From a virus: a stretch of 64,000 nt of DNA. The DNA lies in the IMG/VR virus record IMGVR_UViG_3300025449_000010, positions 8,068-72,067 of that record, one strand, 5' to 3'. The notes under the pieces were generated by a model, which saw only the letters and a list, made by a program, of their open reading frames with translations, was not told the DNA's origin and ran no database searches. The translations under genes were made by a program, and so were the position numbers. This document shows positions 1 to 64,000 of this stretch, one piece after another; the stretch's first letter is position 1; the number at the start of each line of letters is the position of its first letter.

Positions 1-3000
1 ATTTCATATATCTGAGATGAGGTTAATCCCAGAGATACTGCTGCCATTTCAAATGCATAATTTTCATAGTTAACAGGCATATTGTCAAACTGCTGTTGAC
101 TGCTAACTAACTGCATACCAACATGTAATCCGGCTACAAAAGATTCAGCAAACATATCTTGCATGCTGCCCGTACTCAGTGCCCTATCGTTTTCACCTGT
201 TTTAGCGCTGCTAATTATTATCTTATTTAAAGTTTCGATAAATTTAGTCTGAGCGCCATTATCTCCTGCTAATACGGCTGCTAAATCTATACCTCCTCTG
301 GCTTGATTGAATACTTCAAATAGGGGATTAGAAGTAATATTCAGCCTATTTAACTTATTAATACCGCCTCGAAGAAAGGATTCACTGTCTTGTCGGGATG
401 CCACTCTAATATTTCTCAATATCTCTGGAGCATCATCTATTTCCCCATTAATATCTGTAATATTCTCACCGTACCTATGCAATGCTTCAGATATTTTTTT
501 CGCATATTCCTCAGATCTATCCTTATCGTTATCTTCGCCATAGCCAGTGAATGATTCTATACCAAAAGTCAACAGCATTGCGGCTGCAACTCTCTTAGCA
601 CCCAATGCCGATATACCTTCAGTAAGTTCAGCTACGCCTTCTTCATGTCTAAGTAACTGGGCTCCATGTCCAGGCATATAGGCTTTAAAAGAAGTTATGT
701 TAGCTATGCCATGTATTTGATGAGCCTGTATTCCTCTACTACCCTCTACTGCGCTTCTTAGAATACCAAAGCCATCTCTACTCTTACCTAGCCTGCCTTC
801 TCTCTGACTTCTATTGTATTCTGAAGCCCTATATTCAAATCCTTCTACATCAAACATCTGCACAACAGATTTAAATAGTCCAAAGTTGGCTTCCTGACGA
901 TCTCCAGATACCAGCAACGAAGATCTAATAGAAACATTACGAACTACAGTTGCAGAATTAGAACTATCTCCAGATGTTCCTAGTCCTGTTTTGATTTCTA
1001 TAGAATTGTTGTGATAGGATATACTGACCCTAGCTCCCAGCGTAGCTTCAGTAATACTACTAGATCCAGAGACAGCCTTATCCTTAATACCTTCGAGTAG
1101 TTTAATTAATTTATCACTACCGATACTAGAGCTATTTCTATTTTGATCTGTAGATGCAGCCACGGCACTGGCAGCATTGTCAACAATACCTCTAACCTGC
1201 TGTGCACTGAGGGTATTTACTATATTACTTCCCTTCCTGACTAGGTATGCTTCACCTGTATGTGGATCTATAGAGACAATATCGCCAATTCCCAGGTTCA
1301 AGTTAGCCATACTAAAGTCATTCATCAGACCGTAGCTCTTAACCTTCCTATTCTGAATATTGATATTTCCATATCTAGTGGGTACTACTTCTTCCCCGCT
1401 ATCTGTATTAATTTTCCTGCCAAATCCGGCATTAGCATAGTAAGTGGCATCATGCAGGTACCCGCCAAGCCTGAGTAACATAATAGGTTGATCTTCCCAT
1501 CTGTAACCATCCCTATCAGTTATTATCGGAGCACCAGTCATAGATGTACCGTCAAGCTGATCTCTAGTTACCGCCCATGCTCTGAGTAAATGCTTCTTCT
1601 GTTTATCATCAAATAAATCTCTATATTCATCTCCATTCAGTTTTGCCTTCATATTTTCATAAATTTTCAACTGAGAAGGAGCCATAAGGGAACGAATATC
1701 AGAATCAAACTGATAACCCATTGTCATCATATGTGGAAAGTAACCACCAAATAACAGAGCAGCTGTAGCTTCTCTTTCACTCGTTCGCCCATCATCGCCA
1801 AATAATTCAGTTCTAAAGTTTTTTCTAATATTTTCTATATAGTTATCAGCCCTGCTTCTATCTTTGGCATCAAAGCTATTAAGTAGGTTTATATAATGAG
1901 TATATTCCGCACTGAGTGCAACTTTAGATTTAGTGCCCATAGCATTACGTATCCTCTGAGCAAACTGAAACTGCTTATCTTTCTTACCAGTGCGAGTTAT
2001 TAATAATCTATCTTTATTAACTAATGCTGTCTGATTACTTGCTACGACCGAATTATAACTATTAATGGCTAAATTTTTCTGACTCTCTAAAAATTCATTT
2101 CCTAAATTAGCTACACCAGCGATGTCACTGTAATAGTCACTCTCAGTAAATTGAGAGACATCATTACTATCCCTATCTCCATCTATTATGTATCCAATAC
2201 CAATTGCCTCCAATGCTTCCCAATTGTTCAGTAGGGATAACTCCTGCATACGAGATCCAGTAGCAGTGGAATAGTATTCCATAGTAGTGTTAGTAATAGC
2301 AGAAGCCAGAGCATAAAATCCGGTGCCGCCATACTTTGTAGGATCAAATATCATCGGACTCAAGACAGAGGACATACTGTATAGATTGGAAATCCCTACT
2401 TCAGCTGAGCCTCTACTTCTCTCTAAAAAGGATTTATTAGCATCGTTATATTCGCTACGAGAAATAGTATAGTGAGCCTGAGAATTAGTTCCTAATCCTA
2501 ATTCAGCAAATGGAATTGTATTAATTGAAACATGCTGATTAATCATTTCATTAACATCAACTCTATCGGATAGACCATGAGCCATCAGAGCAAATACATC
2601 AGATAGAACATGCCCCTTAGCTCTCTCTTCATTGGTATTTAATCCTAAAATTTTGCCCAGGGTATTACTGAAAGTGTCTAGATTAACAGAACCCCCAACA
2701 GTCTTAGGATTAAACTGATCTATTGTCAGATTAAATAGTTCTATAATACTATCAAGAGACTCTCTTCTGGTGCTTCCATAGTTAGCATTAAGTCCTCTGG
2801 TCAGTTCTACTGTATTTTTGACAACATCATAGAGATCTGTCATATGAGGATTCCTAGAAGCTCTTAATCTCTCTCTAACTGATATGACATTTGTCCTTGC
2901 TTCTTCAAAAGTTTTGTAATAACCCTTCTCAACCCATTTTCTAGCATATTCATCTACATATCTATCCTCATTTACTCTACTAGGTAAGGCACTATTATCC

Positions 3001-6000
3001 AGAGCCTGAGTCATTTTACCGCCATACTCGGTTAACAGTATAAGAGTATTTCTAGCCTCGAGTAGAAATTTTTTAACATCCTGGTTTTTAATTTCTACTG
3101 CATCTTGAGCTTTTTTACTGGGATCTATAAAATCTGCAATCATATCCAGTGCAGCATCATGATCTTTAAAATTCTTATGAACCCAAAATACTCCAGGATT
3201 CCTACTATCTATATTTGTATCTACTATTTCTTCTCTGTTTTTAATAAGATGCATTTCAGATCCAGTCTTCGATGACTTAACCTGAACACCATAGGTTTTA
3301 CCTTGATAATCATAAATTACATCTATCTTGCTGTTGACATCGCCTTTCGTATTTTCATCTAATTTTCTTACATTACTAATAACCTTACTAAATCTAGGAT
3401 CCTGAAGATATTCTACAAACCTATTGACAGCATTATCGCCTCCACTGGAATTGTAATTTGTACCAGCATCTTCAGAGAGATAACTTTTATGACTAGTTAC
3501 CTCAACTGGCTTACCATATGCTCCAGCTAACCCATTATCGAGAACTTTACCTTTGATAGGGGTGTCATCAGCTCCAATTAGATTTTTATGGAATCCAAGA
3601 GTAGCCTCTAATCTATTTTCTAATTTTCCTCTCTCAATAGGACTAGAAGAACCCATACCCAGATTAGAAAGAAAATTAACTGTCAAGTCTCTGATAAACC
3701 TACTTCTCTCAGAGATGTCATCCATACTATTGACATTATTAATGTACTGAGCAGGACTAGCTATTGATTTCCTATAGTTGTATTCCAACACATTACCTAA
3801 AATAGCCATAACACCGGTCTGAGCACTGTTGAGATACAGTTCATTACCCATACCTGATTTAACAGCACCGAAAGGTGTAGCAAAATTACCAGCATCCTTA
3901 CTAGCTATTACGCTACCTCTATAGACTCTACTCTCGTTAGTTAATACTATGGTGCCTTCTAGATTAGTATTTTCAGTGGCATTAGATCTTGCCTCAGTTG
4001 AAGAATTTAAAATTGTGTAACTTAAATTCTTATTGCCTATTTTGACACTAAAGCTATCTGTACCACCAGACTCCAGAGAACTATTAAGACTAAGCTCTAC
4101 TCCACCTAAATTATTAAAAGTGTAACTTGTCCTATCCTTATTCACCTTCATGTTGTAAGGATTTACAGCAGGACTATACCCCTCTGAACCATATTTTCCA
4201 TATTCATGAAATGCTTTTTCATATTCTGCCAGTCTATCCTCCATAGTGGCTCTATGTCCTAATGCCTCAGATACCCTATTGAAGAGTTCTATATCTGTAA
4301 CACTGCTTCTCTTTAACTGTTCAATTAATATATTAAAAGCAGTTTTAACACTCTCGGTATTTCTAATTTGCTTCAATATATCGCCCTTCATATTCTGAGG
4401 CTGATCTATTGCTCCCATGAAACTGCGTGGAACACTTTCTTCCTGAAAAAACCTATCTCTCTGCTCCTGTCCCCAGCCCAGAGCTTCACTGAAACCTCTA
4501 CTTACGAGATTATGTAGGGACTGACTATGTACCTTAGCAACTTCAGGTAACATATCTCGGTTGCCTAAGACATTGTAGCCAGCATTTGCTGGATTAAATC
4601 TAGAAGCATAGTCTGGATTAAGTGAAACCTCATTGAGCTCTAAAGATAGTTTCTGTTTATACTCCATGTAGGCTTCATGGCTATTAAAATCAGATTCAGT
4701 CAATAACTCCATAGAAAAGGGAGTAAAGTTGCTTGAACCTATATTACTGGCAATAGTAACTATGTTATTGTTATTATCATATTCATACAGGGAATATGCC
4801 TTGGCATGTTGTCTGGGAACTGAGGCTTCCTGCACATTTCCACTAGATATAGCCAGCAGAGTTCTTAGGGTATCTCTAACATGTTGTGTAGAATTTAAAC
4901 CCGTTTCTTCGTATTTGGCTATAGAACCCTGACCAAATATATGTTCATACACTTCAAATCCAGCTCGATGAGAGACACCTCCCTCCATAATGCTAGTTAA
5001 TATATCTTCAGCATATGTACTTGTAGAAGCGTATTTCTGTTTAATCATACGCATGTAACCCAGCAAGTTGCCGTTATATTCCTGATTAACCTTACTATCA
5101 GGAGCAGAATTCATCTTACTTATAAGGGGATTGAGTACCTGTTCAGCAAAATTTCGGATATCTACTGCAACAGTTAATCTTCCCTCAATTAAACTGTTAA
5201 GAGTTTTTTCCTGTAACCTGGCGTATCTCTGAGCCAGGTCATTATCTTTCAGGTATCTCTGCATATTCTGATCGTATAGACCAAATTCACTGGTAAAGGC
5301 GCCGCCTTCTCTATCTCTAAGTAGACTAGTGCCCTGTAATAGTAAAGTCTGGTCTAACATCATAATCATGCGGGCAGACTCATTTACACTTTTTTTAAAT
5401 TTATTATTAGCAGAATCTACTCCATAGGTATAGTCAGATAGATAGCTCAAAGCACTATCTAAATGTTCATAGACTCCTCGCATATCGGTTGTTTCTTTAC
5501 CGCTATCAATATCTTTATCAGCAGCAGTGCGTAGATTATTAAAATTGTCTCTAACCTCATCGCGATCAGCTGAGTAACCAGTAAAATCGCTCTTAGCAAT
5601 CTTACGTCTCTGCGTATAGAGAATATTCTCCATTTCCATAGCACTTCTCTTAGTTTCTGCTAACTTAGATAGTCCAGGATCTCCGTTATACTCATCTTCA
5701 ATATCTTCAATAGTTTTATTTATTTCATGTTCAGTACGAAACCTGGCAATAGATACTAGCTCAAAGTTACTGCCAGATAATTCAAAATCCCTACCTACTG
5801 GCTCAGTTAGGTTCATTGACCCCAGTATAGATACGCCACCGATGAGATCGTCATCTGTAAAATTTTCAGAATCCTCCCTGAATGTCTCATCTACCATCAA
5901 CTTAAGGTGAGAACGATCATTAGCAAATTTAGTAGCAATTCTCTCATGAGCATCGTAATGATTAGATCCCCTTCTCACGAGAGCATGCTTCATTGACTGT

Positions 6001-7076
6001 AATCTGCCAGCAGTAGTTAAGTTTCCACCTAAGATGGCTAAATTAGTATTGTTATCATCATCACTATCGCTAGGAGTAGCTAGAGTCACATGAGCGCTAA
6101 AATTTACATCAGTAGCAGTTCTAGCCGTAAGGTAATCGAGTGCAGTCTCATTCTGTAACTGAAATATATCTATATATAGCCTGGTCTTACCTGCTCTTAT
6201 GCCACCAGCCTGACTAGAAATAATATCTGATTTATTACCCATCATCAGCAGGGCAGTGCCAATTCCAGGACGTATTTCAGTAGGTGAAGGCTCAGTTATA
6301 TTAAGAAGTCTGGCTGCAGAATCTAAACCAACAGGATCCATCATGGTGTTGTTTAAATAACTGTTTGCCCTGGGATCTCCAAGTAGCTGCATACCAGTAT
6401 TGATAGATGCAGCATTGAGATCGGCATAGAGCATCTTAGACTGCGCCTGTATAGCTAAATTACCTTCTTCCCAAAGATCTGTATTCCTATTACCAGATAC
6501 TATACCTGCGCCAAGCCCGCCAGAAGTCCATGGATTAGATACTGCAAAAAATAGAGAACGCGCATCTGCATCAGAGCCAAGACCTAATCTACCCGATACA
6601 ACTTTCAAGATGTCATAGGTCTGAGCTGTCGGTTTAGATAGTCTATTGAGATCTGTATCTATAGCTGTATAGGTAATAGCATTATCAATACTCTGTAGAC
6701 CATCTACACTGCTAATTTCACCAGTACTCAGCTTATCTTCGTAATTTTGAGCCGCCTGAATATACAGATCCTGATTAGGATTATTAGAATCAGATGCAGC
6801 TTCTAATAAATCAGCGTAGGTTTCTATGCCATCTCCCGCCTCAGGAAGGTACTTGTTAATCAGTTTGCCAGAGACTGCGCCAAAAAAGAATCTCTTACCG
6901 CCCGTTAAACCCTGTTCAGCTAAAAAAGCATCAGATAAATACTGATTTTTCGCATTAACCCGCAACAGGTTAAATTTCTGCTGCATATTATAGTTCTGAA
7001 CAAGTAGCAACCCATTGTCACTAGATCCATCCCTATAAAAAGCTCCCGGTTGCCAAGTACTATTACTATCTGACAC
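1..7076 (-). CDS. Giant (>2358 aa, 3'-truncated by window edge) multidomain protein: two PLD-superfamily motifs, PD-(D/E)xK-like nuclease motif, possible RNAP beta-like DPBB
   Basis: GTG at 7076 preceded by TAGGTAAACT; translates MSDSNSTWQPGAFYRDG... Every segment I translated in this frame was open, down to ...YAFEMAAVSLGLTSSQIYE at the edge. An internal stop would have produced a long listed ORF and none is listed. Motifs: HLKLMVDE..GSMN (5909-5811), HAK..IGSSNFT (4808-4722), KIDV..YGVQVKS (~3330-3272). Confidence 0.88.
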   Translation of the reverse strand, partial: MSDSNSTWQPGAFYRDGSSDNGLLLVQNYNMQQKFNLLRVNAKNQYLSDAFLAEQGLTGGKRFFFGAVSGKLINKYLPEAGDGIETYADLLEAASDSNNPNQDLYIQAAQNYEDKLSTGEISSVDGLQSIDNAITYTAIDTDLNRLSKPTAQTYDILKVVSGRLGLGSDADARSLFFAVSNPWTSGGLGAGIVSGNRNTDLWEEGNLAIQAQSKMLYADLNAASINTGMQLLGDPRANSYLNNTMMDPVGLDSAARLLNITEPSPTEIRPGIGTALLMMGNKSDIISSQAGGIRAGKTRLYIDIFQLQNETALDYLTARTATDVNFSAHVTLATPSDSDDDNNTNLAILGGNLTTAGRLQSMKHALVRRGSNHYDAHERIATKFANDRSHLKLMVDETFREDSENFTDDDLIGGVSILGSMNLTEPVGRDFELSGSNFELVSIARFRTEHEINKTIEDIEDEYNGDPGLSKLAETKRSAMEMENILYTQRRKIAKSDFTGYSADRDEVRDNFNNLRTAADKDIDSGKETTDMRGVYEHLDSALSYLSDYTYGVDSANNKFKKSVNESARMIMMLDQTLLLQGTSLLRDREGGAFTSEFGLYDQNMQRYLKDNDLAQRYARLQEKTLNSLIEGRLTVAVDIRNFAEQVLNPLISKMNSAPDSKVNQEYNGNLLGYMRMIKQKYASTSTYAEDILTSIMEGGVSHRAGFEVYEHIFGQGSIAKYEETGLNSTQHVRDTLRTLLAISSGNVQEASVPRQHAKAYSLYEYDNNNNIVTIASNIGSSNFTPFSMELLTESDFNSHEAYMEYKQKLSLELNEVSLNPDYASRFNPANAGYNVLGNRDMLPEVAKVHSQSLHNLVSRGFSEALGWGQEQRDRFFQEESVPRSFMGAIDQPQNMKGDILKQIRNTESVKTAFNILIEQLKRSSVTDIELFNRVSEALGHRATMEDRLAEYEKAFHEYGKYGSEGYSPAVNPYNMKVNKDRTSYTFNNLGGVELSLNSSLESGGTDSFSVKIGNKNLSYTILNSSTEARSNATENTNLEGTIVLTNESRVYRGSVIASKDAGNFATPFGAVKSGMGNELYLNSAQTGVMAILGNVLEYNYRKSIASPAQYINNVNSMDDISERSRFIRDLTVNFLSNLGMGSSSPIERGKLENRLEATLGFHKNLIGADDTPIKGKVLDNGLAGAYGKPVEVTSHKSYLSEDAGTNYNSSGGDNAVNRFVEYLQDPRFSKVISNVRKLDENTKGDVNSKIDVIYDYQGKTYGVQVKSSKTGSEMHLIKNREEIVDTNIDSRNPGVFWVHKNFKDHDAALDMIADFIDPSKKAQDAVEIKNQDVKKFLLEARNTLILLTEYGGKMTQALDNSALPSRVNEDRYVDEYARKWVEKGYYKTFEEARTNVISVRERLRASRNPHMTDLYDVVKNTVELTRGLNANYGSTRRESLDSIIELFNLTIDQFNPKTVGGSVNLDTFSNTLGKILGLNTNEERAKGHVLSDVFALMAHGLSDRVDVNEMINQHVSINTIPFAELGLGTNSQAHYTISRSEYNDANKSFLERSRGSAEVGISNLYSMSSVLSPMIFDPTKYGGTGFYALASAITNTTMEYYSTATGSRMQELSLLNNWEALEAIGIGYIIDGDRDSNDVSQFTESDYYSDIAGVANLGNEFLESQKNLAINSYNSVVASNQTALVNKDRLLITRTGKKDKQFQFAQRIRNAMGTKSKVALSAEYTHYINLLNSFDAKDRSRADNYIENIRKNFRTELFGDDGRTSEREATAALLFGGYFPHMMTMGYQFDSDIRSLMAPSQLKIYENMKAKLNGDEYRDLFDDKQKKHLLRAWAVTRDQLDGTSMTGAPIITDRDGYRWEDQPIMLLRLGGYLHDATYYANAGFGRKINTDSGEEVVPTRYGNINIQNRKVKSYGLMNDFSMANLNLGIGDIVSIDPHTGEAYLVRKGSNIVNTLSAQQVRGIVDNAASAVAASTDQNRNSSSIGSDKLIKLLEGIKDKAVSGSSSITEATLGARVSISYHNNSIEIKTGLGTSGDSSNSATVVRNVSIRSSLLVSGDRQEANFGLFKSVVQMFDVEGFEYRASEYNRSQREGRLGKSRDGFGILRSAVEGSRGIQAHQIHGIANITSFKAYMPGHGAQLLRHEEGVAELTEGISALGAKRVAAAMLLTFGIESFTGYGEDNDKDRSEEYAKKISEALHRYGENITDINGEIDDAPEILRNIRVASRQDSESFLRGGINKLNRLNITSNPLFEVFNQARGGIDLAAVLAGDNGAQTKFIETLNKIIISSAKTGENDRALSTGSMQDMFAESFVAGLHVGMQLVSSQQQFDNMPVNYENYAFEMAAVSLGLTSSQIYE

Positions 7077-7102
7077 AGTTTACCTAGATACATTTAACTA
7101 GC

Positions 7103-7124
7103 ATAGTTTATATAAATAAACTAT
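7103..7124. promoter_or_regulatory. AT-rich inverted repeat in divergent promoter region
   Basis: ATAGTTTAT-ataa-ATAAACTAT between the divergent starts at 7076(-) and 7214(+); overlaps TATAAATA (7111-7118). Confidence 0.35.
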
Positions 7125-7213
7125 CGAACCTGTAGGCATTGACACCCTGCTGCCTACTACTTGCGTTCAGCCTGCACCTACTGTAAGACATCCACTAGAC
7201 AATATTATCTACT

Positions 7214-7585
7214 ATGTTTACATGCGTCCTACCCTCTGGCAATACAGTAGTGATGAAATCACTCACCTTCAGAGATCGCCAGCAAGCTGTTCGCATCATG
7301 AAGACAGCTAAGGATGAAGGTTATCTACTCGAAGAACTAATGGCGGCCATGGCTATTATCTCCATCAACGGTCAGGATCTGCCACAGGATCTAGTATCCG
7401 ATCCTGTAACTCGAATGGACAACTGGTCACTGCCAGATGCCCAATACTACCTGGAGTTCTTCATGAGTATCAGCTCTATCGATGAGAAAACACGTAAAGG
7501 AGCTGAAGAACAGGCGAAAAAGCTCATGGCAGGAGCTGGGGCACCCCCGGCGCCTACATCCAAGGTAAAAGTTCAGCCTGCCTGA
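7214..7585 (+). CDS. Tail assembly chaperone (gpG-like)
   Basis: 123 aa, starts with 'LPSG..V.MK.LT.RD' followed by helical segments, the pattern typical of myophage TACs; carries a slippery site and overlaps an open -1 frame. Confidence 0.65.
   Translation: MFTCVLPSGNTVVMKSLTFRDRQQAVRIMKTAKDEGYLLEELMAAMAIISINGQDLPQDLVSDPVTRMDNWSLPDAQYYLEFFMSISSIDEKTRKGAEEQAKKLMAGAGAPPAPTSKVKVQPA
7516..7554 (+). other. Putative -1 programmed ribosomal frameshift signal
   Basis: G AAA AAG at 7516-7522, then GC hairpin GCTGGGG-cac-CCCCGGC. The -1 frame is open from 7507 (after TGA 7504-7506) into ORF 7618..8085. Confidence 0.65.
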
Positions 7586-7617
7586 GTCTAGAATTAATCA
7601 GGGCCCAGAGACAGTTC

Positions 7618-8085
7618 ATGGGTGGATTCCTCCACCCTGACTCCATACTCAGCCGAAGAACTCACCTGCCCTGTCCCTATGATCCCACCACGCTGATAGA
7701 TGGACGTGCCGCTATCATCTCCGAGCGCTTTAATGAGTATCTACCTCCAGACTGGTCTCTCATCCAGCTCAAGATTAACTACGTCAAGGCAGTAGCCAGC
7801 CATATGCGTAAGAATAATCTGCCTGCCACCTCTGGAGGAAGTCCCAATATATCTGGATGGCTGCATATATGCACAGTCCTGGGCGGCGGTGTCAACTGGC
7901 ATGACTGGCAAGACCTGAATGAATTCGAGCAGGAAGCCCTGATCCAGGAGGTCAATGAACATAACCGCCAGCAGGAGAAGAGACACCAGCAGGAGACTGA
8001 GAACATGAAGAAAGAACTTCAGAGTATCCAGTCTGAGAACAGTCCATCCATGTTCAACAATATCAAACCACCCTCATTCCACTAA
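7618..8085 (+). CDS. gpT-like C-terminal part of tail chaperone (probably made as a G-T fusion)
   Basis: Lies in the -1 frame relative to 7214; 'W.DW..L...E...L' followed by a coiled-coil-like tail resembles gpT regions. Confidence 0.6.
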   Translation: MGGFLHPDSILSRRTHLPCPYDPTTLIDGRAAIISERFNEYLPPDWSLIQLKINYVKAVASHMRKNNLPATSGGSPNISGWLHICTVLGGGVNWHDWQDLNEFEQEALIQEVNEHNRQQEKRHQQETENMKKELQSIQSENSPSMFNNIKPPSFH

Positions 8086-8088
8086 ATC

Positions 8089-9597
8089 ATGGACGAATCT
8101 CCCCAAGAGCAGAACAAGGTCTCGCACCTAGTTACCCAACCACCTGTAGTAACCTCACCTACCTATAGGAGGTTCCCACCTCGGTTAGGTCAATTCGGAC
8201 GCTCCATGTCCTATACCTCTATTGGAGAGAGTTTCAGAGCCACCACCAAGCCCTCCCAGCAACAGCTGGCTGTCTGGGATGAGGCACGCCAGAGAGAACC
8301 CACCATACAGGCTGGGTTCAATATCATCACCAGGAACCTGCTGGCCACCATCGGAGACTATGTGCATCCCAACAGGGACATACAGAACTTCGTCAGGGCC
8401 AATATAGCCCAGGGACTGCATAGATGGATAGAGGCGGCACTGATATCCAGCATGTGGAGTGGGTTTTCAGTCGGCGAGGTGATCTGGCAGTACCGCGATG
8501 GGCCCAACGGCAAGCAGGTCTGGATCAATGAGATCATGCCGTACCATCCCATCCAGATCTTCTTCATCGTCAATGACTTCGGACAACTCACCCATGGCGA
8601 GAGGGTCACCTACTCCAGCTACAAGTCTGGTATCTGGGTACCCCGTCCTGCCAGCCAGTATACCCGGAAGATCAACACAGACACACATGGCATCCATGCC
8701 AGACTGCCACGCAGCAAGGCCTTCTACACCAAGATAGGACATGACCAGGGTAACCCCTACGGTCACAGTCCCCTCTTCCCTATCATGCGTTACCATCTCT
8801 TCAAGGAGGTCTTCATGGATCTCATGAGTAATGCCCTGGATAGGTATTCCATGCCCCTACTCTACGTCAAGGTACCCAACCAGACCACGCAGGAGGCCAC
8901 CACTGATGCTGATGGCAGCACCCGCATGCTGACACTGCAGGAGGTAGTGGCACGTGAGATACAGGAGATAGAGCATGACAGCTTCCTGGTATTCACCCAG
9001 ACCGATGCCCGCAATAATCCCATCGAGATAGGTGCACTGACCACAGGTAATAACTACGGGGAGGCATTCAACCATGCCATCGACCTCTGCGATAAGAACA
9101 TGATGCTGGGTCTCAATATACCCAATCTCCTGTTCCATGAGCAGGGCAGACAGCTGGGTGGGGGCGGCGCCAGTGCCATCCAGTGGGAGGTATTCAACCA
9201 CTTCATCGGCTCGCTATATGATGTGACTGTGGGTGCATTCATAGACCAGGTGGTACGTCAGCTGATAGCCTACAACTTCGATGTCAACACCGTACCTGAT
9301 GCTGGTGAACTCGGCTACATGCAGCGTAAGCCCATCAGACCCGTGGATCAGAAGACCACTGCTGATGTCTATTCAATACTGACCCAGATAGGTGCTGTCA
9401 ATACCACCAATGAGACCGACTTCGCTCATATCAGGGCAGTCATGGGTCTACCAGACCGTGATCACCAGGGCTACGATGAGCCTCACCTGCCAGGCATGAC
9501 TCCAGCGGTAGGGGCGGCGCCGTCCCAGACCCGCACCAGGAAGAAGGCAACCACCAGGGATGGGCAGGAGCCAACCGACAAGTCAGTCCAGAAATAG
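8089..9597 (+). CDS. Portal protein (Mu gp29/DUF935-like)
   Basis: 502 aa; 'WSGFSVGEVIW' and 'GNPYGHSPL...FK..M...LDRYSMP' patterns; upstream of protease and capsid genes. Confidence 0.85.
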   Translation: MDESPQEQNKVSHLVTQPPVVTSPTYRRFPPRLGQFGRSMSYTSIGESFRATTKPSQQQLAVWDEARQREPTIQAGFNIITRNLLATIGDYVHPNRDIQNFVRANIAQGLHRWIEAALISSMWSGFSVGEVIWQYRDGPNGKQVWINEIMPYHPIQIFFIVNDFGQLTHGERVTYSSYKSGIWVPRPASQYTRKINTDTHGIHARLPRSKAFYTKIGHDQGNPYGHSPLFPIMRYHLFKEVFMDLMSNALDRYSMPLLYVKVPNQTTQEATTDADGSTRMLTLQEVVAREIQEIEHDSFLVFTQTDARNNPIEIGALTTGNNYGEAFNHAIDLCDKNMMLGLNIPNLLFHEQGRQLGGGGASAIQWEVFNHFIGSLYDVTVGAFIDQVVRQLIAYNFDVNTVPDAGELGYMQRKPIRPVDQKTTADVYSILTQIGAVNTTNETDFAHIRAVMGLPDRDHQGYDEPHLPGMTPAVGAAPSQTRTRKKATTRDGQEPTDKSVQK

Positions 9598-9608
9598 ACT
9601 GGTGCCGC

Positions 9609-19301: not shown

Positions 19302-21965
19302 ATGGCTACAATTCCTTCAGTAAATTTTATAGAGCAGGCTTCGTCTACCCAACCAATTCAAACTGGTGTTCGTAACAGAGTTCTAGTAATTGGTGAGTTT
19401 GACAGAGGCCCCCTTGGTCCTACTTATATTGGCGGCGCTTCTGACTTTGCTGTCCGATATGGAGCTGACCCCACTAACAACGGTTCTCTAGGTGTACAGG
19501 CAATACTAGATCAAGGAGCAGTCAATATAGCTGCCCTACGTGTAATAGGTAATGAAAGACGTGCCTATGGTCAATTTAACATTACAGGAGTTGCCACCAG
19601 TGCTCCAGGCACAAACTATGATAGTCAGCAATTAAGTCTATTAGCCAGCACTATTGGCAATGTAGTTCCTAACTTAAACACAGTACTTCGTACTGATATT
19701 GAAGCCTCAGGACGTTATACAGGGTCTACCAGTAGCGTCTATAACTTCTACGTAGCCACTAACTTCAACTCCACAGCAGTGACTGGCTATGTTCTCAAGG
19801 CTGCAGTTGGATCTACTCCAGCAGTAACTGTCAATATTCCTGCCAATAGCTGGCTGTTGACCTATGTAAATAATGATCCAGACGCAGGTCAACTCAGCTC
19901 CAGTGATTTTGTAGGTGCAACTAACTATATCCTAGTTACAGCTCCCAGTAATCTGGCCTCAGCTCCACTGAGTGTAGCCACCACCGTATATGGAGTTAAT
20001 GCCACCTATCCTACACCGACTTCTGGAGGTATTGATGGGCTTGGCTTAACGTTGGGATTCAGTATTCAGACTTCTCTAGATCTAGTTCAAGGTCAGATAT
20101 TCAGCGTAACTGCATCTAATTTTAATTCACTATTCACCCCTATTAAAGTAGTTCCTAACACTACTAATGAGGTTCTTTTTAACCTTATTCAGTCTAATTG
20201 GCAGAATACTGGACCAATTGGAAATATATCTCTAGCATCCAGTAGTCATAGCAATGGTTACATATATGCAAGTAACAGATATCCAGGACAATATGGTAAC
20301 AACCTGAGCTACAGTCTTCAATTTGCAGTTCCAGATGGGACAGTTAAAGCCTCAGTTACATCTACCTATACAGCAGCAACTGGTAACACTGCAGCTAGCT
20401 ATACATTGACATTGGCTAATACATCTCTAACTCAATATATCCGACCAGGAGCTACTGTCTCAGATGGCGGCACTAATATTAACATTAATGCTCCGACAGT
20501 TACCTCAATTAACTCTGCAACTGGAGTAATTACACTCTCTGGAGGATTGACTGCCTCCATAAGCACAGCCTTCGCAGTTACCTTCACCAACACCAGCGGA
20601 CTTAGCATTGCACAGGTTAATGCTAATAATAACGGTTTTTCAACTTTTACCAGCGGTATTGACGGACCTAAATATGCAACTAGAGACCTATACAATATTC
20701 AGGGTATAAAACTTATAACCTTGATAGCAGTATCTCCTGGTATATGGGCTAATGACCTAAGCATATCCATTACTAACGCCTCTAATCCAGGACAATTTAT
20801 TATTAACATTGTTGATAACAATGCTAATAATTTTAATCCACCACTAAATGCAGAATCATTTACAGTTAATATCAGTAATTTTAGTCAAACTGATGGTAGC
20901 TTAATTGATTTAAATGGTTCTAATTACATCAGAGGATTCTTTGTTCCCTATTTAACTAACGGAACTAATTATACTGCATCTCTGATATACGACTGGCCTC
21001 AGAGATTATTACCGCCAATAGCTTCAATCAGAGATACTCTAGATTTAGCTAATCCTGTAAACTATGGAAAAACTATTCTTACCAATTTTAATTTACAAAA
21101 CGGTAATAATGGTCCTATTATTCAGAACAGCGATTACTACGCGGCCATAGATCAGTCCTATAAAATACCTGTTCATATCATAGTAACTCCAGGCGTTACA
21201 GATATAGGGGTACAGTCGGCATTGATTGCGCATTGTGAAGCTAGCACTGAATTAGAGCAGCTACGTGTATGTATATTACAGGCTCCTAGATTTTTAAAAC
21301 CTGAGCAAGCCAAGGCGATTACCTCTTCATTATCCTCAGCTCGCGCTGTAATGGTAGTAGGTTGGGGTACCTATAGAGGTTCTGCTCTAGATTACGGTAA
21401 CTACAATTTACCTTTAGATTCTGTCTTAGCAGGTAGATTAAGTGCGTTGCCCTTTTACGTTAATACAGCAGCTAGAAGATCTTCAGGTCCAATTGGCTCT
21501 ATATATGCCTGCGATACGGATCCATATGCGACCTATAGCCAACTACAGGTCTACGCAGCAGCTAATTTAGAAGTAGTAGCAAGAGATCCCAGTACTCAAG
21601 GTTATTATTTCTTCACAGGAGCATCGCTCTCTCCTAGTCCAGATTTAAACCACATAAGTTATCGAAGAGCCTATGACATAATCAGAATGGATTTGTATGA
21701 TAACCTGCAAACATACAAATCAGAACCTCTGACATCTACTCTGGTAACTTTGGTAACTGGAGCAATCAATGCCTATATGAACAATAAGCTTAATTCTGGA
21801 CAAATAGCTTATTTCAATAATAGTAGTACTAGCGTCAACGCAGGTAATACTCCAAATACATTGGCAGTTTCATTTAGTTTTGCACCGTTAGGTTCTGCTG
21901 ATTCTATTACGGTGTATATACAACGTGATGCCAGTGGTCAGTTTATAAATTCATCTTCAAGATAG
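19302..21965 (+). CDS. Contractile tail sheath protein
   Basis: N-terminal P.V...E....I......IGEFDRGP.GP; SPG.WAN; C-terminal ISYRR..D.I and 'VSFSFAP...ADSI.V'; large internal insertions. Confidence 0.92.
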   Translation: MATIPSVNFIEQASSTQPIQTGVRNRVLVIGEFDRGPLGPTYIGGASDFAVRYGADPTNNGSLGVQAILDQGAVNIAALRVIGNERRAYGQFNITGVATSAPGTNYDSQQLSLLASTIGNVVPNLNTVLRTDIEASGRYTGSTSSVYNFYVATNFNSTAVTGYVLKAAVGSTPAVTVNIPANSWLLTYVNNDPDAGQLSSSDFVGATNYILVTAPSNLASAPLSVATTVYGVNATYPTPTSGGIDGLGLTLGFSIQTSLDLVQGQIFSVTASNFNSLFTPIKVVPNTTNEVLFNLIQSNWQNTGPIGNISLASSSHSNGYIYASNRYPGQYGNNLSYSLQFAVPDGTVKASVTSTYTAATGNTAASYTLTLANTSLTQYIRPGATVSDGGTNININAPTVTSINSATGVITLSGGLTASISTAFAVTFTNTSGLSIAQVNANNNGFSTFTSGIDGPKYATRDLYNIQGIKLITLIAVSPGIWANDLSISITNASNPGQFIINIVDNNANNFNPPLNAESFTVNISNFSQTDGSLIDLNGSNYIRGFFVPYLTNGTNYTASLIYDWPQRLLPPIASIRDTLDLANPVNYGKTILTNFNLQNGNNGPIIQNSDYYAAIDQSYKIPVHIIVTPGVTDIGVQSALIAHCEASTELEQLRVCILQAPRFLKPEQAKAITSSLSSARAVMVVGWGTYRGSALDYGNYNLPLDSVLAGRLSALPFYVNTAARRSSGPIGSIYACDTDPYATYSQLQVYAAANLEVVARDPSTQGYYFFTGASLSPSPDLNHISYRRAYDIIRMDLYDNLQTYKSEPLTSTLVTLVTGAINAYMNNKLNSGQIAYFNNSSTSVNAGNTPNTLAVSFSFAPLGSADSITVYIQRDASGQFINSSSR

Positions 21966-21975
21966 GAAAAAATAC

Positions 21976-22845
21976 ATGACCAACACACAGAAATCGACAT
22001 ACAACTACTTTGAATCTGCACCAGTAGATAATGCCGGTTTAGATCCAGTACAGGGTTTTGATATTGAAGTCTGGGCACAAGATACTGTAACAGGTGCTAT
22101 CGCCTTATTTGGCAGATTTCAAACTATAACTCTCAGCGTACGTGATGCCACAGAGACCTATCTATGTCTAGGTGAACGTATGCCTACCTATCTCAATGGT
22201 GAAATACAAATTGCATGGGTATTAGAGCAAGGATTAGTCGATATTAACTTTCTGAATCGTACTTTCGGATTATCCTCTATGACTCGTTCGAATCATATAT
22301 CACGTGGACCTCGTTTTCAAATATCATTCGATGTATCTGCAGCTGAATTAGATATATGGACAGAAACAGGAAGTAGTGGAAGAACACAAAATACCAATGC
22401 CAGCGATTTATTTGGAACTACTAACACTATTAACAGTGATTGGCAATTTCAAGGCGGATATGGAGGAGGAACAACTAACCGTCTGAATAACGTACAAGTT
22501 CCTACTACTGTCAGAACTCAAGGACGTATTGAATTACAGAGATGTAAGGTAGATTCTATCTCAATGGGCGCTATGTCAGGTAGGAGAGCAGCAGCTCTTC
22601 GCTGGGAAGGTGTTGCTGAAGGATGGGTTTCAAGTATTAATACACTGCAAACTTACAGAGCTACTAACCTCTCGAATCAGGTAAATGATCTGCCACCTAC
22701 TGCCTATCAAGGTTTTGATCAGACACAAATAGCTGGTGCTGCTGCTCAAGGAAATACAGGACAAGAAGGAGTTATATTTGCGCCTGGAACAGTTACTAGT
22801 AATAGTAATGCTACATTACCTCCCACAGTTGTTAATCTTTACTAA
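21976..22845 (+). CDS. Tail tube protein
   Basis: Follows the sheath gene; 'Y..LGE..P..L.GE..I...LE.G' and 'L..CK' tube-type patterns. Confidence 0.75.
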   Translation: MTNTQKSTYNYFESAPVDNAGLDPVQGFDIEVWAQDTVTGAIALFGRFQTITLSVRDATETYLCLGERMPTYLNGEIQIAWVLEQGLVDINFLNRTFGLSSMTRSNHISRGPRFQISFDVSAAELDIWTETGSSGRTQNTNASDLFGTTNTINSDWQFQGGYGGGTTNRLNNVQVPTTVRTQGRIELQRCKVDSISMGAMSGRRAAALRWEGVAEGWVSSINTLQTYRATNLSNQVNDLPPTAYQGFDQTQIAGAAAQGNTGQEGVIFAPGTVTSNSNATLPPTVVNLY

Positions 22846-23041
22846 TGTTCTTCTGCCAGCCCAAGGTAGATAAGCTCTCAGGACTGGGGAAGATACTGGG
22901 CTGGTCTATCAGTGAGGAACGCTATCACAGTGCTGCTGGTATCAAGCTGTTCTAGGAACTAGCTGCTGAGCAGGGTAGATTGACAGATAGTCAGATACTC
23001 CTGTTGGTTAAGACTGCATACAAATAGCTCAATATAATAAA

Positions 23042-23069
23042 GAGGCTGGAATACCAGCTTCTTTTTTTT
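23042..23069 (+). terminator. Intrinsic terminator abutting the hub start codon
   Basis: GAGGCTGG-aata-CCAGCTTC followed by T8, then ATG at 23070. Confidence 0.75.
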
Positions 23070-25118
23070 ATGAAAATATATACTCCAGAAGCACCAATAC
23101 CGGCTGCAGTAGTTACCCTGGCATCCGGTAAGGATCAGAGGCAATGTGCTCAGCCTATTATATTTAGTACATTACCTGGTGCCGCCCCCTATAGCAATAC
23201 AGCACCATGGATGATTAAATCAGTAGATGTCACCCTACTGAGAGACTGGAACTGCGGTCAGTTCAGTCTACTGCTGGCAATTCCCATGGGAGAAAAACTG
23301 GGTGCTGTACCCAAGATGCCCGATGTCAGTCAGTGGCGAGGACCCAAGAACAGCAAGGATGGTTATGTATATCTATCTCCAGAGGATGAAATACGGATAT
23401 ACATGGGATATGTGCCACCAGGTACTGCGGAAATTACATATGACATGCTAGACTCAGTTCCCTTCACAGTGAAGGCCCATGATACGTATACCAGCGATCA
23501 AGTAGGCAAGACCCAGTCTCCTGCTATAAACTCTTCTCCAGATAAACCCCTGGCACCTGTCTTCTGGGGTTTCATAGATAGAATAGACTACATGATGGAT
23601 GAGAAGGGTATTCAGTGTTTCATACAGGGTCGTGATAGAGTACGCGCCCTTATGGACACTAAAATACTTAATATAGATGCCTTCACAGGTTCTAGTGACA
23701 TAGCTGAAATAGGTGGAAGTAAGACAGGAAGACGTGAACAGATATTATTAGATGTAGCCAATGCTGCGGTAGGGAGTGTCTTAACTGGCGAAATAACTCT
23801 AAATGATCTTAAAAATACTCCCGGCTGCTGGCGTTATATAGTCAGGGGATATGAATTTCTGGGTTATCCATACGATAGCAGCACGGATAAGGCAAAAAAT
23901 AGCAATAAATATCAAAAGACCAATATCAACGATAGTTCAGATAGTGCAGCTCAGACAAGTGTTAGTCGCAATTTAATACCTGTTGAGGGTCCAGCACTGT
24001 GGTCTCTGACAGCATCAATGAGTCAAATACCAGATGCAGCCTCCGCCACTGAGACATCTAGTATTAAATTTCATAGATGGGTGCAACGTCCACCTATTCA
24101 GAAGGGTGTAGGAGGCGTATATGAGGTATTCAATAAGATTCCACTGGAGATTATTCACTATCTAGCCAATACTGAGGACAGTGTTACAGACTTCTACTGC
24201 AGCCATGTCAATGGGGAATTTGTCTTTGCTCCATCATTCCTAGACATCAGTGGATTGCAAGATGAAGAGCGCAATTACCGTACCTACTACTTCTTAACCT
24301 CTCCTACTGGAAATTCTCCCTCCGCTGCTCAGATGATTAAAAAACTGAGAGCCAGCACTACCAGTCTGGGTATGTATAATCGCTTCGCTGTCTTAGCATC
24401 TGGAAACAGTCAGGCAAGTGGCAGTACTGTCAATGATCTTAAAGCCATACTAGATGCCTCACCTAATCTACTGAAGGGACGAGATGTTAATCCTCCCTGC
24501 CGCACTGTTGTAATACCTGAAGATAATCTAGATCAAGCGCAATCAGTAACTGCCAATGCCATGAGCATGGCACTCAGCTATGCAGAAGTAATGGCCAGGG
24601 ATTCATCTGGAGTTGCCTTCACCATAATGGGAGATCCAACTTTCTTCCCAGGGGAAGCCGTAATTATATACAATACAGGTCTACATGACGATGGAGTAGA
24701 GGTAGCAGATATATCTAAAACTACTCTGGGTATAGATTACTCTAAGTCAGTAATAAATTTTACACAGAACATCAACAGTCTCCTACCCCAGGGTACAGGT
24801 GAAGGTAATGGGGATAAGAATGTTACCAATCCCTTCCTGGTGTCAGCACTGAGTAATAAATTGGGTAAGGGAAAGTTGGATACTACTAATCCGTACAGTA
24901 AAGCTATAACCTGGGCACAGGGTGCTATCACATCTCCTGACATGAAAGATACCTCAGGTAAATCAACTGGTGTAGCAGGTCCACTGGCTGTAGACAGAAA
25001 CACGACTAATTCGAGTTGTCCACCTGTATATAAAATACGCTCTATCCGCCATGTATTAACTACAGCTGGATCTGATGCTGGATTTACAACTAGCCTATTG
25101 GGTACTACAGAGCTATGA
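23070..25118 (+). CDS. Baseplate hub protein (T4 gp27/Mu gp44/P2 gpD-like)
   Basis: VFWGFIDRI..IQGRD; GDP...PGE.V.I; Y.I.SIRH...GFTT.L. Confidence 0.78.
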   Translation: MKIYTPEAPIPAAVVTLASGKDQRQCAQPIIFSTLPGAAPYSNTAPWMIKSVDVTLLRDWNCGQFSLLLAIPMGEKLGAVPKMPDVSQWRGPKNSKDGYVYLSPEDEIRIYMGYVPPGTAEITYDMLDSVPFTVKAHDTYTSDQVGKTQSPAINSSPDKPLAPVFWGFIDRIDYMMDEKGIQCFIQGRDRVRALMDTKILNIDAFTGSSDIAEIGGSKTGRREQILLDVANAAVGSVLTGEITLNDLKNTPGCWRYIVRGYEFLGYPYDSSTDKAKNSNKYQKTNINDSSDSAAQTSVSRNLIPVEGPALWSLTASMSQIPDAASATETSSIKFHRWVQRPPIQKGVGGVYEVFNKIPLEIIHYLANTEDSVTDFYCSHVNGEFVFAPSFLDISGLQDEERNYRTYYFLTSPTGNSPSAAQMIKKLRASTTSLGMYNRFAVLASGNSQASGSTVNDLKAILDASPNLLKGRDVNPPCRTVVIPEDNLDQAQSVTANAMSMALSYAEVMARDSSGVAFTIMGDPTFFPGEAVIIYNTGLHDDGVEVADISKTTLGIDYSKSVINFTQNINSLLPQGTGEGNGDKNVTNPFLVSALSNKLGKGKLDTTNPYSKAITWAQGAITSPDMKDTSGKSTGVAGPLAVDRNTTNSSCPPVYKIRSIRHVLTTAGSDAGFTTSLLGTTEL

Positions 25119-27034
25119 GCAGTCTACTATCCTATGCAGAGAGTAATGCCTTCCGTTCTCAAAATAGCGTTAACTACTCCATACCCCAGGTTAAGGAGGC
25201 CTATGCAGGACTCACCTATGGTATAGTTCAGGCCTGCACCAGAGAAAACCATGCGCTCCAGGTCTATGATGTGATGCTGATGGAGGCAGGTGGAACTACC
25301 ATATCTGCAGTTGCAATCAGCAGTATCACTGGTGGGGGCGGCGCCGGCGAATTTCGCAGACTACGTAAGGGCGATGTGGCTATAGTTGGATTCAGGAAGG
25401 GCAACCTGAATGAGGGCTACATACTGGGAATACAGGCTGAAATACCTGGTAACTACAGTAATAGACTCAACCTGGGCTACATACCTCCAATCAGTGCTCA
25501 GTCCAGCAGCAGTGATCCCAAGTGGGGCACATCCACCTACAACACCAATGACCATGCCTCATTCCTGACTCATGGAATAGATGGACACTGGAATGGCTAC
25601 AGCTCATATTTCAATGGTACCTATGATGATCCACAGAATCACACCAGTCCAGTGGATGCCAAGACAGCATCACCTCAGTTCTCTGGGGTAGACTACCGTA
25701 TCAATGGTGACAAGGTAACCTACTGCAATGGAGCCAATATAACCTATGCAGAGAGCAATATATCTGTGCTTCAGGGTACAACTGAGACTATTCAGACTCG
25801 CCTACTCAGTTTTGCCCGCTACTACTGTGACAGAGCTGCTGCCTATGTCGGCGGCACTCCCCTGACCATAGATGCAAACACCACCAGTCAGCAGGTCAAG
25901 GATCAGATAGCACCTCTGACTAAATCTCCAGCTGTCCCCACCATAGCCCCATCTGGGCTAGTTGGACGTGGGTTTTTCAGCCAGGCTCATCTGGCCATGC
26001 GGGAACTAGACCTATGTGCCGCCTTCATAGATGAGGCTCGTAATGCTGCTGCCTGCGGTGCAGTTCAGCAGGCCACCCTGGCTAACATGTCTAATTCAGC
26101 TGCTAATCCCACCAACCCCAGCAATCCTAATACCCCACTCAATGTGGCAGCAGGTAATTTCAAGGCCTTCCTGAATACTGCTGTTCATGGATCAGTGCAT
26201 CCTACAGATGGACAGAATCAGGTAAATCAAGACACTACAGGAGGTATGTGGTCTACTACTGGCAGACTGCAGTCTGTAACTAACAATATAATCATAGCCC
26301 CAGGGCATGCCGGTAACTGTGATGCTTCTGCCAATGGCTGCCTATATTATGCTCCTCTTAACAGGGGAACACATAATTATAGTAGTATAAAATGGGGAAA
26401 TGGTGCAAACGGAGCATTACAGACTGATGTCACGTATATAGGTCATAATCGAACCCTGGAGAGTGCTATTCTTCAGATGCTCATGCCCTTGATGCAGAAT
26501 GCACTACAGAATGCAGGCTTCAATGTATCCATAGTCAATGTGGATCTGGGACACGACTGGGATGAAGCCTTTGACATAATGCGGCAGAATGCTTCAGGCA
26601 ACAATGCCTTCACCATAGAATTTCACTTCACTGACTATAATGAATCTCAACACAGTGGAGTCTTACCGCCTAATATAGCAACTGGTACAGATAAAACCCT
26701 CAGTGGCAGCGGTATTAGCGCATACGATATAGCATTATCTCAGGGTATAGATGGAATATCTGGATTTGGAGCCTATAGTCAGGACTGGAGAGACACTCTG
26801 GCTGGACCACGCCGTGGAGTTACGCTACTGGAACTAGGAAGAATAAATGATCAGAATCTAGAAACACTGGTCAGAAGTGCCCTGGGAACACCCAATTCTG
26901 CCAGTGCGCAGCAGCAGGTGAATGCAATATTAACCAGCTATTCTACTAAGGTAGCCAGTCTACTACAGGCTACCTATAAACTATACCAATCAAGTACAAC
27001 TACTCCCAGCACTACCATAACTCCTGCCCCCTAA
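25115..27034 (+). CDS. Spike-type OB-fold protein fused to Amidase_3-like N-acetylmuramoyl-L-alanine amidase
   Basis: N-terminal G.V..YDV..G.GEF...KGD.AIVGF..G....YILG (gpV/gp5 OB fold); C-terminal IAPGH..E..IEFH..LLELG (Zn ligands and catalytic Glu). Confidence 0.72.
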   Translation: MSSLLSYAESNAFRSQNSVNYSIPQVKEAYAGLTYGIVQACTRENHALQVYDVMLMEAGGTTISAVAISSITGGGGAGEFRRLRKGDVAIVGFRKGNLNEGYILGIQAEIPGNYSNRLNLGYIPPISAQSSSSDPKWGTSTYNTNDHASFLTHGIDGHWNGYSSYFNGTYDDPQNHTSPVDAKTASPQFSGVDYRINGDKVTYCNGANITYAESNISVLQGTTETIQTRLLSFARYYCDRAAAYVGGTPLTIDANTTSQQVKDQIAPLTKSPAVPTIAPSGLVGRGFFSQAHLAMRELDLCAAFIDEARNAAACGAVQQATLANMSNSAANPTNPSNPNTPLNVAAGNFKAFLNTAVHGSVHPTDGQNQVNQDTTGGMWSTTGRLQSVTNNIIIAPGHAGNCDASANGCLYYAPLNRGTHNYSSIKWGNGANGALQTDVTYIGHNRTLESAILQMLMPLMQNALQNAGFNVSIVNVDLGHDWDEAFDIMRQNASGNNAFTIEFHFTDYNESQHSGVLPPNIATGTDKTLSGSGISAYDIALSQGIDGISGFGAYSQDWRDTLAGPRRGVTLLELGRINDQNLETLVRSALGTPNSASAQQQVNAILTSYSTKVASLLQATYKLYQSSTTTPSTTITPAP

Positions 27035-27627
27035 TGCCTCTTAATTCTGTATACAATCCCATGCACTGGGGCAATTCCACTCCCAGAAAATGTCAGCCGG
27101 AGATAGTGGTATTACATGAAACCAATGTGTCCCTGGATGCTGCCCTGCAGTATCTGCGTAGACCTATCAATACCGGCTACCACTACATAGTTGCAGAATC
27201 CGGTGCCGCCCACCTACTCTGTCCAATAGATCGTCTCATATACGCCGCAACACCCTCTCAACATTCCAGATACGGCAGACACACAGACCTGGTGGCTGTG
27301 CATATAGCACTGGAGACCAGACGGGAGCGTGGCTACAGTGCCGCCCAATATCAGACCCTGTCAGACCTCCTCAATGCCCTGCAGCTCCCATCTGTATTCC
27401 ACAGAGATATACATACTGGCATAGAGCCCCGGCTAGACCCCAGAGACTTTGACTACTCCCTACTGCCAACCAGTGACAATACTGACACAGGAATATACCT
27501 GACTCCTGAGCTAGATGCCATCCTCTATTCAGTCACAGGCACGCATGACCTGAGCTATCTAGACAGTCCAGATATTCCAGTTAAACTAATCCCAGTCAGA
27601 GAATATGCCCTTAACCGATCTAGGTAA
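27034..27627 (+). CDS. Amidase_2 (AmpD/PGRP-like) N-acetylmuramoyl-L-alanine amidase
   Basis: IVVLHET, GYHYIV..G, H..I...R.DP. Confidence 0.82.
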   Translation: MPLNSVYNPMHWGNSTPRKCQPEIVVLHETNVSLDAALQYLRRPINTGYHYIVAESGAAHLLCPIDRLIYAATPSQHSRYGRHTDLVAVHIALETRRERGYSAAQYQTLSDLLNALQLPSVFHRDIHTGIEPRLDPRDFDYSLLPTSDNTDTGIYLTPELDAILYSVTGTHDLSYLDSPDIPVKLIPVREYALNRSR

Positions 27628-28993
27628 TGCCGTCATCAATAAGGCAGCTCAGCTCCCCTCCACCTGCCCTAACGGCGGACAGGGTCAGATGAAATTACCT
27701 GCAGACCAGGTAGAACAGGTCAGGTCTAACATCAATGCCCTGGCTGATAAGTATGGATGCTCAGCAGATGGACTGACTGCCATCATCGTCAATGAATGTA
27801 GTTTCGACTACAGGGAATGGGGTGGGAGCGGGGGCGTCTACTTCGGTTATTTCCAGTGGTGTTCATCCAACAGCGGTGACTGTGCAGGTGAATGGGTCAG
27901 GACTGGACTAGCCCGACTGGGACAGAGTCAGCAGATAAATAGTATAGCCACAGTCAACGGTGCCGCCCAGACTGCCCCAGGAGGCCCATGTGACAACTAC
28001 CTGAGCTACAATATAGCGCAGTGTAAGGGAATCAATACCGCAGATATTGCCAGCATATACCTATTAATTCTCTCACCAGCCTACTGTAACTACGGCGATA
28101 CCACGCCACTGCCAATAGCGGGACAGCAGTCACCTAACCTATACGACAGTAATGGGCATATAACCAAGGTTCAGATCAGAGCTGCCCTGGAGAAGGGTGC
28201 TCAGGACTTCACTAAAAGCACAGCATCTCTGGGAACTGGGTCTGGAGTGAATAACGGTGCAGGTACCTACTCCAGTGGGAACAGTGCTGGCTCTAGCTCT
28301 ATTCCAGTTATATACTTCAATCCCACCCCAGTAGATCCCTACTACCCCACCAAGGTAATCTGGCAGGGAAGATCCGTCAACAAGATAGTCAGGGCAGCAG
28401 GTGGAGGTAATCTGACCTATCCCGGCGCCGCCCCTCCATCCAGTCCAACTGCAGGACAGGGTAACTCCACATCACTGGGTAAGAATATACCTGCAATGCC
28501 AGCAGGCTTCGTACCCACTCCTGCAACCAAGGGCAGCTTCGGAGATCCCCTACCCCAGCCCTACATAGTGACCAGTGAGTTTGGCGTGAACCGGGGAACC
28601 CATATACATGCAGGATTAGACCTGGTACCATCATCAAGAAATATATTCGAGACACCGGTACTGAGCGCCACATCAGGTGTAGTAATCAGTGCAGGCTATG
28701 AAGCGGACTACACTAATCCCAGAGGAACAACAAGATGCGATGCCATGTATGCTGGAAAGGGCTTCGGTAGCTTAATTACTGTATACACCTACAATACAGC
28801 TCCAGGTGCTCCTGCCTATATACTGTATGGACATGTTCTCAGATGGGATGTGAAGGCTGGAGATATAGTAACTAAGGGACAACCAATAGGACTCGTAGGC
28901 TGTGAGGGCGATTCCACTGGAGCTCATCTACACTTCCAGGTCAATGATTCCAACAATACCCCCATCAATCCCCATAACTACCTGTCGACATGA
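27605..28993 (+). CDS. Lysozyme-like (SLT-type) domain + M23 metallopeptidase
   Basis: AII.NE.SF...GYFQ at the N-terminus; HAGLD (HxxxD), YGH and STGAHLHF (HxH) at the C-terminus. Confidence 0.82.
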   Translation: MPLTDLGNAVINKAAQLPSTCPNGGQGQMKLPADQVEQVRSNINALADKYGCSADGLTAIIVNECSFDYREWGGSGGVYFGYFQWCSSNSGDCAGEWVRTGLARLGQSQQINSIATVNGAAQTAPGGPCDNYLSYNIAQCKGINTADIASIYLLILSPAYCNYGDTTPLPIAGQQSPNLYDSNGHITKVQIRAALEKGAQDFTKSTASLGTGSGVNNGAGTYSSGNSAGSSSIPVIYFNPTPVDPYYPTKVIWQGRSVNKIVRAAGGGNLTYPGAAPPSSPTAGQGNSTSLGKNIPAMPAGFVPTPATKGSFGDPLPQPYIVTSEFGVNRGTHIHAGLDLVPSSRNIFETPVLSATSGVVISAGYEADYTNPRGTTRCDAMYAGKGFGSLITVYTYNTAPGAPAYILYGHVLRWDVKAGDIVTKGQPIGLVGCEGDSTGAHLHFQVNDSNNTPINPHNYLST

Positions 28994-29610
28994 GATCAGC
29001 AGTAACTAACTATGCCGCTTTCTACAGTAATGATCCCAGCTATGACATGGATCACCTGGTCAGCCTGTCTGGGGGCGGCGCCGCCCAGGCATCCCTATTC
29101 AGTCAGCTCCTATCCTGGAATCTGACAGATGGGAATACAGGCTACCAGGACACCAATGCAGCCAAGGTGATGGCCATCACCCTGCCTCGTCAGATGAGAA
29201 TAGCCATGCTGGGACTGTTGACCATGGTGGAGCTGAATATAGTAGCCAATAACTCCTCCATATCCTATATAGGCAGCACACCTGATCAACTCTATATACT
29301 CCAGGAGTCTATTCTCAATGAGATACCTAACCCGATAGTATCCAATATGCTCTCCGATGTAGGAAGTAACTATACAGAGCTAATGAACTATCTGTCTCTG
29401 GCGGCGCCGCCCACCACCTCTACCCCATACAGCGCAGTTAATAGCCTATTTCAACAGGCCAATTACAGTAATGATACCTATATGGGCATGGCAGTTAACA
29501 GTGATAATGTCACAGCAGCAGGACTACTCTGGGAATATTTTAACTACCCCAATCAGTTACTGCCCACTGTTCAGAACATAGTATCCACATATATCAGCAA
29601 TACCCGATGA
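28990..29610 (+). CDS. Hypothetical (tail/baseplate region) protein
   Basis: 206-aa ORF with ATGA overlaps on both sides. Confidence 0.6.
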   Translation: MRSAVTNYAAFYSNDPSYDMDHLVSLSGGGAAQASLFSQLLSWNLTDGNTGYQDTNAAKVMAITLPRQMRIAMLGLLTMVELNIVANNSSISYIGSTPDQLYILQESILNEIPNPIVSNMLSDVGSNYTELMNYLSLAAPPTTSTPYSAVNSLFQQANYSNDTYMGMAVNSDNVTAAGLLWEYFNYPNQLLPTVQNIVSTYISNTR

Positions 29611-30722
29611 CATCTCCAATTCAATACCTAGACCTGATACCAGTAGCTACTATTGATAATACCGATGTCAATCACCATGCTCAGCTAACACTGGGCATGG
29701 ACATAGCATCTACTGTGACTCAGATTGGTACTCAGATAGCCAGGATGCAGTCCCAGGCAGGTTCTGATATCAACACTAATATATCCCTGGCAGCAGAAGC
29801 CCTGCTCTACACCCTGTACATTACCAGCACGATAGCCACTCCTGATGCCCAGGGCCTGACACCACACTGGTCGAAGATCAGAAGCATCCCGATACTGCCA
29901 GATTCACAGACCCTAATTACCAGAATGCAGGGTTCAGGTAGTAACTGGGCAGGTACATATGGGAGTCTGGGTTACTACACAGTGCACTGCACGGTGCCGC
30001 CCTACATCCACTCTACTGCCCTGGTAGATATGGCTATCGGGCAGATGACATCGGTGTCTCTGTCACTGCAACCATGGGTAGCAGCTCGTACCTCCGACCT
30101 AGACCTCAATATCTACAACAGTCTCTTCCAGATACTATCACCTGTAACACCTGCCGTCAGGCTACTAGACTTCCTGCAGGTATGGGTAGAACCGCTACTG
30201 ACCCAGACAGTAACTGAACCGACCCTACTGTCCATACAGTCTGTACTCCGCAACTACGTCATCACCAGTTATGACCTGGATAGCTGGTCATGGAAAATGC
30301 TGCATTCCGCATTATCACCATCCATACAGTCAGCTATAGATGAAATCATCGGCTATGCCCTGAGACCTACTGCAGTATCTGATACCCCTGAGGGACAGTG
30401 GCTGCAGGCCCTATATGGCGCTATGCCATCAGGCAGCACATCCGGTATACTCAGCGATGCCAATCTATTCATATCTAACCTGACTCCTCCTGGGGGATTT
30501 AACCTGCTGTTGGTGGGCATAGCTGCTGACCTACTGAATAGGGCAGTCATACAGCTAACCAATAGTACCACTATTACCAATTCAGTAGCCTACGAGCTAT
30601 ATCGGGCAGGACTACTCCTGCGCAGGTCTAATCTAGATATACTCGTGGCAATAGGACATAACCTGGGAATACTATCTCAGATACAGGACACATTACCAGT
30701 TCAGGTTAGGAGTCTATTATGA
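29607..30722 (+). CDS. Hypothetical (tail/baseplate region) protein
   Basis: 371-aa ORF with ATGA overlaps on both sides. Confidence 0.6.
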   Translation: MTSPIQYLDLIPVATIDNTDVNHHAQLTLGMDIASTVTQIGTQIARMQSQAGSDINTNISLAAEALLYTLYITSTIATPDAQGLTPHWSKIRSIPILPDSQTLITRMQGSGSNWAGTYGSLGYYTVHCTVPPYIHSTALVDMAIGQMTSVSLSLQPWVAARTSDLDLNIYNSLFQILSPVTPAVRLLDFLQVWVEPLLTQTVTEPTLLSIQSVLRNYVITSYDLDSWSWKMLHSALSPSIQSAIDEIIGYALRPTAVSDTPEGQWLQALYGAMPSGSTSGILSDANLFISNLTPPGGFNLLLVGIAADLLNRAVIQLTNSTTITNSVAYELYRAGLLLRRSNLDILVAIGHNLGILSQIQDTLPVQVRSLL

Positions 30723-33700
30723 GTAATACGTTTGACCTATCTCTGCTGTCAAATCCTAATGGGAGTGTAGAATCCGCTACTGCCAATATTGATTGGGCAG
30801 CCGATAGTGGAGCACCATACATTACTCCCAACCCAGCACCAGATTCCCTGGCAGATAAGCTAAAAACAGCCCTGGTGGGTGCTCCAGTTACCCTGGATCA
30901 GACAATGGCTATGCTCAATAGTGCTGGAGATGCCAATTCTGTTACCTACGACACTGTGACATCCACACTCCAGAGTACATCAGCCCAGGCAGATGGATCT
31001 AATGGTCCTCAGCAGGCATCTACACAGATAATAGCTGAGGTACTCAAGGCTCTCAATCCACAGTGTGACCTGGCTAATGCTGCTACAAATAGTATCAGTA
31101 ATGCCAACTCCATCCTGACTGATGCTGTGACATCTGCACAGCTACTGGGCGGCACCCTATCTACTAACCCGAATAGTACACTCAACACCAGTAATACTCC
31201 CAGTGCCGCCTCTACCGCAGCTGCAGGTACTCTAGTTACAACTGCCACTGATCCAACCTTCACCTCATTACCTATACAGGCCAGTAATGACACCCCTACT
31301 GTCTCATCTACTGTAGATACCGCCGCCTCTGCAGTATCATCTTCCAGTAGTTCCTCTATAGACAGTCAAATTCAGGTAGACACCTCCAATATCCAGAGCT
31401 ATCTAAATAAATCAGTAGCTACTGCCACTGACTCACTCAAGGCAATGGTAACTGCACTGGGTCAGGTAGGCGGCACCAACTATACAGTCAGTAACGTTAA
31501 TATAGCTAAACATGATCACAGCATTACCCATGTTGAGGGTAGTCAGGTATCTAATGCCTATCACTATGAAGTTAACTCCAGTAATCACAGCGTACAGGCA
31601 TCTAATTACAATTTAATATCGGATTCCATATACAGAACATCATCCCAGTTCTTCGAGCAACATGATGCCAAGGTAACAACCGTAGCAGGAGACAGTAACA
31701 GTTTTCATGGTGGAGCTCATAACACCAACGCCAAGACGCATAATGTAGTGGCTGTAGAAACCTCTACGCATACCAGCGGAGATCATACTGTTCAGGTCAA
31801 TAATAATCTAACTCATAATGTTGGCGGAGATATACTGCATACTGCAGCCAGTATCTCTCAGATGTCTACGGGTAATTACAGCATAGTCAATGGGTCTAGT
31901 TATTCAGTCAATACCATTGTCGGACTTAATCTATTGGGAAGTGGGGATAGTACTTCATTGAAGGCGTCCAACAGCACTGCTACCAATACTCTCAGTACTG
32001 CTGCCAACGCTGCCAGCACACTTACTGGAAACATATCTCATAATCTCTTCTCACTACTGGGTATCAACTCCACCTGGCTAAATTCTCTGGGTGCAGTCAG
32101 TAATGTACTGGGTGGCGGCACCATTCATCTGACTGATAATTTCAATCCATTCAGTATACTGCAAGGCATCATCAGCGTTGGTAGTCTGATTCCGACTGAC
32201 CTGATAGGATTACTGTCTCTGGCTAATCCCAATATTCTTCGGCAGATACCATTACTACGTACACTCACTTCTGATATTCTCAAAGGCTGCAATAAAGCTC
32301 CTGCAAGTAAGAATAGTACTAGTAAGCAGCCTACTCTTGGAACTTTTACTGGATCTAGCGCTACTTTGTCTAATTTTCAAAGTACAGATCCAACTAAAAC
32401 TACAGTGAATAATAGCACGGCTAAATCAACTAGCTCTAAGAAACCTACGCCAGGAGGTTCACCTGCTATTGATCTAACTTCAGCTAATAAAAATGTAGCC
32501 ATTAATCCAGTTGGCTGTTATAACAGTAATCCCACCAATATATATTGTGAATGGACTCTGCCTAGTAGTGGCGACAGTTCTCCTGCAAATTCCGACAATG
32601 GAGTTGTAGATGCAGTTCCCACTCTTAATTTATCAATACCGGACTACATTAGGGCCCTTACCGGTAATTCCACAGCAATTGCCTTTCTGAGTAAAGACGC
32701 CAATACAGCTAATAAAATAAATAACTACATTTCTGCATTAAATACATCCTTAGATGATGCTATTACCAATTACAATCTTCCAATAAATATAAGAACAGAA
32801 CTAGAAAAGCCCTATTCTATAGGTACTGCTGGTACTGTAGAATTAATTGCTATCTTATCTTTTTTATATCAGAATCAGCCTCTAACTGCCGTAGACATTA
32901 CAGAAATTAATCTCACTCAGCAGGGAATAAGTCCATCCGATGCAAACATAATAATAAACCTATTTAACGGAAGTATGGCTGCTAACCTACTCCAAGCAGC
33001 CAATTATGCTATTTCTAACGTAAATACTACTATTCAACAGGCAGTCAGTCCATCAACTACAGGTATTAATGCTGGTGGAGGATTATTTGGCAGCAGTAAC
33101 AGTAATAGTCAAATTAATATAGGAGGTTATAACTATTCTGTCAGCAATTTTAATCTATATAGCCAAGCTAATCCTACTTTAAATCTTACTAGTCCCCAGA
33201 ACTTAGTTGCATCAGTATTGGGCGATATTAATTCGTTAAATCAGACTAGCCCTGTTCTTAATGCCTTAAATATCAACCCCACTAACTATATAGATCAAAT
33301 AAATGCCATAACCAATGGTGATCTTACAAGCAATACAATTCAATTAACTTTAAACAGTGCCGCCGCCTCCACTCCTCAAAACAATACGCTTGGATTATCT
33401 CCGCAGTCTATATTAGTATTTAATGCAGTTAAAGACAGTATTAATCAGACGCTTTCTCAGACCTACCCCTCATCTACGACTAATAAAATAGTCAATGCCC
33501 TAGGCAGTATTACTCTGGGAAGTGCTCAGCAGGATCTCAACAGTATAAGCAAATTACTAACTAGCTCTGGCATTATTCCATCTCAGGCAATCAGTATCGC
33601 CAGTAAGGTTCTCCCCATAGCTACTACCCTGGCAAGTGGTAATGTCATGTCACTGCTATCATCACAGGGACTAACTCAGATAACAAATGCTCTGTCTAGC

Positions 33701-34723
33701 ATACCTGGCATATCCAGTTTGCTGACTAAATCAAATACCATACTGGGAGATGTATCTAATTTACTCAATATACCTGGTACCGTAGCTAAACTGATTAACA
33801 GTAAGATACCTCTACTTCAGCAGCTAGATACTCTAATTAACTGTCCCGATCTGTTTGGCTCCATAGGTAAGGCACTGGGTAAAGAGACAGGATTTACTGC
33901 TATATCGGATGCTGTTAATAAATTAAATACACAGACTACACAGATTAATTCGACTGCCGCGAAAATCCTCGATATTCCCCCTGATGGTAATAATCCCATT
34001 GCCGCTAGTAATGATAGTACCAGTACCGCCTTCACCATGTCAGCTGAGGTAGCAGCTCAAGCATATAATCAACAGGCAGTTAATGCTGCTGCAAGTCTAG
34101 ATCAACATCCAGCTGTTAATTCCACTGGTCAATCTCTACAGGCTGCTAGGTACATGGAACAGCTACCTAGATTCATACAGATAATGAATAGTATAGCCCT
34201 GTCTCCTGTTACTGCTGCCCGTGAACTGAATAATTACTATCAGCAGGTAGGTATTACACCCAACGACACAGCTGAAAATATAGTCAGCAATATAATAAAT
34301 GCCACGCAACAGATACCCAGCAGCAGTACCGCTGTACAGATACCACAATGGCCTGCTGAAATGGCCACGGTGGATGTAATTGGTATGAACACTGGAGTGC
34401 TGTCTTTCGGTATGCAGACCATGTTTCGTCCTGACACCTACTATCCAGGCAGCGGGATGTCTCTGGTAGTCAATGCCCCCCAATACCTGTATAAGGGCAT
34501 GACACTGACTATTCAGCAGGATGACACTAACTACATGCCCATCACCCTCAACTATACCGTCATAGACTATGACCCCACTACCAACCTGGGAGTAGCTATG
34601 CTGACTACTCGCTACACCATACTCAAATCAGTCGACAGTAATGGGCTAATCTACGAATTAAACGCCTCATGCATAGGCAATACTGTAATACCATATATTA
34701 CGGATGCCTATATATTTGCCTAA
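30719..34723 (+). CDS. Large S/T/N-rich protein with gp5-C-like beta-helix repeat segment (spike-related)
   Basis: 1334 aa; short-period repeats such as TSGDHTVQVNNNLTHNVGGDILHT at ~31500-31930. Confidence 0.6.
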   Translation: MSNTFDLSLLSNPNGSVESATANIDWAADSGAPYITPNPAPDSLADKLKTALVGAPVTLDQTMAMLNSAGDANSVTYDTVTSTLQSTSAQADGSNGPQQASTQIIAEVLKALNPQCDLANAATNSISNANSILTDAVTSAQLLGGTLSTNPNSTLNTSNTPSAASTAAAGTLVTTATDPTFTSLPIQASNDTPTVSSTVDTAASAVSSSSSSSIDSQIQVDTSNIQSYLNKSVATATDSLKAMVTALGQVGGTNYTVSNVNIAKHDHSITHVEGSQVSNAYHYEVNSSNHSVQASNYNLISDSIYRTSSQFFEQHDAKVTTVAGDSNSFHGGAHNTNAKTHNVVAVETSTHTSGDHTVQVNNNLTHNVGGDILHTAASISQMSTGNYSIVNGSSYSVNTIVGLNLLGSGDSTSLKASNSTATNTLSTAANAASTLTGNISHNLFSLLGINSTWLNSLGAVSNVLGGGTIHLTDNFNPFSILQGIISVGSLIPTDLIGLLSLANPNILRQIPLLRTLTSDILKGCNKAPASKNSTSKQPTLGTFTGSSATLSNFQSTDPTKTTVNNSTAKSTSSKKPTPGGSPAIDLTSANKNVAINPVGCYNSNPTNIYCEWTLPSSGDSSPANSDNGVVDAVPTLNLSIPDYIRALTGNSTAIAFLSKDANTANKINNYISALNTSLDDAITNYNLPINIRTELEKPYSIGTAGTVELIAILSFLYQNQPLTAVDITEINLTQQGISPSDANIIINLFNGSMAANLLQAANYAISNVNTTIQQAVSPSTTGINAGGGLFGSSNSNSQINIGGYNYSVSNFNLYSQANPTLNLTSPQNLVASVLGDINSLNQTSPVLNALNINPTNYIDQINAITNGDLTSNTIQLTLNSAAASTPQNNTLGLSPQSILVFNAVKDSINQTLSQTYPSSTTNKIVNALGSITLGSAQQDLNSISKLLTSSGIIPSQAISIASKVLPIATTLASGNVMSLLSSQGLTQITNALSSIPGISSLLTKSNTILGDVSNLLNIPGTVAKLINSKIPLLQQLDTLINCPDLFGSIGKALGKETGFTAISDAVNKLNTQTTQINSTAAKILDIPPDGNNPIAASNDSTSTAFTMSAEVAAQAYNQQAVNAAASLDQHPAVNSTGQSLQAARYMEQLPRFIQIMNSIALSPVTAARELNNYYQQVGITPNDTAENIVSNIINATQQIPSSSTAVQIPQWPAEMATVDVIGMNTGVLSFGMQTMFRPDTYYPGSGMSLVVNAPQYLYKGMTLTIQQDDTNYMPITLNYTVIDYDPTTNLGVAMLTTRYTILKSVDSNGLIYELNASCIGNTVIPYITDAYIFA

Positions 34724-34737
34724 CGTTAATATCCCAT

Positions 34738-35112
34738 ATGCAGCCCATACAGGTCACCTATCCAATACAGTACGGCATATCAATCTACGTAGCTCCCATT
34801 GTCAGTGTTACCAGCGGCACTGTCAATCTAACTATCCGCTATTCAACCAGTAACCCTGTACTTAACAGTGCCGCCACCTCTAACATCCTCTGGAAGAACA
34901 GTTCAGGCCACAGTCCCGGTGGAGTTAGATTTGACTACAGTAGGAACAGTCAACTGCCTGCAGGCAGCTACTCCGTATCTGTAACCATTACCAGACAGGA
35001 TGGACTCAACCTCAGTGGCAGCAGGATCTACACCATTGACCAGCCCACCGACAACATAGTAATAGGGTTACCGTATAGCATCTATCCCTCTATTCCCCTA
35101 GCACATGCTTGA
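34738..35112 (+). CDS. Small beta-rich hypothetical protein
   Basis: Likely start ATG 34738 (MQPIQV); overlaps the next gene. Confidence 0.5.
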   Translation: MQPIQVTYPIQYGISIYVAPIVSVTSGTVNLTIRYSTSNPVLNSAATSNILWKNSSGHSPGGVRFDYSRNSQLPAGSYSVSVTITRQDGLNLSGSRIYTIDQPTDNIVIGLPYSIYPSIPLAHA

Positions 35113-35464
35113 CATAGGACTCACTAATGGTGATATTGCCATCAGTAATAATGACGTAGTAACAGTCACTGATGTGAATAACTATCTGATGAAATCACTG
35201 GGCACACCCCAGGGACTGCTATCTCAACTGGCATATGACAACAATGGAAAAATAACTGAGATAGATACCACATATGGGAATGCCATCTTCTCTATGCTCT
35301 CAGAACCAATCAGTTACTCCCTGATGAATGACATGAGGCAAGCAGTTGTAGATGCTTCACTGGGAGCTGCCACTGACGTTACACTGCAGTTCCTGAATGC
35401 TGATACTGTAAACACCACGGTAACTACTAATACTGGACTGATTCAATTTGTAGCTAAAGCCTAA
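35105..35464 (+). CDS. Baseplate wedge/sheath initiator (gp25/gpW-like)
   Basis: D.....GD.....D...V, L.TP.G, YG...L; directly before the baseplate J gene. Confidence 0.65.
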   Translation: MLDIGLTNGDIAISNNDVVTVTDVNNYLMKSLGTPQGLLSQLAYDNNGKITEIDTTYGNAIFSMLSEPISYSLMNDMRQAVVDASLGAATDVTLQFLNADTVNTTVTTNTGLIQFVAKA

Positions 35465-35465
35465 T

Positions 35466-36506
35466 ATGTTAATAGACGATGTAGTAAGTCAGGTAAGAGC
35501 AGAACTGGGCACCCTCAAGAGTCCATTGTCTAATTTTCCAGATCATGGTAACCTCTGGGCAATAGTCAGAGCACTGGGTAGTGTTGCACAGGATCAATTT
35601 CAGGCAACAGCTAGTACCAAGCAGTCCATGTTCATTCAATATGCCACCGGCAGTGATTTAGATCTCCATGCTGCTAACTACGGATTGACCAGACTGGGGG
35701 GCAGCACTGCCAGGGGATACGTATTAATTAGCCTTACTGGAAGTAGCACTGTATCTATACCTGCAGGAACTGTAATTACCATAGGTGGTCAGGACTATAC
35801 CATAAATACAGCATCTACCGTATACAGCAACGTAGAAATACCTGTGGCATGCACATCTACTAATAAGGGTAGTATATACAATGTAGCAGCAGGACAAGCT
35901 GGCTCTATAGCTGGATACCCCAACCTAAGCATAGTAGTTGGACAGTATAGAACTAAGGGAGTTGCTCAGGTAAATATAGCAGGCGGTATTGATGCTGAAA
36001 ACGATGCAGCCCTGAGAACGCGAATACTGTCCCTATTTCAGAGGGGCGCACCCAGTCTACGGTCTCTTATTCTCGACCAGGTAGCTGGTATAAGCAGAGT
36101 CAATATAGTAGAACCATCATCTGGTGGAGGCTATTTCTGGGTCTATGTAGATAGTAGTGACTACGATACCCTGAATCAGGTTAAAACTGTAGTCAATCAG
36201 TATCGTCCTATCGGTATAGCAGCAATTGTCAGTAGCCTGCAGATAGTTAACTATAATTTCACATTGGCAGTCAGTCTGAGCACTACCACCTCAGTATCTA
36301 CCTTCGAATCCAATGCCAATAGCACGCTGAGTCAGTACCTAGCCTCACTAGCCCCAGGTACGTCACTGAGTCTCACTGATCTGACCCTATACATCCAGGG
36401 CAGTATCTCCCCCGATATAACTATCAGCAGTGGACAGGCAATTAGTCTCAATGCCAATCAGGGTGCCGCCCTGGGTAAAATAACATTCAATATAACCTTC
36501 AAATGA
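35466..36506 (+). CDS. Baseplate J/gp47 family protein
   Basis: ATG.DLD.HA..YGL.R, IPAGT, GG.DAE.D..LR.R. Confidence 0.9.
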   Translation: MLIDDVVSQVRAELGTLKSPLSNFPDHGNLWAIVRALGSVAQDQFQATASTKQSMFIQYATGSDLDLHAANYGLTRLGGSTARGYVLISLTGSSTVSIPAGTVITIGGQDYTINTASTVYSNVEIPVACTSTNKGSIYNVAAGQAGSIAGYPNLSIVVGQYRTKGVAQVNIAGGIDAENDAALRTRILSLFQRGAPSLRSLILDQVAGISRVNIVEPSSGGGYFWVYVDSSDYDTLNQVKTVVNQYRPIGIAAIVSSLQIVNYNFTLAVSLSTTTSVSTFESNANSTLSQYLASLAPGTSLSLTDLTLYIQGSISPDITISSGQAISLNANQGAALGKITFNITFK

Positions 36507-38251
36507 TCAACCCAGGCGGTACGTCTAGAATTAGTGGACTGAGCATTACTCTCACCCCCACAGGTGGACAGGTAATCTATAATCGTGCTCCCCTGGCTAG
36601 TGTAACTGTGGTTGAACCTGACGTCCTGCAGTGGAATGTAACTCAGGAAGTAAATGTAACCAACTCATCCATCAGCATGGAGGGGAATTACACTGCTCCT
36701 GCCAGTACTGTCAGGGGTTGCTACGGCAGGAGTTCAGGTACCGTCTGGGTAATAGAGTCAGGTACCTATAACTGCTACGGTGAAACCACCATCTATGAAT
36801 ATATACCAGTAGATAATAATGGCTACTTCACCAGATCAGCCAACTACGGAAACTACAGTAATATCATTACCTATGCCCGTCTACTGGAGGTATCTGCCAA
36901 CAGCATCACACCCATACTGAGAACATATAGCATACCTCAGGGACTGATATCTAATACCATAGACCTGCCCCTGGACTACACCCATCAGTCCATATCCGTA
37001 GAACTACTATATATTCAATTACTAGGACAATATCTAGGCGGCACCAGTATTGCCGATACATTAGCACTATTACGTAAGATAGACAGCAACGGTTATCTGT
37101 ACGATACAGTCTGTGGCTACTATGCCTTGGATCTTCCCACTGCTGCTACCTTCACACTGGACAACGATGTGCTACAGAGTGGCATAGTCAGTGCAGCATC
37201 CAATAACTGGATACCAACAAGCAGCACTGTCACCTCTATCACCACCTGGGGATGGCATACCTTCATGCAGTCCACAGCCTGGGACACGACAACCAATTAT
37301 GATGGCAGTATAGATACGGTGGCTGACCTACTCTATAATTCCAGCCCAGCCACCACAGCAGAGAGCTGTCTCAAGATACTGGGACTACTGGCCTATAATG
37401 ATCTGAACGTCACTGAGACCTACATACTGGAAGCCTACAGGGAGTGGCGGGGATTACTCCTGACCGTGGCTGGTACGTCCACCCCAGATCCCTACACAGC
37501 AATGCTGCTCGCATTGGTCTTCTACCTCAACGATAGACCTGACCTGGTCAGTCAGATGACAGGCACCATCACTCTCAACACCAGTTCACCTTCCAGCCCC
37601 ATAACCAATACCGGAGGTACTGCCCTGGTCACCTATGCCCTGGCATCTGCCTTCATACCTGCAGTTCAGTCCCTCTGGAGTGGCGATTCCAGCTGGACAT
37701 CCTATGACCTGACCAGGCTATACCCCTGCCACCGTGGACAACTGCAGTCCCTAGACTTCCAGTATTATCGCATTAATACATGGCTACAGAAGTGGATACC
37801 ATACGCTAAATACTGGTATACAGTTGGTTCACCCAATCTGAATGACTTCCTACAGGCAATGGGGCTGATCTATGCCTCCTTCTACCTGTTACTGCAGAAT
37901 GCTCATCAGGCCATATCAGTGCAGAACTCCTGTCCCCAGGACAGACTGGCCTGGTCACATCTCTACGGAGTAAATTTAGCCAGTCTCAATACTGAAATAC
38001 TCAGTATACATGGGGTAGGTACCATGACTGACCTGCTGAGTATAGTCCCCAGTGCGCAGATAACAGAGGAGACCGCCATGGAGCTAGGGCACTATGTGAC
38101 TCAGACAACTGGAAATCACCTGGGCAGCAGCAACGTAACCATAGGTGTGCCTGACCCCACAGCTGATGTTGTAAATATTATTAACCGCTATCGCCCGCTG
38201 GCTACTGTCTGGAATGTAGTCAGCTATATAACTCTAGGAGCCCTACCATGA
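36503..38251 (+). CDS. Baseplate protein (gpI/gp48-like C-terminus, extended N-terminus)
   Basis: Follows the J gene; C-terminal 'L.AW..LYG' and 'IINRYRPLAT'. Confidence 0.55.
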   Translation: MINPGGTSRISGLSITLTPTGGQVIYNRAPLASVTVVEPDVLQWNVTQEVNVTNSSISMEGNYTAPASTVRGCYGRSSGTVWVIESGTYNCYGETTIYEYIPVDNNGYFTRSANYGNYSNIITYARLLEVSANSITPILRTYSIPQGLISNTIDLPLDYTHQSISVELLYIQLLGQYLGGTSIADTLALLRKIDSNGYLYDTVCGYYALDLPTAATFTLDNDVLQSGIVSAASNNWIPTSSTVTSITTWGWHTFMQSTAWDTTTNYDGSIDTVADLLYNSSPATTAESCLKILGLLAYNDLNVTETYILEAYREWRGLLLTVAGTSTPDPYTAMLLALVFYLNDRPDLVSQMTGTITLNTSSPSSPITNTGGTALVTYALASAFIPAVQSLWSGDSSWTSYDLTRLYPCHRGQLQSLDFQYYRINTWLQKWIPYAKYWYTVGSPNLNDFLQAMGLIYASFYLLLQNAHQAISVQNSCPQDRLAWSHLYGVNLASLNTEILSIHGVGTMTDLLSIVPSAQITEETAMELGHYVTQTTGNHLGSSNVTIGVPDPTADVVNIINRYRPLATVWNVVSYITLGALP

Positions 38252-39210
38252 AAATTACAGTAGCTGGACTGGGTCCACGTGGACTCTCCGTATGTCTCTA
38301 TGCCCTGTCCAGGGGACTAGAGGTAACTGCCTACGATCCCAATCCGCTGGGTACATGGGCGCCGCCCCAGATCCTTCCGCAATTTACCCTGCGTAGTCCA
38401 TCCACATTCGACCTGGTGACTAACGGTCCAGATTCACTGCAGGTCTATTCCCTGCGTACCTATCTGGGCTACCCATCTCCAACTGGATTAACCCAGGAAC
38501 AACTGGAGACTGATGAGTACAGACCCAGTCGCATACAAATGTCTGCCTACCTGAACTGGGTATGGAATCAGATCAGAGATTCCATAGACTGGATACCCAC
38601 CACCTGTCCCAGCCCTCCCACAGTCATGGCAATAGGCTCAGGCATACCGAAGATACCCGTCTGGGCACAGAACACCAGGCTACTGAACCAGATCACCAAC
38701 AATCCGAATCACACAGGAAGAAGACTGCTGGTGATAGGCAGTGGACAGCAGGCAGCTGAGTGGGTAGTTCAGCTGGCTGTCAATAATCAGGTCAGCTGGG
38801 TTCATAATCCAGCCCGCTCATCTCTCTATCCAGTTCCCTCCTATACGGACTGGGGAGAGAAGACTGCACTGGGCAGCCACTACTCCAGTAATCTCAATAC
38901 CATGCAGCAGGCATTCTACCTGGCAGCTGTCAAGCAGTGGCAGCCCAGCATCACACCTGAGGTATTGGCTCAACTGGATACAGCAGACTATGAGGATATA
39001 TCCTCCCAGCAGGCACTCAACATTAACTGGGATGCTGTGGTACTGGCAACTGGTCGCCAGACTACCCAGCATGAGCTGCATAACTTCAGGGCATCCAACG
39101 GGGTCTACTATACAGGTACCAGCGCCATTAACTACGATGGACCCAGACAGGGTAGCCTGATCTCAGCAGGGCCGACTGCTCATTCCATAATCAACAGCTT
39201 CATCCTATGA
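38248..39210 (+). CDS. FAD/NAD(P)-dependent oxidoreductase, similar to class B flavin (Lys/Orn N-hydroxylase-like) monooxygenases
   Basis: VAGLGPRGL (FAD binding), LRSP, PSR..M..YL.W, IGSGQQAAE (NADPH binding), VVLATG. Confidence 0.75.
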   Translation: MKITVAGLGPRGLSVCLYALSRGLEVTAYDPNPLGTWAPPQILPQFTLRSPSTFDLVTNGPDSLQVYSLRTYLGYPSPTGLTQEQLETDEYRPSRIQMSAYLNWVWNQIRDSIDWIPTTCPSPPTVMAIGSGIPKIPVWAQNTRLLNQITNNPNHTGRRLLVIGSGQQAAEWVVQLAVNNQVSWVHNPARSSLYPVPSYTDWGEKTALGSHYSSNLNTMQQAFYLAAVKQWQPSITPEVLAQLDTADYEDISSQQALNINWDAVVLATGRQTTQHELHNFRASNGVYYTGTSAINYDGPRQGSLISAGPTAHSIINSFIL

Positions 39211-39767
39211 CCACCCAGATATTCAGTCCACAGTCTGATACCCTCAAGGTACTCTCCTTCATACAGAAGGTCAGTCCCAGTATGTACTGGGGGATAGGTG
39301 GATTCAACCAACAACCACCAGCCAATCTAAGTCTCAGTGCCGCCCCCACCAGCGACATGGTATTCCTGCCTGCCTATGAGATACTACCTGCAGCACGCAT
39401 AGACAGCACAGATCCCTGGTCATCCAGTCAGAAACAGCAAGCCCAGACAACGCTAGACAATAGTTGGTATCTCTATAGAGGCATTACTGATACTGACTAC
39501 CCATATCACTCCAGAGTTAGTCCCAACCTGACCGCCCCCCTGGTGGCTACTAATACCTACGTTTCAGTTAAGATATCGCCGAATCAACTCCCAGGTGCAT
39601 TCTCCATCCTGGCACTATTCAGTCATGTGGTACTGGGTAGCGCTGTCACTGGAACTAATCCACCCTATAGTGCGGCTAATGTGGTAGACACTGGACTACT
39701 GCACTGGATAGGTAGCTATAACAGCACTAGCATAACCAATACCACCTACTATCAGCTCTTTCTCTAA
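39207..39767 (+). CDS. Probable baseplate wedge protein
   Basis: 186 aa, translationally coupled, precedes the DUF4815-type gene; 'Y.GIG' N-terminal pattern. Confidence 0.4.
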   Translation: MTTQIFSPQSDTLKVLSFIQKVSPSMYWGIGGFNQQPPANLSLSAAPTSDMVFLPAYEILPAARIDSTDPWSSSQKQQAQTTLDNSWYLYRGITDTDYPYHSRVSPNLTAPLVATNTYVSVKISPNQLPGAFSILALFSHVVLGSAVTGTNPPYSAANVVDTGLLHWIGSYNSTSITNTTYYQLFL

Positions 39768-39768
39768 T

Positions 39769-42700
39769 ATGCCTGTCAACACCTACCTCTCCAATCCAAT
39801 CTATCAGGATAAATATACCCGAGCCAGCGGCTGGAAGAAACTACTATTCACTCCAGGGGGTACCCTGCAGGCTGGGGAACTGATAGAGCTGCAGTCCATG
39901 CTGGCAGATCAGAACAGTCAGCTGATGGAGGCCATGTACGCCAATGGAGCTATTCTGAATGGGGTGGTGGGAACTGTCAGCGGCAATACGCTGAAGTTTT
40001 CAGCTGGTCAGGTATACTTCTCAGGCTATGTACTGGATATTCCCAGTCAATCTATTACACTGCCCGATACCTTATCTCACAATGTATACCTACTAGTTAC
40101 TGAGACCATCACTGAACAGGTATCGAATAATACACTCAACACCTCTGGATCTGCCGATATACTGGTCTGGAAACCATCAATTCAGCTAGGCAGCGGAGAT
40201 GCACTGCTAGGTACGATCAATAATGGGATATATGTGGCAGCCTCACCTCGTGGACTGATAGATGACCGCATAGGATCATTTCTCCATGATCTCTACGGTA
40301 ATTATCAGGTCTCAGGACTAGACACCACAGTAGTCCAGAGCAGTACCCCCACATCCACATCTGTAACCTCATCCGATATAGCACCCCTGCAGTCAGAACT
40401 GGCAGCACTCAATACCTACATTACACAGCTGCAGAATCTGGCCGGCACTAACCTCAATAGCACCACACTGGTATCCAGCCTGAGCACTGAGATAACCCAG
40501 AGACAGGCAGATGCCAATGCCCTCAGGATCAGGATAGGTGCCCTGCAGTCAGGAGGTACAACACAGCAGATAATCCGGAACAGCGCCAACTTCGATATTA
40601 ATCCAGGTACCGCCTATATTGGAGGGAAGCTGATTACAACCACTGGCACATCCCTGGTAGTCCCGATGGATAATATAGGCTCAGCTGCTGTGACTGGAGC
40701 TCAATACAGTGGAGTCAGTGCCGCCAGTCAGATAATTAACTTCACACAGACGACTGCTCCCAAGCCTGCCATCAATTTTACCATAACATCTAGTAATGGT
40801 GTACTGACCAGTGCCGCCTCTCTCTATGCAGGAGACGTGGTCTATGCAGTATCCCCCGCAATCAGTCCTCTGACGGTGGGAGTCCCCTATACCATCTCAT
40901 ACCTGAGTAGCGGTACTCTGTCCCTAGCTCAGAGCGGACTGCCTGCCCTGAAACTACCCAGCGGTGTATATTCGCTGAATAGACCTGCCCAGAACTACCT
41001 GCAGTTGTCCTTCGCAGGACTCCCATCAGACCCCATTATCTCAGCTATCACCATTGCGACCACGGTACAGGGAATACCAGATGCCCTGCAGGATATAGTC
41101 AATCTACTGAACGGTCAGACCAGCAGCGCAACTGTCACCTCATCTGCCACAGATGGTCGCAGCACTGCGGGTATTATAGCCTTGCTGAATGAGCATATGA
41201 CGCTATCGCTCAATGGTAATGCCCTGGAGATAACAGCCAAGCCCGTACCTAATCTGCAAAATATAACACTGAATATCACTACAGCAGGCGGCACCACCTC
41301 TGACTGGACATCTGGTAACCTATTCAGAACTGTACAGGCATCCTATACCCTGGGATTCCAGCCAGTAATTGAGGTGACCCAGGTACTGGGGGTAGTTCAG
41401 GTAACCGGTCAGGCAATGACCAGGGGAGCGCTATCTGGTGGTAGAGATTCCATAGGCAGCACCAGCCTGGTGGAACTACTGAGAGTATGGCAGGGCACTA
41501 CAGTATATGTCCTGGGGGTGGACTATACCCTGTACAATACCACCGATATAGACTGGACACGTTCACTCACCTCAGGAAATCAACCTGCACTGGGTTCGAC
41601 CTACTACATCAGCTATACGCAGAATATTCCCATCACCGACTATACACTGAGTAATGGGGCAATTAAGTTTAACAGGCAGGTACCCATATCCTTCACTGTC
41701 AACTACAGTTATTCCCTGAATGTAGCTGGACTGATCACCCTGGATGCCAGCGGTAATTTCAACTATCTACTATCAGCACCCTCAGCCCAGCCCACAGCAC
41801 CCGCCACTCCTGACAATGTACTGGCAGTTGCCCGATTCAACATGAACAGCAGCAGTGTTACAGTAACTGCTGCCACTGAGAGTAAGGCTCTGAGCTACGT
41901 ACAACTCAATCAGCTGGCAGATACAGTTCAGGCAACTGCCAGTCAACTGGCCTCTCTGCAGTTACAGATCAGCAGTGGTAACAGCAATGGACTACTACCG
42001 ATAGTGGCAGACCTATTCCATGACCTCTCGCAGCTGGACTTCTCCAGTGATAGCTTTACTGCCAGCCTGTCACCTATCACTCAGACAATCACACAGGGCA
42101 TACAGCATGCCACTATACCTCTCAGAGCATCAGGTTCGTCAGCCAATCTCAGCAACACTGCTGTAACTAATAGTCAGAATACACGGAGTATATCTCAGCC
42201 CCTGAGTGCCAGCTATGCCAGTCAGGTTCGCATATACTCTACCGATGCCAATCAATTCATCTGCTCAACTGATGGATTCTATCCCTGTGACCAGATATCT
42301 CCTCAGACCAGTGATATATCATCTCAGGTTCTCTCCGCTGTCACCAATCTCTGGGGCGGCGCCGCCCTCTCCATAGCAGATGGAATAACACAGGGAATAC
42401 CCTACCGTAATTTCTCTGCCAGTAGGGGCTATATTACCTCGCTATCTCAGGCAACTGCACCCAGAACAGTGGTCAACATACGTCTGGAGGAACTGCATAA
42501 TCAGCCCTACAGCTTCACATGGCGTGGAAACCCTGTCTCCCTGGGCAGTGCCCTATACGGTAGCTTCGATATCATCACCAATCCAACACTGGACGTAGTG
42601 ACTGGGTTCTTCAAATCCAATGGACTGTTACCATCATCCAGCAGTGGCTGGAGCATCAGTGATGGGGTCATTGCAGGTAAATTCTACATACCTGCAGGTA

Positions 42701-43845
42701 CACCCCCAGGAAACTACGCACTGCAGGTAAGTGGGCCAGATGGACACTCAGGTACCCTGGGCATCTCAGTCTATAACAATACCCTGCAGCAGACTGCCCT
42801 GACAGCGGCTCAGAGGTGGCTAGGCTATCCTCCTGTCTACTCAGTAGTGTCAGACTACCTATATCACACCGTTGATCCGTACATGTCAGGACTGAATCAG
42901 GCGATATCAATCACTGACACAATTCAGCTACTGGGAATATACATCTACATCCGCACCATAGGTACGGGCAACATGAGATTAATCCTGCGCAGTGGAGATG
43001 TCGTAGTCTCAATCGGAGACCCAGTCAATATGACAACAGGACTCCCTACACTATTCAAGTTTCCAGAGGTGGTTACTCTCCCTCCTGGAAACTACAGTAT
43101 CGGACTAGAGGGAACAGGCTATGAGGTCTGGACAGGTGATTTCACCGTAGATCCGTCCATAATCTATCAACCAGGGATGCTCTCCACCAGTCTGACTGGA
43201 CTAGACCAGACAGTATTACCCAGCCAGAGACTGGCATATTTCTTCATCGAACCCAGCTACAGTGCGACCACAATTAACCTAGGTACCTATACAACCTCAG
43301 ACCTGCCTAATTCCATACAGGCATTTGCCCTGAATATCAGGGCCACTATTCCCAGTGGAAGCTCAGTCACATATCAATACAGTGTCAATAATACTCTCTG
43401 GACCAGCTTCGACCCCTTCACTACAGTCTGCCTGTCCAGTCCGACCACCACACTGTATCTGCAGGCACTGCTAAACGGTAATCTGACTCCACTGCTACGT
43501 ACCTCTGGTGCTACGGTATCCCTATACAGCTTCATTAACAACAGCAATGCAGTCAGTAAGGCAATCAGCACCTCGGGCTATTCTCAGGTAACGATGAACA
43601 TAGTAGCCAGCGGTCAGCCCCAGGTATATGTCCAGAATGAGACAGACATCCAGAATGGGATATATACATCACTGGCATTGGTGCCATCTAAGACCACTAC
43701 TGTAGACAGCAGTCTGGGAGTCAGCAGCTATACCTATACAGGCAATTACTCCAGCGATTCGACTCAGACTACCCATTCCCTGACCTATAGTCTGGCACTG
43801 AGCGGCAATATGTACATCTATTCAGCCACAGTGAGTACCAGTTAA
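39769..43845 (+). CDS. DUF4815-like large virion structural/tail protein
   Basis: Y.D.Y....W..LLF.PG..LQA.EL.E.QS at the N-terminus; I.PG.AY..G; beta-rich body. Confidence 0.75.
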   Translation: MPVNTYLSNPIYQDKYTRASGWKKLLFTPGGTLQAGELIELQSMLADQNSQLMEAMYANGAILNGVVGTVSGNTLKFSAGQVYFSGYVLDIPSQSITLPDTLSHNVYLLVTETITEQVSNNTLNTSGSADILVWKPSIQLGSGDALLGTINNGIYVAASPRGLIDDRIGSFLHDLYGNYQVSGLDTTVVQSSTPTSTSVTSSDIAPLQSELAALNTYITQLQNLAGTNLNSTTLVSSLSTEITQRQADANALRIRIGALQSGGTTQQIIRNSANFDINPGTAYIGGKLITTTGTSLVVPMDNIGSAAVTGAQYSGVSAASQIINFTQTTAPKPAINFTITSSNGVLTSAASLYAGDVVYAVSPAISPLTVGVPYTISYLSSGTLSLAQSGLPALKLPSGVYSLNRPAQNYLQLSFAGLPSDPIISAITIATTVQGIPDALQDIVNLLNGQTSSATVTSSATDGRSTAGIIALLNEHMTLSLNGNALEITAKPVPNLQNITLNITTAGGTTSDWTSGNLFRTVQASYTLGFQPVIEVTQVLGVVQVTGQAMTRGALSGGRDSIGSTSLVELLRVWQGTTVYVLGVDYTLYNTTDIDWTRSLTSGNQPALGSTYYISYTQNIPITDYTLSNGAIKFNRQVPISFTVNYSYSLNVAGLITLDASGNFNYLLSAPSAQPTAPATPDNVLAVARFNMNSSSVTVTAATESKALSYVQLNQLADTVQATASQLASLQLQISSGNSNGLLPIVADLFHDLSQLDFSSDSFTASLSPITQTITQGIQHATIPLRASGSSANLSNTAVTNSQNTRSISQPLSASYASQVRIYSTDANQFICSTDGFYPCDQISPQTSDISSQVLSAVTNLWGGAALSIADGITQGIPYRNFSASRGYITSLSQATAPRTVVNIRLEELHNQPYSFTWRGNPVSLGSALYGSFDIITNPTLDVVTGFFKSNGLLPSSSSGWSISDGVIAGKFYIPAGTPPGNYALQVSGPDGHSGTLGISVYNNTLQQTALTAAQRWLGYPPVYSVVSDYLYHTVDPYMSGLNQAISITDTIQLLGIYIYIRTIGTGNMRLILRSGDVVVSIGDPVNMTTGLPTLFKFPEVVTLPPGNYSIGLEGTGYEVWTGDFTVDPSIIYQPGMLSTSLTGLDQTVLPSQRLAYFFIEPSYSATTINLGTYTTSDLPNSIQAFALNIRATIPSGSSVTYQYSVNNTLWTSFDPFTTVCLSSPTTTLYLQALLNGNLTPLLRTSGATVSLYSFINNSNAVSKAISTSGYSQVTMNIVASGQPQVYVQNETDIQNGIYTSLALVPSKTTTVDSSLGVSSYTYTGNYSSDSTQTTHSLTYSLALSGNMYIYSATVSTS

Positions 43846-46091
43846 TGGATATTAAATACCTCTTCAAGACTGGCGATCTATTATCTACCGCTGATCTCAA
43901 CGGGGCGATAGATATTCTAATCAACCAGCAGAACTGCATAGCATCATCCCTGGGCGGTCCATGGTTCATCCTGGGGGGACTGGATGTGACAGTAGTTGGG
44001 AATCAACTGGCAATCACGGATGGCTATTTCTACGCCCAGGATCAGGGCTGCATAGTAGAGGTAAATGGCGGCACCTATAATTCTCCAGTCTATATTTACT
44101 ATAAGATTAATAACAGACAATACCCAGATCCACAGCAGGGTCCATCCTCAGGACTGGGTGCTAAACACTATGCTGTACAGGGTATCCTGACATCAGACCT
44201 GTCGATACCACGACTATACAACTATCTATATCGCCCCTTTGTCACATTGGGATCCAATGGAACTGTCAAGATAGCTGCACAGACCAGTATTCAGACACCC
44301 CTACCGACAGTACCTGACCATATTCGCTGTGGACTGACAGTCCGCTCAGCAGGCGGAGTTATTGAGGTGGAGAAGGGGCAGGGATACTATCGCAGTCAGG
44401 TGGTATATGTCAATCAGCCATCTATCTTCAGCCTAGATGCAGCCAATCCCTATATTAATCTCAATATGAGCGGTCTCTATCAGTCTCCAGTATCAGCTGA
44501 CCTGAACATAGCGTATGTGACTGGCACAGCTGTATGGTGTAATCTGAATAGAAATGTCTCACTGACCAGACAACATGCCCTGCTGACTCAGAATGCAGCC
44601 AACCAGAGCCTACTGATAAATCTATCTGCCAACGCTAATCAGACATATCTATCTAGTCTGGGTGTGTATATAGATTATCTGACATCCAACTCCACATCAG
44701 ATACCAATAACACACTCTATAATGCTGTATTCAGTAATGGGAAGGTATACTCAGGCGGCACTCCAGTAGCACCTGGCAGTATCAACTACAGCTCAGGAAA
44801 TATTATCTATCTGAATAAGTATCCCCTCGCCCTGACAATTCCCTACACCAACAGCAGTAATAATATATTAACAGGAACAACTAATCAACCTATCATGGCT
44901 ACAGCAGTTCCCTGTGCGGAGTATGATGGCAACCTGGTGTTCATCCACGGTGCCGCCCCAAATCAAGCCTATACAATAACAGACTACAGTAACTCCGCAT
45001 ATTCCCTGACATCAATAGGAGCAGTAGATACCTCACAGACTACTGACAGTAATGGTATGGCTCAGGTCAGTCTGACTCCCCAGAATAATAATCCAATTAA
45101 GGTTACTGTGGGATCTAGCGGTCTGAGAGTACCCAGGAACAACAGCAATATTAATCCCACCCCATCAATCAGACAGCAGATAACTATCACCGCTGGAGCT
45201 ATGTGGTCAGGACTATCCGTAGGTGGTAAGGGTTCAGCCTATGTCTATCTGATCAAGGGAGTTCAGATAGTCAGTTGGCTGTATGCTACAGGAAACAGTA
45301 ACATACTATATGGTAATTTCAGAATACCTATATACGTGGCTCCAGGTACCTATTACATAGCAATTTCAGCTAACACAGATAGCAGCATCAATCTAACCGC
45401 AGGTGCATCAGCCCAGATTGCCTCAGGTGGCGACTGGAGCTTCATAGCCGGTAATATATCCTGGACACCTGTAGTTGCAACACCCACCAGTCAAGCCACC
45501 ACATCAAGCGTAACTATAACTACTGTCAGTCCATTCAGATACATACAGCCGAACATAGTATCCACCAATCCCCCCAACTGCACTGTCAGCTCAGCTAACC
45601 AGACCAACAGCTCAGGGTACAGCGGTGTAATTAATCTCAATCTGCAGGGAGGTACAGGTACCTTCCCAGTAGTGGATCTGCAGGCAACTAACTATACCCT
45701 CTATAACGATACGAACCTGGCATCATGGATCAGAGATGAGATAGACGTACCCATGGCATTTACTAATCTAGAAGTCAGTCTAGATGCCATGATATCTGGT
45801 CAGGGATCGCTACTGGTCTATATCAGCTCTAACGGCGGTCAGACATGGGAACAGTTAGATATGATCAGCACTACATTACTGAACCCTGCCAGTGGACTCA
45901 GTCGCTATCTCTACGGTGCCGCCCTAACATCATCTGTAACTATAGTAGATTCCAATAACAATTCAACAACTATACCCAGAACCAGATTAAAACTACGAAT
46001 AGATTTCAAGAATACAGATAACAAGACATACTTCCAGCGTATTGCTATTAATACTAATCCTGGACCACTCTCTCAAAAAGTCGTTAAATGA
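43845..46091 (+). CDS. Tail/baseplate-fibre protein, possible divergent paralogue of the preceding gene
   Basis: F..GD.L...DLN....I..GL.V N-terminus; C-terminal S..GGQTW; TAATG coupling to the preceding gene. Confidence 0.55.
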   Translation: MDIKYLFKTGDLLSTADLNGAIDILINQQNCIASSLGGPWFILGGLDVTVVGNQLAITDGYFYAQDQGCIVEVNGGTYNSPVYIYYKINNRQYPDPQQGPSSGLGAKHYAVQGILTSDLSIPRLYNYLYRPFVTLGSNGTVKIAAQTSIQTPLPTVPDHIRCGLTVRSAGGVIEVEKGQGYYRSQVVYVNQPSIFSLDAANPYINLNMSGLYQSPVSADLNIAYVTGTAVWCNLNRNVSLTRQHALLTQNAANQSLLINLSANANQTYLSSLGVYIDYLTSNSTSDTNNTLYNAVFSNGKVYSGGTPVAPGSINYSSGNIIYLNKYPLALTIPYTNSSNNILTGTTNQPIMATAVPCAEYDGNLVFIHGAAPNQAYTITDYSNSAYSLTSIGAVDTSQTTDSNGMAQVSLTPQNNNPIKVTVGSSGLRVPRNNSNINPTPSIRQQITITAGAMWSGLSVGGKGSAYVYLIKGVQIVSWLYATGNSNILYGNFRIPIYVAPGTYYIAISANTDSSINLTAGASAQIASGGDWSFIAGNISWTPVVATPTSQATTSSVTITTVSPFRYIQPNIVSTNPPNCTVSSANQTNSSGYSGVINLNLQGGTGTFPVVDLQATNYTLYNDTNLASWIRDEIDVPMAFTNLEVSLDAMISGQGSLLVYISSNGGQTWEQLDMISTTLLNPASGLSRYLYGAALTSSVTIVDSNNNSTTIPRTRLKLRIDFKNTDNKTYFQRIAINTNPGPLSQKVVK

Positions 46092-46139
46092 CCTGCTCAT
46101 TCATTTTATTCGTCCTCTCCGGATCTGGCGTATTAGCGT

Positions 46140-46276
46140 CCGCGTAGCGGCTTGCACTTGTAGCAATGTGGTAGACTGCGATCGGGACTGGGTGAAGATA
46201 GCCCTGGCTCTCTACCTGCCCGTATCACTTCACCCAGTCCTCGCAGGCGTCAAACCACATGCGAAAAGTGACGCGG
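46140..46276. other. Long imperfect GC-rich hairpin next to the replication origin
   Basis: Nested arms: CCGCGT/ACGCGG, CACTT/AAGTG, ATGTGGT/ACCACAT, CTGCGA/TCGCAG, GGACTGGGTGAAG/CTTCACCCAGTCC. Confidence 0.75.
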
Positions 46277-46296
46277 GATTCAGTTCCCTACCATAT

Positions 46297-46368
46297 AGAT
46301 TAAAGAAGATTAGCAAAAAAAAATTAAAAGATTAAAATAAGATTAGAATATAGATTAAATAAAGATTA
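46297..46368. repeat. AT-rich putative DNA-unwinding element with phased AGATTA repeats
   Basis: AGATTA at 46297, 46307, 46329, 46340, 46352 and 46363. Confidence 0.6.
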
Positions 46369-46436
46369 GCGCTGAAGTTTGTAATGTTGAAAACACAGTC
46401 CTATCAACCCATACAGTCATTTATTATTTTAAAAAA

Positions 46437-46580
46437 TCTACTTACAGCGTCGAAGGATTCTACTCACAGCGTCGAAGGATTCTACTCACAGCGTCGAAGG
46501 ATTCTACTCACAGCGTCGAAAATTATTGATTTCAATCTACCCACAGCGTCGAAGGATTCTACTCACAGCGTCGAAAATTA
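46437..46580. repeat. 22-bp iterons (TCTACTCACAGCGTCGAAGGAT)
   Basis: Copies at 46437, 46459, 46481, 46503, 46536 and 46558 (spacing 22,22,22,33,22); variants at 46653, 46831 and 47012; adjacent to the TrfA-like gene. Confidence 0.88.
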
Positions 46581-46608
46581 TTAATCAATTAAAAGATTCT
46601 AATTAACT

Positions 46609-47040
46609 TGACGACACATAATTTGTCACTGTGCATAGATTATTGACTTCCATCTACCTACAACGTCGAAAATTATTAATCAATTAAAAGATTTTAATTA
46701 ACTCGAAGACAATAATTTGTCACGACGACACATAATTTGGCATGACGACATTAATTTGTCACTGGCGACATATAATTTGTCACTGTACACGACACATAAT
46801 TTGTCACTGTGCATAGATTATTGACTTCCATCTACCTACAACGTCGAAAATTATTAATCAATTAAGAAATTTTAATTAACTCGACGACAATAATTTGTCA
46901 CGACGACACATAATTTGGCATGACGACATTAATTTGTCACTGGCGACATATAATTTGTCACTGTACATGACGACACATAATTTGTCACTGTGCATAGATT
47001 ATTAACTTCCATCTACCCACAGCGTCGAAAATTATTGATT
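46609..47040. repeat. ~180-bp tandem repeat (about 2.4 copies) built from ~20-bp GACGACACATAATTTGTCAC units plus one iteron
   Basis: The unit restarts at 46613, 46791 and 46972. Confidence 0.85.
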
Positions 47041-47042
47041 AC

Positions 47043-47816
47043 TCAATTTTTTTTAATAAGGTTACTCTTATTAACTATTATTAGGTTGTTTTTAAATTCA
47101 AAGTTAACTAGAAAGTTAATTTTGACTAACTCATTAAGTGCCTTCTTAATTAACTGTTTAAACTTATCCTTATCTTTACATTGACTACCAGTAATTTTAT
47201 ATATAAAATCTAATGAAACTGGAACTGGTTTACTATGAGAACTATAATATTCAGATAATTTTAATGCTAACGGTTTCTGTCTTAATAGTTTTCTAATATT
47301 CATATCTATACCTGTCCAATCATTGTTGTAGAACAGATTTACGATATCTTTATTTAATTTGATTTTATATTTTTTAGTACTTTCATCTAATATACCTGCA
47401 TGAATTAAACTGCCAAAATATTTGCGATCTTGAAACTTAATAACAACAGCGCAGGCTGTCATTCTAATAAGAGAATTAAAAAGACTTTCATACTGATCGC
47501 CTCCCTTGCTCTTACCCATGCGGTTTAAAATATCAGAACCGCTGATACTTATATTTTCATTTAATTTATGATTTTTAACCAGGTCAACAACAGCCATCCA
47601 AACATCTAGATCATCACCATTTAACTGCTCTCCTGTGTATTGAATTTCGTAACCATTCTGCGAAAATATTACCTTATGTTTCATATTTTCACGACTACCA
47701 GACCTAATAGCTGCAAACAATGCGCTCCTGAGCAGTACATTAGGCGAAACAACGCTGTCTGCAGAAACTTTAAACAGAGGTAATTGAATAGCTATCTCGT
47801 CTTTATCACTTATCAT
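47043..47816 (-). CDS. TrfA-family plasmid replication initiator
   Basis: PN.LLRSALF, YTGEQL..DDLDVW, GSLI, LA..L..YYSSH..P.P....I....GS. Confidence 0.88.
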   Translation of the reverse strand: MISDKDEIAIQLPLFKVSADSVVSPNVLLRSALFAAIRSGSRENMKHKVIFSQNGYEIQYTGEQLNGDDLDVWMAVVDLVKNHKLNENISISGSDILNRMGKSKGGDQYESLFNSLIRMTACAVVIKFQDRKYFGSLIHAGILDESTKKYKIKLNKDIVNLFYNNDWTGIDMNIRKLLRQKPLALKLSEYYSSHSKPVPVSLDFIYKITGSQCKDKDKFKQLIKKALNELVKINFLVNFEFKNNLIIVNKSNLIKKN

Positions 47817-48567
47817 CAGTAACTACTCGAGAAATTGCTTCAATAGTAGCATCTGTTCCTCCATATTGTGAAGGTAGACCTGACCTTATCAGGGCATTCT
47901 TATATGATTCTGATTCTACAATTGATGGAAATACTCTTAAACCATATTCACTGAATTTATTTAATGCAGTTTTACTGATATTTGTCATATTGCTGCCGAT
48001 GATCTTAGTCCTAAATGGAATAATGCCTTCCACAACTCCAGTAAATATCTCATTCAATCTCAGCTCATCAACAGTTGCTAATGTCATTTTAAGGCTAGTA
48101 CATCCCTTATCATTAGCTTCTACGGGAATTAAAAGCATATCTGCGCTAGAATAGGCTGCCAGAGTTAACTGCGAAAGTGCAGGTGGAGTATCTATAATAA
48201 TGATCTCTGCATAGTCAGTTAATGGTCTAATATGCCGGCGAAAATATGACGTTGCATTACCAGATGATGACAGTATTTCAGGTACGCCAATTGAATACTT
48301 ATTGGCAGGTATGAGCCACAGATTAGATTCTACATCCAACATAGCCCCTGCTGCAGATGAGCGTTCCTGGGGATTTAAAATATTCAAGAGAGTTGTAGAT
48401 TCTATAGGAACATTTATACCACTATACTGTGTAGTATTAGCCTGGGGATCGGTATCTATCAGTATTGTGCCAACTCCCAGTCTGGCTAGGTATCTAGAAA
48501 GCATTAACGCTACTGTACTCTTACCCTGACCACCTGACAGTGAGCCAATTGTCACGATTCTAGCCAT
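47806..48567 (-). CDS. parA: ParA family partition ATPase
   Basis: Deviant Walker A SLSGGQGKST, IDTDPQAN, IIIDTPP. Confidence 0.92.
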   Translation of the reverse strand: MARIVTIGSLSGGQGKSTVALMLSRYLARLGVGTILIDTDPQANTTQYSGINVPIESTTLLNILNPQERSSAAGAMLDVESNLWLIPANKYSIGVPEILSSSGNATSYFRRHIRPLTDYAEIIIIDTPPALSQLTLAAYSSADMLLIPVEANDKGCTSLKMTLATVDELRLNEIFTGVVEGIIPFRTKIIGSNMTNISKTALNKFSEYGLRVFPSIVESESYKNALIRSGLPSQYGGTDATIEAISRVVTDDK

Positions 48568-48651
48568 ACAAGTAATGTAATAATTAATTTATTCTTATAT
48601 TATACGTGGATAGCGGGTTAACATATAGAAATACAGATCACATGGATAATC

Positions 48652-49572
48652 ATGGCTAAAAGTAAGATTCAAGCAGTTATTCCTGAAATTGTTGAAGACA
48701 AGATAAATGCAATTACCAGTCCATCCTCTCAGCATGAATTAAATAGATTGGAAGCTAAGGTCAGGACTAGCTTTATTGAGGGTGCCCGGGCTCTCAAGGA
48801 GATAAATGAGAAGAAATTATATCTGATAGCTGGCTACACAAACTTCGAGAACTACTGCATGGAGAGGTTTGCTATTGGTCGAAGTCTAGCCTATCTGCGT
48901 ATAAATGGTTTTAAATATGTAGATCATTTTCAGAATGTAAAGAACCTGCCTGCTGATCAATTACCAACTTCAGAAAGACAGACCAGGGCCTTCGTGAAGG
49001 AACGTCTAGAACTAAATGAAGCATACGATCTCTGGGTGTCAGCCATTAAATCTAATAACAGACTTCCCAGCGGGCCAGACGTTGAATACCTAATTAGACA
49101 GCGTAAGGTCAAGGTCGAATACACCATCACAGTAGGTGACTACGTCCAAATATCTAGACTAGCCCTATCAGAATCTGCCAGACATCTCTATGGGGAGTGT
49201 GTTGGTGTTAACCAGGAAAGTGAAGAGGTAGAGTTACTGACTGCTAAGGGATTGCATACTGTTAGATTAAGCGATGTTAAACCCATTAAGAATGGGAAGA
49301 TACTCAGAAACCAGATAGAACGTCTCAGCAATCTTCCAGTTAAGAAGTTAGATCCATCCTCCAATATGCTCTTTAACTACTGGAGTCACAGAGCTGAAGA
49401 ACTAACACCAATGGAATTCAGAATGTTAGATCTAATAGAGGATGCCTACAGAAAAGAAGCAGATGTATCTCAACCTGAGATTAAAGTTCTTAAGACATCC
49501 AGTGAAGGCAGAATTAATACCCCTCGTAATAGCTCAATGGCAAATAAACGGGGCAGGAAACGATCTCAATAG
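48652..49572 (+). CDS. ParA-associated DNA-binding protein (cyanobacterial plasmid type, putative ParB substitute)
   Basis: LE..V...F.E...AL.EI....LY...Y.NFE.YC.ERF...R..AY..I...LPTSERQ.R; divergent from parA. Confidence 0.65.
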   Translation: MAKSKIQAVIPEIVEDKINAITSPSSQHELNRLEAKVRTSFIEGARALKEINEKKLYLIAGYTNFENYCMERFAIGRSLAYLRINGFKYVDHFQNVKNLPADQLPTSERQTRAFVKERLELNEAYDLWVSAIKSNNRLPSGPDVEYLIRQRKVKVEYTITVGDYVQISRLALSESARHLYGECVGVNQESEEVELLTAKGLHTVRLSDVKPIKNGKILRNQIERLSNLPVKKLDPSSNMLFNYWSHRAEELTPMEFRMLDLIEDAYRKEADVSQPEIKVLKTSSEGRINTPRNSSMANKRGRKRSQ

Positions 49573-49858
49573 ATTACAACAACTAACTGGTCTGGCGGCA
49601 CCGCTACTGGGTATATTGGCATCGTTTTTAACCTGTGTACCCATTAATGCGCTCAGTAATGCTCAATTAAACTATCTGGCGGCGCTGCCTCTAACTAATG
49701 CCTATATTAATCCGCCAGATGCCAGTCTATTTAAATGGACATCACCGCAATTTTCTACAGGTGTAACCACTTCCCCCGCAATAAGTGGTTACCTACTGGG
49801 ACAAGCTAGTTACAATCTAGCTGCCTGGATAGAGTATGTAGTATCGGTGGGGGGTTAG
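49463..49858 (+). CDS. Hypothetical protein (start uncertain)
   Basis: ORF ends 2 nt before the next gene; its 5' part overlaps the partner gene. Confidence 0.45.
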   Translation: MYLNLRLKFLRHPVKAELIPLVIAQWQINGAGNDLNRLQQLTGLAAPLLGILASFLTCVPINALSNAQLNYLAALPLTNAYINPPDASLFKWTSPQFSTGVTTSPAISGYLLGQASYNLAAWIEYVVSVGG

Positions 49859-49860
49859 TT

Positions 49861-52032
49861 ATGGCAGATGCCACTAATTCTCAGGTTGCGCCTGGTGCTG
49901 CTTTAAATATAATTTGGAGTTCAGTTCTAACTGGTGTACCTATGTATGGTACAAGTTCTGGCGGTAGCTACACTTCAACAAATCAAACACTAACTTTAAA
50001 TACATCAACCACTCCACAAACGGTAAATCCACCAACCAGTGTAGTTAAGAATCAACCAGGCATTACTTTTAAATATGGAACTAATACGTGGTATATGGTT
50101 CTTCAACCTGCAATGGATCCTGTACTGCCAATGCAGGGATCTAGGGGCGCTCCCGGTGCCGCCGCAGGTGGAATAGTAGTTAAGGCTAAACCACTAATAG
50201 CCCGTCATGTGATACCAGGCTTTGGACCAATAATTCAGCATCTAGGTGTCTATAGCACTATAGTTTCCTTCGTAGGAGCATTCGTGGGTTATGAAGGAAC
50301 TAACCAGAATAATATATCAGAATTCTATACCTATCCATCCAGTGTTAATTGGCAATCTAATTCTAATTTAAGCTCAGCTATAGTAGTAGATAGTTATGGA
50401 GCTTTTACTACATTCTGGAATGGAGTAGTTAAAAGCGGTTATCAACTTCAAGTAACTATCGCAACTAACACTATACTGAATGGCAGCAGTTTTAAAGAAA
50501 ATAGTCTAAGAGATTCAACTGGACAACCTAACTTTATTGGATACATTTCTAAAATGGAAGCTATGTATGTCAGAGATGACTTAACATGGTACAACATAGA
50601 CATAGAAGTAGTTGATCAACCTAATGCTATTCCCGTGCAGTTGCCTGCCTGTAAAAACAGTAGCATTAGTAGTAATGATGTAAACAACGTTTCTAATAGT
50701 ATTTGTTCTACTGATCCTAGCTTAGGAGAAAAAGCTCTAAGATGCTATTTAGATCAATGTAAAGCAGTAAAATTAGCAACATTAGCTTCCGATTTAGTAG
50801 TAGATGGAGATCCAAAATCACCATATCAAAAGGCAGTATATAGTGTTTTTTTAATACTAGATACGAGTAAACGAACATTGCCTAAACCTAATAGCGGTAG
50901 ATTTGGCGGCTCTATTGTTAATTCTATATGGTTAAGAAATGTTGGAGATGGTTCAATATACACTAGCGATTCTATTGATATTGCTTATATAAAATCCTTA
51001 TTTGTTAATGTATTAGATGATGATATGACTAATTTAATTAACTATAGAAACAATGAAAATAGAATTATATTAACATATGAAAATAGTTCAATAAAAATTA
51101 ACTTTGACTTTACATATTTAAATCAACAAACAAGTGGTATTAATTCAAGCGGTAATCTTACTATTTCAAATAGTTATGAAATGACTACAAGTATTTTTAA
51201 TAATAATTTTATTAATATAAACATTGACAATAATTTTTACAATTTTACTAGTTATTTAACATATACTAGTTATAATTATTTAAAACTGGTTAGTTCAGAC
51301 GCTCAACTACTTGGATTATCTTCTTGTGTCATAAATAACTCAGACATAAAATTGTTAAATCAAGGCTTACCTGTAGACTCAAAAACAAGTGCAAACCCGA
51401 CTACTACAGCTTTAAACCCAAATACATGTCCTGATGCATTAAAAAACAGCGGCTACTGTACAGCTGTATTTGCAGGTTCATATACATTTTATGTAGCTGG
51501 TTCTTGCAGTGCCACAGGACGTATATATGATTCATCTGGAAATATAGTATCTTTAAGAGGCAATTTAAGTCCTACAAGTAATGTAGATCCTTTAAATTAT
51601 TCTAAAAATCAAGCTGAAAATTTCTCATCAGCAATTCTTGGCGGTTTTGTTTCTGCTTTAGGTAGAGCAGTATCTGGTTCTTCTAATGAATTTTTAATAG
51701 CTAATTATTTTCAAATTAAAAGTGACAATAATGATCTTAATAGTTATCCTGGTCTTCAAGTCTTAGCACTTTTTGATGCAAAATCCTCTGATCCAGGAAA
51801 AATACAAGCTCATCCATATATTGTAGTTACAGGAAATAACCCTGGTAAATTTTACGATGGCTATGGTATAGGTGCGACAACTATCTACAATGTTTTAGTC
51901 TATACCGACGGTAAAGGTCAGTATTATAAGTATAAATCAGATAGCAATAATAATATTACTCTAGACACAGGTCAGGCTTATCAATTTAAAACAGATCCTA
52001 ACTCTGGACAAACAGGATTGTATCAAATTTAA
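49861..52032 (+). CDS. Probable tail-tube initiator/baseplate protein with AT-rich C-terminal extension
   Basis: IARH.IPG.GP.IQHLG......F.G resembles P2 gpU/Mu N-terminal-type domains. Confidence 0.5.
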   Translation: MADATNSQVAPGAALNIIWSSVLTGVPMYGTSSGGSYTSTNQTLTLNTSTTPQTVNPPTSVVKNQPGITFKYGTNTWYMVLQPAMDPVLPMQGSRGAPGAAAGGIVVKAKPLIARHVIPGFGPIIQHLGVYSTIVSFVGAFVGYEGTNQNNISEFYTYPSSVNWQSNSNLSSAIVVDSYGAFTTFWNGVVKSGYQLQVTIATNTILNGSSFKENSLRDSTGQPNFIGYISKMEAMYVRDDLTWYNIDIEVVDQPNAIPVQLPACKNSSISSNDVNNVSNSICSTDPSLGEKALRCYLDQCKAVKLATLASDLVVDGDPKSPYQKAVYSVFLILDTSKRTLPKPNSGRFGGSIVNSIWLRNVGDGSIYTSDSIDIAYIKSLFVNVLDDDMTNLINYRNNENRIILTYENSSIKINFDFTYLNQQTSGINSSGNLTISNSYEMTTSIFNNNFININIDNNFYNFTSYLTYTSYNYLKLVSSDAQLLGLSSCVINNSDIKLLNQGLPVDSKTSANPTTTALNPNTCPDALKNSGYCTAVFAGSYTFYVAGSCSATGRIYDSSGNIVSLRGNLSPTSNVDPLNYSKNQAENFSSAILGGFVSALGRAVSGSSNEFLIANYFQIKSDNNDLNSYPGLQVLALFDAKSSDPGKIQAHPYIVVTGNNPGKFYDGYGIGATTIYNVLVYTDGKGQYYKYKSDSNNNITLDTGQAYQFKTDPNSGQTGLYQI

Positions 52033-52037
52033 TATCT

Positions 52038-52370
52038 ATGCGTACTGACTATCCCGTATCTGAAACTACCCTATTAGCTCTCAACTATCCACCCAGTGAG
52101 CCTATACATGCTCTGATGTTATCTAATGGCTATCTGTGGGCAGATACTACCATACCTGCAGTGAGTATTATCTATATCCTCAATAATGGAACACCTGTCA
52201 GCACATCTATAACTGGAATTCAGTTTACATCCACACAGTCTATTACATCGGGCGGCACCGTGACTACACAACAGCTTGTCCTACAACCACAGGGCATAAC
52301 GCTGTCTATTAGTAATATAACGTACCTGCTCCTGCCCAATGGTCTCAGCTACAGCTCAGCAGCTTCTTAG
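52038..52370 (+). CDS. Hypothetical protein
   Basis: 110-aa ORF within the operon. Confidence 0.5.
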   Translation: MRTDYPVSETTLLALNYPPSEPIHALMLSNGYLWADTTIPAVSIIYILNNGTPVSTSITGIQFTSTQSITSGGTVTTQQLVLQPQGITLSISNITYLLLPNGLSYSSAAS

Positions 52371-53358
52371 CCAAGTACAATCCCTAGTTACACCCCTATC
52401 TGCATTAACAGTGGATAGTAATGCCAGTGCCCAGGCGCAGGTAACTCAGAATCAAGACTATCCAAATCGTCCATATAATCCACCCCTATCCTTCCTCTAC
52501 ACCGATACACTGTCAACATTACTGGCTGAAATCAGTAATAACAACTACATATATGCTGGTCAGATAACCAGACCAGGGACACTGTTAATGCCTGCCCGTA
52601 CCGCCTACGAGCCGCATCATGTATTTGTCAGTAGAACTGGATCCTATGCCTACAGGTTCATCTACATACCCCTGAGATTGTTGGCCAACGGCCCTCAGAT
52701 ACTCTCAATTCCAACATGGACATATGACGGTTCCAGCATCTCTACAGGTACATCCTACAATACTGGCACTATGTTTGCTTCAGATGCCAGTAGCTGGCCG
52801 GTTACACATGGTATCTATTGTCAGGACTACTATCACCCGCTGGTATTCGGTCTACATTTCACTGGCAATGCTGTAGATATTGCAGGCGGCACTCCGCTCT
52901 GGGAATATCAGGACAGACTAGGCTGGCTAGGTGACAGGGGTACCCTCTATCTGGATATATATCAACCGCTTGGTATGCGTTTCCCCCTGGGTATACCGAT
53001 AGGCGGTCAACTGCAGCCAGATCCATCCTACAACAGCGGCGAGCTGTACCTACCCAGTAGCGGCTCATATGATTTAATTGGCTACTATAGGGGATACATG
53101 ACCAATGATACCTATAGTCAGACCACCTACTATCTCTACCAGTATCCCGGTGGAGTGTTTCTGAGCAGTGCCGTCCCAATTCCCATACAGATAAATACGG
53201 TATGGAATCAGTCTCACACCATATGGAATACATCTCAGTGGCAGTGGGGTAATAACACCTATAACCCCCTGTCCAGCGTAATCAGCAGTCTGAGTGGCAG
53301 TGAGGCATCTGCTATTACCAGACAATCTGTAATTCAAACATGGACGGAGGTGCGCTGA
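52339..53358 (+). CDS. Hypothetical (probable structural) protein
   Basis: 339-aa ORF within the operon. Confidence 0.55.
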   Translation: MVSATAQQLLSQVQSLVTPLSALTVDSNASAQAQVTQNQDYPNRPYNPPLSFLYTDTLSTLLAEISNNNYIYAGQITRPGTLLMPARTAYEPHHVFVSRTGSYAYRFIYIPLRLLANGPQILSIPTWTYDGSSISTGTSYNTGTMFASDASSWPVTHGIYCQDYYHPLVFGLHFTGNAVDIAGGTPLWEYQDRLGWLGDRGTLYLDIYQPLGMRFPLGIPIGGQLQPDPSYNSGELYLPSSGSYDLIGYYRGYMTNDTYSQTTYYLYQYPGGVFLSSAVPIPIQINTVWNQSHTIWNTSQWQWGNNTYNPLSSVISSLSGSEASAITRQSVIQTWTEVR

Positions 53359-54062
53359 TGGGAATACTATCCAGTAATTATCAACTGATAGAGATGTATG
53401 TAGGTGGCAGCACTGCGCTACAGAACAAGGTACCAGACAGCGTCATCATGGAGCTGACCAGGAGACCGCAGGAACAGACCGTTATAGTTAATGCAGCTGC
53501 CTATGTCTTCAGTCTGACCTCCCCCTACGGCTACGATCCACATATACTCTCAGGCAATATCTATGCTGTCTATAATCAGGCAGGGAGAATGCTCTATCAG
53601 GTGGCTGGTCATAACGGCATCTGGGGACGTAATGCACTGGACGCTCAGTTGGTATTCGGTAGCCAGCCCTGGGAATACTATTTCGTCAATGCAGGAGGGG
53701 GTATTGTATATGGAATACTTCGAGGAGAAGATCCCATACCCTTGGGCAGCAGTGGGGACACATCAACCTCTCTCAGTAGTGGCAACGGCTGCACCCTGAT
53801 ACTCAGCGGCAGTGGCACAGTCTACGTTCTAGCTAAGGGTACACGTACCAGCAGCATCTCAGCTGCCATCGTCATGGCACAGGGTAAATCTACTGTCATT
53901 ACCGGTGCCGCCCCAGTATCAGTGATCATCTCCAGTGATAGCTGGATATATCTACAGAATGCATCAGGTACGCCCAGTACTGCGATTCTGCCTGGTGATA
54001 AGGTAGCCAGTGGGCTATATTTCACCAGAGCCAGCTCGCCAGATACTGCCATTACCGTTTAA
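53358..54062 (+). CDS. Hypothetical (probable structural) protein
   Basis: TGATG coupling at 53356-53360 supports a start at 53358 rather than 53340. Confidence 0.55.
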   Translation: MGILSSNYQLIEMYVGGSTALQNKVPDSVIMELTRRPQEQTVIVNAAAYVFSLTSPYGYDPHILSGNIYAVYNQAGRMLYQVAGHNGIWGRNALDAQLVFGSQPWEYYFVNAGGGIVYGILRGEDPIPLGSSGDTSTSLSSGNGCTLILSGSGTVYVLAKGTRTSSISAAIVMAQGKSTVITGAAPVSVIISSDSWIYLQNASGTPSTAILPGDKVASGLYFTRASSPDTAITV

Positions 54063-54065
54063 TAT

Positions 54066-56507
54066 ATGCAGAAGCAGATAGATATCTCCTCAGGCTTCAT
54101 GTCACAGTTACTGAAGCTATATCAGAGCGGCAGTCCTCTCAGTATTGTAGAATTCGTTGAGCAGGTGCTACTGAATGGACAGGTCAATCTATTCCTGGGT
54201 CAGAAGATAGTCCTCAAGAGTTTCTACGGTGAAGAACTCAGCCCAGAGGAGCAGGATACCCTGATTCGCTGGAGGGAGAATGAACAGCGCACCACATGGA
54301 TACCGGGTAGACAATACAGCAATCTGATTCTGGAGAGTGGTAGACGCTGTGTGGTGGGGAGTACCATGCTGGCAACTCCCAGCGGACTGCAGCGCATAGA
54401 TTCCCTGGCATCTGAGACAGGAGCACATATAGAGACTGTATCTGCCAGGGGCGGCACCGCTGAAATGGTCTACTACTATAATCAGGGCAGACAGAAGACC
54501 TACAGACTGGTCACCTCATCTGGACGTACCCTACAGGGTACGCCTAATCACCCAGTCATGGTTCAGAGAGATGGCATGTACCTATGGGTACCGCTGAGTG
54601 ATGTAATTACCAGTGATCAGATATTGATATCCCGCAGCCACTGCCTGGGCAACGGTGCCGCCTACACCTACTATGAGAATCAACTATGGTCAGACAGTAT
54701 CTGGAACTACAGCCATGAGAACATCTGCCGTCATCTCAGTCGTCAGATAACAGCCAGTCAGAGTGGTGACATCAACAATATCAGAAGCCATAGCTACGAA
54801 TATATACGCAGACATCAGATACTGGCAACTGCTGTGGGAATACCCTCCAGCATCATAACCTCCAGGAAGGGGCATCCCCTGACAGACGGTACCTGGATAC
54901 TCCGCATGGATCCGAAGTGGCGGGCACGGGTACTGAATAAGCGAGGCAGCGGACTGGATGAATGGGTAGAACAGGTATCCAGTGTCACCTATGCAGGCTA
55001 CGAGAATGTCTACGATATCCATGTACCTGGCGATCATGCCTTCTGGGGAGATGGTTTCATCAATCACAACAGCGGTAAGAGCATGCTGGTCAGTGCAGTA
55101 GTTCTCTATGAGTTCTATAATCTGATTACACTGAACTCACCTGCCAAGCACTACGGTCTGGTACCCTCAGATCCCATACATATATTCGTAATTGCCCAGT
55201 CAGCAGAACAGGTCAAGGAAACCCTCTTCGCTAAGATAATAGGCTATGCCAGTGAGAGTATGCTCTTCCAGTCCCTGGCTAAGAGCGGCGAGATAGAGAT
55301 GCTGGCAACTGAAATTCGCTGTCCCGGGAAGAATGTGGCTATCTCAGCTAAGCATAGCCGCTCACAGTCCCTGGTCGGCTATAACCTCAAGCTCTTCGTA
55401 CTGGATGAGGCATCACGGTTCGAGACCAATGAACTGGGTGTCAATACAGCAGATACCCTCTTCGATAACGTGGGTAAGGCAGTCAGCACCTTCGGTAAAC
55501 ATGGCAAGAGAGTCATGATCTCCAGTGCCTGGTGTGAGGGCGACCCCATCCAGCGTGCCTATGACCACTGTCACAGGGATCCCTACAGTCTGGGAATGAG
55601 ACTGACCACATGGCATCTCAATCACAGCCCCAATGTAGCCAGAGATAGTCCACAGATAGTGTCAGACTACCTGAAGAACGAACAACTAGCCCGACTGGAA
55701 TATGAGGGCATCCGCCCCAGTGCCAGCGGTGGTATGTTCACCACGGATATGATTGACAGCTGCACCACTGGACATTCCATGGTAGATACTGCAGCCACTG
55801 ACCTGGATGTCAGGGGACCTGAGGAGACCAGGAGGTACGTGGGAATTAATATACTGAGATGTGAACCCAGTCAGGGACCTGGCTATGGGCACATAGACTA
55901 TGGACTCAAGCGAGACAACTGCGCCTTCGCCTTCGCAGCACCTGGAGAGAAGGATGGCAGCTGGACTATCAACATAGAGGGACTGATCCTCTGGCAGCCC
56001 CGCATGACTGATGGGGGTATCAGGAGTGTCTCCTTCACCAATGTCGAGGACACCCTGATCCAGATATCGGTGCGGCGCAATATACGCTACCTGTCCTTCG
56101 ACCAGTGGAACAGTGAGGCCACAATACAGAGACTGCATGAGCAGGGGATAGTGACTGAGCTGCTGGGCGTGTCCCGTCCCAAGCAGATGCTCTACTACAC
56201 TCTCCTGCGCCAGCTACTACTGGAGGGACGTATACAGTTCCCCATGGACAGCATCTGGATGCCAGACCTGAAGGCAGAATTACATGGACTGGTAGTGCAG
56301 GCTAACGGTAAGATAATACATCCCAGTGCCAATAAGGATCTGGCAGATGCGGTGGCATGCGCTGTCTGGAACTGCCATGAGAAGATGGCAATTGCAGGTC
56401 TGATGCGCACTGGTCAGGGCAATGCACCCTTCAATAGACATAGTTCACACAGTGCCACCAGCAATATGGCAAGACTGAAGAGACTGAAGAAAACTAGGAG
56501 CATATAG
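54066..56507 (+). CDS. Terminase large subunit with intein
   Basis: Spliced Walker A GRR|SGKS; Walker B FVLDE; motif III ISSA; RNase H-like HID.G...D, FDQWNS, KD.ADA. Confidence 0.92.
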   Translation: MQKQIDISSGFMSQLLKLYQSGSPLSIVEFVEQVLLNGQVNLFLGQKIVLKSFYGEELSPEEQDTLIRWRENEQRTTWIPGRQYSNLILESGRRCVVGSTMLATPSGLQRIDSLASETGAHIETVSARGGTAEMVYYYNQGRQKTYRLVTSSGRTLQGTPNHPVMVQRDGMYLWVPLSDVITSDQILISRSHCLGNGAAYTYYENQLWSDSIWNYSHENICRHLSRQITASQSGDINNIRSHSYEYIRRHQILATAVGIPSSIITSRKGHPLTDGTWILRMDPKWRARVLNKRGSGLDEWVEQVSSVTYAGYENVYDIHVPGDHAFWGDGFINHNSGKSMLVSAVVLYEFYNLITLNSPAKHYGLVPSDPIHIFVIAQSAEQVKETLFAKIIGYASESMLFQSLAKSGEIEMLATEIRCPGKNVAISAKHSRSQSLVGYNLKLFVLDEASRFETNELGVNTADTLFDNVGKAVSTFGKHGKRVMISSAWCEGDPIQRAYDHCHRDPYSLGMRLTTWHLNHSPNVARDSPQIVSDYLKNEQLARLEYEGIRPSASGGMFTTDMIDSCTTGHSMVDTAATDLDVRGPEETRRYVGINILRCEPSQGPGYGHIDYGLKRDNCAFAFAAPGEKDGSWTINIEGLILWQPRMTDGGIRSVSFTNVEDTLIQISVRRNIRYLSFDQWNSEATIQRLHEQGIVTELLGVSRPKQMLYYTLLRQLLLEGRIQFPMDSIWMPDLKAELHGLVVQANGKIIHPSANKDLADAVACAVWNCHEKMAIAGLMRTGQGNAPFNRHSSHSATSNMARLKRLKKTRSI
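54348..55070 (+). mobile_element. Intein (241 aa) with degenerate homing-endonuclease remnant
   Basis: Starts CVVGST, block B GTPNHP, ends VYDIHV...HAF..DGFINHN followed by Ser. Confidence 0.92.
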
Positions 56508-56508
56508 G

Positions 56509-57888
56509 ATGTCCGGCACCCCAGGTACCCCGATTGATTGGCAAGAACCCTACCTGAATCCGCTATATCAGGATGGCGGTAGCTACGGTGATCCAGTGTA
56601 TGTAGACACCACTGAACCTGGCGTAGACCCAGCCCTGCTACAGGGACGCGAGAGTGGCATATACATAGATGACATAGCTGACGTAGACTACATTCAGATC
56701 TATATACCTCAGAACGACAGGCACGTGGGGCGAGCTATCCATCAGGAACTCCATGTGACCGGACAGAACTATGTCTATGTCCAGGTGCCGCCCACTGTGG
56801 GCTATGGTGTTAACTCCTGCTACATAGTCGAATACTATAAATACATAGCTCCAGTGCCGCTCAACTACACCATGTCTGGCACCAACTCAGTCACCATCAA
56901 CGGTACCCCCATCACCAGACAACTGAGTCGCTCAATACAGCTGCCAGGTAGATCCAGAAAGGAGCTACTCTACAGTCAGTACTGGTTGGTACCCACCTTC
57001 AAGGGCTATAGGTATCTACGACACAGGGACACCATACTGGAACAACGTCTGCCAGACCGTAGACGCAATATAGAGCTGATCATGAATGCCAGCACCTTCA
57101 CCCAGGTCAATGGATCAGATCCCCTGACCAGCGATATTCAGCTCATAGTCAGTGTCATGGCAACTCCAATCACAGCCAGTGCCACCCCAATTATCAGCAA
57201 CGGCATCATCACTGGACTCAGTATAGTGGGAGGTGGCTCTAACTACACCACTGCACCTACCATCACCATCACCAGTGCCACAGGTACGGGAGCCCGTGCA
57301 ACTGCTATTATCACCAGGGGTATAGTAACTGGCTATACAGGACTCGTGGGCGGCACCGGGTACCTGGCAGGCAATACGACTGTCAGCATAGCGCCGCCCA
57401 CCTCCCAGGCAACTGCCACAGTCACAGTCACAGGCGGTGTCATCACAGCCATCACAGTGACCAATGGAGGTGCAGGATACTCCAGTGCCTATCCTCCCAA
57501 CATCAGTTTCACCAGCAGCACCGGAACAGGAGCCAGTGCCACCCTGACTGTGGCTAATGGCAGGATAACAGGCTACACCAACCTGATAGGTGGATACGGC
57601 TATGCAACCGTAACAGCCACCATAGACCCCCCAGGTGTCAATACATACTATGCCCAGACAACAGACTGGGAACGCACTGCAGACGGCATACAGTGGCTGA
57701 CCACGGCGCCGCCCACTCAATATTTGATCATGTACCGTCCATGCTACTACAAGGAAGAAGTAACCTACATTCCTAACTCAACTGAGTTGACAGTAGTCAA
57801 CCACAGACAGCTAATGCCAGAACAACAGCTCTTCAACGGGTTACTCTATAATCCAGCCCTGACATATCCATATCCCTGGATTGGTTAA
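56509..57888 (+). CDS. Virion structural protein with (ATA..GG.IT.I.V..GG.GY..P) repeats
   Basis: About four beta repeats of the type seen in large myophage baseplate/neck proteins (57170-57630). Confidence 0.65.
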   Translation: MSGTPGTPIDWQEPYLNPLYQDGGSYGDPVYVDTTEPGVDPALLQGRESGIYIDDIADVDYIQIYIPQNDRHVGRAIHQELHVTGQNYVYVQVPPTVGYGVNSCYIVEYYKYIAPVPLNYTMSGTNSVTINGTPITRQLSRSIQLPGRSRKELLYSQYWLVPTFKGYRYLRHRDTILEQRLPDRRRNIELIMNASTFTQVNGSDPLTSDIQLIVSVMATPITASATPIISNGIITGLSIVGGGSNYTTAPTITITSATGTGARATAIITRGIVTGYTGLVGGTGYLAGNTTVSIAPPTSQATATVTVTGGVITAITVTNGGAGYSSAYPPNISFTSSTGTGASATLTVANGRITGYTNLIGGYGYATVTATIDPPGVNTYYAQTTDWERTADGIQWLTTAPPTQYLIMYRPCYYKEEVTYIPNSTELTVVNHRQLMPEQQLFNGLLYNPALTYPYPWIG

Positions 57889-60800
57889 TGGATAATTATC
57901 ATCCACTGATAGGTAGCACTAATAGCGGCGGAGGCAATTGGAATATCTTCGCTAACACTGAATGGGATGATTTTAAAGACTCAAGTATAAATAAGACTAT
58001 TGCCCTATCTTCTAGTGTTCAGGAATCCTATTTCTATGGACTGAATATACGCAATATCTCCATGAGATATTCTAGGCAGAACTATAGAAGACTGAGCGGT
58101 ACCACTGAAGGTACGGCAACTGCACTCTATCGAATGACTGAAAGTCAGATGGATAGGTTAACCAGCAAAGGAGCGGTGCCGCTACCTGTATCCTATTTCG
58201 ATATGGTAACTACTACGCCAGGGCTAGGTAGTTACATCAATGAATGGGCCATATCTACTGGCATCAGTTCAGGACCTCTACTGAGCGGTAAACATAGCTT
58301 CATGGCCTCTATGTTTGCTGGAATCGGAGGTGCCATAGATTCAAGTTTTGGATTCAATAAACAGACCAATACAGACCCCTACTTTCAAGATAGCTATAGA
58401 GTCAATCAAACTGATGCCTATAAGATGCAGAAGGATGGACCTACTGCAACTGTTCTAGGAAATATTTATCAGTTTGCTGAGAGTGCCACCTACTCAGTAA
58501 TTTCATATTTAGCAATAGCCTATCCTCTAGCCACTGTCAGCGATAAGATTATCACTAACTTTACTGAAGGTTTACTAACAAAGTCAATACAGAATAAAGA
58601 TGGATTTAGTGCTGTAATTAGAAAAATATCAGGAATATCGAAAGAATATGATAAGTTAGACCCCACAGACATTGATTTTTATAAAAAATTAAAAGCTGGA
58701 ATTGAAAGCAGCGATATAGATCCATACTATTTTCATAATCAAGTAGTCAGAAAATCTGCTTCTGATATGTGGAGCGGTACTCTGGATTTAATCACTTATA
58801 TTGCTTCACCCTTTAAAGTTGGCAGTGAAGGTCATCGATCTATGCAGCAAGCAGGTCAAGCTGTCGGAGAAGAATTAGCTTCTGTAACTAAACTCGTCCT
58901 AGATGATAGAACCAAGACAATCGCACTTGAAAATACAGGTTTCACTAGAGCACGAAGATTAGCTAAAAAACTAGACAACTTCCTAGAGTATATACCTCTC
59001 AATCCTTTACTCTGGTCATGGGGAGGTATTAATCCCAATCAGGCTACCATACATGATGGCTTTACATCTCTAAAAGACGCTATATCTCTATCAGGTGCAC
59101 TGGATATATGGAAAAAATTCTATGATGATGGCAGAATTCAAGATGCAAAAGCTGAAGCATCAAGGGGACTGGCTAAGCCAGTTACATATTCATTTAAATT
59201 AGCCTATGTATTAAGTAAAAATTTTATAAAAGAATTATTTAGTGATTTTCATCAACAGGTAGTATCAGATGAGTTCTATAAACATCCTATTATAAAAAAA
59301 GAAGATATAGAGAATAAATCTGAGGAGTTAAAAGTAGAATATACAAAAAATAATCCTAATTCTCCATTACCTCCAGATGAACAGTTTCAAAACGAAGCTA
59401 AAAATGAATTAGAACTGATTGCTGATAATAAATTAGCTATTGGAAAGATTAATTTTAGAAGTTTTTTTACAAAAAGTGCTAATTACCTATACGGTCGCAC
59501 TAAACAGTTAATGAACTCGCCTGCTAAGACTCTTCAAGTTAATAATCAAGGGCATTTAATTATAAATTTAATAGATAAAGATGGAAATATAAATGAAGAA
59601 AAACTAGAAGAATTTAAAACTTATATAGAAGAAATCAGTCCTGTTCAAAAAAGAATAGAACGTCAAATAAATAAAAGACAATCGGCGGTATTAGCCCAAA
59701 AAAATCAATATATAGAGTATGAAAGTGCCAATATCAGTGCTCAGAATAATAAAAATATATGGAGTAGTAAGTTAGGTAAATTTATAGTATTAGGAGGTAT
59801 TGCCAGTTTTTTAGTCTCTAGAGCTGCTAGTGATTTATTTAGTGTAAATATACATGCATCACAGTTGACTCAGATGCTAGAGTCAGCAACAGGAAGAAAA
59901 GAATATCACAACCTATTAACTCAAGGTCAAAACGTAGATATTGAAGCCAATAATATAGTAGATTTAAGTGACATTTTGCTGATTGGTCAGTCTACAGGTG
60001 TTTTTGGACAGGGAATCGGTATTGGTTCTCATTCAGGTGAATCTAAAAAAGAATATGAACAGCGCTATTCAGATACAGTATTAAAATTACATACAATTCA
60101 ATCTATTGCTGGTATAGGAGTTACTCTAGCGGCAGGTTATGTAGCTGGAAGAAGAGCAGGTAGAGGTGATTTAGAAATAACAGTAAATCTTGGAGAGGAA
60201 ACCAGTGAGGCGTATAAAGGTATAAAATCTCTTCTGGATAAATCTGGTATGGCCTTAGAGGGCAATACTATAAGGATAGCAGGAGGTAGAAAATTAGGAC
60301 TTAATTTAAAATATGCAGGACTAGCAGCTATCGGTGTCTCCTGGCTGATACCTAATGCCATAAACTATACTTTCTCTAGATTAAGGTCAACTTCTAGATT
60401 TGTAAAAGGACTTTTTGGACTAGGGCCATCCTCATCTACTAGAAAGTACTTAAATATGAATGCAGATGCCTCCTCATATTTAGAGGGATATTTTAGTAAC
60501 ATTAAAGCGCAGGTAATGATGGGTAAGAGTCCATCTAAATCTTCTCTAGAATCTGCCTTAATGGCTAGATTAGTATCTAAAAGTCTTGATATATACAATA
60601 GACCAGATGAACAGGTAATAAATACTGCTGAAGGAAATATAGTTACTCCCGTACAAACTGCAGGTAACTTAGCTTTTCAATCTCAGATGCCAATATTAAC
60701 TCCCCAAACTGATGTTGAAAATATTAAACAAGCTGGCAATAAAACTGGACAATACTTCATAAGTGAAGGCTTTAGAGGACCCATGCTCTTAGGTTACAAC

Positions 60801-63800
60801 ATGACAGTAGGATCTCCAATTGGATTTGATCTTGCTCATCCAGAGCAGGGTGCACTAGGACTGGGAATAATCTACTCTCCACAGAGTAATAACTATCTCA
60901 ACTATATGGCAGATCTTACGCAAGTATTGACTACTATCGATACAAGCGTATCTGCTTTTGCTGCTCTATCTATTATCTTCAGGCTACCATCACAGGAATA
61001 CAGTATTTTACAAAAAGTAAATAATGCAACTAGGGTTCTCTTTGAATTACCAACCTTTGTATTAATAGGTGGTTTAAAGATGACAACTATTCCTGCTAAA
61101 AGTCTTATTAAAGCCATGGTAGGTTTAATAGATAAATTCAATCCTAATAAATTAAATAATATAAAAGATGATGAACTCGCTAATCAGTCTGTAATCGATA
61201 GAGCTTCTATAAATTTAATAAAAAAATTACCAAGCTGGTTAAAAACAAGTGCTGCATTAGAAACAGGTGCCATAGCGGCTTGGTCTATTCTATCTACTGA
61301 TGAACGTTTTGGTTTTGCTACAGGAATGCATCTAGATACTGTAAATATCAATGATCCAAAACAAGCTGCACCTGATACATATACTTGGTATTTAAGAGGA
61401 ACTACGTTCATAGCAAGCGTATTAACTTGGTATATAGCCGGTAACTTTAAAAGTATGTCCGAGTTTGAAGATAGATATCGGCTTGCTAGTGACCGCATAG
61501 GTTTTTTAGAAAACAAAATTGAAGAAACGAGAAAAATAAAAAATGATGTTTCCTCAGCAGCACCCAGTACCGTTTGGCAAAAATTTAAAAAACGGGTAGA
61601 ACCTATATATGATGAATTAAAACTGTTTTACTGGAAAAATACCTTAGCTAACTTAAGTTTTGCTGGTAAAAGAGTAGAAGAAGTAAATGCAGAAGCAGTA
61701 AGTTCCAATCTAAATGCCTCCAGAGCAGAAATAAAAGAATCAGAAAATCTAAAAAGACCCATATTCAGTAAATTAAAATACTTTACTGAAATATCTGGTC
61801 AACAACAAAAAATATTCAGATTTTTTAAAACTCAAATAATTATAAGTACTGCAGTTGCTGCAATAGCTTATTCATTTAATCAGGGACATGCTGGCAATAT
61901 AGAGGAGTTTTATCACAAAGTAAGAGAAGGAATTAGTGCAATATTACCAGGTTCTAGAGGTAAAAAAACATTAGGAGATTTAGTTGTAGATACCTATAAA
62001 TTAAATAACTGGTTTTCTTCAGATAATAATGGCTATACAGGTATTACTTCAGCATCTGTTGATATTAAAAATGGTTCTATCGTATATGAAAAATTACAAT
62101 ATAAATCTGGCAGTGATTATAGAAATATAAATTCTAGTCAGTTAGTGCAGTCTGCTCCTACAGTAGCAAAGAATTTTGATAGCACCACTAGTAATTTAAA
62201 AAAAATAAATGGAGAAATACAGGTAGCAAGAGCACATAAAAAAGATAATTTAGCAGACATTCTAAGTGATATTAATTCAATAAGTGCAAGAGCTCCCTAC
62301 ATACCTATACCCTTAGTTGGAGGTATTAAGATAACTAGCTCTGAAATACCTAACAGCCATAACTCTTTCTATATACAGTTTCAATCTCCTGGAATAGATC
62401 TAAGCATGTCTGAGTACTCTACAGATTCTAAGTTTTTCTTTGAACAGGCAGCCCAGGGTAGAGATGATATAGAAAACATGTTAAGAGAAATAAGACAAAA
62501 TTCTAACGGAGATCAAGATAGCTTAGGAACTTACATTAAATATATAACAGCATCTCTACCAACTAGAAATAGAGCACGTGCTGTTCAAATACCCTTATCC
62601 AGAGAAACTAAAAATCTAATCAATCAAAGTAGTATATCCAGATCTGCAAGCATGGATAAATTAGCTCGCTTGCAGGTTCTGTCTTATCAGACTCCCAGAC
62701 AAATGGCAGCTAATAGACTTAGAAGACAGTTGGAAAAATTAAACTATGAACAGATACTGCAAATTATTAAAAACACATCTAATAAAGATAGTGAAAAAAA
62801 TGGTGACCCTAACCTATATAACAGCAACTTAGAAATGAATATGAACCGTATTAGTATTAACAATGCGGTTGATTTCTATATGAATCATAATACAAATGAA
62901 AATGTAGCTAATTTTTTAAGTAAATTTTCTCAGGGCTCTGTAAATACAGATGTGATGGATGACAACGAAAATATATATAAATCAGCTGAATTAAATAGTA
63001 GTGATCAACCTAACTGGCTTAGTAATCTTGGCGGTAAATTAGGCAATGCTACCGATATAATAACAGGCTTACCAGTTATAGGTTACTACGCAGGACTGGC
63101 TATAAAAGCTACATTAGCCATAACAGGAATATATGGAATATTTGCAACATTCGGACTATTTAAGCATTTAAACAGTTATACCGCTGCAACACAAATACAT
63201 TCTAAATTGTCTTTCTACTATAGAGAACCTAATACTATTCCAGAAATGACTGTTGGATTTACAAAAGTCATTGCAGATGAAAAAATTAGTGTGAATAAAT
63301 TAAAGTGGACAATTAGGGCTGATGGTAAGTATTATGAAATAAGCGGCGGTAGTACTACTTTAAATATAGGAGATAAAAAAATAATTGATCGTTTAAATAC
63401 TTTCAATGAGCAATTAAAAGGCGCTAGTCAAGAAATAAATACTTTAAAAAAACAATTTGCTAAAGACAAAATTGGAATATTTAATAATCAAGGAGCAATT
63501 AAAAATAATAGATTTAAAGCAGATTCTGTATTTGATATAGACAGCGACGACAAAGTTCAAGGTATAAAGGAATTTAAAATTAAAGCAGTAAGATCTAGTA
63601 ATGACTCAATTAATCCAAATGCTCTTTGGATAGAAAAAGATCAAAACGGTAACGATGTTCAATATTACATTACAACCGATGGAAATGTAGCTCCTGAAAC
63701 TGATAGTGCCACAATACATAGAAGTAGAAGAGGATTTAATATTCATCTTGAAAATTCTTTAATGGATCCTTATGAAAAACTATTGGATACTCTTGCTGAT

Positions 63801-64000
63801 AAACTTTTTAAAGACAATGAAGAAACAGTTCATAGTCTACTATATGGAGATGGAAAAAGAAATGACTCAGGAGAATTAATAGATAACGGTAAAGAAAATT
63901 TTAAAACTATATGGAAAGATAAAATTAGAAATGAGGTTAAAAAAGTATTAGAAAAAGAATTTCCAAAATTAAAAATATTAAACTTAGATACTGAAAATAT
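57888..64000 (+). CDS. Giant (>2037 aa, 3'-truncated) protein with several hydrophobic segments; tape-measure- or ejection-protein-like
   Basis: ATG overlaps the upstream TAA (TAATG); MDNYHPLIGS... The frame is still open at the edge (..FPKLKILNLDTEN) and no stop-terminated ORF is listed in this frame. TM-like stretches include KFIVLGGIASFLVS, IAGIGVTLAAGYVA and YAGLAAIGVSWLI. Confidence 0.85.
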   Translation, partial: MDNYHPLIGSTNSGGGNWNIFANTEWDDFKDSSINKTIALSSSVQESYFYGLNIRNISMRYSRQNYRRLSGTTEGTATALYRMTESQMDRLTSKGAVPLPVSYFDMVTTTPGLGSYINEWAISTGISSGPLLSGKHSFMASMFAGIGGAIDSSFGFNKQTNTDPYFQDSYRVNQTDAYKMQKDGPTATVLGNIYQFAESATYSVISYLAIAYPLATVSDKIITNFTEGLLTKSIQNKDGFSAVIRKISGISKEYDKLDPTDIDFYKKLKAGIESSDIDPYYFHNQVVRKSASDMWSGTLDLITYIASPFKVGSEGHRSMQQAGQAVGEELASVTKLVLDDRTKTIALENTGFTRARRLAKKLDNFLEYIPLNPLLWSWGGINPNQATIHDGFTSLKDAISLSGALDIWKKFYDDGRIQDAKAEASRGLAKPVTYSFKLAYVLSKNFIKELFSDFHQQVVSDEFYKHPIIKKEDIENKSEELKVEYTKNNPNSPLPPDEQFQNEAKNELELIADNKLAIGKINFRSFFTKSANYLYGRTKQLMNSPAKTLQVNNQGHLIINLIDKDGNINEEKLEEFKTYIEEISPVQKRIERQINKRQSAVLAQKNQYIEYESANISAQNNKNIWSSKLGKFIVLGGIASFLVSRAASDLFSVNIHASQLTQMLESATGRKEYHNLLTQGQNVDIEANNIVDLSDILLIGQSTGVFGQGIGIGSHSGESKKEYEQRYSDTVLKLHTIQSIAGIGVTLAAGYVAGRRAGRGDLEITVNLGEETSEAYKGIKSLLDKSGMALEGNTIRIAGGRKLGLNLKYAGLAAIGVSWLIPNAINYTFSRLRSTSRFVKGLFGLGPSSSTRKYLNMNADASSYLEGYFSNIKAQVMMGKSPSKSSLESALMARLVSKSLDIYNRPDEQVINTAEGNIVTPVQTAGNLAFQSQMPILTPQTDVENIKQAGNKTGQYFISEGFRGPMLLGYNMTVGSPIGFDLAHPEQGALGLGIIYSPQSNNYLNYMADLTQVLTTIDTSVSAFAALSIIFRLPSQEYSILQKVNNATRVLFELPTFVLIGGLKMTTIPAKSLIKAMVGLIDKFNPNKLNNIKDDELANQSVIDRASINLIKKLPSWLKTSAALETGAIAAWSILSTDERFGFATGMHLDTVNINDPKQAAPDTYTWYLRGTTFIASVLTWYIAGNFKSMSEFEDRYRLASDRIGFLENKIEETRKIKNDVSSAAPSTVWQKFKKRVEPIYDELKLFYWKNTLANLSFAGKRVEEVNAEAVSSNLNASRAEIKESENLKRPIFSKLKYFTEISGQQQKIFRFFKTQIIISTAVAAIAYSFNQGHAGNIEEFYHKVREGISAILPGSRGKKTLGDLVVDTYKLNNWFSSDNNGYTGITSASVDIKNGSIVYEKLQYKSGSDYRNINSSQLVQSAPTVAKNFDSTTSNLKKINGEIQVARAHKKDNLADILSDINSISARAPYIPIPLVGGIKITSSEIPNSHNSFYIQFQSPGIDLSMSEYSTDSKFFFEQAAQGRDDIENMLREIRQNSNGDQDSLGTYIKYITASLPTRNRARAVQIPLSRETKNLINQSSISRSASMDKLARLQVLSYQTPRQMAANRLRRQLEKLNYEQILQIIKNTSNKDSEKNGDPNLYNSNLEMNMNRISINNAVDFYMNHNTNENVANFLSKFSQGSVNTDVMDDNENIYKSAELNSSDQPNWLSNLGGKLGNATDIITGLPVIGYYAGLAIKATLAITGIYGIFATFGLFKHLNSYTAATQIHSKLSFYYREPNTIPEMTVGFTKVIADEKISVNKLKWTIRADGKYYEISGGSTTLNIGDKKIIDRLNTFNEQLKGASQEINTLKKQFAKDKIGIFNNQGAIKNNRFKADSVFDIDSDDKVQGIKEFKIKAVRSSNDSINPNALWIEKDQNGNDVQYYITTDGNVAPETDSATIHRSRRGFNIHLENSLMDPYEKLLDTLADKLFKDNEETVHSLLYGDGKRNDSGELIDNGKENFKTIWKDKIRNEVKKVLEKEFPKLKILNLDTEN

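What the first reader, a model, noticed from the sequence alone, without database searches (positions are those of the whole stretch)
660..1490. Possible cryptic virion RNA polymerase (beta-like double-psi barrel) inside the unannotated giant ORF
Seen: the minus-strand frame reads IMLLRLGGYLHDATYYAN ... L.IGDIV ... VSIRSSLLVSGDRQEANFGLFKSVVQMF ... IHGIANITSFKAYMPG. Known: the RNAP beta DPBB runs GYNFEDSI ... [flap/SBHM] ... RRIQPGDKMAGRHGNKGVI ... DIVLNPLGVPSRMN, with two conserved basic residues; here these would be the R of GDR and the K of FKS. Order and spacing match. Single-chain phage RNAPs (crAss-like, YonO) place this barrel before the DxDGD barrel, which would fall beyond the left edge. 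Inference: a very divergent single-chain RNAP fused to nuclease-like domains, possibly packaged and injected.
Basis: partly seen in the sequence, partly recalled or inferred. Interest (0 to 1): 0.85.

Follow-up and report, generated by a model that had tools for sequence, protein, structure and literature searches.

The report
Probable RNA polymerase in cyanophage giant
A 4,393-residue protein encoded next to the portal gene of a Microcystis-phage-like virus carries, in the right order, the conserved catalytic residues of both halves of a cell-type RNA polymerase, so this phage group, described in print as having no polymerase, probably brings its own, although the fold could only be weakly confirmed.

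Summary
They belong to a 4,393-aa ORF that runs 6.1 kb beyond the window's left edge. An in-frame NLGDYDGD lies at aa 3071-3075, preceded by YRPQPLGG. R3001 and D-x-D-G-D are invariant in 19 of 19 aligned relatives.

These relatives are giant (3,058-4,839 aa where complete), cysteine-free proteins of Ma-LMM01-like cyanomyoviruses and related uncultured phages. The flagged segment keeps its own conserved residues: K2069 and K2131 in 20 of 20 rows, R2060 in at least 90%, and an Asp at or beside D1876 in at least 90%.

No Pfam, PHROG, PDB-sequence or profile search named a polymerase. The catalytic-barrel model failed (pLDDT 46).

Best reading (0.58): a very divergent single-chain two-barrel RNA polymerase, probably virion-borne, with an N-terminal PLD-like domain. 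Earlier notes of this scan describe the same family on other DNA. I found nothing in print linking these phages to an RNA polymerase.

The parts
3..7076 (-). First 2,358 codons (GTG start at 7076) of a 4,393-codon ORF. The rest lies left of the window, at record G000:C1:1965-8069. Off-window features: a beta-prime-like barrel at aa 2995-3085 (record 5889-6161), with R3001-P3004-G3006 and DYDGD at aa 3071-3075 (record 5919-5933); conserved blocks LGK..N at aa 3455-3460 and Q.LRD.IK at aa 3540-3547; a hydrophobic segment at aa 4259-4282.
651..1493 (-). Candidate beta-like (DPBB-B) region, aa 1862-2142.
1431..1466 (-). GGYLHDATYYAN (aa 1871-1882). The family consensus is G.YSD..Y.N, proposed counterpart of beta/Rpb2 GYN.ED. 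D1876 would be the barrel's acidic residue.
   Evidence: The mapping to GYN.ED is made by eye and by recall of the beta motif.
1266..1289 (-). IGDIVSID (aa 1930-1937). D1937 is invariant in 20 of 20 rows; D1932 is invariant in the 11-row alignment.
864..908 (-). SGDRQEANFGLFKSV (aa 2057-2071). The family consensus is G.RR.EG...L.KGV, proposed counterpart of beta GDK...RHG.KG, with the two basic residues R2060 and K2069.
663..716 (-). IHGIANITSFKAYMPGHG (aa 2121-2138). The family consensus is i.GL.NP.NLKS.f..HG, proposed counterpart of beta/Rpb2 (D)IV.NP...PSRM.iG(Q/H). K2131 is invariant in 20 of 20 rows.
   Evidence: (BLASTP segment 2115-2411 against Ma-LMM01 gp080, E 5e-5)
1935..1982 (-). 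KDKQFQFAQRIRNAMG (aa 1699-1714). This is a conserved block upstream of the barrel (family consensus K..QI.QRLKN..G). Its role is unknown.
5811..5909 (-). First PLD-type half-site, H390-x-K392 ... G419-S-M-N422.
   Evidence: Sequence. The family consensus RSH.K...GSMN.TEP appears. PLDc_2 scores below threshold in 4 of 10 relatives' N-termini, not in ours.
4728..4814 (-). Second PLD-type half-site, R755-Q-H757-A-K759 ... G780-S-S-N783.
   Evidence: Invariant in the 5-row alignment. The BFVD name of the Ma-LMM01 homolog is 'PLD phosphodiesterase domain-containing protein'.

Best explanation
The giant ORF encodes a very divergent single-chain two-barrel (cell-type) RNA polymerase embedded in a multidomain protein. 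Shown: it belongs to a conserved family of giant, cysteine-free proteins encoded beside the portal and head genes of Ma-LMM01-like cyanomyoviruses and related phages with contigs of about 150-250 kb. Inferred: the flagged segment (aa ~1862-2142) is the beta-like barrel. It would supply one acidic residue (D1876 or D1937) and two basic residues (R2060, K2069) that hold the RNA 3' end and the incoming NTP. The segment at aa ~2995-3085, left of the window, is the beta-prime-like barrel, and its invariant D3071/D3073/D3075 would bind the catalytic Mg2+. The two barrels would pack face to face to make one active site, as beta and beta-prime do, even though about 1,000 residues separate them in the chain. 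Further inferred, from the position beside the portal and head genes, the lack of cysteine, the C-terminal hydrophobic segment and the precedents of P23-45, crAss-like and N4 phages: the protein is packaged in the virion and ejected into the host, where it transcribes the first phage genes. The N-terminal PLD-like domain would be delivered with it.
For: (1) The predicted motif exists. DYDGD at aa 3071-3075 is the only D-[FYW]-D-G-D in 4,393 aa; 0.0055 are expected from composition.

(2) R3001, D3071, D3073, G3074 and D3075 are invariant in 19 of 19 aligned family members that are 13-23% identical to ours. The family pattern fRS.P.G ...(about 60 aa)... R.K.L...P.S....LGDFDGD.Y..I parallels beta-prime NRAPTLH ... 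KAIQLHPLVC..NADFDGDQMAVH. That parallel is drawn by eye against the E. coli rpoC fetched.

(3) hhalign of the family's 241-column crop against a 61-row proteobacterial beta-prime crop gives P = 0.0019 (probability 14%). It pairs fRSpP with lnRapt and DFDGD with DFDGD. The three cross-controls give P 0.38-0.55. In the first run the best local match of the family to full-length beta-prime was exactly DFDGDxxxx (P 0.0059).

(4) The proven virion RNAP of Thermus phage P23-45 (gp96) has the same pair, FRNPVMG ...(about 50 aa)... GVDFDGD. hhalign pairs them (P 0.023). gp96 has 0 Cys in 5,002 aa. Its paper says DFDGD was the only sequence clue (PMC10770324, passages read).

(5) In the flagged segment K2069, K2131, N1882, D1937 and F2080 are invariant in 20 of 20 rows, and R2060 in at least 90%. 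One acidic and two basic DPBB1 residues are what two-barrel polymerases use (PMC9508822, passages read).

(7) Context: the gene is divergent from portal, protease, major head, sheath and baseplate genes, and Ma-LMM01 has a collinear homolog (gp080) in the same place. There are no relatives in 185,579 prokaryote genomes. Ours has 0 Cys in 4,393 aa and each of 19 family members has 0-1.
Against: No sequence method names a polymerase:
- Pfam and PHROGs on the whole protein and on ten overlapping pieces.
- Pfam on 12 members of the catalytic region and on 15 crops of the flagged region: 0 of 12 and 0 of 15 hit any RNAP family at E up to 10.
- PF00623 on the six-frame record: no match at E up to 10, while 14 of 14 control genomes matched.
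- PDB sequences by phmmer and by profile: nothing relevant.
- phmmer of aa 2401-3600 against 1.84 billion representatives: only its own cluster.
- ESM Atlas: no usable hit.

Profile comparison of the flagged region with bacterial beta gave P 0.51-0.55. The model of the catalytic region failed (mean pLDDT 46.2, pTM 0.27; the barrel itself is under 50). The model of the flagged segment is weak (mean pLDDT 54.5, with 148 of 331 residues under 50).

The two barrels are about 1,000 aa apart in ours and about 980-2,300 aa apart across the family. In gp96 the connector between the two barrels is residues 613-679 and DFDGD is at 779. In QDE-1, DPBB1 residues 736-767 and DPBB2 residues 919-1012 are named.

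The Ma-LMM01 transcriptome paper predicts sigma-70-type promoters for all three gene classes (PMC5780444, passages read). This rests on in-silico promoter prediction. There is no evidence here for packaging or for activity.
Confidence: 0.58

Rival explanations
1. The protein does contain a two-barrel polymerase with the DYDGD barrel as catalytic half, but the flagged segment is not its partner barrel. It is a separate conserved beta domain, for example a nucleic-acid- or envelope-binding module. The true beta-like barrel would lie nearer the catalytic one, for example in the conserved block at aa ~2690-2900.
Against: The flagged segment has the expected residue set, one or two invariant Asp and two conserved basic residues, in the order and spacing of the three beta motifs. 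RNAP second-largest subunits, QDE-1 DPBB1 and RDR2 are among its structural matches. The weak model of aa 2690-2900 is helical, not a barrel (low confidence). In cellular enzymes the same two motifs lie about 730 residues apart when beta and beta-prime are read as one chain (E. coli numbering, plus recall).
Confidence: 0.17
2. There is no polymerase. The giant protein is a structural or ejected virion protein, such as a tape measure, inner-body or channel-forming protein, with a PLD domain. DYDGD is a conserved metal-binding (Ca2+/Mg2+) loop of another kind, and the flagged segment is an ordinary beta domain.
For: All family, profile and fold searches failed to reach significance for any polymerase. 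No separate tape-measure gene was recognised among the 29 ORFs scanned with PHROGs. Much of aa 3100-4393 is predicted helical (low confidence), and there is a C-terminal hydrophobic segment. The literature sees only host-type promoters in Ma-LMM01 and states that MaMV-DH01 lacks RNA polymerase (PMC9927357, passage read).
Against: A bare acidic loop would not explain the co-conserved upstream R-x-x-P-x-G strand and the K.L...P.S segment in the beta-prime order. It would not explain why the family-versus-beta-prime profile comparison is the only one of four with a low P (0.0019 against 0.38-0.55). It would not explain the near-identical motif pair in the experimentally proven gp96 polymerase, which is itself a tape measure. 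Being a tape measure or ejected protein and being a polymerase are not exclusive.
Confidence: 0.2
3. The two-barrel core is real, but the enzyme is not a DNA-dependent RNA polymerase. It would be an RNA-dependent polymerase like QDE-1/RDR, a primase-like enzyme, or a PolD-like DNA polymerase.
For: DxDGD with an aromatic second residue is also the motif form of eukaryotic RdRPs (recalled). QDE-1 and RDR2 are among the structural matches. PolD shares both barrels (PMC10770324, passage read).
Against: All three characterised phage-borne single-chain two-barrel enzymes (phi14:2 gp66, P23-45 gp96 and gp64) transcribe DNA (abstract listings; passages). The flagged segment's third motif resembles beta/Rpb2 rather than RdRPs (by eye).
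Confidence: 0.05

Closest known systems
Thermus phage P23-45 gp96, a virion two-barrel RNA polymerase fused to the tape measure protein (PMC10770324; sequence from NC_009803)
   Same: It is a giant (5,002 aa) virion protein with 0 Cys. The only sequence clue is DFDGD, preceded about 50 aa upstream by F-R-N-P-x-x-G, which parallels our Y/F-R-[PS]-x-P-x-G ... L-G-D-[YF]-D-G-D. hhalign pairs both motifs (P 0.023). It has no detectable similarity to cellular RNAPs outside the motif.
   Different: gp96 belongs to a siphovirus, sits at the tape-measure position, has the polymerase at the N-terminus (active fragment 327-1124), and has its barrels close together. Our protein belongs to a myovirus and is encoded divergently beside the portal gene. 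Its motifs lie at aa ~1870-3075, separated by about 1,000 aa, and it has an N-terminal PLD-like domain. There is no BLAST-level similarity: tblastn of aa 2560-3480 against 50,697 phage records found nothing at E up to 1.
Microcystis phage Ma-LMM01 gp080 (YP_851094, 3,562 aa; 'hypothetical protein'; named in BFVD/UniProt 'PLD phosphodiesterase domain-containing protein')
   Same: It is a true homolog in the same genomic position. It gives four collinear BLASTP segments (E 4e-21, 5e-5, 0.003, 0.003) and has the same motifs, including QRSPPPGN...NLGDFDGD. It was the only BFVD fold match, at E 1.4e-6.
   Different: It is about 22-24% identical overall and 830 aa shorter. Tblastn with our catalytic region did not find it. 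It is not annotated or discussed as a polymerase in the papers I could read.
Cellular multisubunit RNAP beta and beta-prime (E. coli rpoB/rpoC), and their split or fused versions in jumbo phages
   Same: The order and approximate spacing of five motif blocks match: GYN.ED, GDK..K, NP..PSRM.iGQ, NRAPTLH and NADFDGD. The distance between the beta and beta-prime motifs (about 730 aa when the two subunits are read as one chain) is closer to ours (about 1,000) than that of compact single-chain enzymes.
   Different: No Pfam domain of either subunit is detectable. The profile match to beta-prime is weak (probability 14%) and to beta it is nil. It is a single chain, and no alpha- or omega-like partners are known.
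crAss-like phage phi14:2 gp66 virion RNAP, and Bacillus SPbeta YonO
   Same: These are single-chain two-barrel RNAPs of phages. gp66 is part of a large virion-packaged protein recognised by a DFDxD motif (abstract listing).
   Different: They were not compared at sequence level here. Neither appeared among the structural matches shown, which is inconclusive. The motif form differs (DFDxD against DxDGD), and so do the phage groups and hosts.
Coliphage N4 virion RNAP (about 3,500 aa)
   Same: It is a giant virion-packaged, ejected polymerase that starts early transcription (abstract listing of PMC13434306).
   Different: Its catalytic domain is T7-like (recalled), an unrelated fold. It is an analogy of strategy only.

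Membership tests
Two-barrel (double-psi beta-barrel) RNA polymerases | Metal-binding DxDxD (DxDGD) loop in the beta-prime-like barrel | tested here: met
   DYDGD is at aa 3071-3075. D, D, G and D are invariant in 19 of 19 rows.
Two-barrel (double-psi beta-barrel) RNA polymerases | Beta-prime-like barrel fold around that loop, with the upstream R-x-P strand | tested here: inconclusive
   At motif level, R3001, P3004 and G3006 are conserved, and hhalign pairs them with NRAPT of beta-prime (P 0.0019) and FRNP of gp96 (P 0.023). The fold model failed, with pLDDT under 50 across the barrel.
Two-barrel (double-psi beta-barrel) RNA polymerases | Second (beta-like) barrel with two basic residues and one acidic residue | tested here: inconclusive
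Two-barrel (double-psi beta-barrel) RNA polymerases | Bridge helix and trigger loop downstream of the catalytic barrel | tested here: inconclusive
   Invariant blocks LGK..N (aa 3455-3460) and Q.LRD.IK (aa 3540-3547) lie in predicted long helices. hhalign to beta-prime and gp96 is not significant (P 0.27, 0.76).
Two-barrel (double-psi beta-barrel) RNA polymerases | Significant sequence or profile similarity to a curated RNAP family (Pfam RNA_pol_Rpb1_2, Rpb2_6, RdRP) | tested here: not met
   There were no hits at E up to 10 in ours or in 12 and 15 family crops. PF00623 gave no match on the record while 14 of 14 controls matched.
Two-barrel (double-psi beta-barrel) RNA polymerases | Template-dependent RNA synthesis | not testable with these tools
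   This needs biochemistry.
Tape-measure-fused virion RNAP (P23-45 gp96 type) | Gene at the tape-measure position after the tail tube and chaperones; metallopeptidase and transmembrane parts | tested here: not met
   The gene is on the opposite strand, upstream of the portal gene. The M23-type peptidase is a separate ORF at window 27605-28993. One hydrophobic segment lies at aa 4259-4282. The two small ORFs between the giant gene and the portal gene gave no chaperone family.
PLD (HKD) superfamily, N-terminal part only | Two HxK ... GSxN half-sites | tested here: met
   H390-x-K392...G419SMN and H757-x-K759...G780SSN are present. Pfam PLDc_2 is below its cut-off (19-23 bits against 27) in 4 of 10 relatives and absent in ours. 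The BFVD name of the homolog also points to PLD.

The most novel reading that the evidence does not exclude
Ma-LMM01-like cyanomyoviruses and a wider set of uncultured phages with contigs of about 150-250 kb carry an undescribed lineage of single-chain, cell-type RNA polymerase. Its beta-like and beta-prime-like barrels sit about 1,000-2,300 residues apart in a cysteine-free 3,000-4,800-aa protein headed by a PLD nuclease. The whole protein is packaged, ejected through the contractile tail and starts phage transcription. That would overturn the published view that these bloom-controlling phages depend wholly on the host polymerase.
Probability: 0.45. Interest if true: 0.85.

Novelty: new variant of a known kind. 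Interest (0 to 1): 0.72.

Why it matters
Ma-LMM01 and its relatives are the model lytic phages of the toxic bloom-former Microcystis aeruginosa. The papers I could read state that they encode no RNA polymerase and that all three temporal gene classes use host sigma-70 promoters (PMC5780444, PMC9927357). A phage-borne polymerase would change how their early gene expression, host takeover and resistance to host defences are understood, and it is directly testable in a cultured system.

For polymerase evolution, it would add a third or fourth independent lineage of single-chain two-barrel enzymes hidden in giant virion proteins, after the crAss-like and P23-45 cases. This one has an unusually long spacer between the barrels and beta-like motifs closer to those of multisubunit enzymes.

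It also shows that the DxDGD plus R-x-x-P motif pair, checked for invariance across deep relatives, can find such enzymes where Pfam, PHROGs, HMMER and shallow-alignment AlphaFold2 fail.

Tried and rejected
Sequence searches that gave nothing:
- Pfam and PHROGs on both halves of the protein and on ten overlapping 200-400-aa pieces gave only sub-threshold chance hits (CorA, FAT, GPW_gp25 and others).
- PDB sequences by phmmer gave 0 hits at E up to 1. By profile, the only hits were three coronavirus spike chains at E 0.22-0.53 over aa ~2007-2070, which I take as chance.
- phmmer of aa 2401-3600 against 1.84 billion representatives returned 1 protein, its own cluster.
- The word-indexed search found 3 proteins of near length (itself and two at 64% identity) and none shorter. 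With Ma-LMM01 gp080 as query it found 2.
- ESM Atlas gave no usable hit.
- tblastn of aa 2560-3480 against phage records found no match at E up to 1.
- IMG/VR scanned with the single protein found none.

Profile comparisons:
- The flagged region against beta gave P 0.51-0.55.
- The flagged region against gp96 aligned to the wrong side of DFDGD (P 0.04).
- The downstream conserved blocks against beta-prime, beta and gp96 gave P 0.27-0.76.

Folds:
- The 931-aa catalytic-region model is unusable, so I did not search with it.
- Foldseek of the flagged-segment model against the PDB gave a best E of 0.07 (hot-dog thioesterases), which I rejected as noise.
- Complex prediction on the two barrel crops (alignments A9 and A10) returned 'no answer' (runs 0.32, 0.00, 0.00; no controls were folded). 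I count it neither for nor against.

Other checks:
- Tape-measure reading: PHROGs on the two small ORFs between the giant gene and the portal gene gave one family of unknown function and nothing else. It is left open as a compatible, untested addition.
- Second giant ORF (window 57888-63998): no Pfam or PHROG family and only a DIDSD string, so there is no sign here that it is a second polymerase.
- The octamer GYGCCGCC occurs on both strands and mostly inside genes, so I rejected it as a promoter for the putative polymerase.

Literature: searches for LMM01 with two-barrel, double-psi, DPBB or YonO, and for cyanophage, MaMV-DC or Fukuivirus with two-barrel RNA, virion RNA polymerase or DFDGD, listed no paper linking these phages to such an enzyme. 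The Ma-LMM01 genome paper (PMC2258655) is not held. Supplements are closed. Table S3 of PMC5780444 (expression class of gp080), Table S5 of PMC9927357 and Supplementary Data 4 of PMC10770324 (survey of viral two-barrel RNAP genes) could bear on novelty, and I did not see them.
Full report
WHAT IS THERE. The window is bases 8068-72067 of a 72,067-bp linear IMG/VR virus record that CheckV rates 45% complete. The minus-strand frame 3-7076 is open for 2,358 codons and runs off the left edge. In the whole record it continues to base 1965, giving one ORF of 4,393 codons with a GTG start at window 7076.

THE PHAGE. PHROGs name the genes to the right:
- portal (8089-9597);
- prohead protease-like ORFs;
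- major head protein (13319-14650);
- tail sheath (19302-21965);
- baseplate proteins;
- an M23-type peptidase (27605-28993);
- large terminase (54066-56507).

The major head protein is 43.5-44.2% identical to those of 10 phage records: Ma-LMM01, the MaMV phages and Microcoleus phage My-WqHQDG, at 162-182 kb. The virus is therefore a contractile-tailed cyanophage of the Ma-LMM01 (Fukuivirus) kind. Ma-LMM01 has a 3,562-aa 'hypothetical protein', gp080, in the same place and orientation relative to the head genes.

THE KEY PREDICTION. It does. NLGDYDGDMVIM lies at aa 3068-3079 (DYDGD at 3071-3075, record bases 5919-5933), 2.1 kb left of the window. It is the only D-[FYW]-D-G-D in the protein, where composition predicts 0.0055.

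THE FAMILY. Direct searches saw almost nothing:
- three proteins in the 5.8-billion collection (itself and two at 64% identity);
- one cluster among 1.84 billion representatives;
- nothing in phage records by tblastn.

Synteny led to gp080. BLASTP of the two giants gives four collinear segments: 277-769 against 164-577 (E 4e-21), 2115-2411 against 1533-1818 (E 5e-5), 2997-3109 against 2473-2568 (E 0.003) and 3445-3571 against 2766-2887 (E 0.003).

With alignments as queries, pattern scans confirmed relatives as follows:
- IMG/VR: 3, 7, 19 and 5 relatives;
- JGI metagenomes: 4;
- 185,579 prokaryote genomes: none.

After removing duplicates I worked with about 20 lineages. Complete ORFs measure 3,058-4,839 aa. 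Contigs reach 251 kb.

THE CATALYTIC (BETA-PRIME-LIKE) BARREL. In 19 of 19 aligned rows, 13-23% identical to ours, R3001, D3071, D3073, G3074 and D3075 are invariant. The family pattern is fRS.P.G, then about 60 residues, then R.K.L...P.S....LGDFDGD.Y..I. By eye this parallels E. coli beta-prime (sequence): NRAPTLH, then KAIQLHPLVC..NADFDGDQMAVH.

hhalign of the family crop against a 61-row beta-prime crop pairs both motifs at P 0.0019 (probability 14%). The three cross-controls give P 0.38-0.55. In the first run the best local match to full-length beta-prime was the DFDGD nonamer (P 0.0059).

The experimentally proven virion polymerase gp96 of Thermus phage P23-45 has FRNPVMG, about 50 residues, then GVDFDGD. 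hhalign pairs the same positions (P 0.023). Its authors found it through that motif alone (PMC10770324, passages read).

The AF2 model of aa 2690-3620 failed (12 rows, mean pLDDT 46.2), so the fold itself is not shown.

THE FLAGGED (BETA-LIKE) SEGMENT. Across 20 rows, N1882, D1937, K2069, F2080 and K2131 are invariant. R2060, L2067, G2138 and an Asp at or beside D1876 are kept in at least 90%. In 11 rows, D1876, D1932, R2060, K2069, K2131 and H2137 are all invariant.

The family consensus gives three blocks: G.YSD..Y.N; G.RR.EG...L.KGV; and i.GL.NP.NLKS.f..HG. The third fits best in lineages with the extra residue (NPNNLKSGFFVGHG). The motif forms for beta/Rpb2 are partly recalled and partly read from the E. 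coli sequence.

Two-barrel polymerases use one DPBB1 aspartate and two DPBB1 basic residues (PMC9508822, passages read). The conserved set here fits that.

AF2 on aa 1850-2180 with 20 rows gave mean pLDDT 54.5 and pTM 0.48, with 65 residues at 70-90. The core is beta-rich, made from the two ends of the segment, and the middle is low-confidence.

Fold searches with this model gave:
- Foldseek against the PDB: nothing (best E 0.07).
- BFVD: the only hit at E 0.001 or better was the Ma-LMM01 homolog itself.

WHAT SPEAKS AGAINST. Every curated-family and sequence-database test was negative. Both models are low-confidence.

The barrels would be about 1,000 aa apart in ours and about 980-2,300 aa apart across the family, far more than in gp96 or QDE-1. 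That spacing is closer to beta plus beta-prime read as one chain, and the long spacer holds further conserved blocks.

The Ma-LMM01 transcriptome study predicted sigma-70-type promoters for early, middle and late genes. The MaMV-DH01 paper states that no RNA polymerase is encoded. Both rest on annotation and in-silico prediction, not on inhibitor tests.

HOW IT PROBABLY WORKS. What is shown is a conserved giant protein family with five invariant residues at the DxDGD site and a conserved acidic and basic set in the flagged segment.

What is inferred is this. Two barrels face each other. The three aspartates, plus one from the beta-like barrel, hold two Mg2+. R2060 and K2069 hold the RNA 3' end and the NTP.

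Further inferred: the protein is packaged and ejected. The reasons are the gene's place next to the portal and head genes and the cysteine counts. Ours has 0 Cys in 4,393 aa, each of 19 relatives has 0-1, other ORFs of this phage have 0-2.4% Cys, and gp96 has 0 in 5,002. There is also a C-terminal hydrophobic segment, and P23-45, crAss-like and N4 phages set the precedent.

The N-terminal two-HKD PLD-like domain is a separate enzymatic head. A tape-measure role for the helical C-terminal third is compatible and untested. No other tape-measure candidate was recognised.

COMPARISON AND NOVELTY. In working principle the closest known case is P23-45 gp96, followed by phi14:2 gp66. Membership in the two-barrel superfamily is met at motif level, inconclusive at fold level and not met at curated-profile level.

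This protein differs from all described single-chain enzymes in phage type (myovirus of cyanobacteria), in domain order (PLD head, with the polymerase motifs in the middle), in barrel spacing and in beta-type motifs. I found no paper linking these phages to such an enzyme. The supplements that might list it are closed.

Those are unchecked AI notes, and I did not count them as evidence.

VERDICT. I put about 0.75 on the protein containing a two-barrel polymerase catalytic site. I put about 0.58 on the full reading, with the flagged segment as its beta-like barrel. I classify it as a new variant of a known kind, interest 0.72.

Noticed in passing
window 3-7076 and record G000:C1:1965-15143; loci L006, L011-L015, L017, L019, L020, L103, L106, L110, L111, L117, L118, L120: The giant protein has no cysteine in 4,393 residues. 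Each of 19 family members has 0-1 Cys in 1,533-4,839 aa, whereas other ORFs of this phage have 0-2.4%. P23-45 gp96 also has 0 Cys in 5,002 aa.
   Followed up: partly
window 57888-63998 (+), runs off the right end: A second giant ORF of at least 2,037 aa is also cysteine-free and low in G+C (33%). It has no Pfam or PHROG family, and its only DxDxD-type string is DIDSD at aa 1883.
   Followed up: partly
window 1-7076 versus the rest: The giant gene has 38.4% G+C against 45.4% for the rest of the record (structural genes are about 50%). In 18 relatives the gene matches its flanks within about 8 points, and mostly within 1-4. The low G+C is therefore peculiar to this genome and may mark mosaic origin.
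   Followed up: partly
whole window, e.g. 2323, 9602, 29074-29085, 42355-42366: The octamer GYGCCGCC occurs 57 times on both strands, against 0.85 expected (at most 4 in 100 shuffles). Only 2 copies lie in the 7 kb of the giant gene.
   Followed up: partly
window 4728-4814 and 5811-5909 (-): The N-terminal part holds two PLD-type HxK...GSxN half-sites, conserved in the family. Pfam PLDc_2 scores just under its cut-off in 4 of 10 relatives. UniProt/BFVD names the Ma-LMM01 homolog a PLD phosphodiesterase domain protein.
   Followed up: partly
loci L017, L110, L117 and others: The distance between the G.R...K block and DxDGD varies from about 980 aa (L117) to about 1,610 aa (L017) and about 2,300 aa (L110), so the spacer takes large lineage-specific insertions.
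   Followed up: no
L004:8242-16223: In one Ma-LMM01-like IMG/VR contig the giant gene is split into ORFs of 649 and 2,012 aa. This may be a frameshift or an assembly error.
   Followed up: no
record G000:C1 aa 4259-4282 of the giant protein (left of the window): The protein's only strongly hydrophobic segment (LFGIITSIAVGVALQVSGA, Kyte-Doolittle 1.84) lies near the C-terminus, in a region 86-90% identical to the closest relatives.
   Followed up: no
window aa ~2007-2070 of the giant protein (window ~870-1060): A profile of the three closest relatives gave its only PDB sequence hits to coronavirus spike chains (E 0.22-0.53, about 64 columns). I take this as chance.
   Followed up: no

What the first reader, a model, noticed from the sequence alone, without database searches (positions are those of the whole stretch)
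2323..57713. Genome-wide iterated semi-palindrome GGCGGCRC (HIP/uptake-sequence-like)
Seen: at least 53 copies, e.g. 2323, 5299, 8433, 9163, 9513, 9602, 12194, 13220, 16313, 17698, 18910, 19431, 20466, 23179, 25337, 25850, 27203, 27338, 27960, 28425, 29074, 29400, 29994, 31148, 31203 ... 57349, 57391, 57706. A rough base-composition estimate gives only a few expected. Copies occur in both orientations and in different frames (GAA, GGT, SAA, VPP, AAP peptides), plus one site at a gene junction, so the signal is at DNA level. Many extend toward the palindrome GGCGGYRCCGCC (overlapping GCSGC and GGYRCC). I saw none in the replicon island (46.1-49.5 kb) or the right giant ORF, and only two in the left one. 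Known: cyanobacterial HIP1 and alternative HIPs are associated with methyltransferase sites. Inference: a new HIP-like motif produced by methylation-directed repair or recombination, or a binding lattice for a phage/host protein (partition, packaging, DNA organisation). It could also fingerprint the host and mark recently acquired DNA.
Basis: partly seen in the sequence, partly recalled or inferred. Interest (0 to 1): 0.85.

Follow-up and report, generated by a model that had tools for sequence, protein, structure and literature searches.

The report
Iterated GGCGGCRC word in a cyanophage
A freshwater phage related to cyanobacterial viruses carries one eight-letter DNA word about once per kilobase, far more often than its genes require, and what writes or reads the word is still unknown.

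Summary
GGCGGCRC occurs 57 times in the window against 0.69 expected, and 63 times in the 72-kb contig. It survives synonymous-codon shuffling: 56 against 6.6±2.4. It lies on both strands (24+/33−), in four of six frames, and fills 18 of 28 Gly-Gly-Thr/Ala sites.

The unit is the asymmetric octamer with a weaker 3' CG. It is not a 12-mer palindrome, and not a sum of GCSGC and GGYRCC, which are depleted outside it.

The contig is about 45% of a myovirus with a TrfA/ParA/iteron replicon. Its nearest cultured relatives are Microcystis and Microcoleus phages.

Some related phage contigs carry the cyanobacterial HIP1 word. One relative in another clade carries GGCGGC.

My best reading (0.42) is an alternate-HIP-like imprint from an unsampled cyanobacterial host. 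However, none of 698 cyanobacterial genomes searched carries the word at phage density. A phage-borne reader is nearly as likely (0.35).

This scan has noted GGCGGC-type words before, on other phage DNA. Those notes are unchecked.

The parts
2323..2330 (-). GGCGGCAC; sense in giant ORF 3-7076(-), read G-G-T
5299..5306 (-). GGCGGCGC; sense in giant ORF, read G-G-A
8433..8440 (+). GGCGGCAC; portal gene, sense frame 2 (E-A-A-L)
9163..9170 (+). GGCGGCGC; portal gene, G-G-A (closest homologue has T-N-A)
9513..9520 (+). GGCGGCGC; portal gene, sense frame 2 (G-A-A-P)
9602..9609 (-). GGCGGCAC; at the junction after the portal stop, the only copy not inside one ORF
12194..12201 (-). GGCGGCAC; antisense in 11830-13305 (G-A-A)
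13220..13227 (-). GGCGGCGC; antisense in 11830-13305 (G-A-A)
16313..16320 (-). GGCGGCAC; antisense in 15740-16483 (V-P-P)
17698..17705 (-). GGCGGCAC; antisense in 16458-18473 (R-A-A)
18910..18917 (-). GGCGGCAC; antisense in 18483-19232 (G-A-A)
19431..19438 (+). GGCGGCGC; tail sheath gene, G-G-A
20466..20473 (+). GGCGGCAC; tail sheath gene, G-G-T
23179..23186 (-). GGCGGCAC; antisense in 23070-25118 (G-A-A)
25337..25344 (+). GGCGGCGC; 25115-27034, G-G-A
25850..25857 (+). GGCGGCAC; 25115-27034, G-G-T
26016..26023 (-). GGCGGCAC; antisense in 25115-27034 (C-A-A)
27203..27210 (-). GGCGGCAC; antisense in amidase gene (G-A-A)
27338..27345 (-). GGCGGCAC; antisense in amidase gene (S-A-A)
27960..27967 (-). 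GGCGGCAC; antisense in M23 peptidase gene (G-A-A)
28425..28432 (-). GGCGGCGC; antisense in M23 peptidase gene (G-A-A)
29074..29085 (.). perfect 12-mer palindrome GGCGGCGCCGCC (two overlapping copies, 29074+ and 29078-)
29400..29411 (.). perfect 12-mer palindrome GGCGGCGCCGCC (29400+ and 29404-)
29994..30001 (-). GGCGGCAC; antisense in 29607-30722 (V-P-P)
31148..31155 (+). GGCGGCAC; 30719-34723, G-G-T
31203..31210 (-). GGCGGCAC; antisense in 30719-34723 (S-A-A)
31469..31476 (+). GGCGGCAC; 30719-34723, G-G-T
32114..32121 (+). GGCGGCAC; 30719-34723, G-G-T
33357..33364 (-). GGCGGCAC; antisense in 30719-34723 (S-A-A)
34023..34030 (-). one-off copy GGCGGTAC here; a 98.3%-identical metagenome contig has the full word GGCGGCAC (polymorphic site)
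34868..34875 (-). GGCGGCAC; antisense in 34669-35112 (S-A-A)
36463..36470 (-). GGCGGCAC; antisense in 35466-36506 (G-A-A)
37037..37044 (+). GGCGGCAC; 36503-38251, G-G-T
38359..38366 (-). GGCGGCGC; antisense in 38248-39210 (A-P-P)
39337..39344 (-). GGCGGCAC; antisense in 39207-39767 (S-A-A)
40718..40725 (-). GGCGGCAC; antisense in 39769-43845 (S-A-A)
40811..40818 (-). GGCGGCAC; antisense in 39769-43845 (S-A-A)
41287..41294 (+). GGCGGCAC; 39769-43845, G-G-T
42355..42366 (.). perfect 12-mer palindrome GGCGGCGCCGCC (42355+ and 42359-)
44067..44074 (+). GGCGGCAC; 43845-46091, G-G-T
44754..44761 (+). GGCGGCAC; 43845-46091, G-G-T
44950..44957 (-). GGCGGCAC; antisense in 43845-46091 (G-A-A)
45916..45923 (-). 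GGCGGCAC; antisense in 43845-46091 (G-A-A)
49594..49601 (+). GGCGGCAC; 49442-49858, sense frame 2 (L-A-A-P)
49678..49685 (+). GGCGGCGC; 49442-49858, sense frame 2 (L-A-A-L)
50156..50163 (-). GGCGGCAC; antisense in 49861-52032 (G-A-A)
52251..52258 (+). GGCGGCAC; 52038-52370, G-G-T
52885..52892 (+). GGCGGCAC; 52339-53358, G-G-T
53905..53912 (-). GGCGGCAC; antisense in 53340-54062 (G-A-A)
54450..54457 (+). GGCGGCAC; terminase large subunit gene, G-G-T
54655..54662 (-). GGCGGCAC; antisense in terminase gene (G-A-A)
56785..56792 (-). GGCGGCAC; antisense in 56509-57888 (V-P-P)
57349..57356 (+). GGCGGCAC; 56509-57888, G-G-T
57391..57398 (-). GGCGGCGC; antisense in 56509-57888 (A-P-P)
57706..57713 (-). 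GGCGGCGC; antisense in 56509-57888 (A-P-P)

Best explanation
GGCGGCRC(CG) is a highly iterated DNA word of the HIP / uptake-sequence class, held at about one copy per kilobase on both strands by a force that acts on the DNA and not on the proteins. I think it most likely was imposed while this phage-plasmid resided and replicated in a cyanobacterial host that has not been sampled. In that reading the host carries its own alternate iterated word in place of HIP1. The word would be created or kept by a sequence-specific system of that host, such as a methyltransferase-linked biased repair of the kind Elhai proposed for HIPs, or a HIP1-like uptake or recognition function. Shown: the excess, its independence from codon usage, the near-saturation of synonymous opportunities, the shape of the word, the absence of HIP1, and host-type words in related phages. 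Inferred: that a host system is the writer, that methylation is involved, and that the host is a cyanobacterium.
For: (1) The excess is at DNA level: 56 against 6.6±2.4 under synonymous shuffles. In genes of 40% GC or more, 18 of 28 G-G-T/A sites and 7 of 12 V/A-P-P sites use exactly the word. Peptides that can carry it are themselves enriched: GG[TA] 33 against 19.1, [GSCR]AA 51 against 27.3. (2) The density, 63 per 72 kb or 0.87 per kb, falls within what Elhai gives for HIP words (1000-2000 per Mb for alternates, 300-2700 for HIP1; PMC4390886 passages). HIP1 is absent here, as in genomes with alternate HIPs. (3) Phages of this family do carry host words. HIP1 stands at 9 in 15.7 kb in L002, 5 in 21 kb in L009 and 7-9 in 21 kb in L032-34. 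The genome bin holding L002 has 7,949 HIP1 sites in 7.2 Mb. (4) On the portal tree the GGCGGC-rich relative L006 groups with HIP1-bearing L009 and L002, so the word changes among near relatives as a host imprint would. (5) Cyanobacteria make closely related words. Genome G127 is HIP1-poor (74 against control 174) and carries CGGCGCCG at about 1.2 per kb (282 strand counts in 118 kb). That is the palindromic core of this phage's R=G variant. (6) The lifestyle fits: TrfA, ParA and nine iterons allow long plasmid residence. The other GGCGGC-rich relative is classed as a provirus. Loci resembling the cultured Microcystis phage (L025-30, L037) and the locus L001 from the Microcoleus phage have 0 HIP1. 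(7) Cyanobacterial affinity: portal 37-38% and terminase 45-49% identical to Microcystis and Microcoleus phages. The ParA-partner family occurs in 42 of 381 cyanobacterial genomes.
Against: No host was found. Of 698 distinct cyanobacterial genomes (401 + 86 new + 211 new), none approaches the phage's density. The A-variant 10-mer reaches at most 25 per Mb (G562), against 222 per Mb in the phage. G127's 207 per Mb of the R form comes from a different word. In 381 genomes of one large cyanobacterial order, GGCGGC never exceeds its reversed control by more than about 1.7-fold. These are samples, so the test is weak, but it gave no support. The word is not a palindrome, unlike every described HIP. 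The same GGCGGC core recurs in a relative from another clade with 31% GC (33 against 0.64; 24 against 1.5 under synonymous shuffle). On the host reading that needs two unsampled hosts with similar words. No methyltransferase was seen in the contig. Unchecked notes of this scan report GGCGGC(R)-type words in gut and rumen phages, one of them with a host that lacks the word.
Confidence: 0.42

Rival explanations
1. The word belongs to the phage. A sequence-specific DNA machine encoded in the missing half of the genome reads GGCGGC-core words on both strands, and selection keeps them about 1 kb apart. Candidates are a primase or loader that starts synthesis at the word, a Chi-like signal that tames a helicase-nuclease entering the random ends of headful-packaged DNA, or a protein that tells phage DNA from host DNA.
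For: No cyanobacterial genome among 698 (10-mer) or 381 (hexamer) carries the word. Yet 2 of about 40 lineages of this phage family do, in two separate clades with very different base composition. The opportunities are close to saturated and protein sequences are bent toward the word. Spacing is slightly more even than random: CV 0.76 against 0.96, about 5% of 5000 random placements as even. All 14 copies are unchanged in a variant contig with 180 differences (0 differences in 104 motif positions, 1.9 expected), which is not significant. Unchecked earlier notes describe GGCGGC(A/G), GCSGC/GTGCCGCC and other iterated words in large phages of gut, rumen and cyanobacteria. These are leads only.
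Against: Most relatives lack the word: strong GGCGGC excess appears only in L006 among 43 fetched loci (L001-L043), besides this contig, and 5 further whole records show none or a weak excess. No candidate reader is in the 72 kb. For Chi specifically, there is no orientation bias (24+/33- in the window, no switch along it), and recC/recBCD are reported mainly from marine picocyanobacteria (PMC5101192 passages). Near relatives of L006 carry HIP1, which is certainly a host word.
Confidence: 0.35
2. The excess is a neutral by-product with no reader. A sequence-context bias of replication or repair, from the phage's or the host's polymerase, mismatch repair or very-short-patch-like repair, converts near-matches into the word, and it has no function.
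For: Elhai argues that alternate HIPs may be epiphenomena of biased repair (PMC4390886 passage). One site is polymorphic by a single C/T change between the window and a 98.3% variant. Surviving one-off neighbours are mostly transitions.
Against: A repair bias specific to eight asymmetric bases is unprecedented to my knowledge (recalled). Very-short-patch-like repair would deplete T-for-C neighbours, yet transition neighbours stand at or above expectation (20 against 15.9) while transversion neighbours are rare (4 against about 22, with expectations inflated by the word's own codons). Amino-acid usage is bent toward the word.
Confidence: 0.12
3. The excess is a coding artefact: Gly-Gly-Thr and Ala-Ala peptides with preferred codons, or a (GGC)n triplet repeat.
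For: 45 of 56 genic copies lie in the two frames that read GGC-GGC-RCN or GCC-GCC. Compatible peptides are somewhat enriched.
Against: GGC is only the third of four Gly codons (367 of 1522), and GCG, CCG and ACG are rare. Shuffles that keep protein and codon usage give 6.6, not 56. Both strands and four frames are used. GGCGGCGG occurs only 3-4 times.
Confidence: 0.02

Closest known systems
HIP1 (GCGATCGC) and the alternate HIPs of cyanobacteria (GGCGCC in Calothrix PCC 7103, GCsGC in Cyanothece PCC 7822, rCCGGy in Oscillatoria PCC 10802, GGGATCCC in hot-spring Synechococcus); Elhai 2015, PMC4390886; Xu et al. 2018, PMC5861425 (passages read)
   Same: It is a GC-rich word of about 8 bases at roughly 1 per kb, tens of times over expectation, inside genes in several frames. 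HIP1 is absent where it stands. Its sub-words are not enriched on their own, as with CGATCG outside HIP1. It contains GCGGC and, in 17 of 57 copies, GGCGC.
   Different: It is not a palindrome. It is found on a phage contig and in no cyanobacterial chromosome searched. No cognate methyltransferase was seen. The word itself (GGCGGCRC) is not among those described in the passages I read.
DNA uptake sequences: USS of Pasteurellaceae and DUS of Neisseriaceae (sequences and densities recalled, not from a call)
   Same: It is an asymmetric 8-10-mer with a strong core and weaker flanks, on both strands, at about 1 per kb. It is placed in tolerant reading frames and bends peptide usage.
   Different: Uptake sequences are features of competent bacterial chromosomes and often form inverted pairs at gene ends. 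Here only one copy lies outside an ORF, and no host or receptor is known. HIP1 has recently been proposed as an uptake signal (PMC13756078 passages).
Chi sites (E. coli GCTGGTGG, B. subtilis AGCGG; quoted in PMC5101192)
   Same: It is a G-rich asymmetric oligomer. Dense copies on both strands could protect the random ends of headful-packaged DNA.
   Different: It shows no orientation bias. The excess (about 80-fold over dinucleotide shuffles, about 8-fold over codon shuffles) is far above what I recall for Chi. No RecBCD/AddAB partner is known, and most non-marine cyanobacteria are reported to lack recC.
GGCGGC word of a related provirus contig (G001, IMG/VR; examined)
   Same: It has the same six-base core and a DNA-level excess (24 against 1.5 under synonymous shuffle). 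It uses both strands and several frames, in the same phage family with a syntenic structural module.
   Different: The 3' extension differs (T/A instead of RC-CG). The genome is 31% GC. Six of the 33 copies form three hairpin stems at gene ends. It lies in a different clade of the portal tree.

Membership tests
Highly iterated palindromes (HIP1 and alternates) | The word is its own reverse complement | tested here: not met
   GGCGGCRC is asymmetric. Only 3 of 54 loci are the 12-mer palindrome, and positions +10/+11 are at background. 25 of 26 CGGYRCCG cores carry the GG extension, but only 28 of 63 octamers (strand counts) carry the CCG extension, so the octamer is the unit.
Highly iterated palindromes (HIP1 and alternates) | Hundreds to thousands of copies per Mb, tens-fold or more over expectation, not explained by coding | tested here: met
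   875 per Mb. 57 against 0.69 and 56 against 6.6 under synonymous shuffle.
Highly iterated palindromes (HIP1 and alternates) | Genome-wide feature of a cyanobacterial chromosome | tested here: not met
   Not found at comparable density in 698 distinct cyanobacterial genomes searched. The genomes are cyanobacterial by their HIP1 counts. This is a sample, not the whole phylum.
Highly iterated palindromes (HIP1 and alternates) | A methyltransferase that recognises part of the word is present | tested here: inconclusive
   No PF00145 match in the contig and no methyltransferase among the ORFs scanned (9 ORFs were not scanned). The contig is about 45% of the genome and the host is unknown.
Highly iterated palindromes (HIP1 and alternates) | An alternate word stands where HIP1 is low or absent | tested here: met
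   GCGATCGC 0 and CGATCG 1 in 72 kb.
DNA uptake sequences (USS/DUS) | Asymmetric core with weaker flanks, both orientations, about 1 per kb, in tolerant frames | tested here: met
DNA uptake sequences (USS/DUS) | Resides in a naturally competent host genome with a receptor for the word | not testable with these tools
   The host is unknown.
Chi sites | Orientation bias along the replicon or relative to DNA ends | tested here: not met
   24+/33- in the window and 24/39 in the contig, with the order of orientations mixed along the window.
Chi sites | Recognised by a RecBCD/AddAB-type enzyme of host or phage | not testable with these tools
   No such gene is in the contig. Published distribution only.
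Restriction/modification site composite (GCSGC + GGYRCC) | Each component site is enriched on its own | tested here: not met
   Outside the octamer: GCSGC 40 against 58.8, GGCRCC-type 14 against 26.5, GGCGCC 0 against 5.2, GGCGGC 7 against 16.9.

The most novel reading that the evidence does not exclude
GGCGGC-core words are a phage-borne, genome-wide signal. An accessory DNA machine that moves among large phages of unrelated hosts (cyanobacteria, gut, rumen) reads GGCGGC(R), and each phage that carries it writes the word about once per kilobase into both strands, at the cost of its own protein sequences, independently of the host's composition.
Probability: 0.3. Interest if true: 0.85.

Novelty: new variant of a known kind. 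Interest (0 to 1): 0.62.

Why it matters
Iterated words such as HIP1, Chi and uptake sequences are among the few genome-wide DNA signals known in bacteria, and what HIP1 does is still debated. This word is as dense and sharply defined as HIP1. It differs in being asymmetric, in sitting on a phage-plasmid, and in having no counterpart in about 700 cyanobacterial genomes. If it is a host imprint, it identifies an unknown host carrying a new kind of non-palindromic HIP, and it shows that temperate cyanophages take on such words. That would be useful for host prediction. If it is phage-borne, it points to an undescribed sequence-specific machine shared by large phages. Both readings can be tested with methylome data, a complete genome and a host link.

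Tried and rejected
Coding artefact: rejected by synonymous and whole-codon shuffles.

Degenerate 12-mer palindrome: rejected.

Composite of GCSGC and GGYRCC or GGCGCC sites: rejected, because the components are depleted outside the octamer.

(GGC)n microsatellite: rejected.

Polar signal (Chi or KOPS type): no orientation bias.

'Missing from AT-rich modules, therefore recently acquired': mostly explained by few compatible peptides. Low-GC genes offer 39 sites against 215, and realise 3 against about 7.9 expected.

Close relatives for a conservation test:
- No megablast match among phages.
- No close relative in viral contigs with the portal alone.
- The metagenome scan gave a single 9.8-kb contig at 98.3% identity. 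It has 0 of 180 differences in motif positions against 1.9 expected, which is not significant.
- Read laying on four runs showed variants with about 1-2% differences, but it printed only 40 of 499 differing places, none inside a copy. No test was possible.

Host search:
- The genome-collection scan with the portal alignment gave three loci and no prophage in a named cyanobacterium.
- The G001 portal was found in 0 of 401 genomes of one order.
- No tRNA genes.
- TrfA's best plasmid matches are proteobacterial at 36-40% identity, which does not identify a host.

It returned mainly GC-rich contigs. The one 45%-GC hit (L121) has its copies confined to 12 kb at roughly 0.6-3 kb spacing (mostly about 1 kb), which is a local repeat and not a genome-wide word.

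Literature: the octamers as search terms returned primer noise. No paper in the library holds 'GGCGGC', 'phage' and 'overrepresented' together. Two papers hold 'cyanophage', 'HIP1' and 'host', and by title and abstract start in the search listing (I read neither for this) neither is about phage-borne iterated words. Supplements were not opened. Elhai's supplementary tables of oligomer frequencies might list related words.

Not attempted: structure or complex prediction, because there is no candidate reader to fold.

Full report
What is there. The pattern GGCGGCRC has 57 exact matches in the window: 24 on the + strand and 33 on the − strand, 40 with R=A and 17 with R=G. Dinucleotide-preserving shuffles give 0.69 (largest 3 of 100). 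The window is bases 8068-72067 of a single 72,067-base contig, which holds 63 copies. By Markov models of the contig, GGCGGCAC (44 against 0.65 at order 1, 2.33 at order 3) and GGCGGCGC (19 against 0.23, 1.19) head the list of 8-mers. The 10-mer GGCGGCACCG stands at 16 against 0.02 or 0.10.

The shape of the word. Aligning the 57 copies shows an invariant GGCGGC-R-C. It is followed by C in 40 of 57 and then G in 37 of 57, and preceded by G in 29 of 57. The next two positions are at background once the three perfect palindromes GGCGGCGCCGCC are set aside. Of 77 GGCGGC in the contig, 63 continue with RC. One-base neighbours are rare, at most 9 copies each, and mostly transitions. The unit is therefore an asymmetric octamer with a softer CG tail. 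It is neither a decayed 12-mer palindrome nor the palindromic core CGGYRCCG: 25 of 26 such cores carry the GG extension, whereas only 28 of 63 octamers, counting strands, carry the CCG tail.

It is not a coding artefact. I used 39 mechanically called ORFs. Shuffling synonymous codons within each gene keeps every protein and each gene's codon usage. It gives 6.6±2.4 copies (largest 15 of 1000) against 56 observed; permuting whole codons gives 2.8±1.7. GGC is only the third most used Gly codon, and NCG codons are rare. The copies lie in four of six frames: sense G-G-T/A 20, sense x-A-A-x 5, antisense G/S-A-A 24, antisense V/A-P-P 7. None lies in the two frames that would force Arg, Cys or His, and one lies at a gene junction.

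In genes of at least 40% GC the word takes a large share of the places where the protein allows it. It fills 18 of 28 G-G-T/A sites, 7 of 12 V/A-P-P sites, 23 of 88 sites of the G/S-A-A type, 5 of 76 A-A-x sites and 0 of 11 Arg-frame sites. Peptides that can carry it are more frequent than in shuffled proteins: GG[TA] 33 against 19.1±4.1, [GSCR]AA 51 against 27.3±4.9. In the portal, two of the three copies sit where the closest homologue (76% identical) has other residues. The force therefore reaches into amino-acid choice, as is known for uptake sequences (recalled).

Background composition. CpG is at 0.47 of expectation in the contig. With the word's codons held fixed, synonymous shuffles show that CpG at codon junctions is avoided (1015 against 1617). 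CCGG (44 against 132) and GGCC (46 against 128) are strongly purged. The word's own sub-words are depleted outside it: GCSGC 40 against 58.8, GGCRCC-type 14 against 26.5, GGCGGC 7 against 16.9, and GGCGCC 0 against 5.2. This rules out a sum of two simple methylase sites. It also shows that the octamer stands out from a genome otherwise purged of GC-rich and CpG words.

Where it is missing. There is no copy in 45924-49593 (the replicon) or after 57713 (the right giant ORF), and there are two in the left giant ORF. These AT-rich genes offer only 39 compatible peptide sites against 215 in the GC-rich genes. They realise 3, where about 7.9 would be expected at the GC-rich genes' class rates. The gap is therefore mostly lack of opportunity, with at best a mild extra deficit.

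Spacing in 8-46 kb is slightly more even than random: CV 0.76 against 0.96, with about 5% of 5000 random placements as even. Orientation is mixed all along the window.

What the DNA is. The contig is an IMG/VR virus record, linear, estimated 45% complete. It encodes:
- a Mu-type portal, a capsid-E-like protein, a tail sheath, an amidase and an M23 peptidase;
- a large terminase carrying an intein;
- two giant ORFs;
- TrfA and ParA, with nine TAATTTGTCAC iterons next to trfA.

The portal (37-38%) and terminase (45-49%) are closest to Microcoleus phage My-WqHQDG and the Microcystis Ma-LMM01 group. The ParA-partner protein belongs to a family found in 42 of 381 genomes of a large cyanobacterial order, at 26-38% identity (the atlas lead is). 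The DNA is held by freshwater and lake metagenome runs. It is therefore a freshwater myovirus with a plasmid replicon and, by kinship, probably a cyanophage.

Relatives. A portal alignment brought 39 loci from viral contigs and 3 from genome bins. A k-mer scan of each shows the following:
- HIP1 is strongly enriched in L002 (9 sites in 15.7 kb), L009 (5 in 21 kb) and L032-34 (7-9 in 21 kb).
- Most other loci show nothing comparable, including the seven loci that look like the Ma-LMM01 group (0 HIP1).
- A strong GGCGGC excess appears only in this contig (77 against 9.8) and in L006 (13 against 0.2).

The whole L006 record (G001: 70,971 bases, 31% GC, classed as a provirus) has 33 GGCGGC against 0.64 expected. 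Its reversed control gives 3. In its ORFs the count is 24 against 1.5±1.2 under synonymous shuffles. It is syntenic with this contig across the structural module. On a portal tree this contig groups with three metagenome proteins whose DNA I could not fetch. L006 groups, with moderate support, with the HIP1-bearing L009 and L002. Five further records show none or a weak excess. The Microcoleus phage has 5 octamers in 163 kb.

Host search. The bin that holds L002 (G002) is a cyanobacterium by its 7,949 HIP1 sites in 7.2 Mb. I used it and G127 as centres and searched three sets: 401 genomes of the phylum for GGCGGCRCCG, 90 of G002's order and 301 of G127's order, the last two for GGCGGCACCG. That makes 698 distinct genomes. 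The phage has 222 A-variant and 389 R-form 10-mers per Mb. The best genomes have 25 per Mb (G562, G575). Their 8-mer is only twice the reversed control.

G127 reaches 207 per Mb of the R form, but sampling 118 kb shows that its word is CGGCGCCG/CGGCGCTG (282 and 134 strand counts). Its A-variant count is below control. It is HIP1-poor (74 against 174), so it is an alternate-HIP genome of the GGCGCC kind. Across 381 genomes of that order, GGCGGC never exceeds its reversed control by more than about 1.7-fold, and about ten genomes avoid it up to tenfold or more. No host-like genome was found in those searched. The searches are samples of the phylum, and alternate HIPs are strain-specific in Elhai's data, so this is only moderate evidence.

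Population data. One metagenome contig (9.8 kb, 98.3% identical) keeps all 14 copies. None of its 180 differences falls in the 104 motif bases, where 1.9 would be expected, and it has one extra copy where the window has a one-off (GGCGGTAC against GGCGGCAC at 34023). Contigs of two runs differ by about 1-2%, but only 40 of 499 differing places were printed. The data are compatible with conservation but are not significant.

Reading. Two explanations remain close.

For a host imprint of the alternate-HIP kind, which I favour at 0.42:
- The density matches that of HIPs and HIP1 is absent.
- Phages of this family demonstrably carry HIP1.
- The word changes among near relatives.
- A cyanobacterial genome (G127) makes a word that overlaps eight of the ten positions of this phage's R=G form.
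- A plasmid or provirus lifestyle gives time for an imprint.

For a phage-borne reader (0.35):
- No cyanobacterial genome searched has the word.
- Two separate clades of the family share the GGCGGC core at very different base composition.
- The opportunities are near saturation.
- Earlier unchecked notes of this scan describe GGCGGC(A/G), GCSGC/GTGCCGCC and GGCGGC words in other large phages, one of them said to differ from its host. I could not test those notes beyond finding G001 myself.

A reader-less repair bias (0.12) and a coding artefact (0.02) are less likely. Chi in the strict sense is disfavoured by the lack of polarity.

Comparison with what is known. It works like HIP1, the alternate HIPs and uptake sequences, but it fails two defining features of HIPs that I could test: palindromy and presence in a cyanobacterial chromosome. 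The passages I read in Elhai 2015, Xu 2018, the 2026 GBE paper and the 2016 repair review name no such word. My three literature searches found no description of it. I class it as a new variant of a known kind. The scan has met GGCGGC-type words on other phage DNA before, which raises the stakes of the phage-borne reading but does not support it.

Noticed in passing
window 46620-46989, with trfA 47043-47816(-), parA 47806-48567(-) and ORF 48652-49572(+): Nine copies of TAATTTGTCAC in two near-identical sets lie just outside trfA. This is an iteron origin with TrfA and ParA inside a myovirus structural region, in other words a phage-plasmid. The partner ORF belongs to a family present in 42 of 381 cyanobacterial genomes searched.
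   Followed up: partly
window 54066-56507: The large terminase subunit is interrupted by an intein (Pfam Intein_splicing, residues 142-335). Cultured relatives align only from residue 337 onward.
   Followed up: partly
window 10012-10647 (-): A ferritin-like (Dps-type fold) ORF lies antisense between the portal and prohead-protease genes. A homologue lies at the same place in the related provirus G001.
   Followed up: no
whole window, GC-rich genes: There is strong avoidance of CCGG (44 against 132 expected) and GGCC (46 against 128), and of CpG across codon junctions (1015 against 1617). CCWGG and CTGCAG are in excess.
   Followed up: partly
genome G127 (loci L044-L051): This HIP1-poor cyanobacterial genome (54% GC in the 118-kb sample) carries CGGCGCCG/CGGCGCTG at about 1.2 per kb. 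That is an alternate HIP of the GGCGCC kind, with an extension different from the one quoted for Calothrix PCC 7103.
   Followed up: partly
genomes G528, G582, G605, G618, G631, G670, G721, G740, G763: About ten cyanobacterial genomes hold GGCGGC four- to seventeen-fold less often than its reversed control. This suggests restriction-type avoidance of GCSGC-containing words.
   Followed up: no
loci L010-L020 (related phage contigs): Several relatives of about 30% GC have CpG at 0.04-0.11 of expectation, an extreme purge.
   Followed up: no
G001 46386/46399, 64580/64593, 65742/65755: In the related provirus, three pairs of GGCGGC and GCCGCC seven bases apart form hairpin stems.
   Followed up: partly
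L121 / G406 54.6-65 kb: A 45%-GC viral contig has 11 GGCGGCGC(C) copies confined to its last 12 kb, mostly about 1 kb apart. This is a local repeat and not a genome-wide word.
   Followed up: partly
loci L025-L030, L037 and L001: Contigs resembling the Microcystis Ma-LMM01 group, and the Microcoleus phage locus, carry no HIP1, although Elhai reports HIP1 at 312 per Mb in Microcystis. Host words are therefore not copied by all members of the family.
   Followed up: partly

Follow-up and report, generated by a model that had tools for sequence, protein, structure and literature searches.

A giant cyanophage protein with a predicted bilobed PLD-superfamily domain and a candidate two-barrel RNA polymerase core

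The polyvalent proteins of phages and conjugative elements, reportedly set out by Iyer and co-workers in 2017, are said to be very large and multi-domain and are thought to be delivered together with DNA. Among virion RNA polymerases, that of coliphage N4 is a T7-like single-subunit enzyme and not a two-barrel one. According to the published abstracts, this protein of ~3,500 aa is packed in the capsid and ejected to start transcription (PMC13434306, PMC13492108). Phage phi14:2, a crAss-like phage, has in gp66 (PDB 6VR4) a single-chain two-barrel virion RNA polymerase whose activity was shown, as described in the accessible text (bioRxiv 10.1101/2020.03.07.982082). The accessible part of a further report presents gp96 of Thermus phage P23-45 (5,002 aa) as a virion two-barrel RNA polymerase fused to the tape measure (10.1101/2022.12.01.518664).

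Ma-LMM01-type phages infect bloom-forming cyanobacteria and are described as using host-type promoters throughout, without a polymerase of their own. In the portion of the Ma-LMM01 transcriptome study that is accessible, sigma-70-like promoters precede early, middle, and late genes, no phage polymerase is reported, most genes are placed in the middle class, and host transcripts persist during infection (PMC5780444).

We analyzed a window (the whole stretch of 64,000 nucleotides) that holds the first 2,358 codons of a giant gene from a Ma-LMM01-like cyanophage, a myovirus. Judged by its sequence, the gene product is a divergent member of the Ma-LMM01 gp080 family (PHROG 31006). We consider it probable that this is a virion-delivered protein that couples a PLD phosphodiesterase, itself probably a nuclease, with a two-barrel RNA polymerase of very divergent sequence. 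Along the chain, the PLD domain is followed by a region that varies, then by a core that is conserved, and finally by a hydrophobic C-terminus, which bears out the proposal of a first-pass annotation that the protein is giant and made of several parts.

Within the window, the gene is a minus-strand ORF (3..7076) of 2,358 codons that has no stop and continues past the window end. On the full contig it occupies L001:1962-15143 (minus strand), begins with GTG, and encodes 4,393 aa, identical to the protein in collection record P0003. Its 4,393 codons are free of stops in DNA of 38% G+C, and no in-frame stop splits the ORF. The strings on which the first-pass annotation was built were located in this single uninterrupted frame, within a few bases of where it had placed them. 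The features of the window portion are as follows.

3..7076, minus strand: window portion of the giant gene, residues 1-2358; the remainder lies upstream of the window, at contig L001:1962-8069
6285..7076, minus strand: N-terminal region, residues 1-264, patchily conserved in the family
6194-6150, minus strand: AGKTRLYIDIFQLQN, a string quoted in the first-pass annotation
4638..6284, minus strand: bilobed two-HKD PLD-superfamily domain, residues ~265-813 (homology span, PLDc_2 in relatives, AF2 model, VIA-align)
5805..5915, minus strand: HKD motif 1, R388-S-H390-L-K392-LMVDE, a 16-aa hairpin insertion, then ILG419-S-M-N422-LT (motif, alignment)
5915-5886, minus strand: RSHLKLMVDE, part of HKD motif 1
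5828-5805, minus strand: ILGSMNLT, part of HKD motif 1
5757..5768, minus strand: N437-F-E439-L, the N-x-E after HKD motif 1; neither N437 nor E439 varies among 7 giants
5202..5744, minus strand: inter-lobe insert, mostly helical, residues ~445-625, differing in length among relatives
4722..4814, minus strand: HKD motif 2, R755-Q-H757-A-K759-AYSLYEYDNNNNIVTIASNIG-S-S782-N783-FT (motif, alignment)
4814-4794, minus strand: RQHAKAY, part of HKD motif 2
4742-4722, minus strand: IGSSNFT, part of HKD motif 2
3273..3443, minus strand: PD-(D/E)xK-like stretch, residues 1212-1268, GGDNAVNRFVEYL ... KIDVIYDYQGKTYGVQVKS (motif; this clade only)
3443-3405, minus strand: GGDNAVNRFVEYL, part of the PD-(D/E)xK-like stretch
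3329-3273, minus strand: KIDVIYDYQGKTYGVQVKS, part of the PD-(D/E)xK-like stretch
861..905, minus strand: GDRQEANFGLFKSVV, residues 2058-2072, candidate beta-like barrel motif resembling E. coli beta GDKMAGRHGNKGV (motif only)
651..707, minus strand: IANITSFKAYMPGHGAQLL, residues 2124-2142, candidate counterpart of beta NPLGVPSRMNIGQILE (motif resemblance only)

Motif statistics, homologues, and an AlphaFold model together indicate that residues ~265-813 are a single bilobed two-HKD PLD-superfamily phosphodiesterase domain. The pattern H.K.{10,35}GS.N was observed twice in the giant protein against 0.058 expected, and at least two such motifs arose in 0.18% of 5,000 protein shuffles (P(>=2) = 0.0018). 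The half-sites, H390-x-K392...G419-S-x-N422 and H757-x-K759...S-S782-N783, stand in one chain, and HxK is retained in 19/19 sequences covering HKD1 and in 19/19 covering HKD2. The domain is probably catalytically active, since relatives that are no more than about 20-30% identical all keep the HKD residues. The first-pass annotation had counted two PLD domains: both HxK...GSxN motifs are real and form a PLD catalytic module, but each marks one lobe of a single domain. The non-canonical Asp that it described in both motifs is present as a minor deviation; site 1 has Glu397 for the expected Asp (plus the 16-aa insertion), the Glu of HLKLMVDE sitting where relatives carry Asp or Glu, and site 2 has no Asp. 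A supposed third, decayed PLD stretch (FAVSNPWTSGGL...GNRN, 6548-6483) lacks HxK and lies where the family sequences do not align with one another, and we discard it.

The window's own protein matched no model in Pfam, PHROG, NCBIfam, or PADLOC, and phmmer with both protein halves against PDB sequences gave nothing at E <= 10. A full-library phmmer search with the PLD region found 12 proteins at E <= 1e-3; P0006 matched with an E of 5.8e-18 over query positions 25-541 (residues 294-810), and distant PLD-domain relatives carry canonical HKD motifs such as HQKILVTDKFGIIGSLN. In the 13 aligned members, Pfam identified PLDc_2 in 8/13 (best 4.2e-9) and PLDc in 6/13, and NCBIfam identified DpdK in 5/13 (best 1.3e-4) and NucT in 2/13. 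A protein atlas also pointed to PLDc_2, at 0.88-0.91, scores below the atlas recognition level and taken as a lead only. The AF2 model of the domain had a pLDDT of 62.1 and a pTM of 0.50, with one third of it below pLDDT 50. Its best eight structural neighbors by VIA-align were all PLD-superfamily proteins, and both HKD stretches matched the lobes of two-HKD enzymes (F13, PPK1, and phosphatidylserine synthase) over model residues 1-523. The sole significant match in BFVD was an N-terminal piece of Ma-LMM01 gp080 (E 2e-16). Foldseek of the model against PDB returned none at E <= 1e-3 (best PPK1, 0.025), and a PDB profile search with the PLD alignment reached the HKD motif only, in PLD4 and the poxvirus nicking-joining enzyme (E 1.2-2.1). 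The named PLD profiles and structures nearest to the domain (DpdK, NucT, and Zucchini) act on nucleic acid, and the substrate is most likely nucleic acid rather than lipid.

The first-pass annotation had also proposed a restriction-endonuclease-like domain. The motif is present: IDVIYDYQGKTYGVQVK (residues 1251-1267) is a D...QxK string in a fitting hydrophobic context, a pattern (hydrophobic-context D...[EQ]xK, written after the string was seen) that recurs in 1.1% of 3,000 shuffles. The string is retained in two close relatives and absent from 17/19 other family sequences. A nuclease fold, however, finds no support in profiles, homologues, or models. The stretch had no Pfam and no PADLOC match at E <= 10, a search for standalone homologues of 91-291 aa came up empty, and hhalign against E. 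coli Mrr gave a probability of 0.06%. The AF2 model of the segment had a pLDDT of 39.9 (234/271 residues below 50), and VIA-align matched only its helical residues 156-271, outside the motif region. Structure prediction, in sum, is consistent with a PLD fold, through the neighbors of a model of middling pLDDT, and gave no usable model of the nuclease-like stretch.

The largest conserved blocks of the giant protein span residues 1617-3939, and this part bears RNA-polymerase-type motifs instead of the effector domains that had been proposed. Across 7 giants with about 20% identity, G2058, R2060, and K2069 are invariant, as are K2131, H2137, and G2138, and, farther on, R3001, P3004, G3006, L3069, G3070, D3071, D3073, G3074, and D3075. 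The series closes with NLGDYDGD (residues 3068-3075, outside the window), a DxDGD loop by motif only; GD(F/Y)DGD is invariant in the giants, and D[FY]DGD occurs in 8/8 IMG/VR loci. The core strings resemble LLNRAPTLH...NADFDGD of E. coli beta-prime and GDKMAGRHGNKGV...NPLGVPSRMN of E. coli beta. On the beta side, GDR2060...FK2069SV and NxxxFK2131...HG resemble GDK...NKGV and NPLGVPSRMN, pairs that hhalign left unaligned. The four motifs resembling beta and beta-prime stand in the canonical beta-then-beta-prime order.

Profile searches returned no polymerase: a PDB hmmsearch with the 7-giant profile found none, Pfam on the 7 giants identified no RNAP family, and a six-frame search of the contig with PF00623 gave nothing. 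Aligned by hhalign to E. coli beta and beta-prime, the core reached a probability under 1%. Against an 81-sequence beta-prime block only nine DFDGD columns aligned, at 16%, a weak test with references that are all Proteobacteria at 83-99% identity; a block HMM at beta-prime residues 460-468 scored -1.7, equalled by 22/500 shuffles. Such profile tests are weak because known two-barrel polymerases share only about 8% identity, a figure from the accessible text of the gp66 study (bioRxiv 10.1101/2020.03.07.982082). From its motifs, the conserved core is best read as a very divergent two-barrel RNA polymerase.

The first-pass annotation did not recognize the architecture; public phage genomes already contain it, in a family that has no name. 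Ma-LMM01 gp080 (YP_851094.1, 3,562 aa) shares five collinear blocks with the giant protein (full E 1.3e-14), and other giants share six to seven. The family profile phrog_31006 was matched by the relative P0012 (E 0) and not by the window's protein, which is too diverged. The tie to cultured phages came only through an intermediate relative, P0010; word-indexed homologue searches found close relatives only, and neither megablast (7.2 kb) nor tblastn (C-terminal half) had a match in the phage collection. A second giant ORF was considered as a paralogue and rejected, having neither HKD nor DxDGD motifs and no phmmer link. In the literature covered (full text, with most subscription journals outside the scope), we found no pairing of the gp080 family with a polymerase and no discussion of its PLD domain.

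The giant gene adjoins the head module in 9/9 loci. Genes for a small protein and the portal are its neighbors in all nine, the capsid gene in 7/9 (those in which the flank examined reaches the capsid gene), and the giant gene is divergently oriented in 8/9. It occupies the opposite strand, upstream of the portal gene; the sheath gene is ~12 kb away, and the interval from the tail tube/chaperone genes to the baseplate hub, where a tape-measure gene would be expected, does not contain it. No tape-measure protein was recognized by PHROGs in the tail module.

Not one Cys occurs among the 4,393 residues of the giant protein, whereas the frequency in 16 other ORFs (0.57%) would predict about 25; in the family, 18 of 21 sequences have none and three have a single one. 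A transmembrane-like segment lies at residues 4264-4282. The absence of cysteine and the adjacency to head genes make delivery into the host, which the first-pass annotation had suggested, plausible, and an RNA-polymerase catalytic motif in the rear half likewise points to a protein that is probably injected by the phage. We envisage that each PLD lobe would give one His-x-Lys ... (G)S-x-N half-site, the two meeting in a shared active site, with a variable helical insert between the lobes. The protein would be packaged in the head, may travel unfolded through the tail together with the DNA, and at the start of infection would act both as a PLD nuclease and as a two-barrel RNA polymerase. The variable region of this clade bears a putative PD-(D/E)xK-like motif.

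A bolder version, which we hold to be quite unlikely, is an ejected cut-and-transcribe machine whose PLD domain turns the incoming phage DNA, or host nucleic acid, into a template for the polymerase by nicking or resection. If it were true, a single-stranded or nicked template would be supplied to a promoter-poor two-barrel virion polymerase, phages of bloom-forming cyanobacteria that are described as reliant on host sigma-70 could start their own program, and the PD-(D/E)xK module of this clade would be a second cutting activity.

We also considered other accounts. One would make the giant a polyvalent injected attack effector, with two PLD enzymes and a PD-(D/E)xK nuclease directed against host DNA/RNA or membranes and the rest of the chain as a carrier. 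The intact, invariant HKD residues would fit, as would the D...QxK string at residues 1251-1267 with its fitting context and its retention in two close relatives; the cysteine avoidance and head-module linkage suit an injected protein, and the only protein-atlas entry for the nuclease-like stretch was RE_MjaI (rank 22, score 0.84), a faint lead. We nevertheless think this unlikely. The HKD stretches align as the two lobes of single-domain two-HKD enzymes; the nuclease-like string, absent in 17/19, comes with no profile match, standalone homologue, or usable model; structural matches to its segment are confined to a helical tail; and the largest conserved blocks (residues 1617-3939) hold the invariant DxDGD loop. 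The persistence of host transcripts in Ma-LMM01 infection, as given in the accessible text (PMC5780444), argues against a PLD enzyme shredding host nucleic acid.

It is likewise doubtful that the giant is a structural or ejection protein (a tape measure or an envelope-spanning ejectosome), with the PLD domain as a membrane-opening phospholipase and DFDGD as a metal site unrelated to transcription. In 9/9 loci the gene adjoins portal and capsid genes and not the tail tube-baseplate interval, the nearest named PLD profiles and structures (DpdK, NucT, and Zucchini) act on nucleic acid, and the four beta/beta-prime-like motifs keep their canonical order with an invariant DxDGD. Such a role would, on the other hand, agree with the lack of a PHROG-recognized tape measure among the tail genes, the hydrophobic segment in the C-terminal part, the cysteine-free composition, and the failure of every polymerase profile test, and the giant tail tape measure of P23-45 carries enzyme domains according to the accessible text (10.1101/2022.12.01.518664). 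The placement of Ma-LMM01 genes mostly in the middle class, in the accessible portion of PMC5780444, would suit an unpackaged protein, made after infection as an intracellular enzyme of replication, transcription, or repair. A purely cytoplasmic enzyme would hardly account for the almost complete avoidance of cysteine in 21 sequences or for the conserved linkage to the head module, and we regard this as very unlikely.

The sober result is narrower than the reading we favor: the PLD call was right, as one domain with two lobes, and the restriction-nuclease call is unproven. If the family giants, which are conserved, almost cysteine-free, and roughly 3,500-4,800 residues long, do prove to be injected fusions of a PLD nuclease with a two-barrel polymerase, the picture of host-dependent transcription in Ma-LMM01-type phages would change. 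They would then form a fourth, very divergent virion polymerase lineage beside those of N4, crAss gp66, and P23-45 gp96, and would be the first of them to which a PLD enzyme is fused. Since a culture of Ma-LMM01 exists, direct testing is possible.

Compared with the polyvalent proteins, the gp080 family has a domain order that is fixed and conserved, not mosaic. A PLD domain goes unmentioned in the abstracts on the N4 virion RNA polymerase (PMC13434306, PMC13492108). Like P23-45 gp96, the window's protein is a giant in which a very divergent two-barrel polymerase, here a putative one, is joined to a part that would travel through the tail; in gp96 the polymerase stands at the N terminus of what is the tape-measure protein, whereas here the gene neighbors head genes and the PLD domain comes first, and the accessible gp96 text contains neither "phospholipase" nor "nuclease" (10.1101/2022.12.01.518664). 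Phage phi14:2 gp66 resembles the giant as a large virion protein first recognized by its DFDxD motif and with about 1,600 residues lacking a recognizable homologue; it differs in having 2,180 residues and DFDID, and no PLD domain is reported in the accessible text (bioRxiv 10.1101/2020.03.07.982082). No sequence or profile link joined the gp080 family to gp66 (PDB hmmsearch, 7-giant profile), and polymerase activity was shown for gp66, whereas the candidate polymerase of the gp080 family is known from motifs.

On the PLD side, NucT (6ehi), Zucchini/PLD6 (4gel, 4ggj), vaccinia F13 (9fhk), PPK1 C-terminal domains (1xdo), P. aeruginosa PLD (7v53), and SauUSI (7clg) are among the best structural neighbors of the model. 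Solved PLD-superfamily enzymes share with it HxK...GSxN...NxE, present twice, and a beta-hairpin, predicted here, after each HxK. The closest described protein is Ma-LMM01 gp080; BFVD/UniProt calls its N-terminal piece a "PLD phosphodiesterase domain-containing protein," and YP_851094.1 itself is a "hypothetical protein." Both proteins carry the two HKD motifs and a DxDGD loop (DFDGD in gp080) in five collinear blocks, both genes are divergent and lie beside small protein, portal, and capsid genes, and the gp080 product is almost cysteine-free. The window's protein is 831 residues longer, with DYDGD instead of DFDGD, a 16-aa hairpin insertion in HKD1, and an extra PD-(D/E)xK-like region.

The minus-strand ORF that occupies positions 3..7076 of the window continues past the window start. 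On the full virus contig (72,067 bases, of which the window covers 8068-72067; completeness 45% by CheckV estimate), it spans L001:1962-15143 (-), begins with GTG, and runs for 4,393 codons with zero in-frame stops, so that the split by a stop codon which the first-pass annotation had allowed for is absent. An identical 4,393-aa protein (P0003) is recorded in the database, with one occurrence on a 114-kb contig. A stop-free ORF of this length with an identical recorded protein is therefore a real, very long gene. Its G+C content is 38.4%, versus 47.6% in the head-tail genes, among which are the following neighbors.

Neighbors of the giant gene (window coordinates)
8089-9597, + strand: Mu-type portal
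13319-14650, + strand: capsid protein E homologue
19302-21965, + strand: tail sheath

A 682-aa tail-region protein (window 23070-25118) had ∼30% identity to proteins of Microcoleus phage My-WqHQDG and of eight Ma-LMM01-group Microcystis phage records (10 records overall). This similarity and the portal, capsid, and sheath neighbors together identify the window, as judged from its genes, as part of a Ma-LMM01-like cyanophage-type myovirus. Between the giant and portal genes lie two small genes, 7214-7585 (+; 123 aa; phrog_32670, function unknown) and 7618-8085 (+; 155 aa), with same-place homologues in nine out of nine and five out of nine related loci, respectively. Among the baseplate genes, a 462-aa protein (27605-28993, +) has a metallo-endopeptidase/endolysin-type C-terminal domain (19 PHROG families matched, best 4.3e-16) and is probably a tail-associated cell-wall hydrolase.

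The large terminase gene (54066-56507, +) is outside the head module, ∼45 kb from the portal gene on the contig, and adjoins a second giant gene. This second ORF (57888-63998, +; at least 2,037 aa) directly follows the terminase and a 459-aa structural-like protein, and continues past the window end. It has 33% G+C and zero cysteine, matched no Pfam or PHROG family, lacks both HKD and DxDGD motifs, and was not connected by phmmer to the first giant. Were the genome circular, a 427-aa open ORF at the contig start (L001:3-1286, +) might continue it or might not; joined directly, the two would be in different reading frames. Both giants are low in G+C (window 1-7076, 38%; 57888-64000, 33%) relative to the head-tail genes (8089-46091, 47.6%), and further low-G+C islands occur at ∼46-52 kb.

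All sequence strings quoted in the first-pass annotation were found, with coordinates right to within a few bases. The pattern H.K.{10,35}GS.N, corresponding to the PLD-superfamily half-sites HKD1 and HKD2, occurs twice in the protein (residues 390 and 757; 0.058 expected), and two or more matches arose in only 0.18% of 5,000 shuffles. The protein alone matched no Pfam or PHROG model. With residues 270-1290 as query, phmmer returned 12 proteins at E ≤ 1e-3 from 1.84 billion representatives; apart from one close relative, these were giants of 3,511-3,771 aa and fragments, aligned at residues ∼291-810 only. They bear textbook HKD motifs (e.g., HQKILVTDKFGIIGSLN), with a second HxK...GSSN ∼270-370 residues downstream of the first. 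In the 13-sequence alignment of the region (A1), the window's HKD1 hairpin has a 16-residue insertion between HLKLMVDE and ILGSMN, and a Glu at a position occupied by Asp or Glu in most relatives. Eight out of the 13 members matched Pfam PLDc_2 (best 4.2e-9) and six PLDc, while NCBIfam matches were to DpdK in five (best 1.3e-4) and to nuclease NucT in two (0.056). Across A1, eight IMG/VR loci, and Ma-LMM01, HxK and S/T-x-N were kept in 19/19 sequences covering HKD1 and 19/19 covering HKD2, and the N-x-E after HKD1 in all 19 covering that site.

An AlphaFold2 model of residues 270-830 built with A1 was of middling quality (pLDDT 62.1, pTM 0.50; 171/561 residues below pLDDT 50). Foldseek against the PDB gave no match at E ≤ 1e-3; among the top-ranked but weak rows were PPK1, PLD2, Tdp1, and MITD1. 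VIA-align against 48,161 chains placed PLD-superfamily members in all top eight positions (NucT 6.6, FAM83A 6.2, vaccinia F13 6.0, FAM83B 6.0, PPK1 5.8, Pseudomonas aeruginosa PLD 5.5, a second PPK1 5.5, and Zucchini 5.4). The single significant BFVD match was the first 1,187 residues of Ma-LMM01 gp080 (E 2e-16), named "PLD phosphodiesterase domain-containing protein." We interpret residues ∼265-813 as a single two-HKD PLD domain, most likely bilobed, whose lobes are parted by a helical insert, and its conserved residues suggest that it is probably active. The first-pass annotation was thus right to call PLD, but its two domains are halves of one: The alignments to F13, PPK1, and phosphatidylserine synthase (208-257 residues aligned) cover both lobes. 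The third, decayed PLD stretch that it proposed lacks HxK and lies in a region that does not align among relatives. The relative P0004 (4,408 aa) has a ∼100-residue Asn/Lys-rich insertion (residues ∼560-670) in the helical linker; the window's protein lacks it, so the linker tolerates large length changes.

The restriction-endonuclease-like domain fared less well. Its motif string is present: Residues 1212-1268 read GGDNAVNRFVEYL...KIDVIYDYQGKTYGVQVKS, a helix with an acidic residue, a hydrophobic strand ending in D, and a strand with QxK, an element order that looks like that of a PD-(D/E)xK core. A context pattern, written after seeing the string, matched in 1.1% of shuffles. The stretch had no Pfam match at E ≤ 10, no PADLOC match, no homologue in the size range of 91-291 aa, and no hhalign match to Escherichia coli Mrr; the protein atlas offered a single lead, RE_MjaI at rank 22. 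Structural matches of its low-confidence model (pLDDT 39.9) were confined to a helical tail. P0004 and P0005, both close relatives, carry the stretch unchanged; it has no counterpart in 17 of the 19 other family sequences and falls in a region (815-1617) whose length in this clade exceeds that in, e.g., the relative P0008 by ∼300 residues. We regard it as a putative clade-specific motif, and a real nuclease fold as doubtful. Overall, the earlier observation is partly confirmed and its interpretation partly supported, with the PLD call upheld and the endonuclease call unproven.

Homologous giants, as the first-pass annotation had proposed to seek, do exist in phage databases. Distant members are collinear with the window's protein over blocks at ∼294-810, 1617-1894, 2113-2427, 2725-2812, 3043-3131, 3432-3602, and 3761-3939. 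Nine Microcystis phage records were matched in a tblastn search with the relative P0010; the Ma-LMM01 match, gp080 (3,562 aa, annotated "hypothetical protein"), bears NLGDFDGD as well as the two HKD motifs, and its alignment to the window's protein comprises five collinear blocks. The relative P0012 matched phrog_31006 (unknown function) end to end. Scanning IMG/VR with two conserved peptides yielded eight loci, all with D[FY]DGD and seven with a single ORF of 3,565-4,790 aa. In the eighth (L005:9356-20464), one in-frame stop (13769-13771), which may reflect a natural split, read-through, or a sequencing error, parts the PLD piece (1,471 aa) from the DFDGD piece (2,231 aa). P0010 (1,467 aa) and that first piece share the same HKD motif strings.

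Across these eight loci and Ma-LMM01, the giant gene always lies next to the head module (portal and small protein in 9/9, capsid in 7/9), and in 8/9 it has the divergent orientation seen in the window. Cysteine is absent from all 4,393 residues of the window's protein and from 18 out of 21 family sequences (one residue in the other three), and averages 0.57% in 16 other ORFs of the window. There is one strongly hydrophobic segment (4264-4282). Cysteine avoidance, head-module linkage, and the hydrophobic segment fit a protein packed with the head that would pass unfolded through tail and periplasm.

An alignment of seven giants (∼20% identity to the window's protein) revealed invariant G2058, R2060, K2069, K2131, H2137, and G2138, as well as R3001, P3004, G3006, L3069, G3070, D3071, D3073, G3074, and D3075. 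The surrounding strings parallel strings of the E. coli RNA polymerase subunits, in identical order.

Motif resemblances between the giant family and E. coli
GDR..(E)..GLFK(G/S)V: beta GDKMAGRHGNKGV
NPSNLKSY...HG: beta NPLGVPSRMNIGQ
(F)RSPP.G: beta-prime NRAPTLH
L.L.NP.S....NLGDFDGD: beta-prime IQLHPLVCAAYNADFDGD

According to the available part of the crAss gp66 paper (10.1101/2020.03.07.982082), DFDGD is universally conserved in the catalytic-Mg-binding barrel, and gp66, with only ∼8% identity to other polymerases, first came to notice through such a motif. Profile tests for polymerase similarity of the giant family were all negative or motif-only. Weighing these against the ordered motifs, we consider it likely that the core is a two-barrel RNA polymerase. 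The accessible text on Ma-LMM01 (PMC5780444) describes sigma-70-like promoters ahead of every gene class and mentions no polymerase of the phage, a picture that speaks against such an enzyme or at least not for it.

The giant is probably made late, packed in the head, and ejected with the phage DNA. The N-terminal PLD domain would hydrolyze phosphodiester bonds via its paired His/Lys site, after which transcription of the first phage genes would fall to the core. We lean slightly toward a nuclease, because the named profiles and structures closest to the PLD domain (DpdK, NucT, and Zucchini) act on nucleic acids; for the same reason a membrane phospholipase seems unlikely. For such a nuclease, local nicking or end-processing would be likelier than wholesale destruction of host nucleic acid, which is unlikely since host transcripts persist during Ma-LMM01 infection, as far as the available text of PMC5780444 describes it.

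The window's giant thus belongs to a recurrent yet undescribed family of cyanophage proteins: Public records of the family carry only "hypothetical protein," PHROG 31006, or an automatic PLD label, and the literature searched contained no description of giant gp080-like proteins. Specific to the window are its length and divergence, DYDGD, the HKD1 insertion, low G+C, and the extra ∼300-residue region holding the nuclease-like string. The gp080-family giants are probably injected PLD-polymerase fusions. Among described systems, the virion polymerases crAss gp66, P23-45 gp96, and N4 vRNAP come closest; their descriptions, in the portions available, include no PLD domain.

What the first reader, a model, noticed from the sequence alone, without database searches (positions are those of the whole stretch)
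46092..49572. Complete iteron plasmid replicon embedded in a myovirus tail operon: a large phage-plasmid
Seen: hairpin, AT-rich repeats, iterons, TrfA-like rep, parA and a partner gene, flanked on both sides by co-oriented virion genes; much more AT-rich than the flanks and lacking the iterated octamer. Known: P1 and N15 are phage-plasmids; TrfA is the IncP-1 initiator. Inference: a temperate large myophage maintained as a low-copy plasmid through a TrfA-type replicon, apparently acquired or swapped as a module. I do not recognise this as a described group.
Basis: partly seen in the sequence, partly recalled or inferred. Interest (0 to 1): 0.8.

Follow-up and report, generated by a model that had tools for sequence, protein, structure and literature searches.

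The report
Plasmid replicon inside cyanophage tail genes
A large uncultured virus of freshwater cyanobacteria, related to Microcystis phage Ma-LMM01, carries between two tail genes a complete and well-conserved plasmid-type replication and segregation cassette, so it may be able to persist in its host as a plasmid, though that lifestyle is inferred and not shown.

Summary
Window 46092-49572 holds a structured GC-rich stretch, a 23%-GC stretch with phased AGATTA motifs, nine same-strand 18-bp iterons, eleven copies of a second 16-17-bp repeat, a TrfA-family initiator, a ParA ATPase and a divergent 306-aa gene.

The host molecule is an IMG/VR phage record (72 kb, about 45% complete). Its capsid protein is 44% identical to that of Ma-LMM01.

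The cassette sits where Ma-LMM01 gp109 and gp110 overlap directly. This is not a misassembly. Contigs bridge both junctions in 4 of 4 public runs, at flank-like depth in three of them.

Of the 12 listed substitutions inside the three cassette genes, 10 are synonymous.

TrfA nests in a cyanobacterial clade whose members share the parA-trfA-iteron layout. ParA belongs to the cyanobacterial plasmid "McdA-like" subgroup.

Best reading, about 0.55: a working plasmid replicon that lets this phage persist as an episome. This is a new phage-plasmid lineage, not a new kind of element. The plasmid state, a repressor and the ParA partner are all unshown. This scan has already noted TrfA replicons in other uncultured phages on other DNA.

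The parts
43845..46091 (+). Left flank: 748-aa tail or baseplate protein, the positional and weak sequence homologue of Ma-LMM01 gp109
   Evidence: MAFFT alignment with gp109 and My-WqHQDG WOL31320 shares the C-terminal SSNGGQTW block. tblastn to the Ma-LMM01 locus gives 32% over 122 aa, E 8e-5. It follows the DUF4815 protein homologous to gp108.
46092..46290 (.). GC-rich (54.8%) structured stretch with a long hairpin. Its role is unknown: possibly the boundary or GC-rich flank of the origin, or an insulator against read-through from the tail operon.
   Evidence: RNA fold z = -3.0. Perfect 13-bp inverted repeat at 46185-46197 / 46228-46240. No Rfam match. Unique within the contig and among the fetched loci. 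The two listed substitutions within the hairpin, 46204 and 46210, fall in its loop.
46291..46436 (.). AT-rich stretch (22.6% GC) with six AGATTA motifs spaced 10-22 bp apart; the candidate DNA unwinding element
   Evidence: Its position next to the main iteron cluster is read directly from the sequence.
46437..46575 (+). Main iteron cluster: six 18-bp iterons, four tandem at 22 bp plus two more at 22 bp
   Evidence: The motif occurs nowhere else in the 64-kb window on either strand apart from the three dispersed copies listed below.
46606..47029 (+). Two and a half 178-bp units. Each holds five copies of a second 16-17-bp repeat (11 in all), an AT-rich spacer and one further iteron (46653, 46831, 47012). 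This is the candidate centromere or copy-control array.
   Evidence: Short-read contigs break here, and the unit number appears to vary between runs (joints and loose ends).
47043..47816 (-). trfA: TrfA-family replication initiator, 257 aa
   Evidence: Pfam PF07042 E 5.4e-17. 375 plasmid records match, up to 39.7% identity, and are annotated trfA. It sits inside a 100/97-supported clade with cyanobacterial TrfAs. QLPLF at residues 11-15 and PN..RSALF at 25-34 are visible.
47806..48567 (-). parA: ParA/MinD-type ATPase, 253 aa, of the cyanobacterial plasmid 'McdA-like' subgroup. It lies upstream of trfA and overlaps it by 11 nt.
   Evidence: Pfam AAA_31 E 2.8e-27; phrog_164 ParA-like partition protein E 1.8e-32. 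Best solved relative is Cyanothece McdA-like 6NON, E 3.2e-42, sharing SGGQGK[ST] and the mid-protein lysine. Best named database relatives are cyanobacterial, at 36-37% identity; the best hit overall, 40%, is unnamed.
48568..48651 (.). 84-bp, 26%-GC divergent intergenic region between parA and ORF306; the presumed promoter and operator region
   Evidence: Coordinates, GC. The consensus promoter scan of the whole region did not exceed shuffles: 17 sites against 15.6 expected.
48652..49572 (+). ORF306: candidate DNA-binding adaptor (ParB analogue) of no curated family. It has a helical N-domain, a KOW/Tudor-like barrel, C-terminal helices, and a basic tail that overlaps the next phage gene.
   Evidence: 804 distant homologues at E<=0.001. 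No Pfam family. Sub-threshold match to NCBIfam borfam_49, 'chromosome replication/partitioning protein', E 1.1e-6. AF2 model pLDDT 85.7. VIA-align Z 7.8 to Spo0J and 7.4 to ParB-parS for residues 19-191; Z 8-9 to KOW barrels. Homology and confident structure end near residue 270-275.
49463..49858 (+). Right flank: small gp110-like gene. The listed ORF begins at 49442; the internal Met at 49463 is the likelier start. It overlaps the last 110 nt (about 36 codons plus the stop) of ORF306 in another frame.
   Evidence: Alignment with Ma-LMM01 gp110 and My-WqHQDG WOL31323; sequence context. This puts the right edge of the foreign DNA near 49460.
49861..52032 (+). Right flank: 723-aa tail protein homologous to Ma-LMM01 gp111
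   Evidence: tblastn 29% identity, E 6e-14, to the gp111 region in all 10 Ma-LMM01-group records; phrog_37225.

Best explanation
A 3.4-kb plasmid replicon cassette of cyanobacterial origin has been captured by a Ma-LMM01-related contractile-tailed cyanophage. It sits at a variable site between two tail genes, and the phage lineage keeps it functional.

Proposed mechanism (inferred):
- TrfA binds the nine iterons that lie directly downstream of its gene. It opens the adjacent 23%-GC AGATTA stretch and recruits the host replisome through its N-terminal QLPLF clamp-type motif. This gives theta replication of the whole phage genome.
- The McdA-like ParA ATPase segregates the copies at cell division. 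It would act with ORF306 bound to the 11-copy second repeat array.
- The phage could therefore persist as a low-copy episome, either a plasmid prophage or a stabilised carrier state, instead of integrating.
- parA-trfA are antisense to the late tail operon. Late transcription across the cassette would therefore be expected to shut plasmid-mode replication off.

Shown: presence, completeness by sequence, family membership, physical linkage to the phage, conservation and purifying selection.

Inferred: replication activity, the ORF306/centromere pairing, the plasmid state itself and the antisense switch.
For: 1. Complete replicon anatomy.

2. The same gene and site order occurs in relatives. Nine of 10 cyanobacterial-clade trfA loci examined carry 5-12 iterons at 21-23 bp period downstream of trfA, beginning within about 30-170 bp of it, on the same strand. 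The tenth contig ends 93 bp after the gene. The phage's first iteron lies 14 bp after the trfA stop. Its TTCGAC core recurs exactly in L007 and as TTCGAT in L012, while L004 has the close variant TCCGAT. In 22 of 54 TrfA loci a co-oriented parA ends 315-913 bp upstream of trfA; 44 of the 54 have at least 1.5 kb of upstream sequence.

3. TrfA keeps the N-terminal QLPLF and PN..RSALF motifs. In RK2 TrfA, QLSLF is needed for beta-clamp binding, and the AMPNDTARSALF peptide contacts iteron DNA (passages of PMC8034659).

4. The ParA subgroup is the one that MacCready et al. consider plasmid-partition ATPases of cyanobacterial plasmids (passages of PMC7182216).

5. The cassette is part of the phage. 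Contigs bridge the left junction in 4 of 4 runs and the right junction in 4 of 4 runs. No contig skips the cassette. Depth in cassette against flanks is 17.8/18 (X1), 366/349 (X7) and 70/80 (X9). TrfA, ParA, ORF306, the tail protein and the capsid protein co-occur on contigs of 134, 86, 84 and 62 kb at 97-100% amino-acid identity.

6. Selection. Of the 40 substitutions listed out of 228, 12 lie in trfA, parA or ORF306, and 10 of those are synonymous. P(>=10 of 12) is 2e-5 to 2e-4 under neutrality. The two flanking tail genes show 11 synonymous and 13 non-synonymous; Fisher p = 0.04. Indels in trfA are 3-nt or terminal. Divergence in run X7 is 1.8% in the cassette and 1.9% in the left flank, so the cassette predates the split of the sampled strains.

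7. Relatives of this phage group encode their own DNA polymerase, helicase and primase (passages of 10.1101/2023.04.12.536658). A plasmid initiator plus a partition ATPase is therefore not obviously needed for lytic replication.
Against: - There is no direct evidence of an episomal state.
- Only about 45% of the genome is held. In it I found no repressor, antirepressor, integrase or toxin-antitoxin gene.
- The named relatives Ma-LMM01, MaMV and My-WqHQDG lack TrfA (0 records by tblastn) and are treated as lytic in the passages I read.
- The capsid gene was not found in the 5 genomes that hold the closest TrfA relatives, nor in 401 sampled cyanobacterial genomes.
- ORF306 belongs to no partition family at curated thresholds.
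- No E. coli-type DnaA box with up to 1 mismatch lies in 45900-49700.
- The phage TrfA sits on a long branch, 1.22 against a median of 0.29, with deviant composition. This could mean a changed function.
- The cassette interrupts a late operon, an odd place for a maintenance module.
Confidence: 0.55

Rival explanations
1. The cassette works, but as a lytic-cycle or early replication origin. In this reading TrfA and the iterons start phage DNA replication after injection, as lambda O/ori or P1 origins do. ParA positions replicating phage DNA rather than ensuring inheritance. The phage would then be virulent.
For: - Iteron-binding initiators are common in phage lytic origins (established knowledge, recalled).
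- TrfA-like families exist in PHROGs: phrog_26900 E 6e-14 and phrog_775 E 2.3e-9.
- Relatives are described as lytic.
- No lysogeny genes were seen in the 72 kb held.
- The capsid gene was not found in 401 sampled cyanobacterial genomes.
Against: - The layout is that of plasmid replicons of the same TrfA clade, including an upstream parA.
- The ParA subgroup is otherwise known from plasmids and from carboxysome positioning.
- Sister phages replicate without this cassette and carry their own polymerase, helicase and primase.
- A second repeat array typical of centromere or control sites is present.
Confidence: 0.17
2. The cassette is a selfish passenger. A small cyanobacterial plasmid, or its minimal replicon, recombined into the phage and is spread by the virions. 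Its genes are selected for the cassette's own propagation, for example after excision or after abortive infections, and not for the phage's lifestyle.
For: - The cassette sits at a cargo hotspot where a sister phage holds unrelated genes.
- It is compact, about 3.4 kb, and self-sufficient.
- Its base composition differs from the left flank.
- In run X6 the trfA-parA contig has depth 18.3 against 10.1-10.4 for the flanks. This could reflect extra free copies, or strain mixtures.
Against: - No contig in the 4 runs shows the cassette in any other context or circularised.
- No contig shows the phage without the cassette.
- No convincing flanking direct repeats were found. The best pair is 13 of 15 nt at 45998 and 49568.
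- The ORF306 3' end is fused into the phage gene gp110-like, so a precise free form is not evident.
- Depth equals the flanks in X1, X7 and X9.
- Cassette divergence equals flank divergence.
Confidence: 0.13
3. The ParA-like gene is a host-manipulating gene, in which a McdA-like ATPase interferes with carboxysome or nucleoid organisation. On this reading trfA and the iterons are a decaying remnant carried along.
For: The closest solved relative carries the name McdA. Type 1 McdA proteins share the SGGQGKT motif (passages of PMC7182216). Cyanophages often carry host-derived metabolic genes (general knowledge).
Against: - trfA is intact in every variant seen. The one listed substitution in it is synonymous, and its indels are in-frame or terminal.
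- parA and trfA overlap by 11 nt in one operon.
- The iteron arrays are intact.
- MacCready et al. argue that the plasmid-borne McdA-like proteins are plasmid-partition ATPases.
- No McdB-like small gene follows parA.
Confidence: 0.04
4. Assembly artefact: a plasmid fragment wrongly joined into a phage contig.
For: There is a composition change at 46290. Short-read contigs break inside the repeat arrays.
Against: - Synteny resumes exactly on the far side of the cassette, running gp109-like, cassette, gp110-like, gp111-like.
- Both junctions are bridged in 4 of 4 runs from 4 studies between 2016 and 2022, three of them with strain-level differences from the window.
- The same gene set lies on at least four long contigs from JGI, ENA and Logan.
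Confidence: 0.01

Closest known systems
Bacteriophage P1 plasmid prophage (RepA/oriR iterons plus ParA-ParB-parS); features recalled, not tested here
   Same: A contractile-tailed phage genome that carries an iteron-type initiator and a ParA-type partition ATPase on the same molecule as its virion genes. This is the model for how the present element would work.
   Different: The initiator family differs: TrfA, not P1 RepA. ParA is a small McdA-like type without an N-terminal DNA-binding extension. The putative adaptor has no ParB/Srx domain. The cassette is a 3.4-kb insert inside the tail operon, not a separate plasmid region. The host is a cyanobacterium. No immunity or addiction genes have been seen so far.
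RK2/RP4 (IncP-1) trfA-oriV replicon
   Same: Same protein family, PF07042. A clamp-type QL(S/P)LF motif and the PN..RSALF DNA-contact motif are present. There are multiple iterons at about 22-bp period next to an AT-rich stretch, with a GC-rich stretch beyond it. The RK2 oriV order is recalled.
   Different: The best identity to any plasmid-record TrfA in PLSDB is 39.7%. No DnaA boxes were found. The iterons directly abut the 3' end of trfA. There is no long TrfA-44 form: the protein is 257 aa. The gene sits in a cyanobacterial clade, not the IncP-1 clade.
TrfA replicons on contigs of cyanobacterial MAGs (Chamaesiphon, Synechococcales, Thermosynechococcaceae; loci L004-L010, L012, L014, L025)
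   Same: These are the nearest TrfA relatives, at 44-49% identity, in a clade supported at 100/97. They share the trfA-then-iterons layout at 21-23 bp period.
   Different: They are not in phage context in the flanks held. No capsid homologue was found in the 5 genomes searched. They have different iteron sequences. Their ParA, where present, belongs to another subgroup. No ORF306 homologue was found with tblastn or with an ORF306-family profile.
Microcystis phage Ma-LMM01 (Fukuivirus) and relatives (MaMV-DC and others, Microcoleus phage My-WqHQDG)
   Same: The capsid protein is 43.5-44.2% identical in 10 of 10 matching records. Sheath and baseplate families are shared, and the gp108-gp111 gene order is the same.
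   Different: Identity is too low for the same genus. None of these phages has TrfA or ORF306. In Ma-LMM01, gp109 and gp110 overlap with no insert. My-WqHQDG has a 197-aa and a 1452-aa gene at the same site.
Plasmid-encoded McdA-like ParA of Cyanothece sp. PCC 7424 (PDB 6NON/6NOO/6NOP)
   Same: E 3.2e-42 over residues 5-239. The Walker A motif SGGQGK[ST] lacks the signature lysine, and the mid-protein lysine aligned to K151 is kept as NDKG at residues 152-155 (K151 role from passages of PMC7182216).
   Different: In those plasmids a small McdB-like gene follows the ATPase. Here trfA follows it directly, and the only candidate partner is the divergent ORF306.

Membership tests
TrfA-family iteron replicon (Pfam PF07042) | The initiator matches the TrfA profile above the curated threshold over most of its length | tested here: met
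   62.2 bits against a cut-off of 22. Residues 10-244 match profile positions 32-275 of 282.
TrfA-family iteron replicon (Pfam PF07042) | The initiator groups with bona fide TrfA genes in a tree | tested here: met
   It lies inside a 100/97-supported set of 8 rows, 6 of them cyanobacterial. The tree has 44 rows, built from 43 of the 54 loci; I left out 11 partial or near-duplicate loci. The phage sits on a long branch.
TrfA-family iteron replicon (Pfam PF07042) | A cluster of directly repeated binding sites (iterons) of about 17-22 bp, at roughly two helical turns, lies next to the gene | tested here: met
   Nine copies on one strand, restricted to 46437-47029 in the 64-kb window. The same layout occurs in 9 of 10 related loci. 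Binding by TrfA cannot be tested here.
TrfA-family iteron replicon (Pfam PF07042) | N-terminal clamp-binding QLSLF-type motif and the DNA-contact motif (RK2: AMPNDTARSALF) | tested here: met
   QLPLF at residues 11-15. P25, N26 and R30-F34 are invariant across the 30-row alignment. The motif roles come from passages of PMC8034659.
TrfA-family iteron replicon (Pfam PF07042) | AT-rich unwinding element beside the iterons | tested here: met
   46291-46436 is 22.6% GC with phased AGATTA motifs. Unwinding itself cannot be tested.
TrfA-family iteron replicon (Pfam PF07042) | DnaA boxes in the origin, as in RK2 oriV (a feature of RK2, not of the whole family) | tested here: not met
   No TTATCCACA with up to 1 mismatch in 45900-49700 on either strand.
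TrfA-family iteron replicon (Pfam PF07042) | Autonomous replication of the origin with TrfA | not testable with these tools
   Needs a mini-replicon experiment.
ParA/MinD partition ATPase, cyanobacterial 'McdA-like' subgroup | P-loop ATPase fold with deviant Walker A SGGQGK[ST] and the compensating mid-protein lysine | tested here: met
   alignment to 6NON at E 3.2e-42, with the SLSGGQGKS and NDKG motifs aligned.
ParA/MinD partition ATPase, cyanobacterial 'McdA-like' subgroup | A cognate adaptor protein and a centromere-like repeat array | tested here: inconclusive
   The candidates exist: ORF306 and the 11-copy repeat at 46613-46988. ORF306 matches only sub-threshold partition families and has middling fold scores to ParB HTH domains, Z 7.4-7.8.
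Phage-plasmid (P1, N15, SSU5-type elements) | Virion genes and plasmid replication and partition genes on one molecule | tested here: met
   Portal, protease, capsid, sheath and baseplate genes lie on the same record as trfA and parA. The junctions are bridged in 4 of 4 runs.
Phage-plasmid (P1, N15, SSU5-type elements) | Lysogeny control (repressor or immunity) and no dependence on integration | tested here: inconclusive
   Neither a repressor nor an integrase was found in the ORFs scanned from the 72 kb held. About 55% of the genome is missing.
Phage-plasmid (P1, N15, SSU5-type elements) | Extrachromosomal maintenance in growing host cells | not testable with these tools
   No isolate exists. 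The capsid gene was not found in 401 sampled cyanobacterial genomes, which is a sample only.
Fukuivirus / Ma-LMM01-like cyanomyoviruses | Shared capsid, sheath and baseplate proteins and tail gene order | tested here: met
   At 44% capsid identity this is kinship at a level above the genus (my judgement).

The most novel reading that the evidence does not exclude
A lineage of the Ma-LMM01 group, large cyanophages so far treated as virulent, has become a plasmid prophage simply by capturing a 3.4-kb cyanobacterial TrfA/ParA mini-replicon at a tail-gene cargo hotspot.

If so, this would be the first phage-plasmid described for cyanobacteria. It would give a concrete, testable route to the non-integrative, mitomycin-insensitive 'lysogeny-like' persistence that bloom studies have looked for. 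The antisense position of the cassette inside the late operon would provide a built-in switch between plasmid mode and virion production.
Probability: 0.45. Interest if true: 0.7.

Novelty: new member of a known kind. Interest (0 to 1): 0.5.

Why it matters
Whether Ma-LMM01-type phages of bloom-forming cyanobacteria can persist without lysis is an open ecological question. [quoted passage not shown]

A conserved, selected plasmid replicon in a relative gives a specific mechanism that can be tested. The fragment can be cloned, TrfA-iteron binding can be assayed, and circular phage DNA can be sought in cells.

It would also extend phage-plasmids to cyanobacteria and to a roughly 160-kb myovirus. 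In addition it shows how a minimal cassette could convert a virulent backbone.

The 3.4-kb cassette might be useful as a small cyanobacterial replicon.

If the cassette instead serves lytic replication, or is only a passenger, the finding is an ordinary example of phage-plasmid gene exchange.

Tried and rejected
Searches that found nothing or were uninformative:
- Rfam on 45500-50000 at E<=1: no match.
- tRNA/tmRNA scan of the window: none.
- Consensus promoter and terminator scan of 45900-50000: 17 promoter-like sites against 15.6 expected and 2 terminator-like against 2.0 expected, so uninformative.
- TrfA by tblastn in the 50,697 phage records: no match. ORF306 likewise: no match.
- ParA matched 74 phage records at <60% identity, among them the known plasmid prophage Leptospira LE1, but no Ma-LMM01-group phage was among those listed.
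- Single-protein scans of viral contigs with TrfA, the 748-aa tail protein and the capsid protein: no relatives.
- Single-protein scan of metagenome contigs with TrfA: no relatives.
- Exact 40-nt iteron pattern in viral contigs: 0.

TrfA-alignment scans:
- The scan of viral contigs gave one other locus, L061, at 36% identity. It looks plasmid-like (ParA, DnaJ, lipase; no phage family in 10 ORFs) and adds nothing.
- The genome-contig scan used two peptide patterns that the phage's own TrfA does not match. It therefore could not have found a near-identical copy in a bacterial genome (my reading of the patterns).

Other dead ends:
- Arsenophonus plasmid paPv9, a TrfA hit, was checked as a possible TrfA phage-plasmid. 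It is annotated as a type IV secretion/relaxase plasmid without phage genes.
- An ORF306-family profile against all ORFs of the fetched loci found no hit, and tblastn found none. ORF306 is therefore not the usual neighbour of these TrfA genes.
- Foldseek of the ORF306 model against the PDB found no match at E<=0.001.
- The protein atlas gave only leads under 0.9: DUF3102 and UPF0137/pGP6-D.
- Flanking direct repeats that would mark site-specific insertion were sought. Only a 13/15 pair turned up, which I take as chance.
- The GC-rich stretch has no copy elsewhere in the contig or in the fetched loci.
- Complex prediction with ParA x2, ATP x2 and ORF306 gave no verdict, score 0.00. This is no evidence either way.
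- No RNA holder was listed among the sequencing runs.
- The capsid gene was not found in the 5 genomes that hold the closest TrfA genes, nor in 401 sampled cyanobacterial genomes. These are samples, not proof of absence.

Literature:
- No paper holds both 'TrfA' and 'cyanophage'.
- Nine papers hold 'TrfA' and 'phage-plasmid' (8 listed). I read passages of two, and neither describes a TrfA phage-plasmid.
- The main text of Pfeifer et al. 2021 has no 'TrfA', 'cyanobacteri' or 'iteron'.
- The main text of PMC13221032 has no 'TrfA'.
They might list this element or TrfA-type phage-plasmids.

Full report
WHAT IS THERE

- Directly after the stop codon of a 748-aa tail gene comes a 199-bp stretch of 54.8% GC. 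It holds a long hairpin with perfect 13-bp arms at 46185-46197 and 46228-46240. As RNA the stretch folds with z = -3.0.
- Next is a 146-bp stretch of 22.6% GC with six AGATTA motifs spaced 10-22 bp apart.
- Next come nine copies of an 18-bp iteron, all on the + strand, found nowhere else in the 64-kb window. Four are tandem at 22 bp, two more are 22 bp apart, and three are dispersed.
- Interleaved with the dispersed iterons are eleven copies of a second 16-17-bp repeat. They sit in two and a half 178-bp units and are confined to 46613-46988.
- The last iteron ends 14 bp from the stop codon of trfA (47043-47816, minus strand). This gene matches Pfam TrfA at 62.2 bits against a cut-off of 22.
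- parA (47806-48567, minus) lies upstream of trfA and overlaps its start by 11 nt.
- An 84-bp AT-rich gap separates parA from the divergent ORF306 (48652-49572, plus).

WHAT CARRIES IT

The window is bases 8068-72067 of an IMG/VR virus record of 72,067 bp. The record is linear and CheckV rates it about 45% complete.

The + strand encodes portal, prohead protease, major capsid, tail sheath, baseplate and tail-lysin proteins. The capsid protein matches exactly ten phage records, all at 43.5-44.2% identity. These are Microcystis phages of the Ma-LMM01/MaMV group and Microcoleus phage My-WqHQDG.

The genes around the cassette are the counterparts of Ma-LMM01 gp108 (DUF4815 protein), gp109, gp110 and gp111. 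In Ma-LMM01, gp109, gp110 and gp111 overlap one another with no intergenic space. In My-WqHQDG the same position holds an unrelated 197-aa gene and a 1452-aa gene. The cassette is therefore an insertion at a cargo hotspot of this phage group.

Its right edge can be placed near 49460. Both homology to the 804 distant relatives of ORF306 and the confident part of its predicted structure end at residues 270-275. That is where the gp110-like reading frame starts, with a Met at 49463. The last 110 nt of ORF306 (about 36 codons plus the stop) thus run out of frame over the phage gene.

NOT AN ARTEFACT

TrfA, ParA, ORF306, the neighbouring tail protein and the capsid protein each belong to small 90%-identity clusters. 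The members of these clusters lie on the same set of long contigs (134,239, 85,610, 83,618 and 62,137 bp) from JGI, ENA and Logan. All variants are full length and 97-100% identical at the protein level.

Eighteen public runs from 18 studies hold part of the stretch, and nine of them hold half or more of its sampled words. They are freshwater or lake metagenomes from 2016-2022.

I laid four runs from four studies. Contigs bridge the left junction in 4 of 4 and the right junction in 4 of 4. No contig joins across the cassette. Contig depth in the cassette equals that of the flanks in three runs: 17.8 vs 18, 366 vs 349 and 70 vs about 80. In the fourth it is 18.3 vs about 10.

Contigs break inside the repeat arrays, as short-read assemblies do. 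Joints and loose ends there suggest that the unit number varies between strains.

THE CASSETTE IS UNDER SELECTION AND IS NOT RECENT

In run X7 the cassette piece differs from the window at 52 of 2,869 positions (1.8%). The left flank differs at 37 of 1,964 (1.9%).

The tool listed 40 of the 228 variant sites. Twelve lie in trfA, parA or ORF306, and ten of these are synonymous. The chance of ten or more under neutrality is 2e-5 to 2e-4, depending on transition bias. The two flanking tail genes show 11 synonymous and 13 non-synonymous changes, and Fisher's test gives p = 0.04.

Indels in trfA are a 3-nt insertion near the start and small changes at the stop. These match the protein variants seen.

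WHERE THE PARTS COME FROM

TrfA matches 375 plasmid records annotated trfA, at up to 39.7% identity. It reaches about 49-50% identity with metagenomic proteins.

A scan of one genome per prokaryote species gave 54 loci. The closest, at 44-49% identity, are on contigs of cyanobacterial MAGs: Chamaesiphon, Synechococcales and Thermosynechococcus.

I built a tree of 44 rows from 43 of the 54 loci, leaving out 11 partial or near-duplicate ones. In it the phage protein lies inside a 100/97-supported set of eight rows, six of them cyanobacterial. It sits on a long branch, 1.22 against a median of 0.29, and has deviant composition.

The layout is a family trait.
- In 9 of 10 loci of this clade, 5-12 iterons at 21-23 bp period follow trfA on the same strand, beginning within about 30-170 bp of it. 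The tenth contig ends 93 bp after the gene.
- The phage iteron, read on the trfA strand, begins TTCGAC. L007 has the same core, L012 has TTCGAT, and L004 has the close variant TCCGAT.
- In 22 of the 54 loci a co-oriented parA ends 315-913 bp upstream of trfA.

The phage TrfA keeps QLPLF at residues 11-15 and the PN..RSALF block. In RK2 TrfA, QLSLF is required for beta-clamp binding, and the peptide AMPNDTARSALFTTR cross-links to iteron DNA (passages of PMC8034659).

No DnaA box was found.

PARA AND ORF306

ParA's best named relatives, at 36-37% identity, are cyanobacterial and include a Crinalium plasmid protein. The best hit overall, at 40%, is unnamed.

Its best solved relative is the plasmid-encoded McdA-like ATPase of Cyanothece PCC 7424, at E 3.2e-42. 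The two share a Walker A motif that lacks the signature lysine (SGGQGKS) and the compensating mid-protein lysine. According to the passages I read of MacCready et al. 2020, such plasmid-borne proteins are often the only ParA on their plasmid, and the authors suggest they may partition plasmids rather than position carboxysomes.

ORF306 has no curated family but has 804 distant homologues. The evidence on its nature is as follows.
- It matches the Borrelia 'chromosome replication/partitioning protein' model below threshold, E 1.1e-6.
- A confident model, pLDDT 85.7, shows a helical domain at residues 14-156, a KOW/Tudor-like barrel at 157-213 and C-terminal helices.
- The helical domain aligns with Raf1 at Z 9.4 and with ParB/Spo0J DNA-binding domains at Z 7.4-7.8. 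These values are in the range that can be chance for helical folds.

Its role as the ParA adaptor that binds the second repeat array is therefore a hypothesis.

HOW IT MOST LIKELY WORKS

I put 0.55 on the following reading. The cassette is a working plasmid replicon that allows the phage genome to replicate in theta mode and to be segregated in dividing cells. The phage would then be a plasmid prophage or a stabilised carrier state.

The main rivals are:
- a lytic or early origin, 0.17;
- a selfish passenger replicon, 0.13;
- a host-manipulating McdA-like gene with a remnant trfA, 0.04;
- an artefact, 0.01.

The rest is unassigned.

Against the favoured reading:
- No lysogeny genes were found in the ORFs scanned from the 72 kb held.
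- Relatives are described as lytic and as lacking plasmid signatures (passages of 10.1101/2023.04.12.536658).
- The capsid gene was not found in 401 sampled cyanobacterial genomes.

For it, compared with the lytic-origin rival:
- The sister phages lack the cassette.
- According to the same preprint, they encode their own polymerase, helicase and primase.

COMPARISON WITH WHAT IS KNOWN

Functionally the nearest model is P1. By family the replicon belongs with TrfA/oriV replicons, in their cyanobacterial branch. Phage-plasmids are a well-known kind.

I found no paper that holds both 'TrfA' and 'cyanophage'. TrfA and cyanobacteria do not appear in the main text of the phage-plasmid survey of Pfeifer et al. 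2021. Supplements were closed. A 2026 data-mining paper reports 5,712 phage-plasmid-like genomes, including freshwater ones, without naming TrfA in its main text. This element could be in its tables.

This scan's own notes list TrfA/iteron replicons in several other uncultured phages on other DNA (unchecked by me). The replicon type is therefore probably not rare in phages. I rate this a new member of a known kind. Its interest is specific to cyanophage ecology, where persistence of Ma-LMM01-type phages is an open question (passages of PMC12054034).

LIMITS

- Contigs cannot show rare cassette-free variants.
- The complex prediction for ParA with ORF306 gave no verdict.

Noticed in passing
whole window; + strand copies e.g. 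2323, 9602, 12194; - strand copies e.g. 8433, 20466: The non-palindromic octamer GTGCCGCC occurs 25 times and its complement GGCGGCAC 15 times in 64 kb. It is by far the commonest 8-mer. The cyanobacterial HIP1 palindrome GCGATCGC occurs 0 times. This may be a host-related or phage-specific signal such as a Chi-like or packaging motif; it remains unexplained.
   Followed up: partly
window 3-7076 (-), continuing to contig position 1965: A single open frame of 4,394 codons on the minus strand, 36-40% GC, lies upstream of the head genes. I did not examine it.
   Followed up: no
window 10012-10647 (-): A ferritin-like (Dps-type) gene, Pfam Ferritin E 6.6e-15, lies on the opposite strand between the portal and prohead protease genes. 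It looks like another small cargo insertion.
   Followed up: no
window 54066-56507 (+): An 813-aa protein in the tail region matches the Pfam intein splicing domain (E 3.6e-10, residues 142-335). It may contain an intein.
   Followed up: no
window 49869-50046 and 50660-51043: In the gp111-like tail gene, contigs of runs X6 and X7 replace about 140-176 nt with 138-155 other letters and skip or diverge over a further 382 nt. The gene is 33% GC. This is a hypervariable segment, probably host-recognition related.
   Followed up: partly
L003 10182-15172 (Microcoleus phage My-WqHQDG, record 50181-55171): The same gp109/gp110 junction holds a minus-strand 197-aa gene and a 1452-aa gene in this sister phage. 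The site is therefore a recurrent cargo hotspot.
   Followed up: partly
window 1-7000, 20001-24000, 32001-34000, 50001-52000, 58001-64000: Base composition is strongly mosaic. Islands of 29-42% GC sit inside a backbone of about 50% GC, several of them within large structural genes.
   Followed up: no
window 46974-48862 in run X6: The contig that carries trfA and parA has depth 18.3, while the flanking phage contigs have 10.1-10.4. The other three runs show no such difference. This could reflect mixed strains that share the cassette, or extra copies.
   Followed up: no
window 27605-28993 (+): A 462-aa tail-region protein has a C-terminal metallo-endopeptidase or endolysin-like domain (19 PHROG families, best E 4.3e-16). 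It is probably a tail-associated lysin.
   Followed up: no
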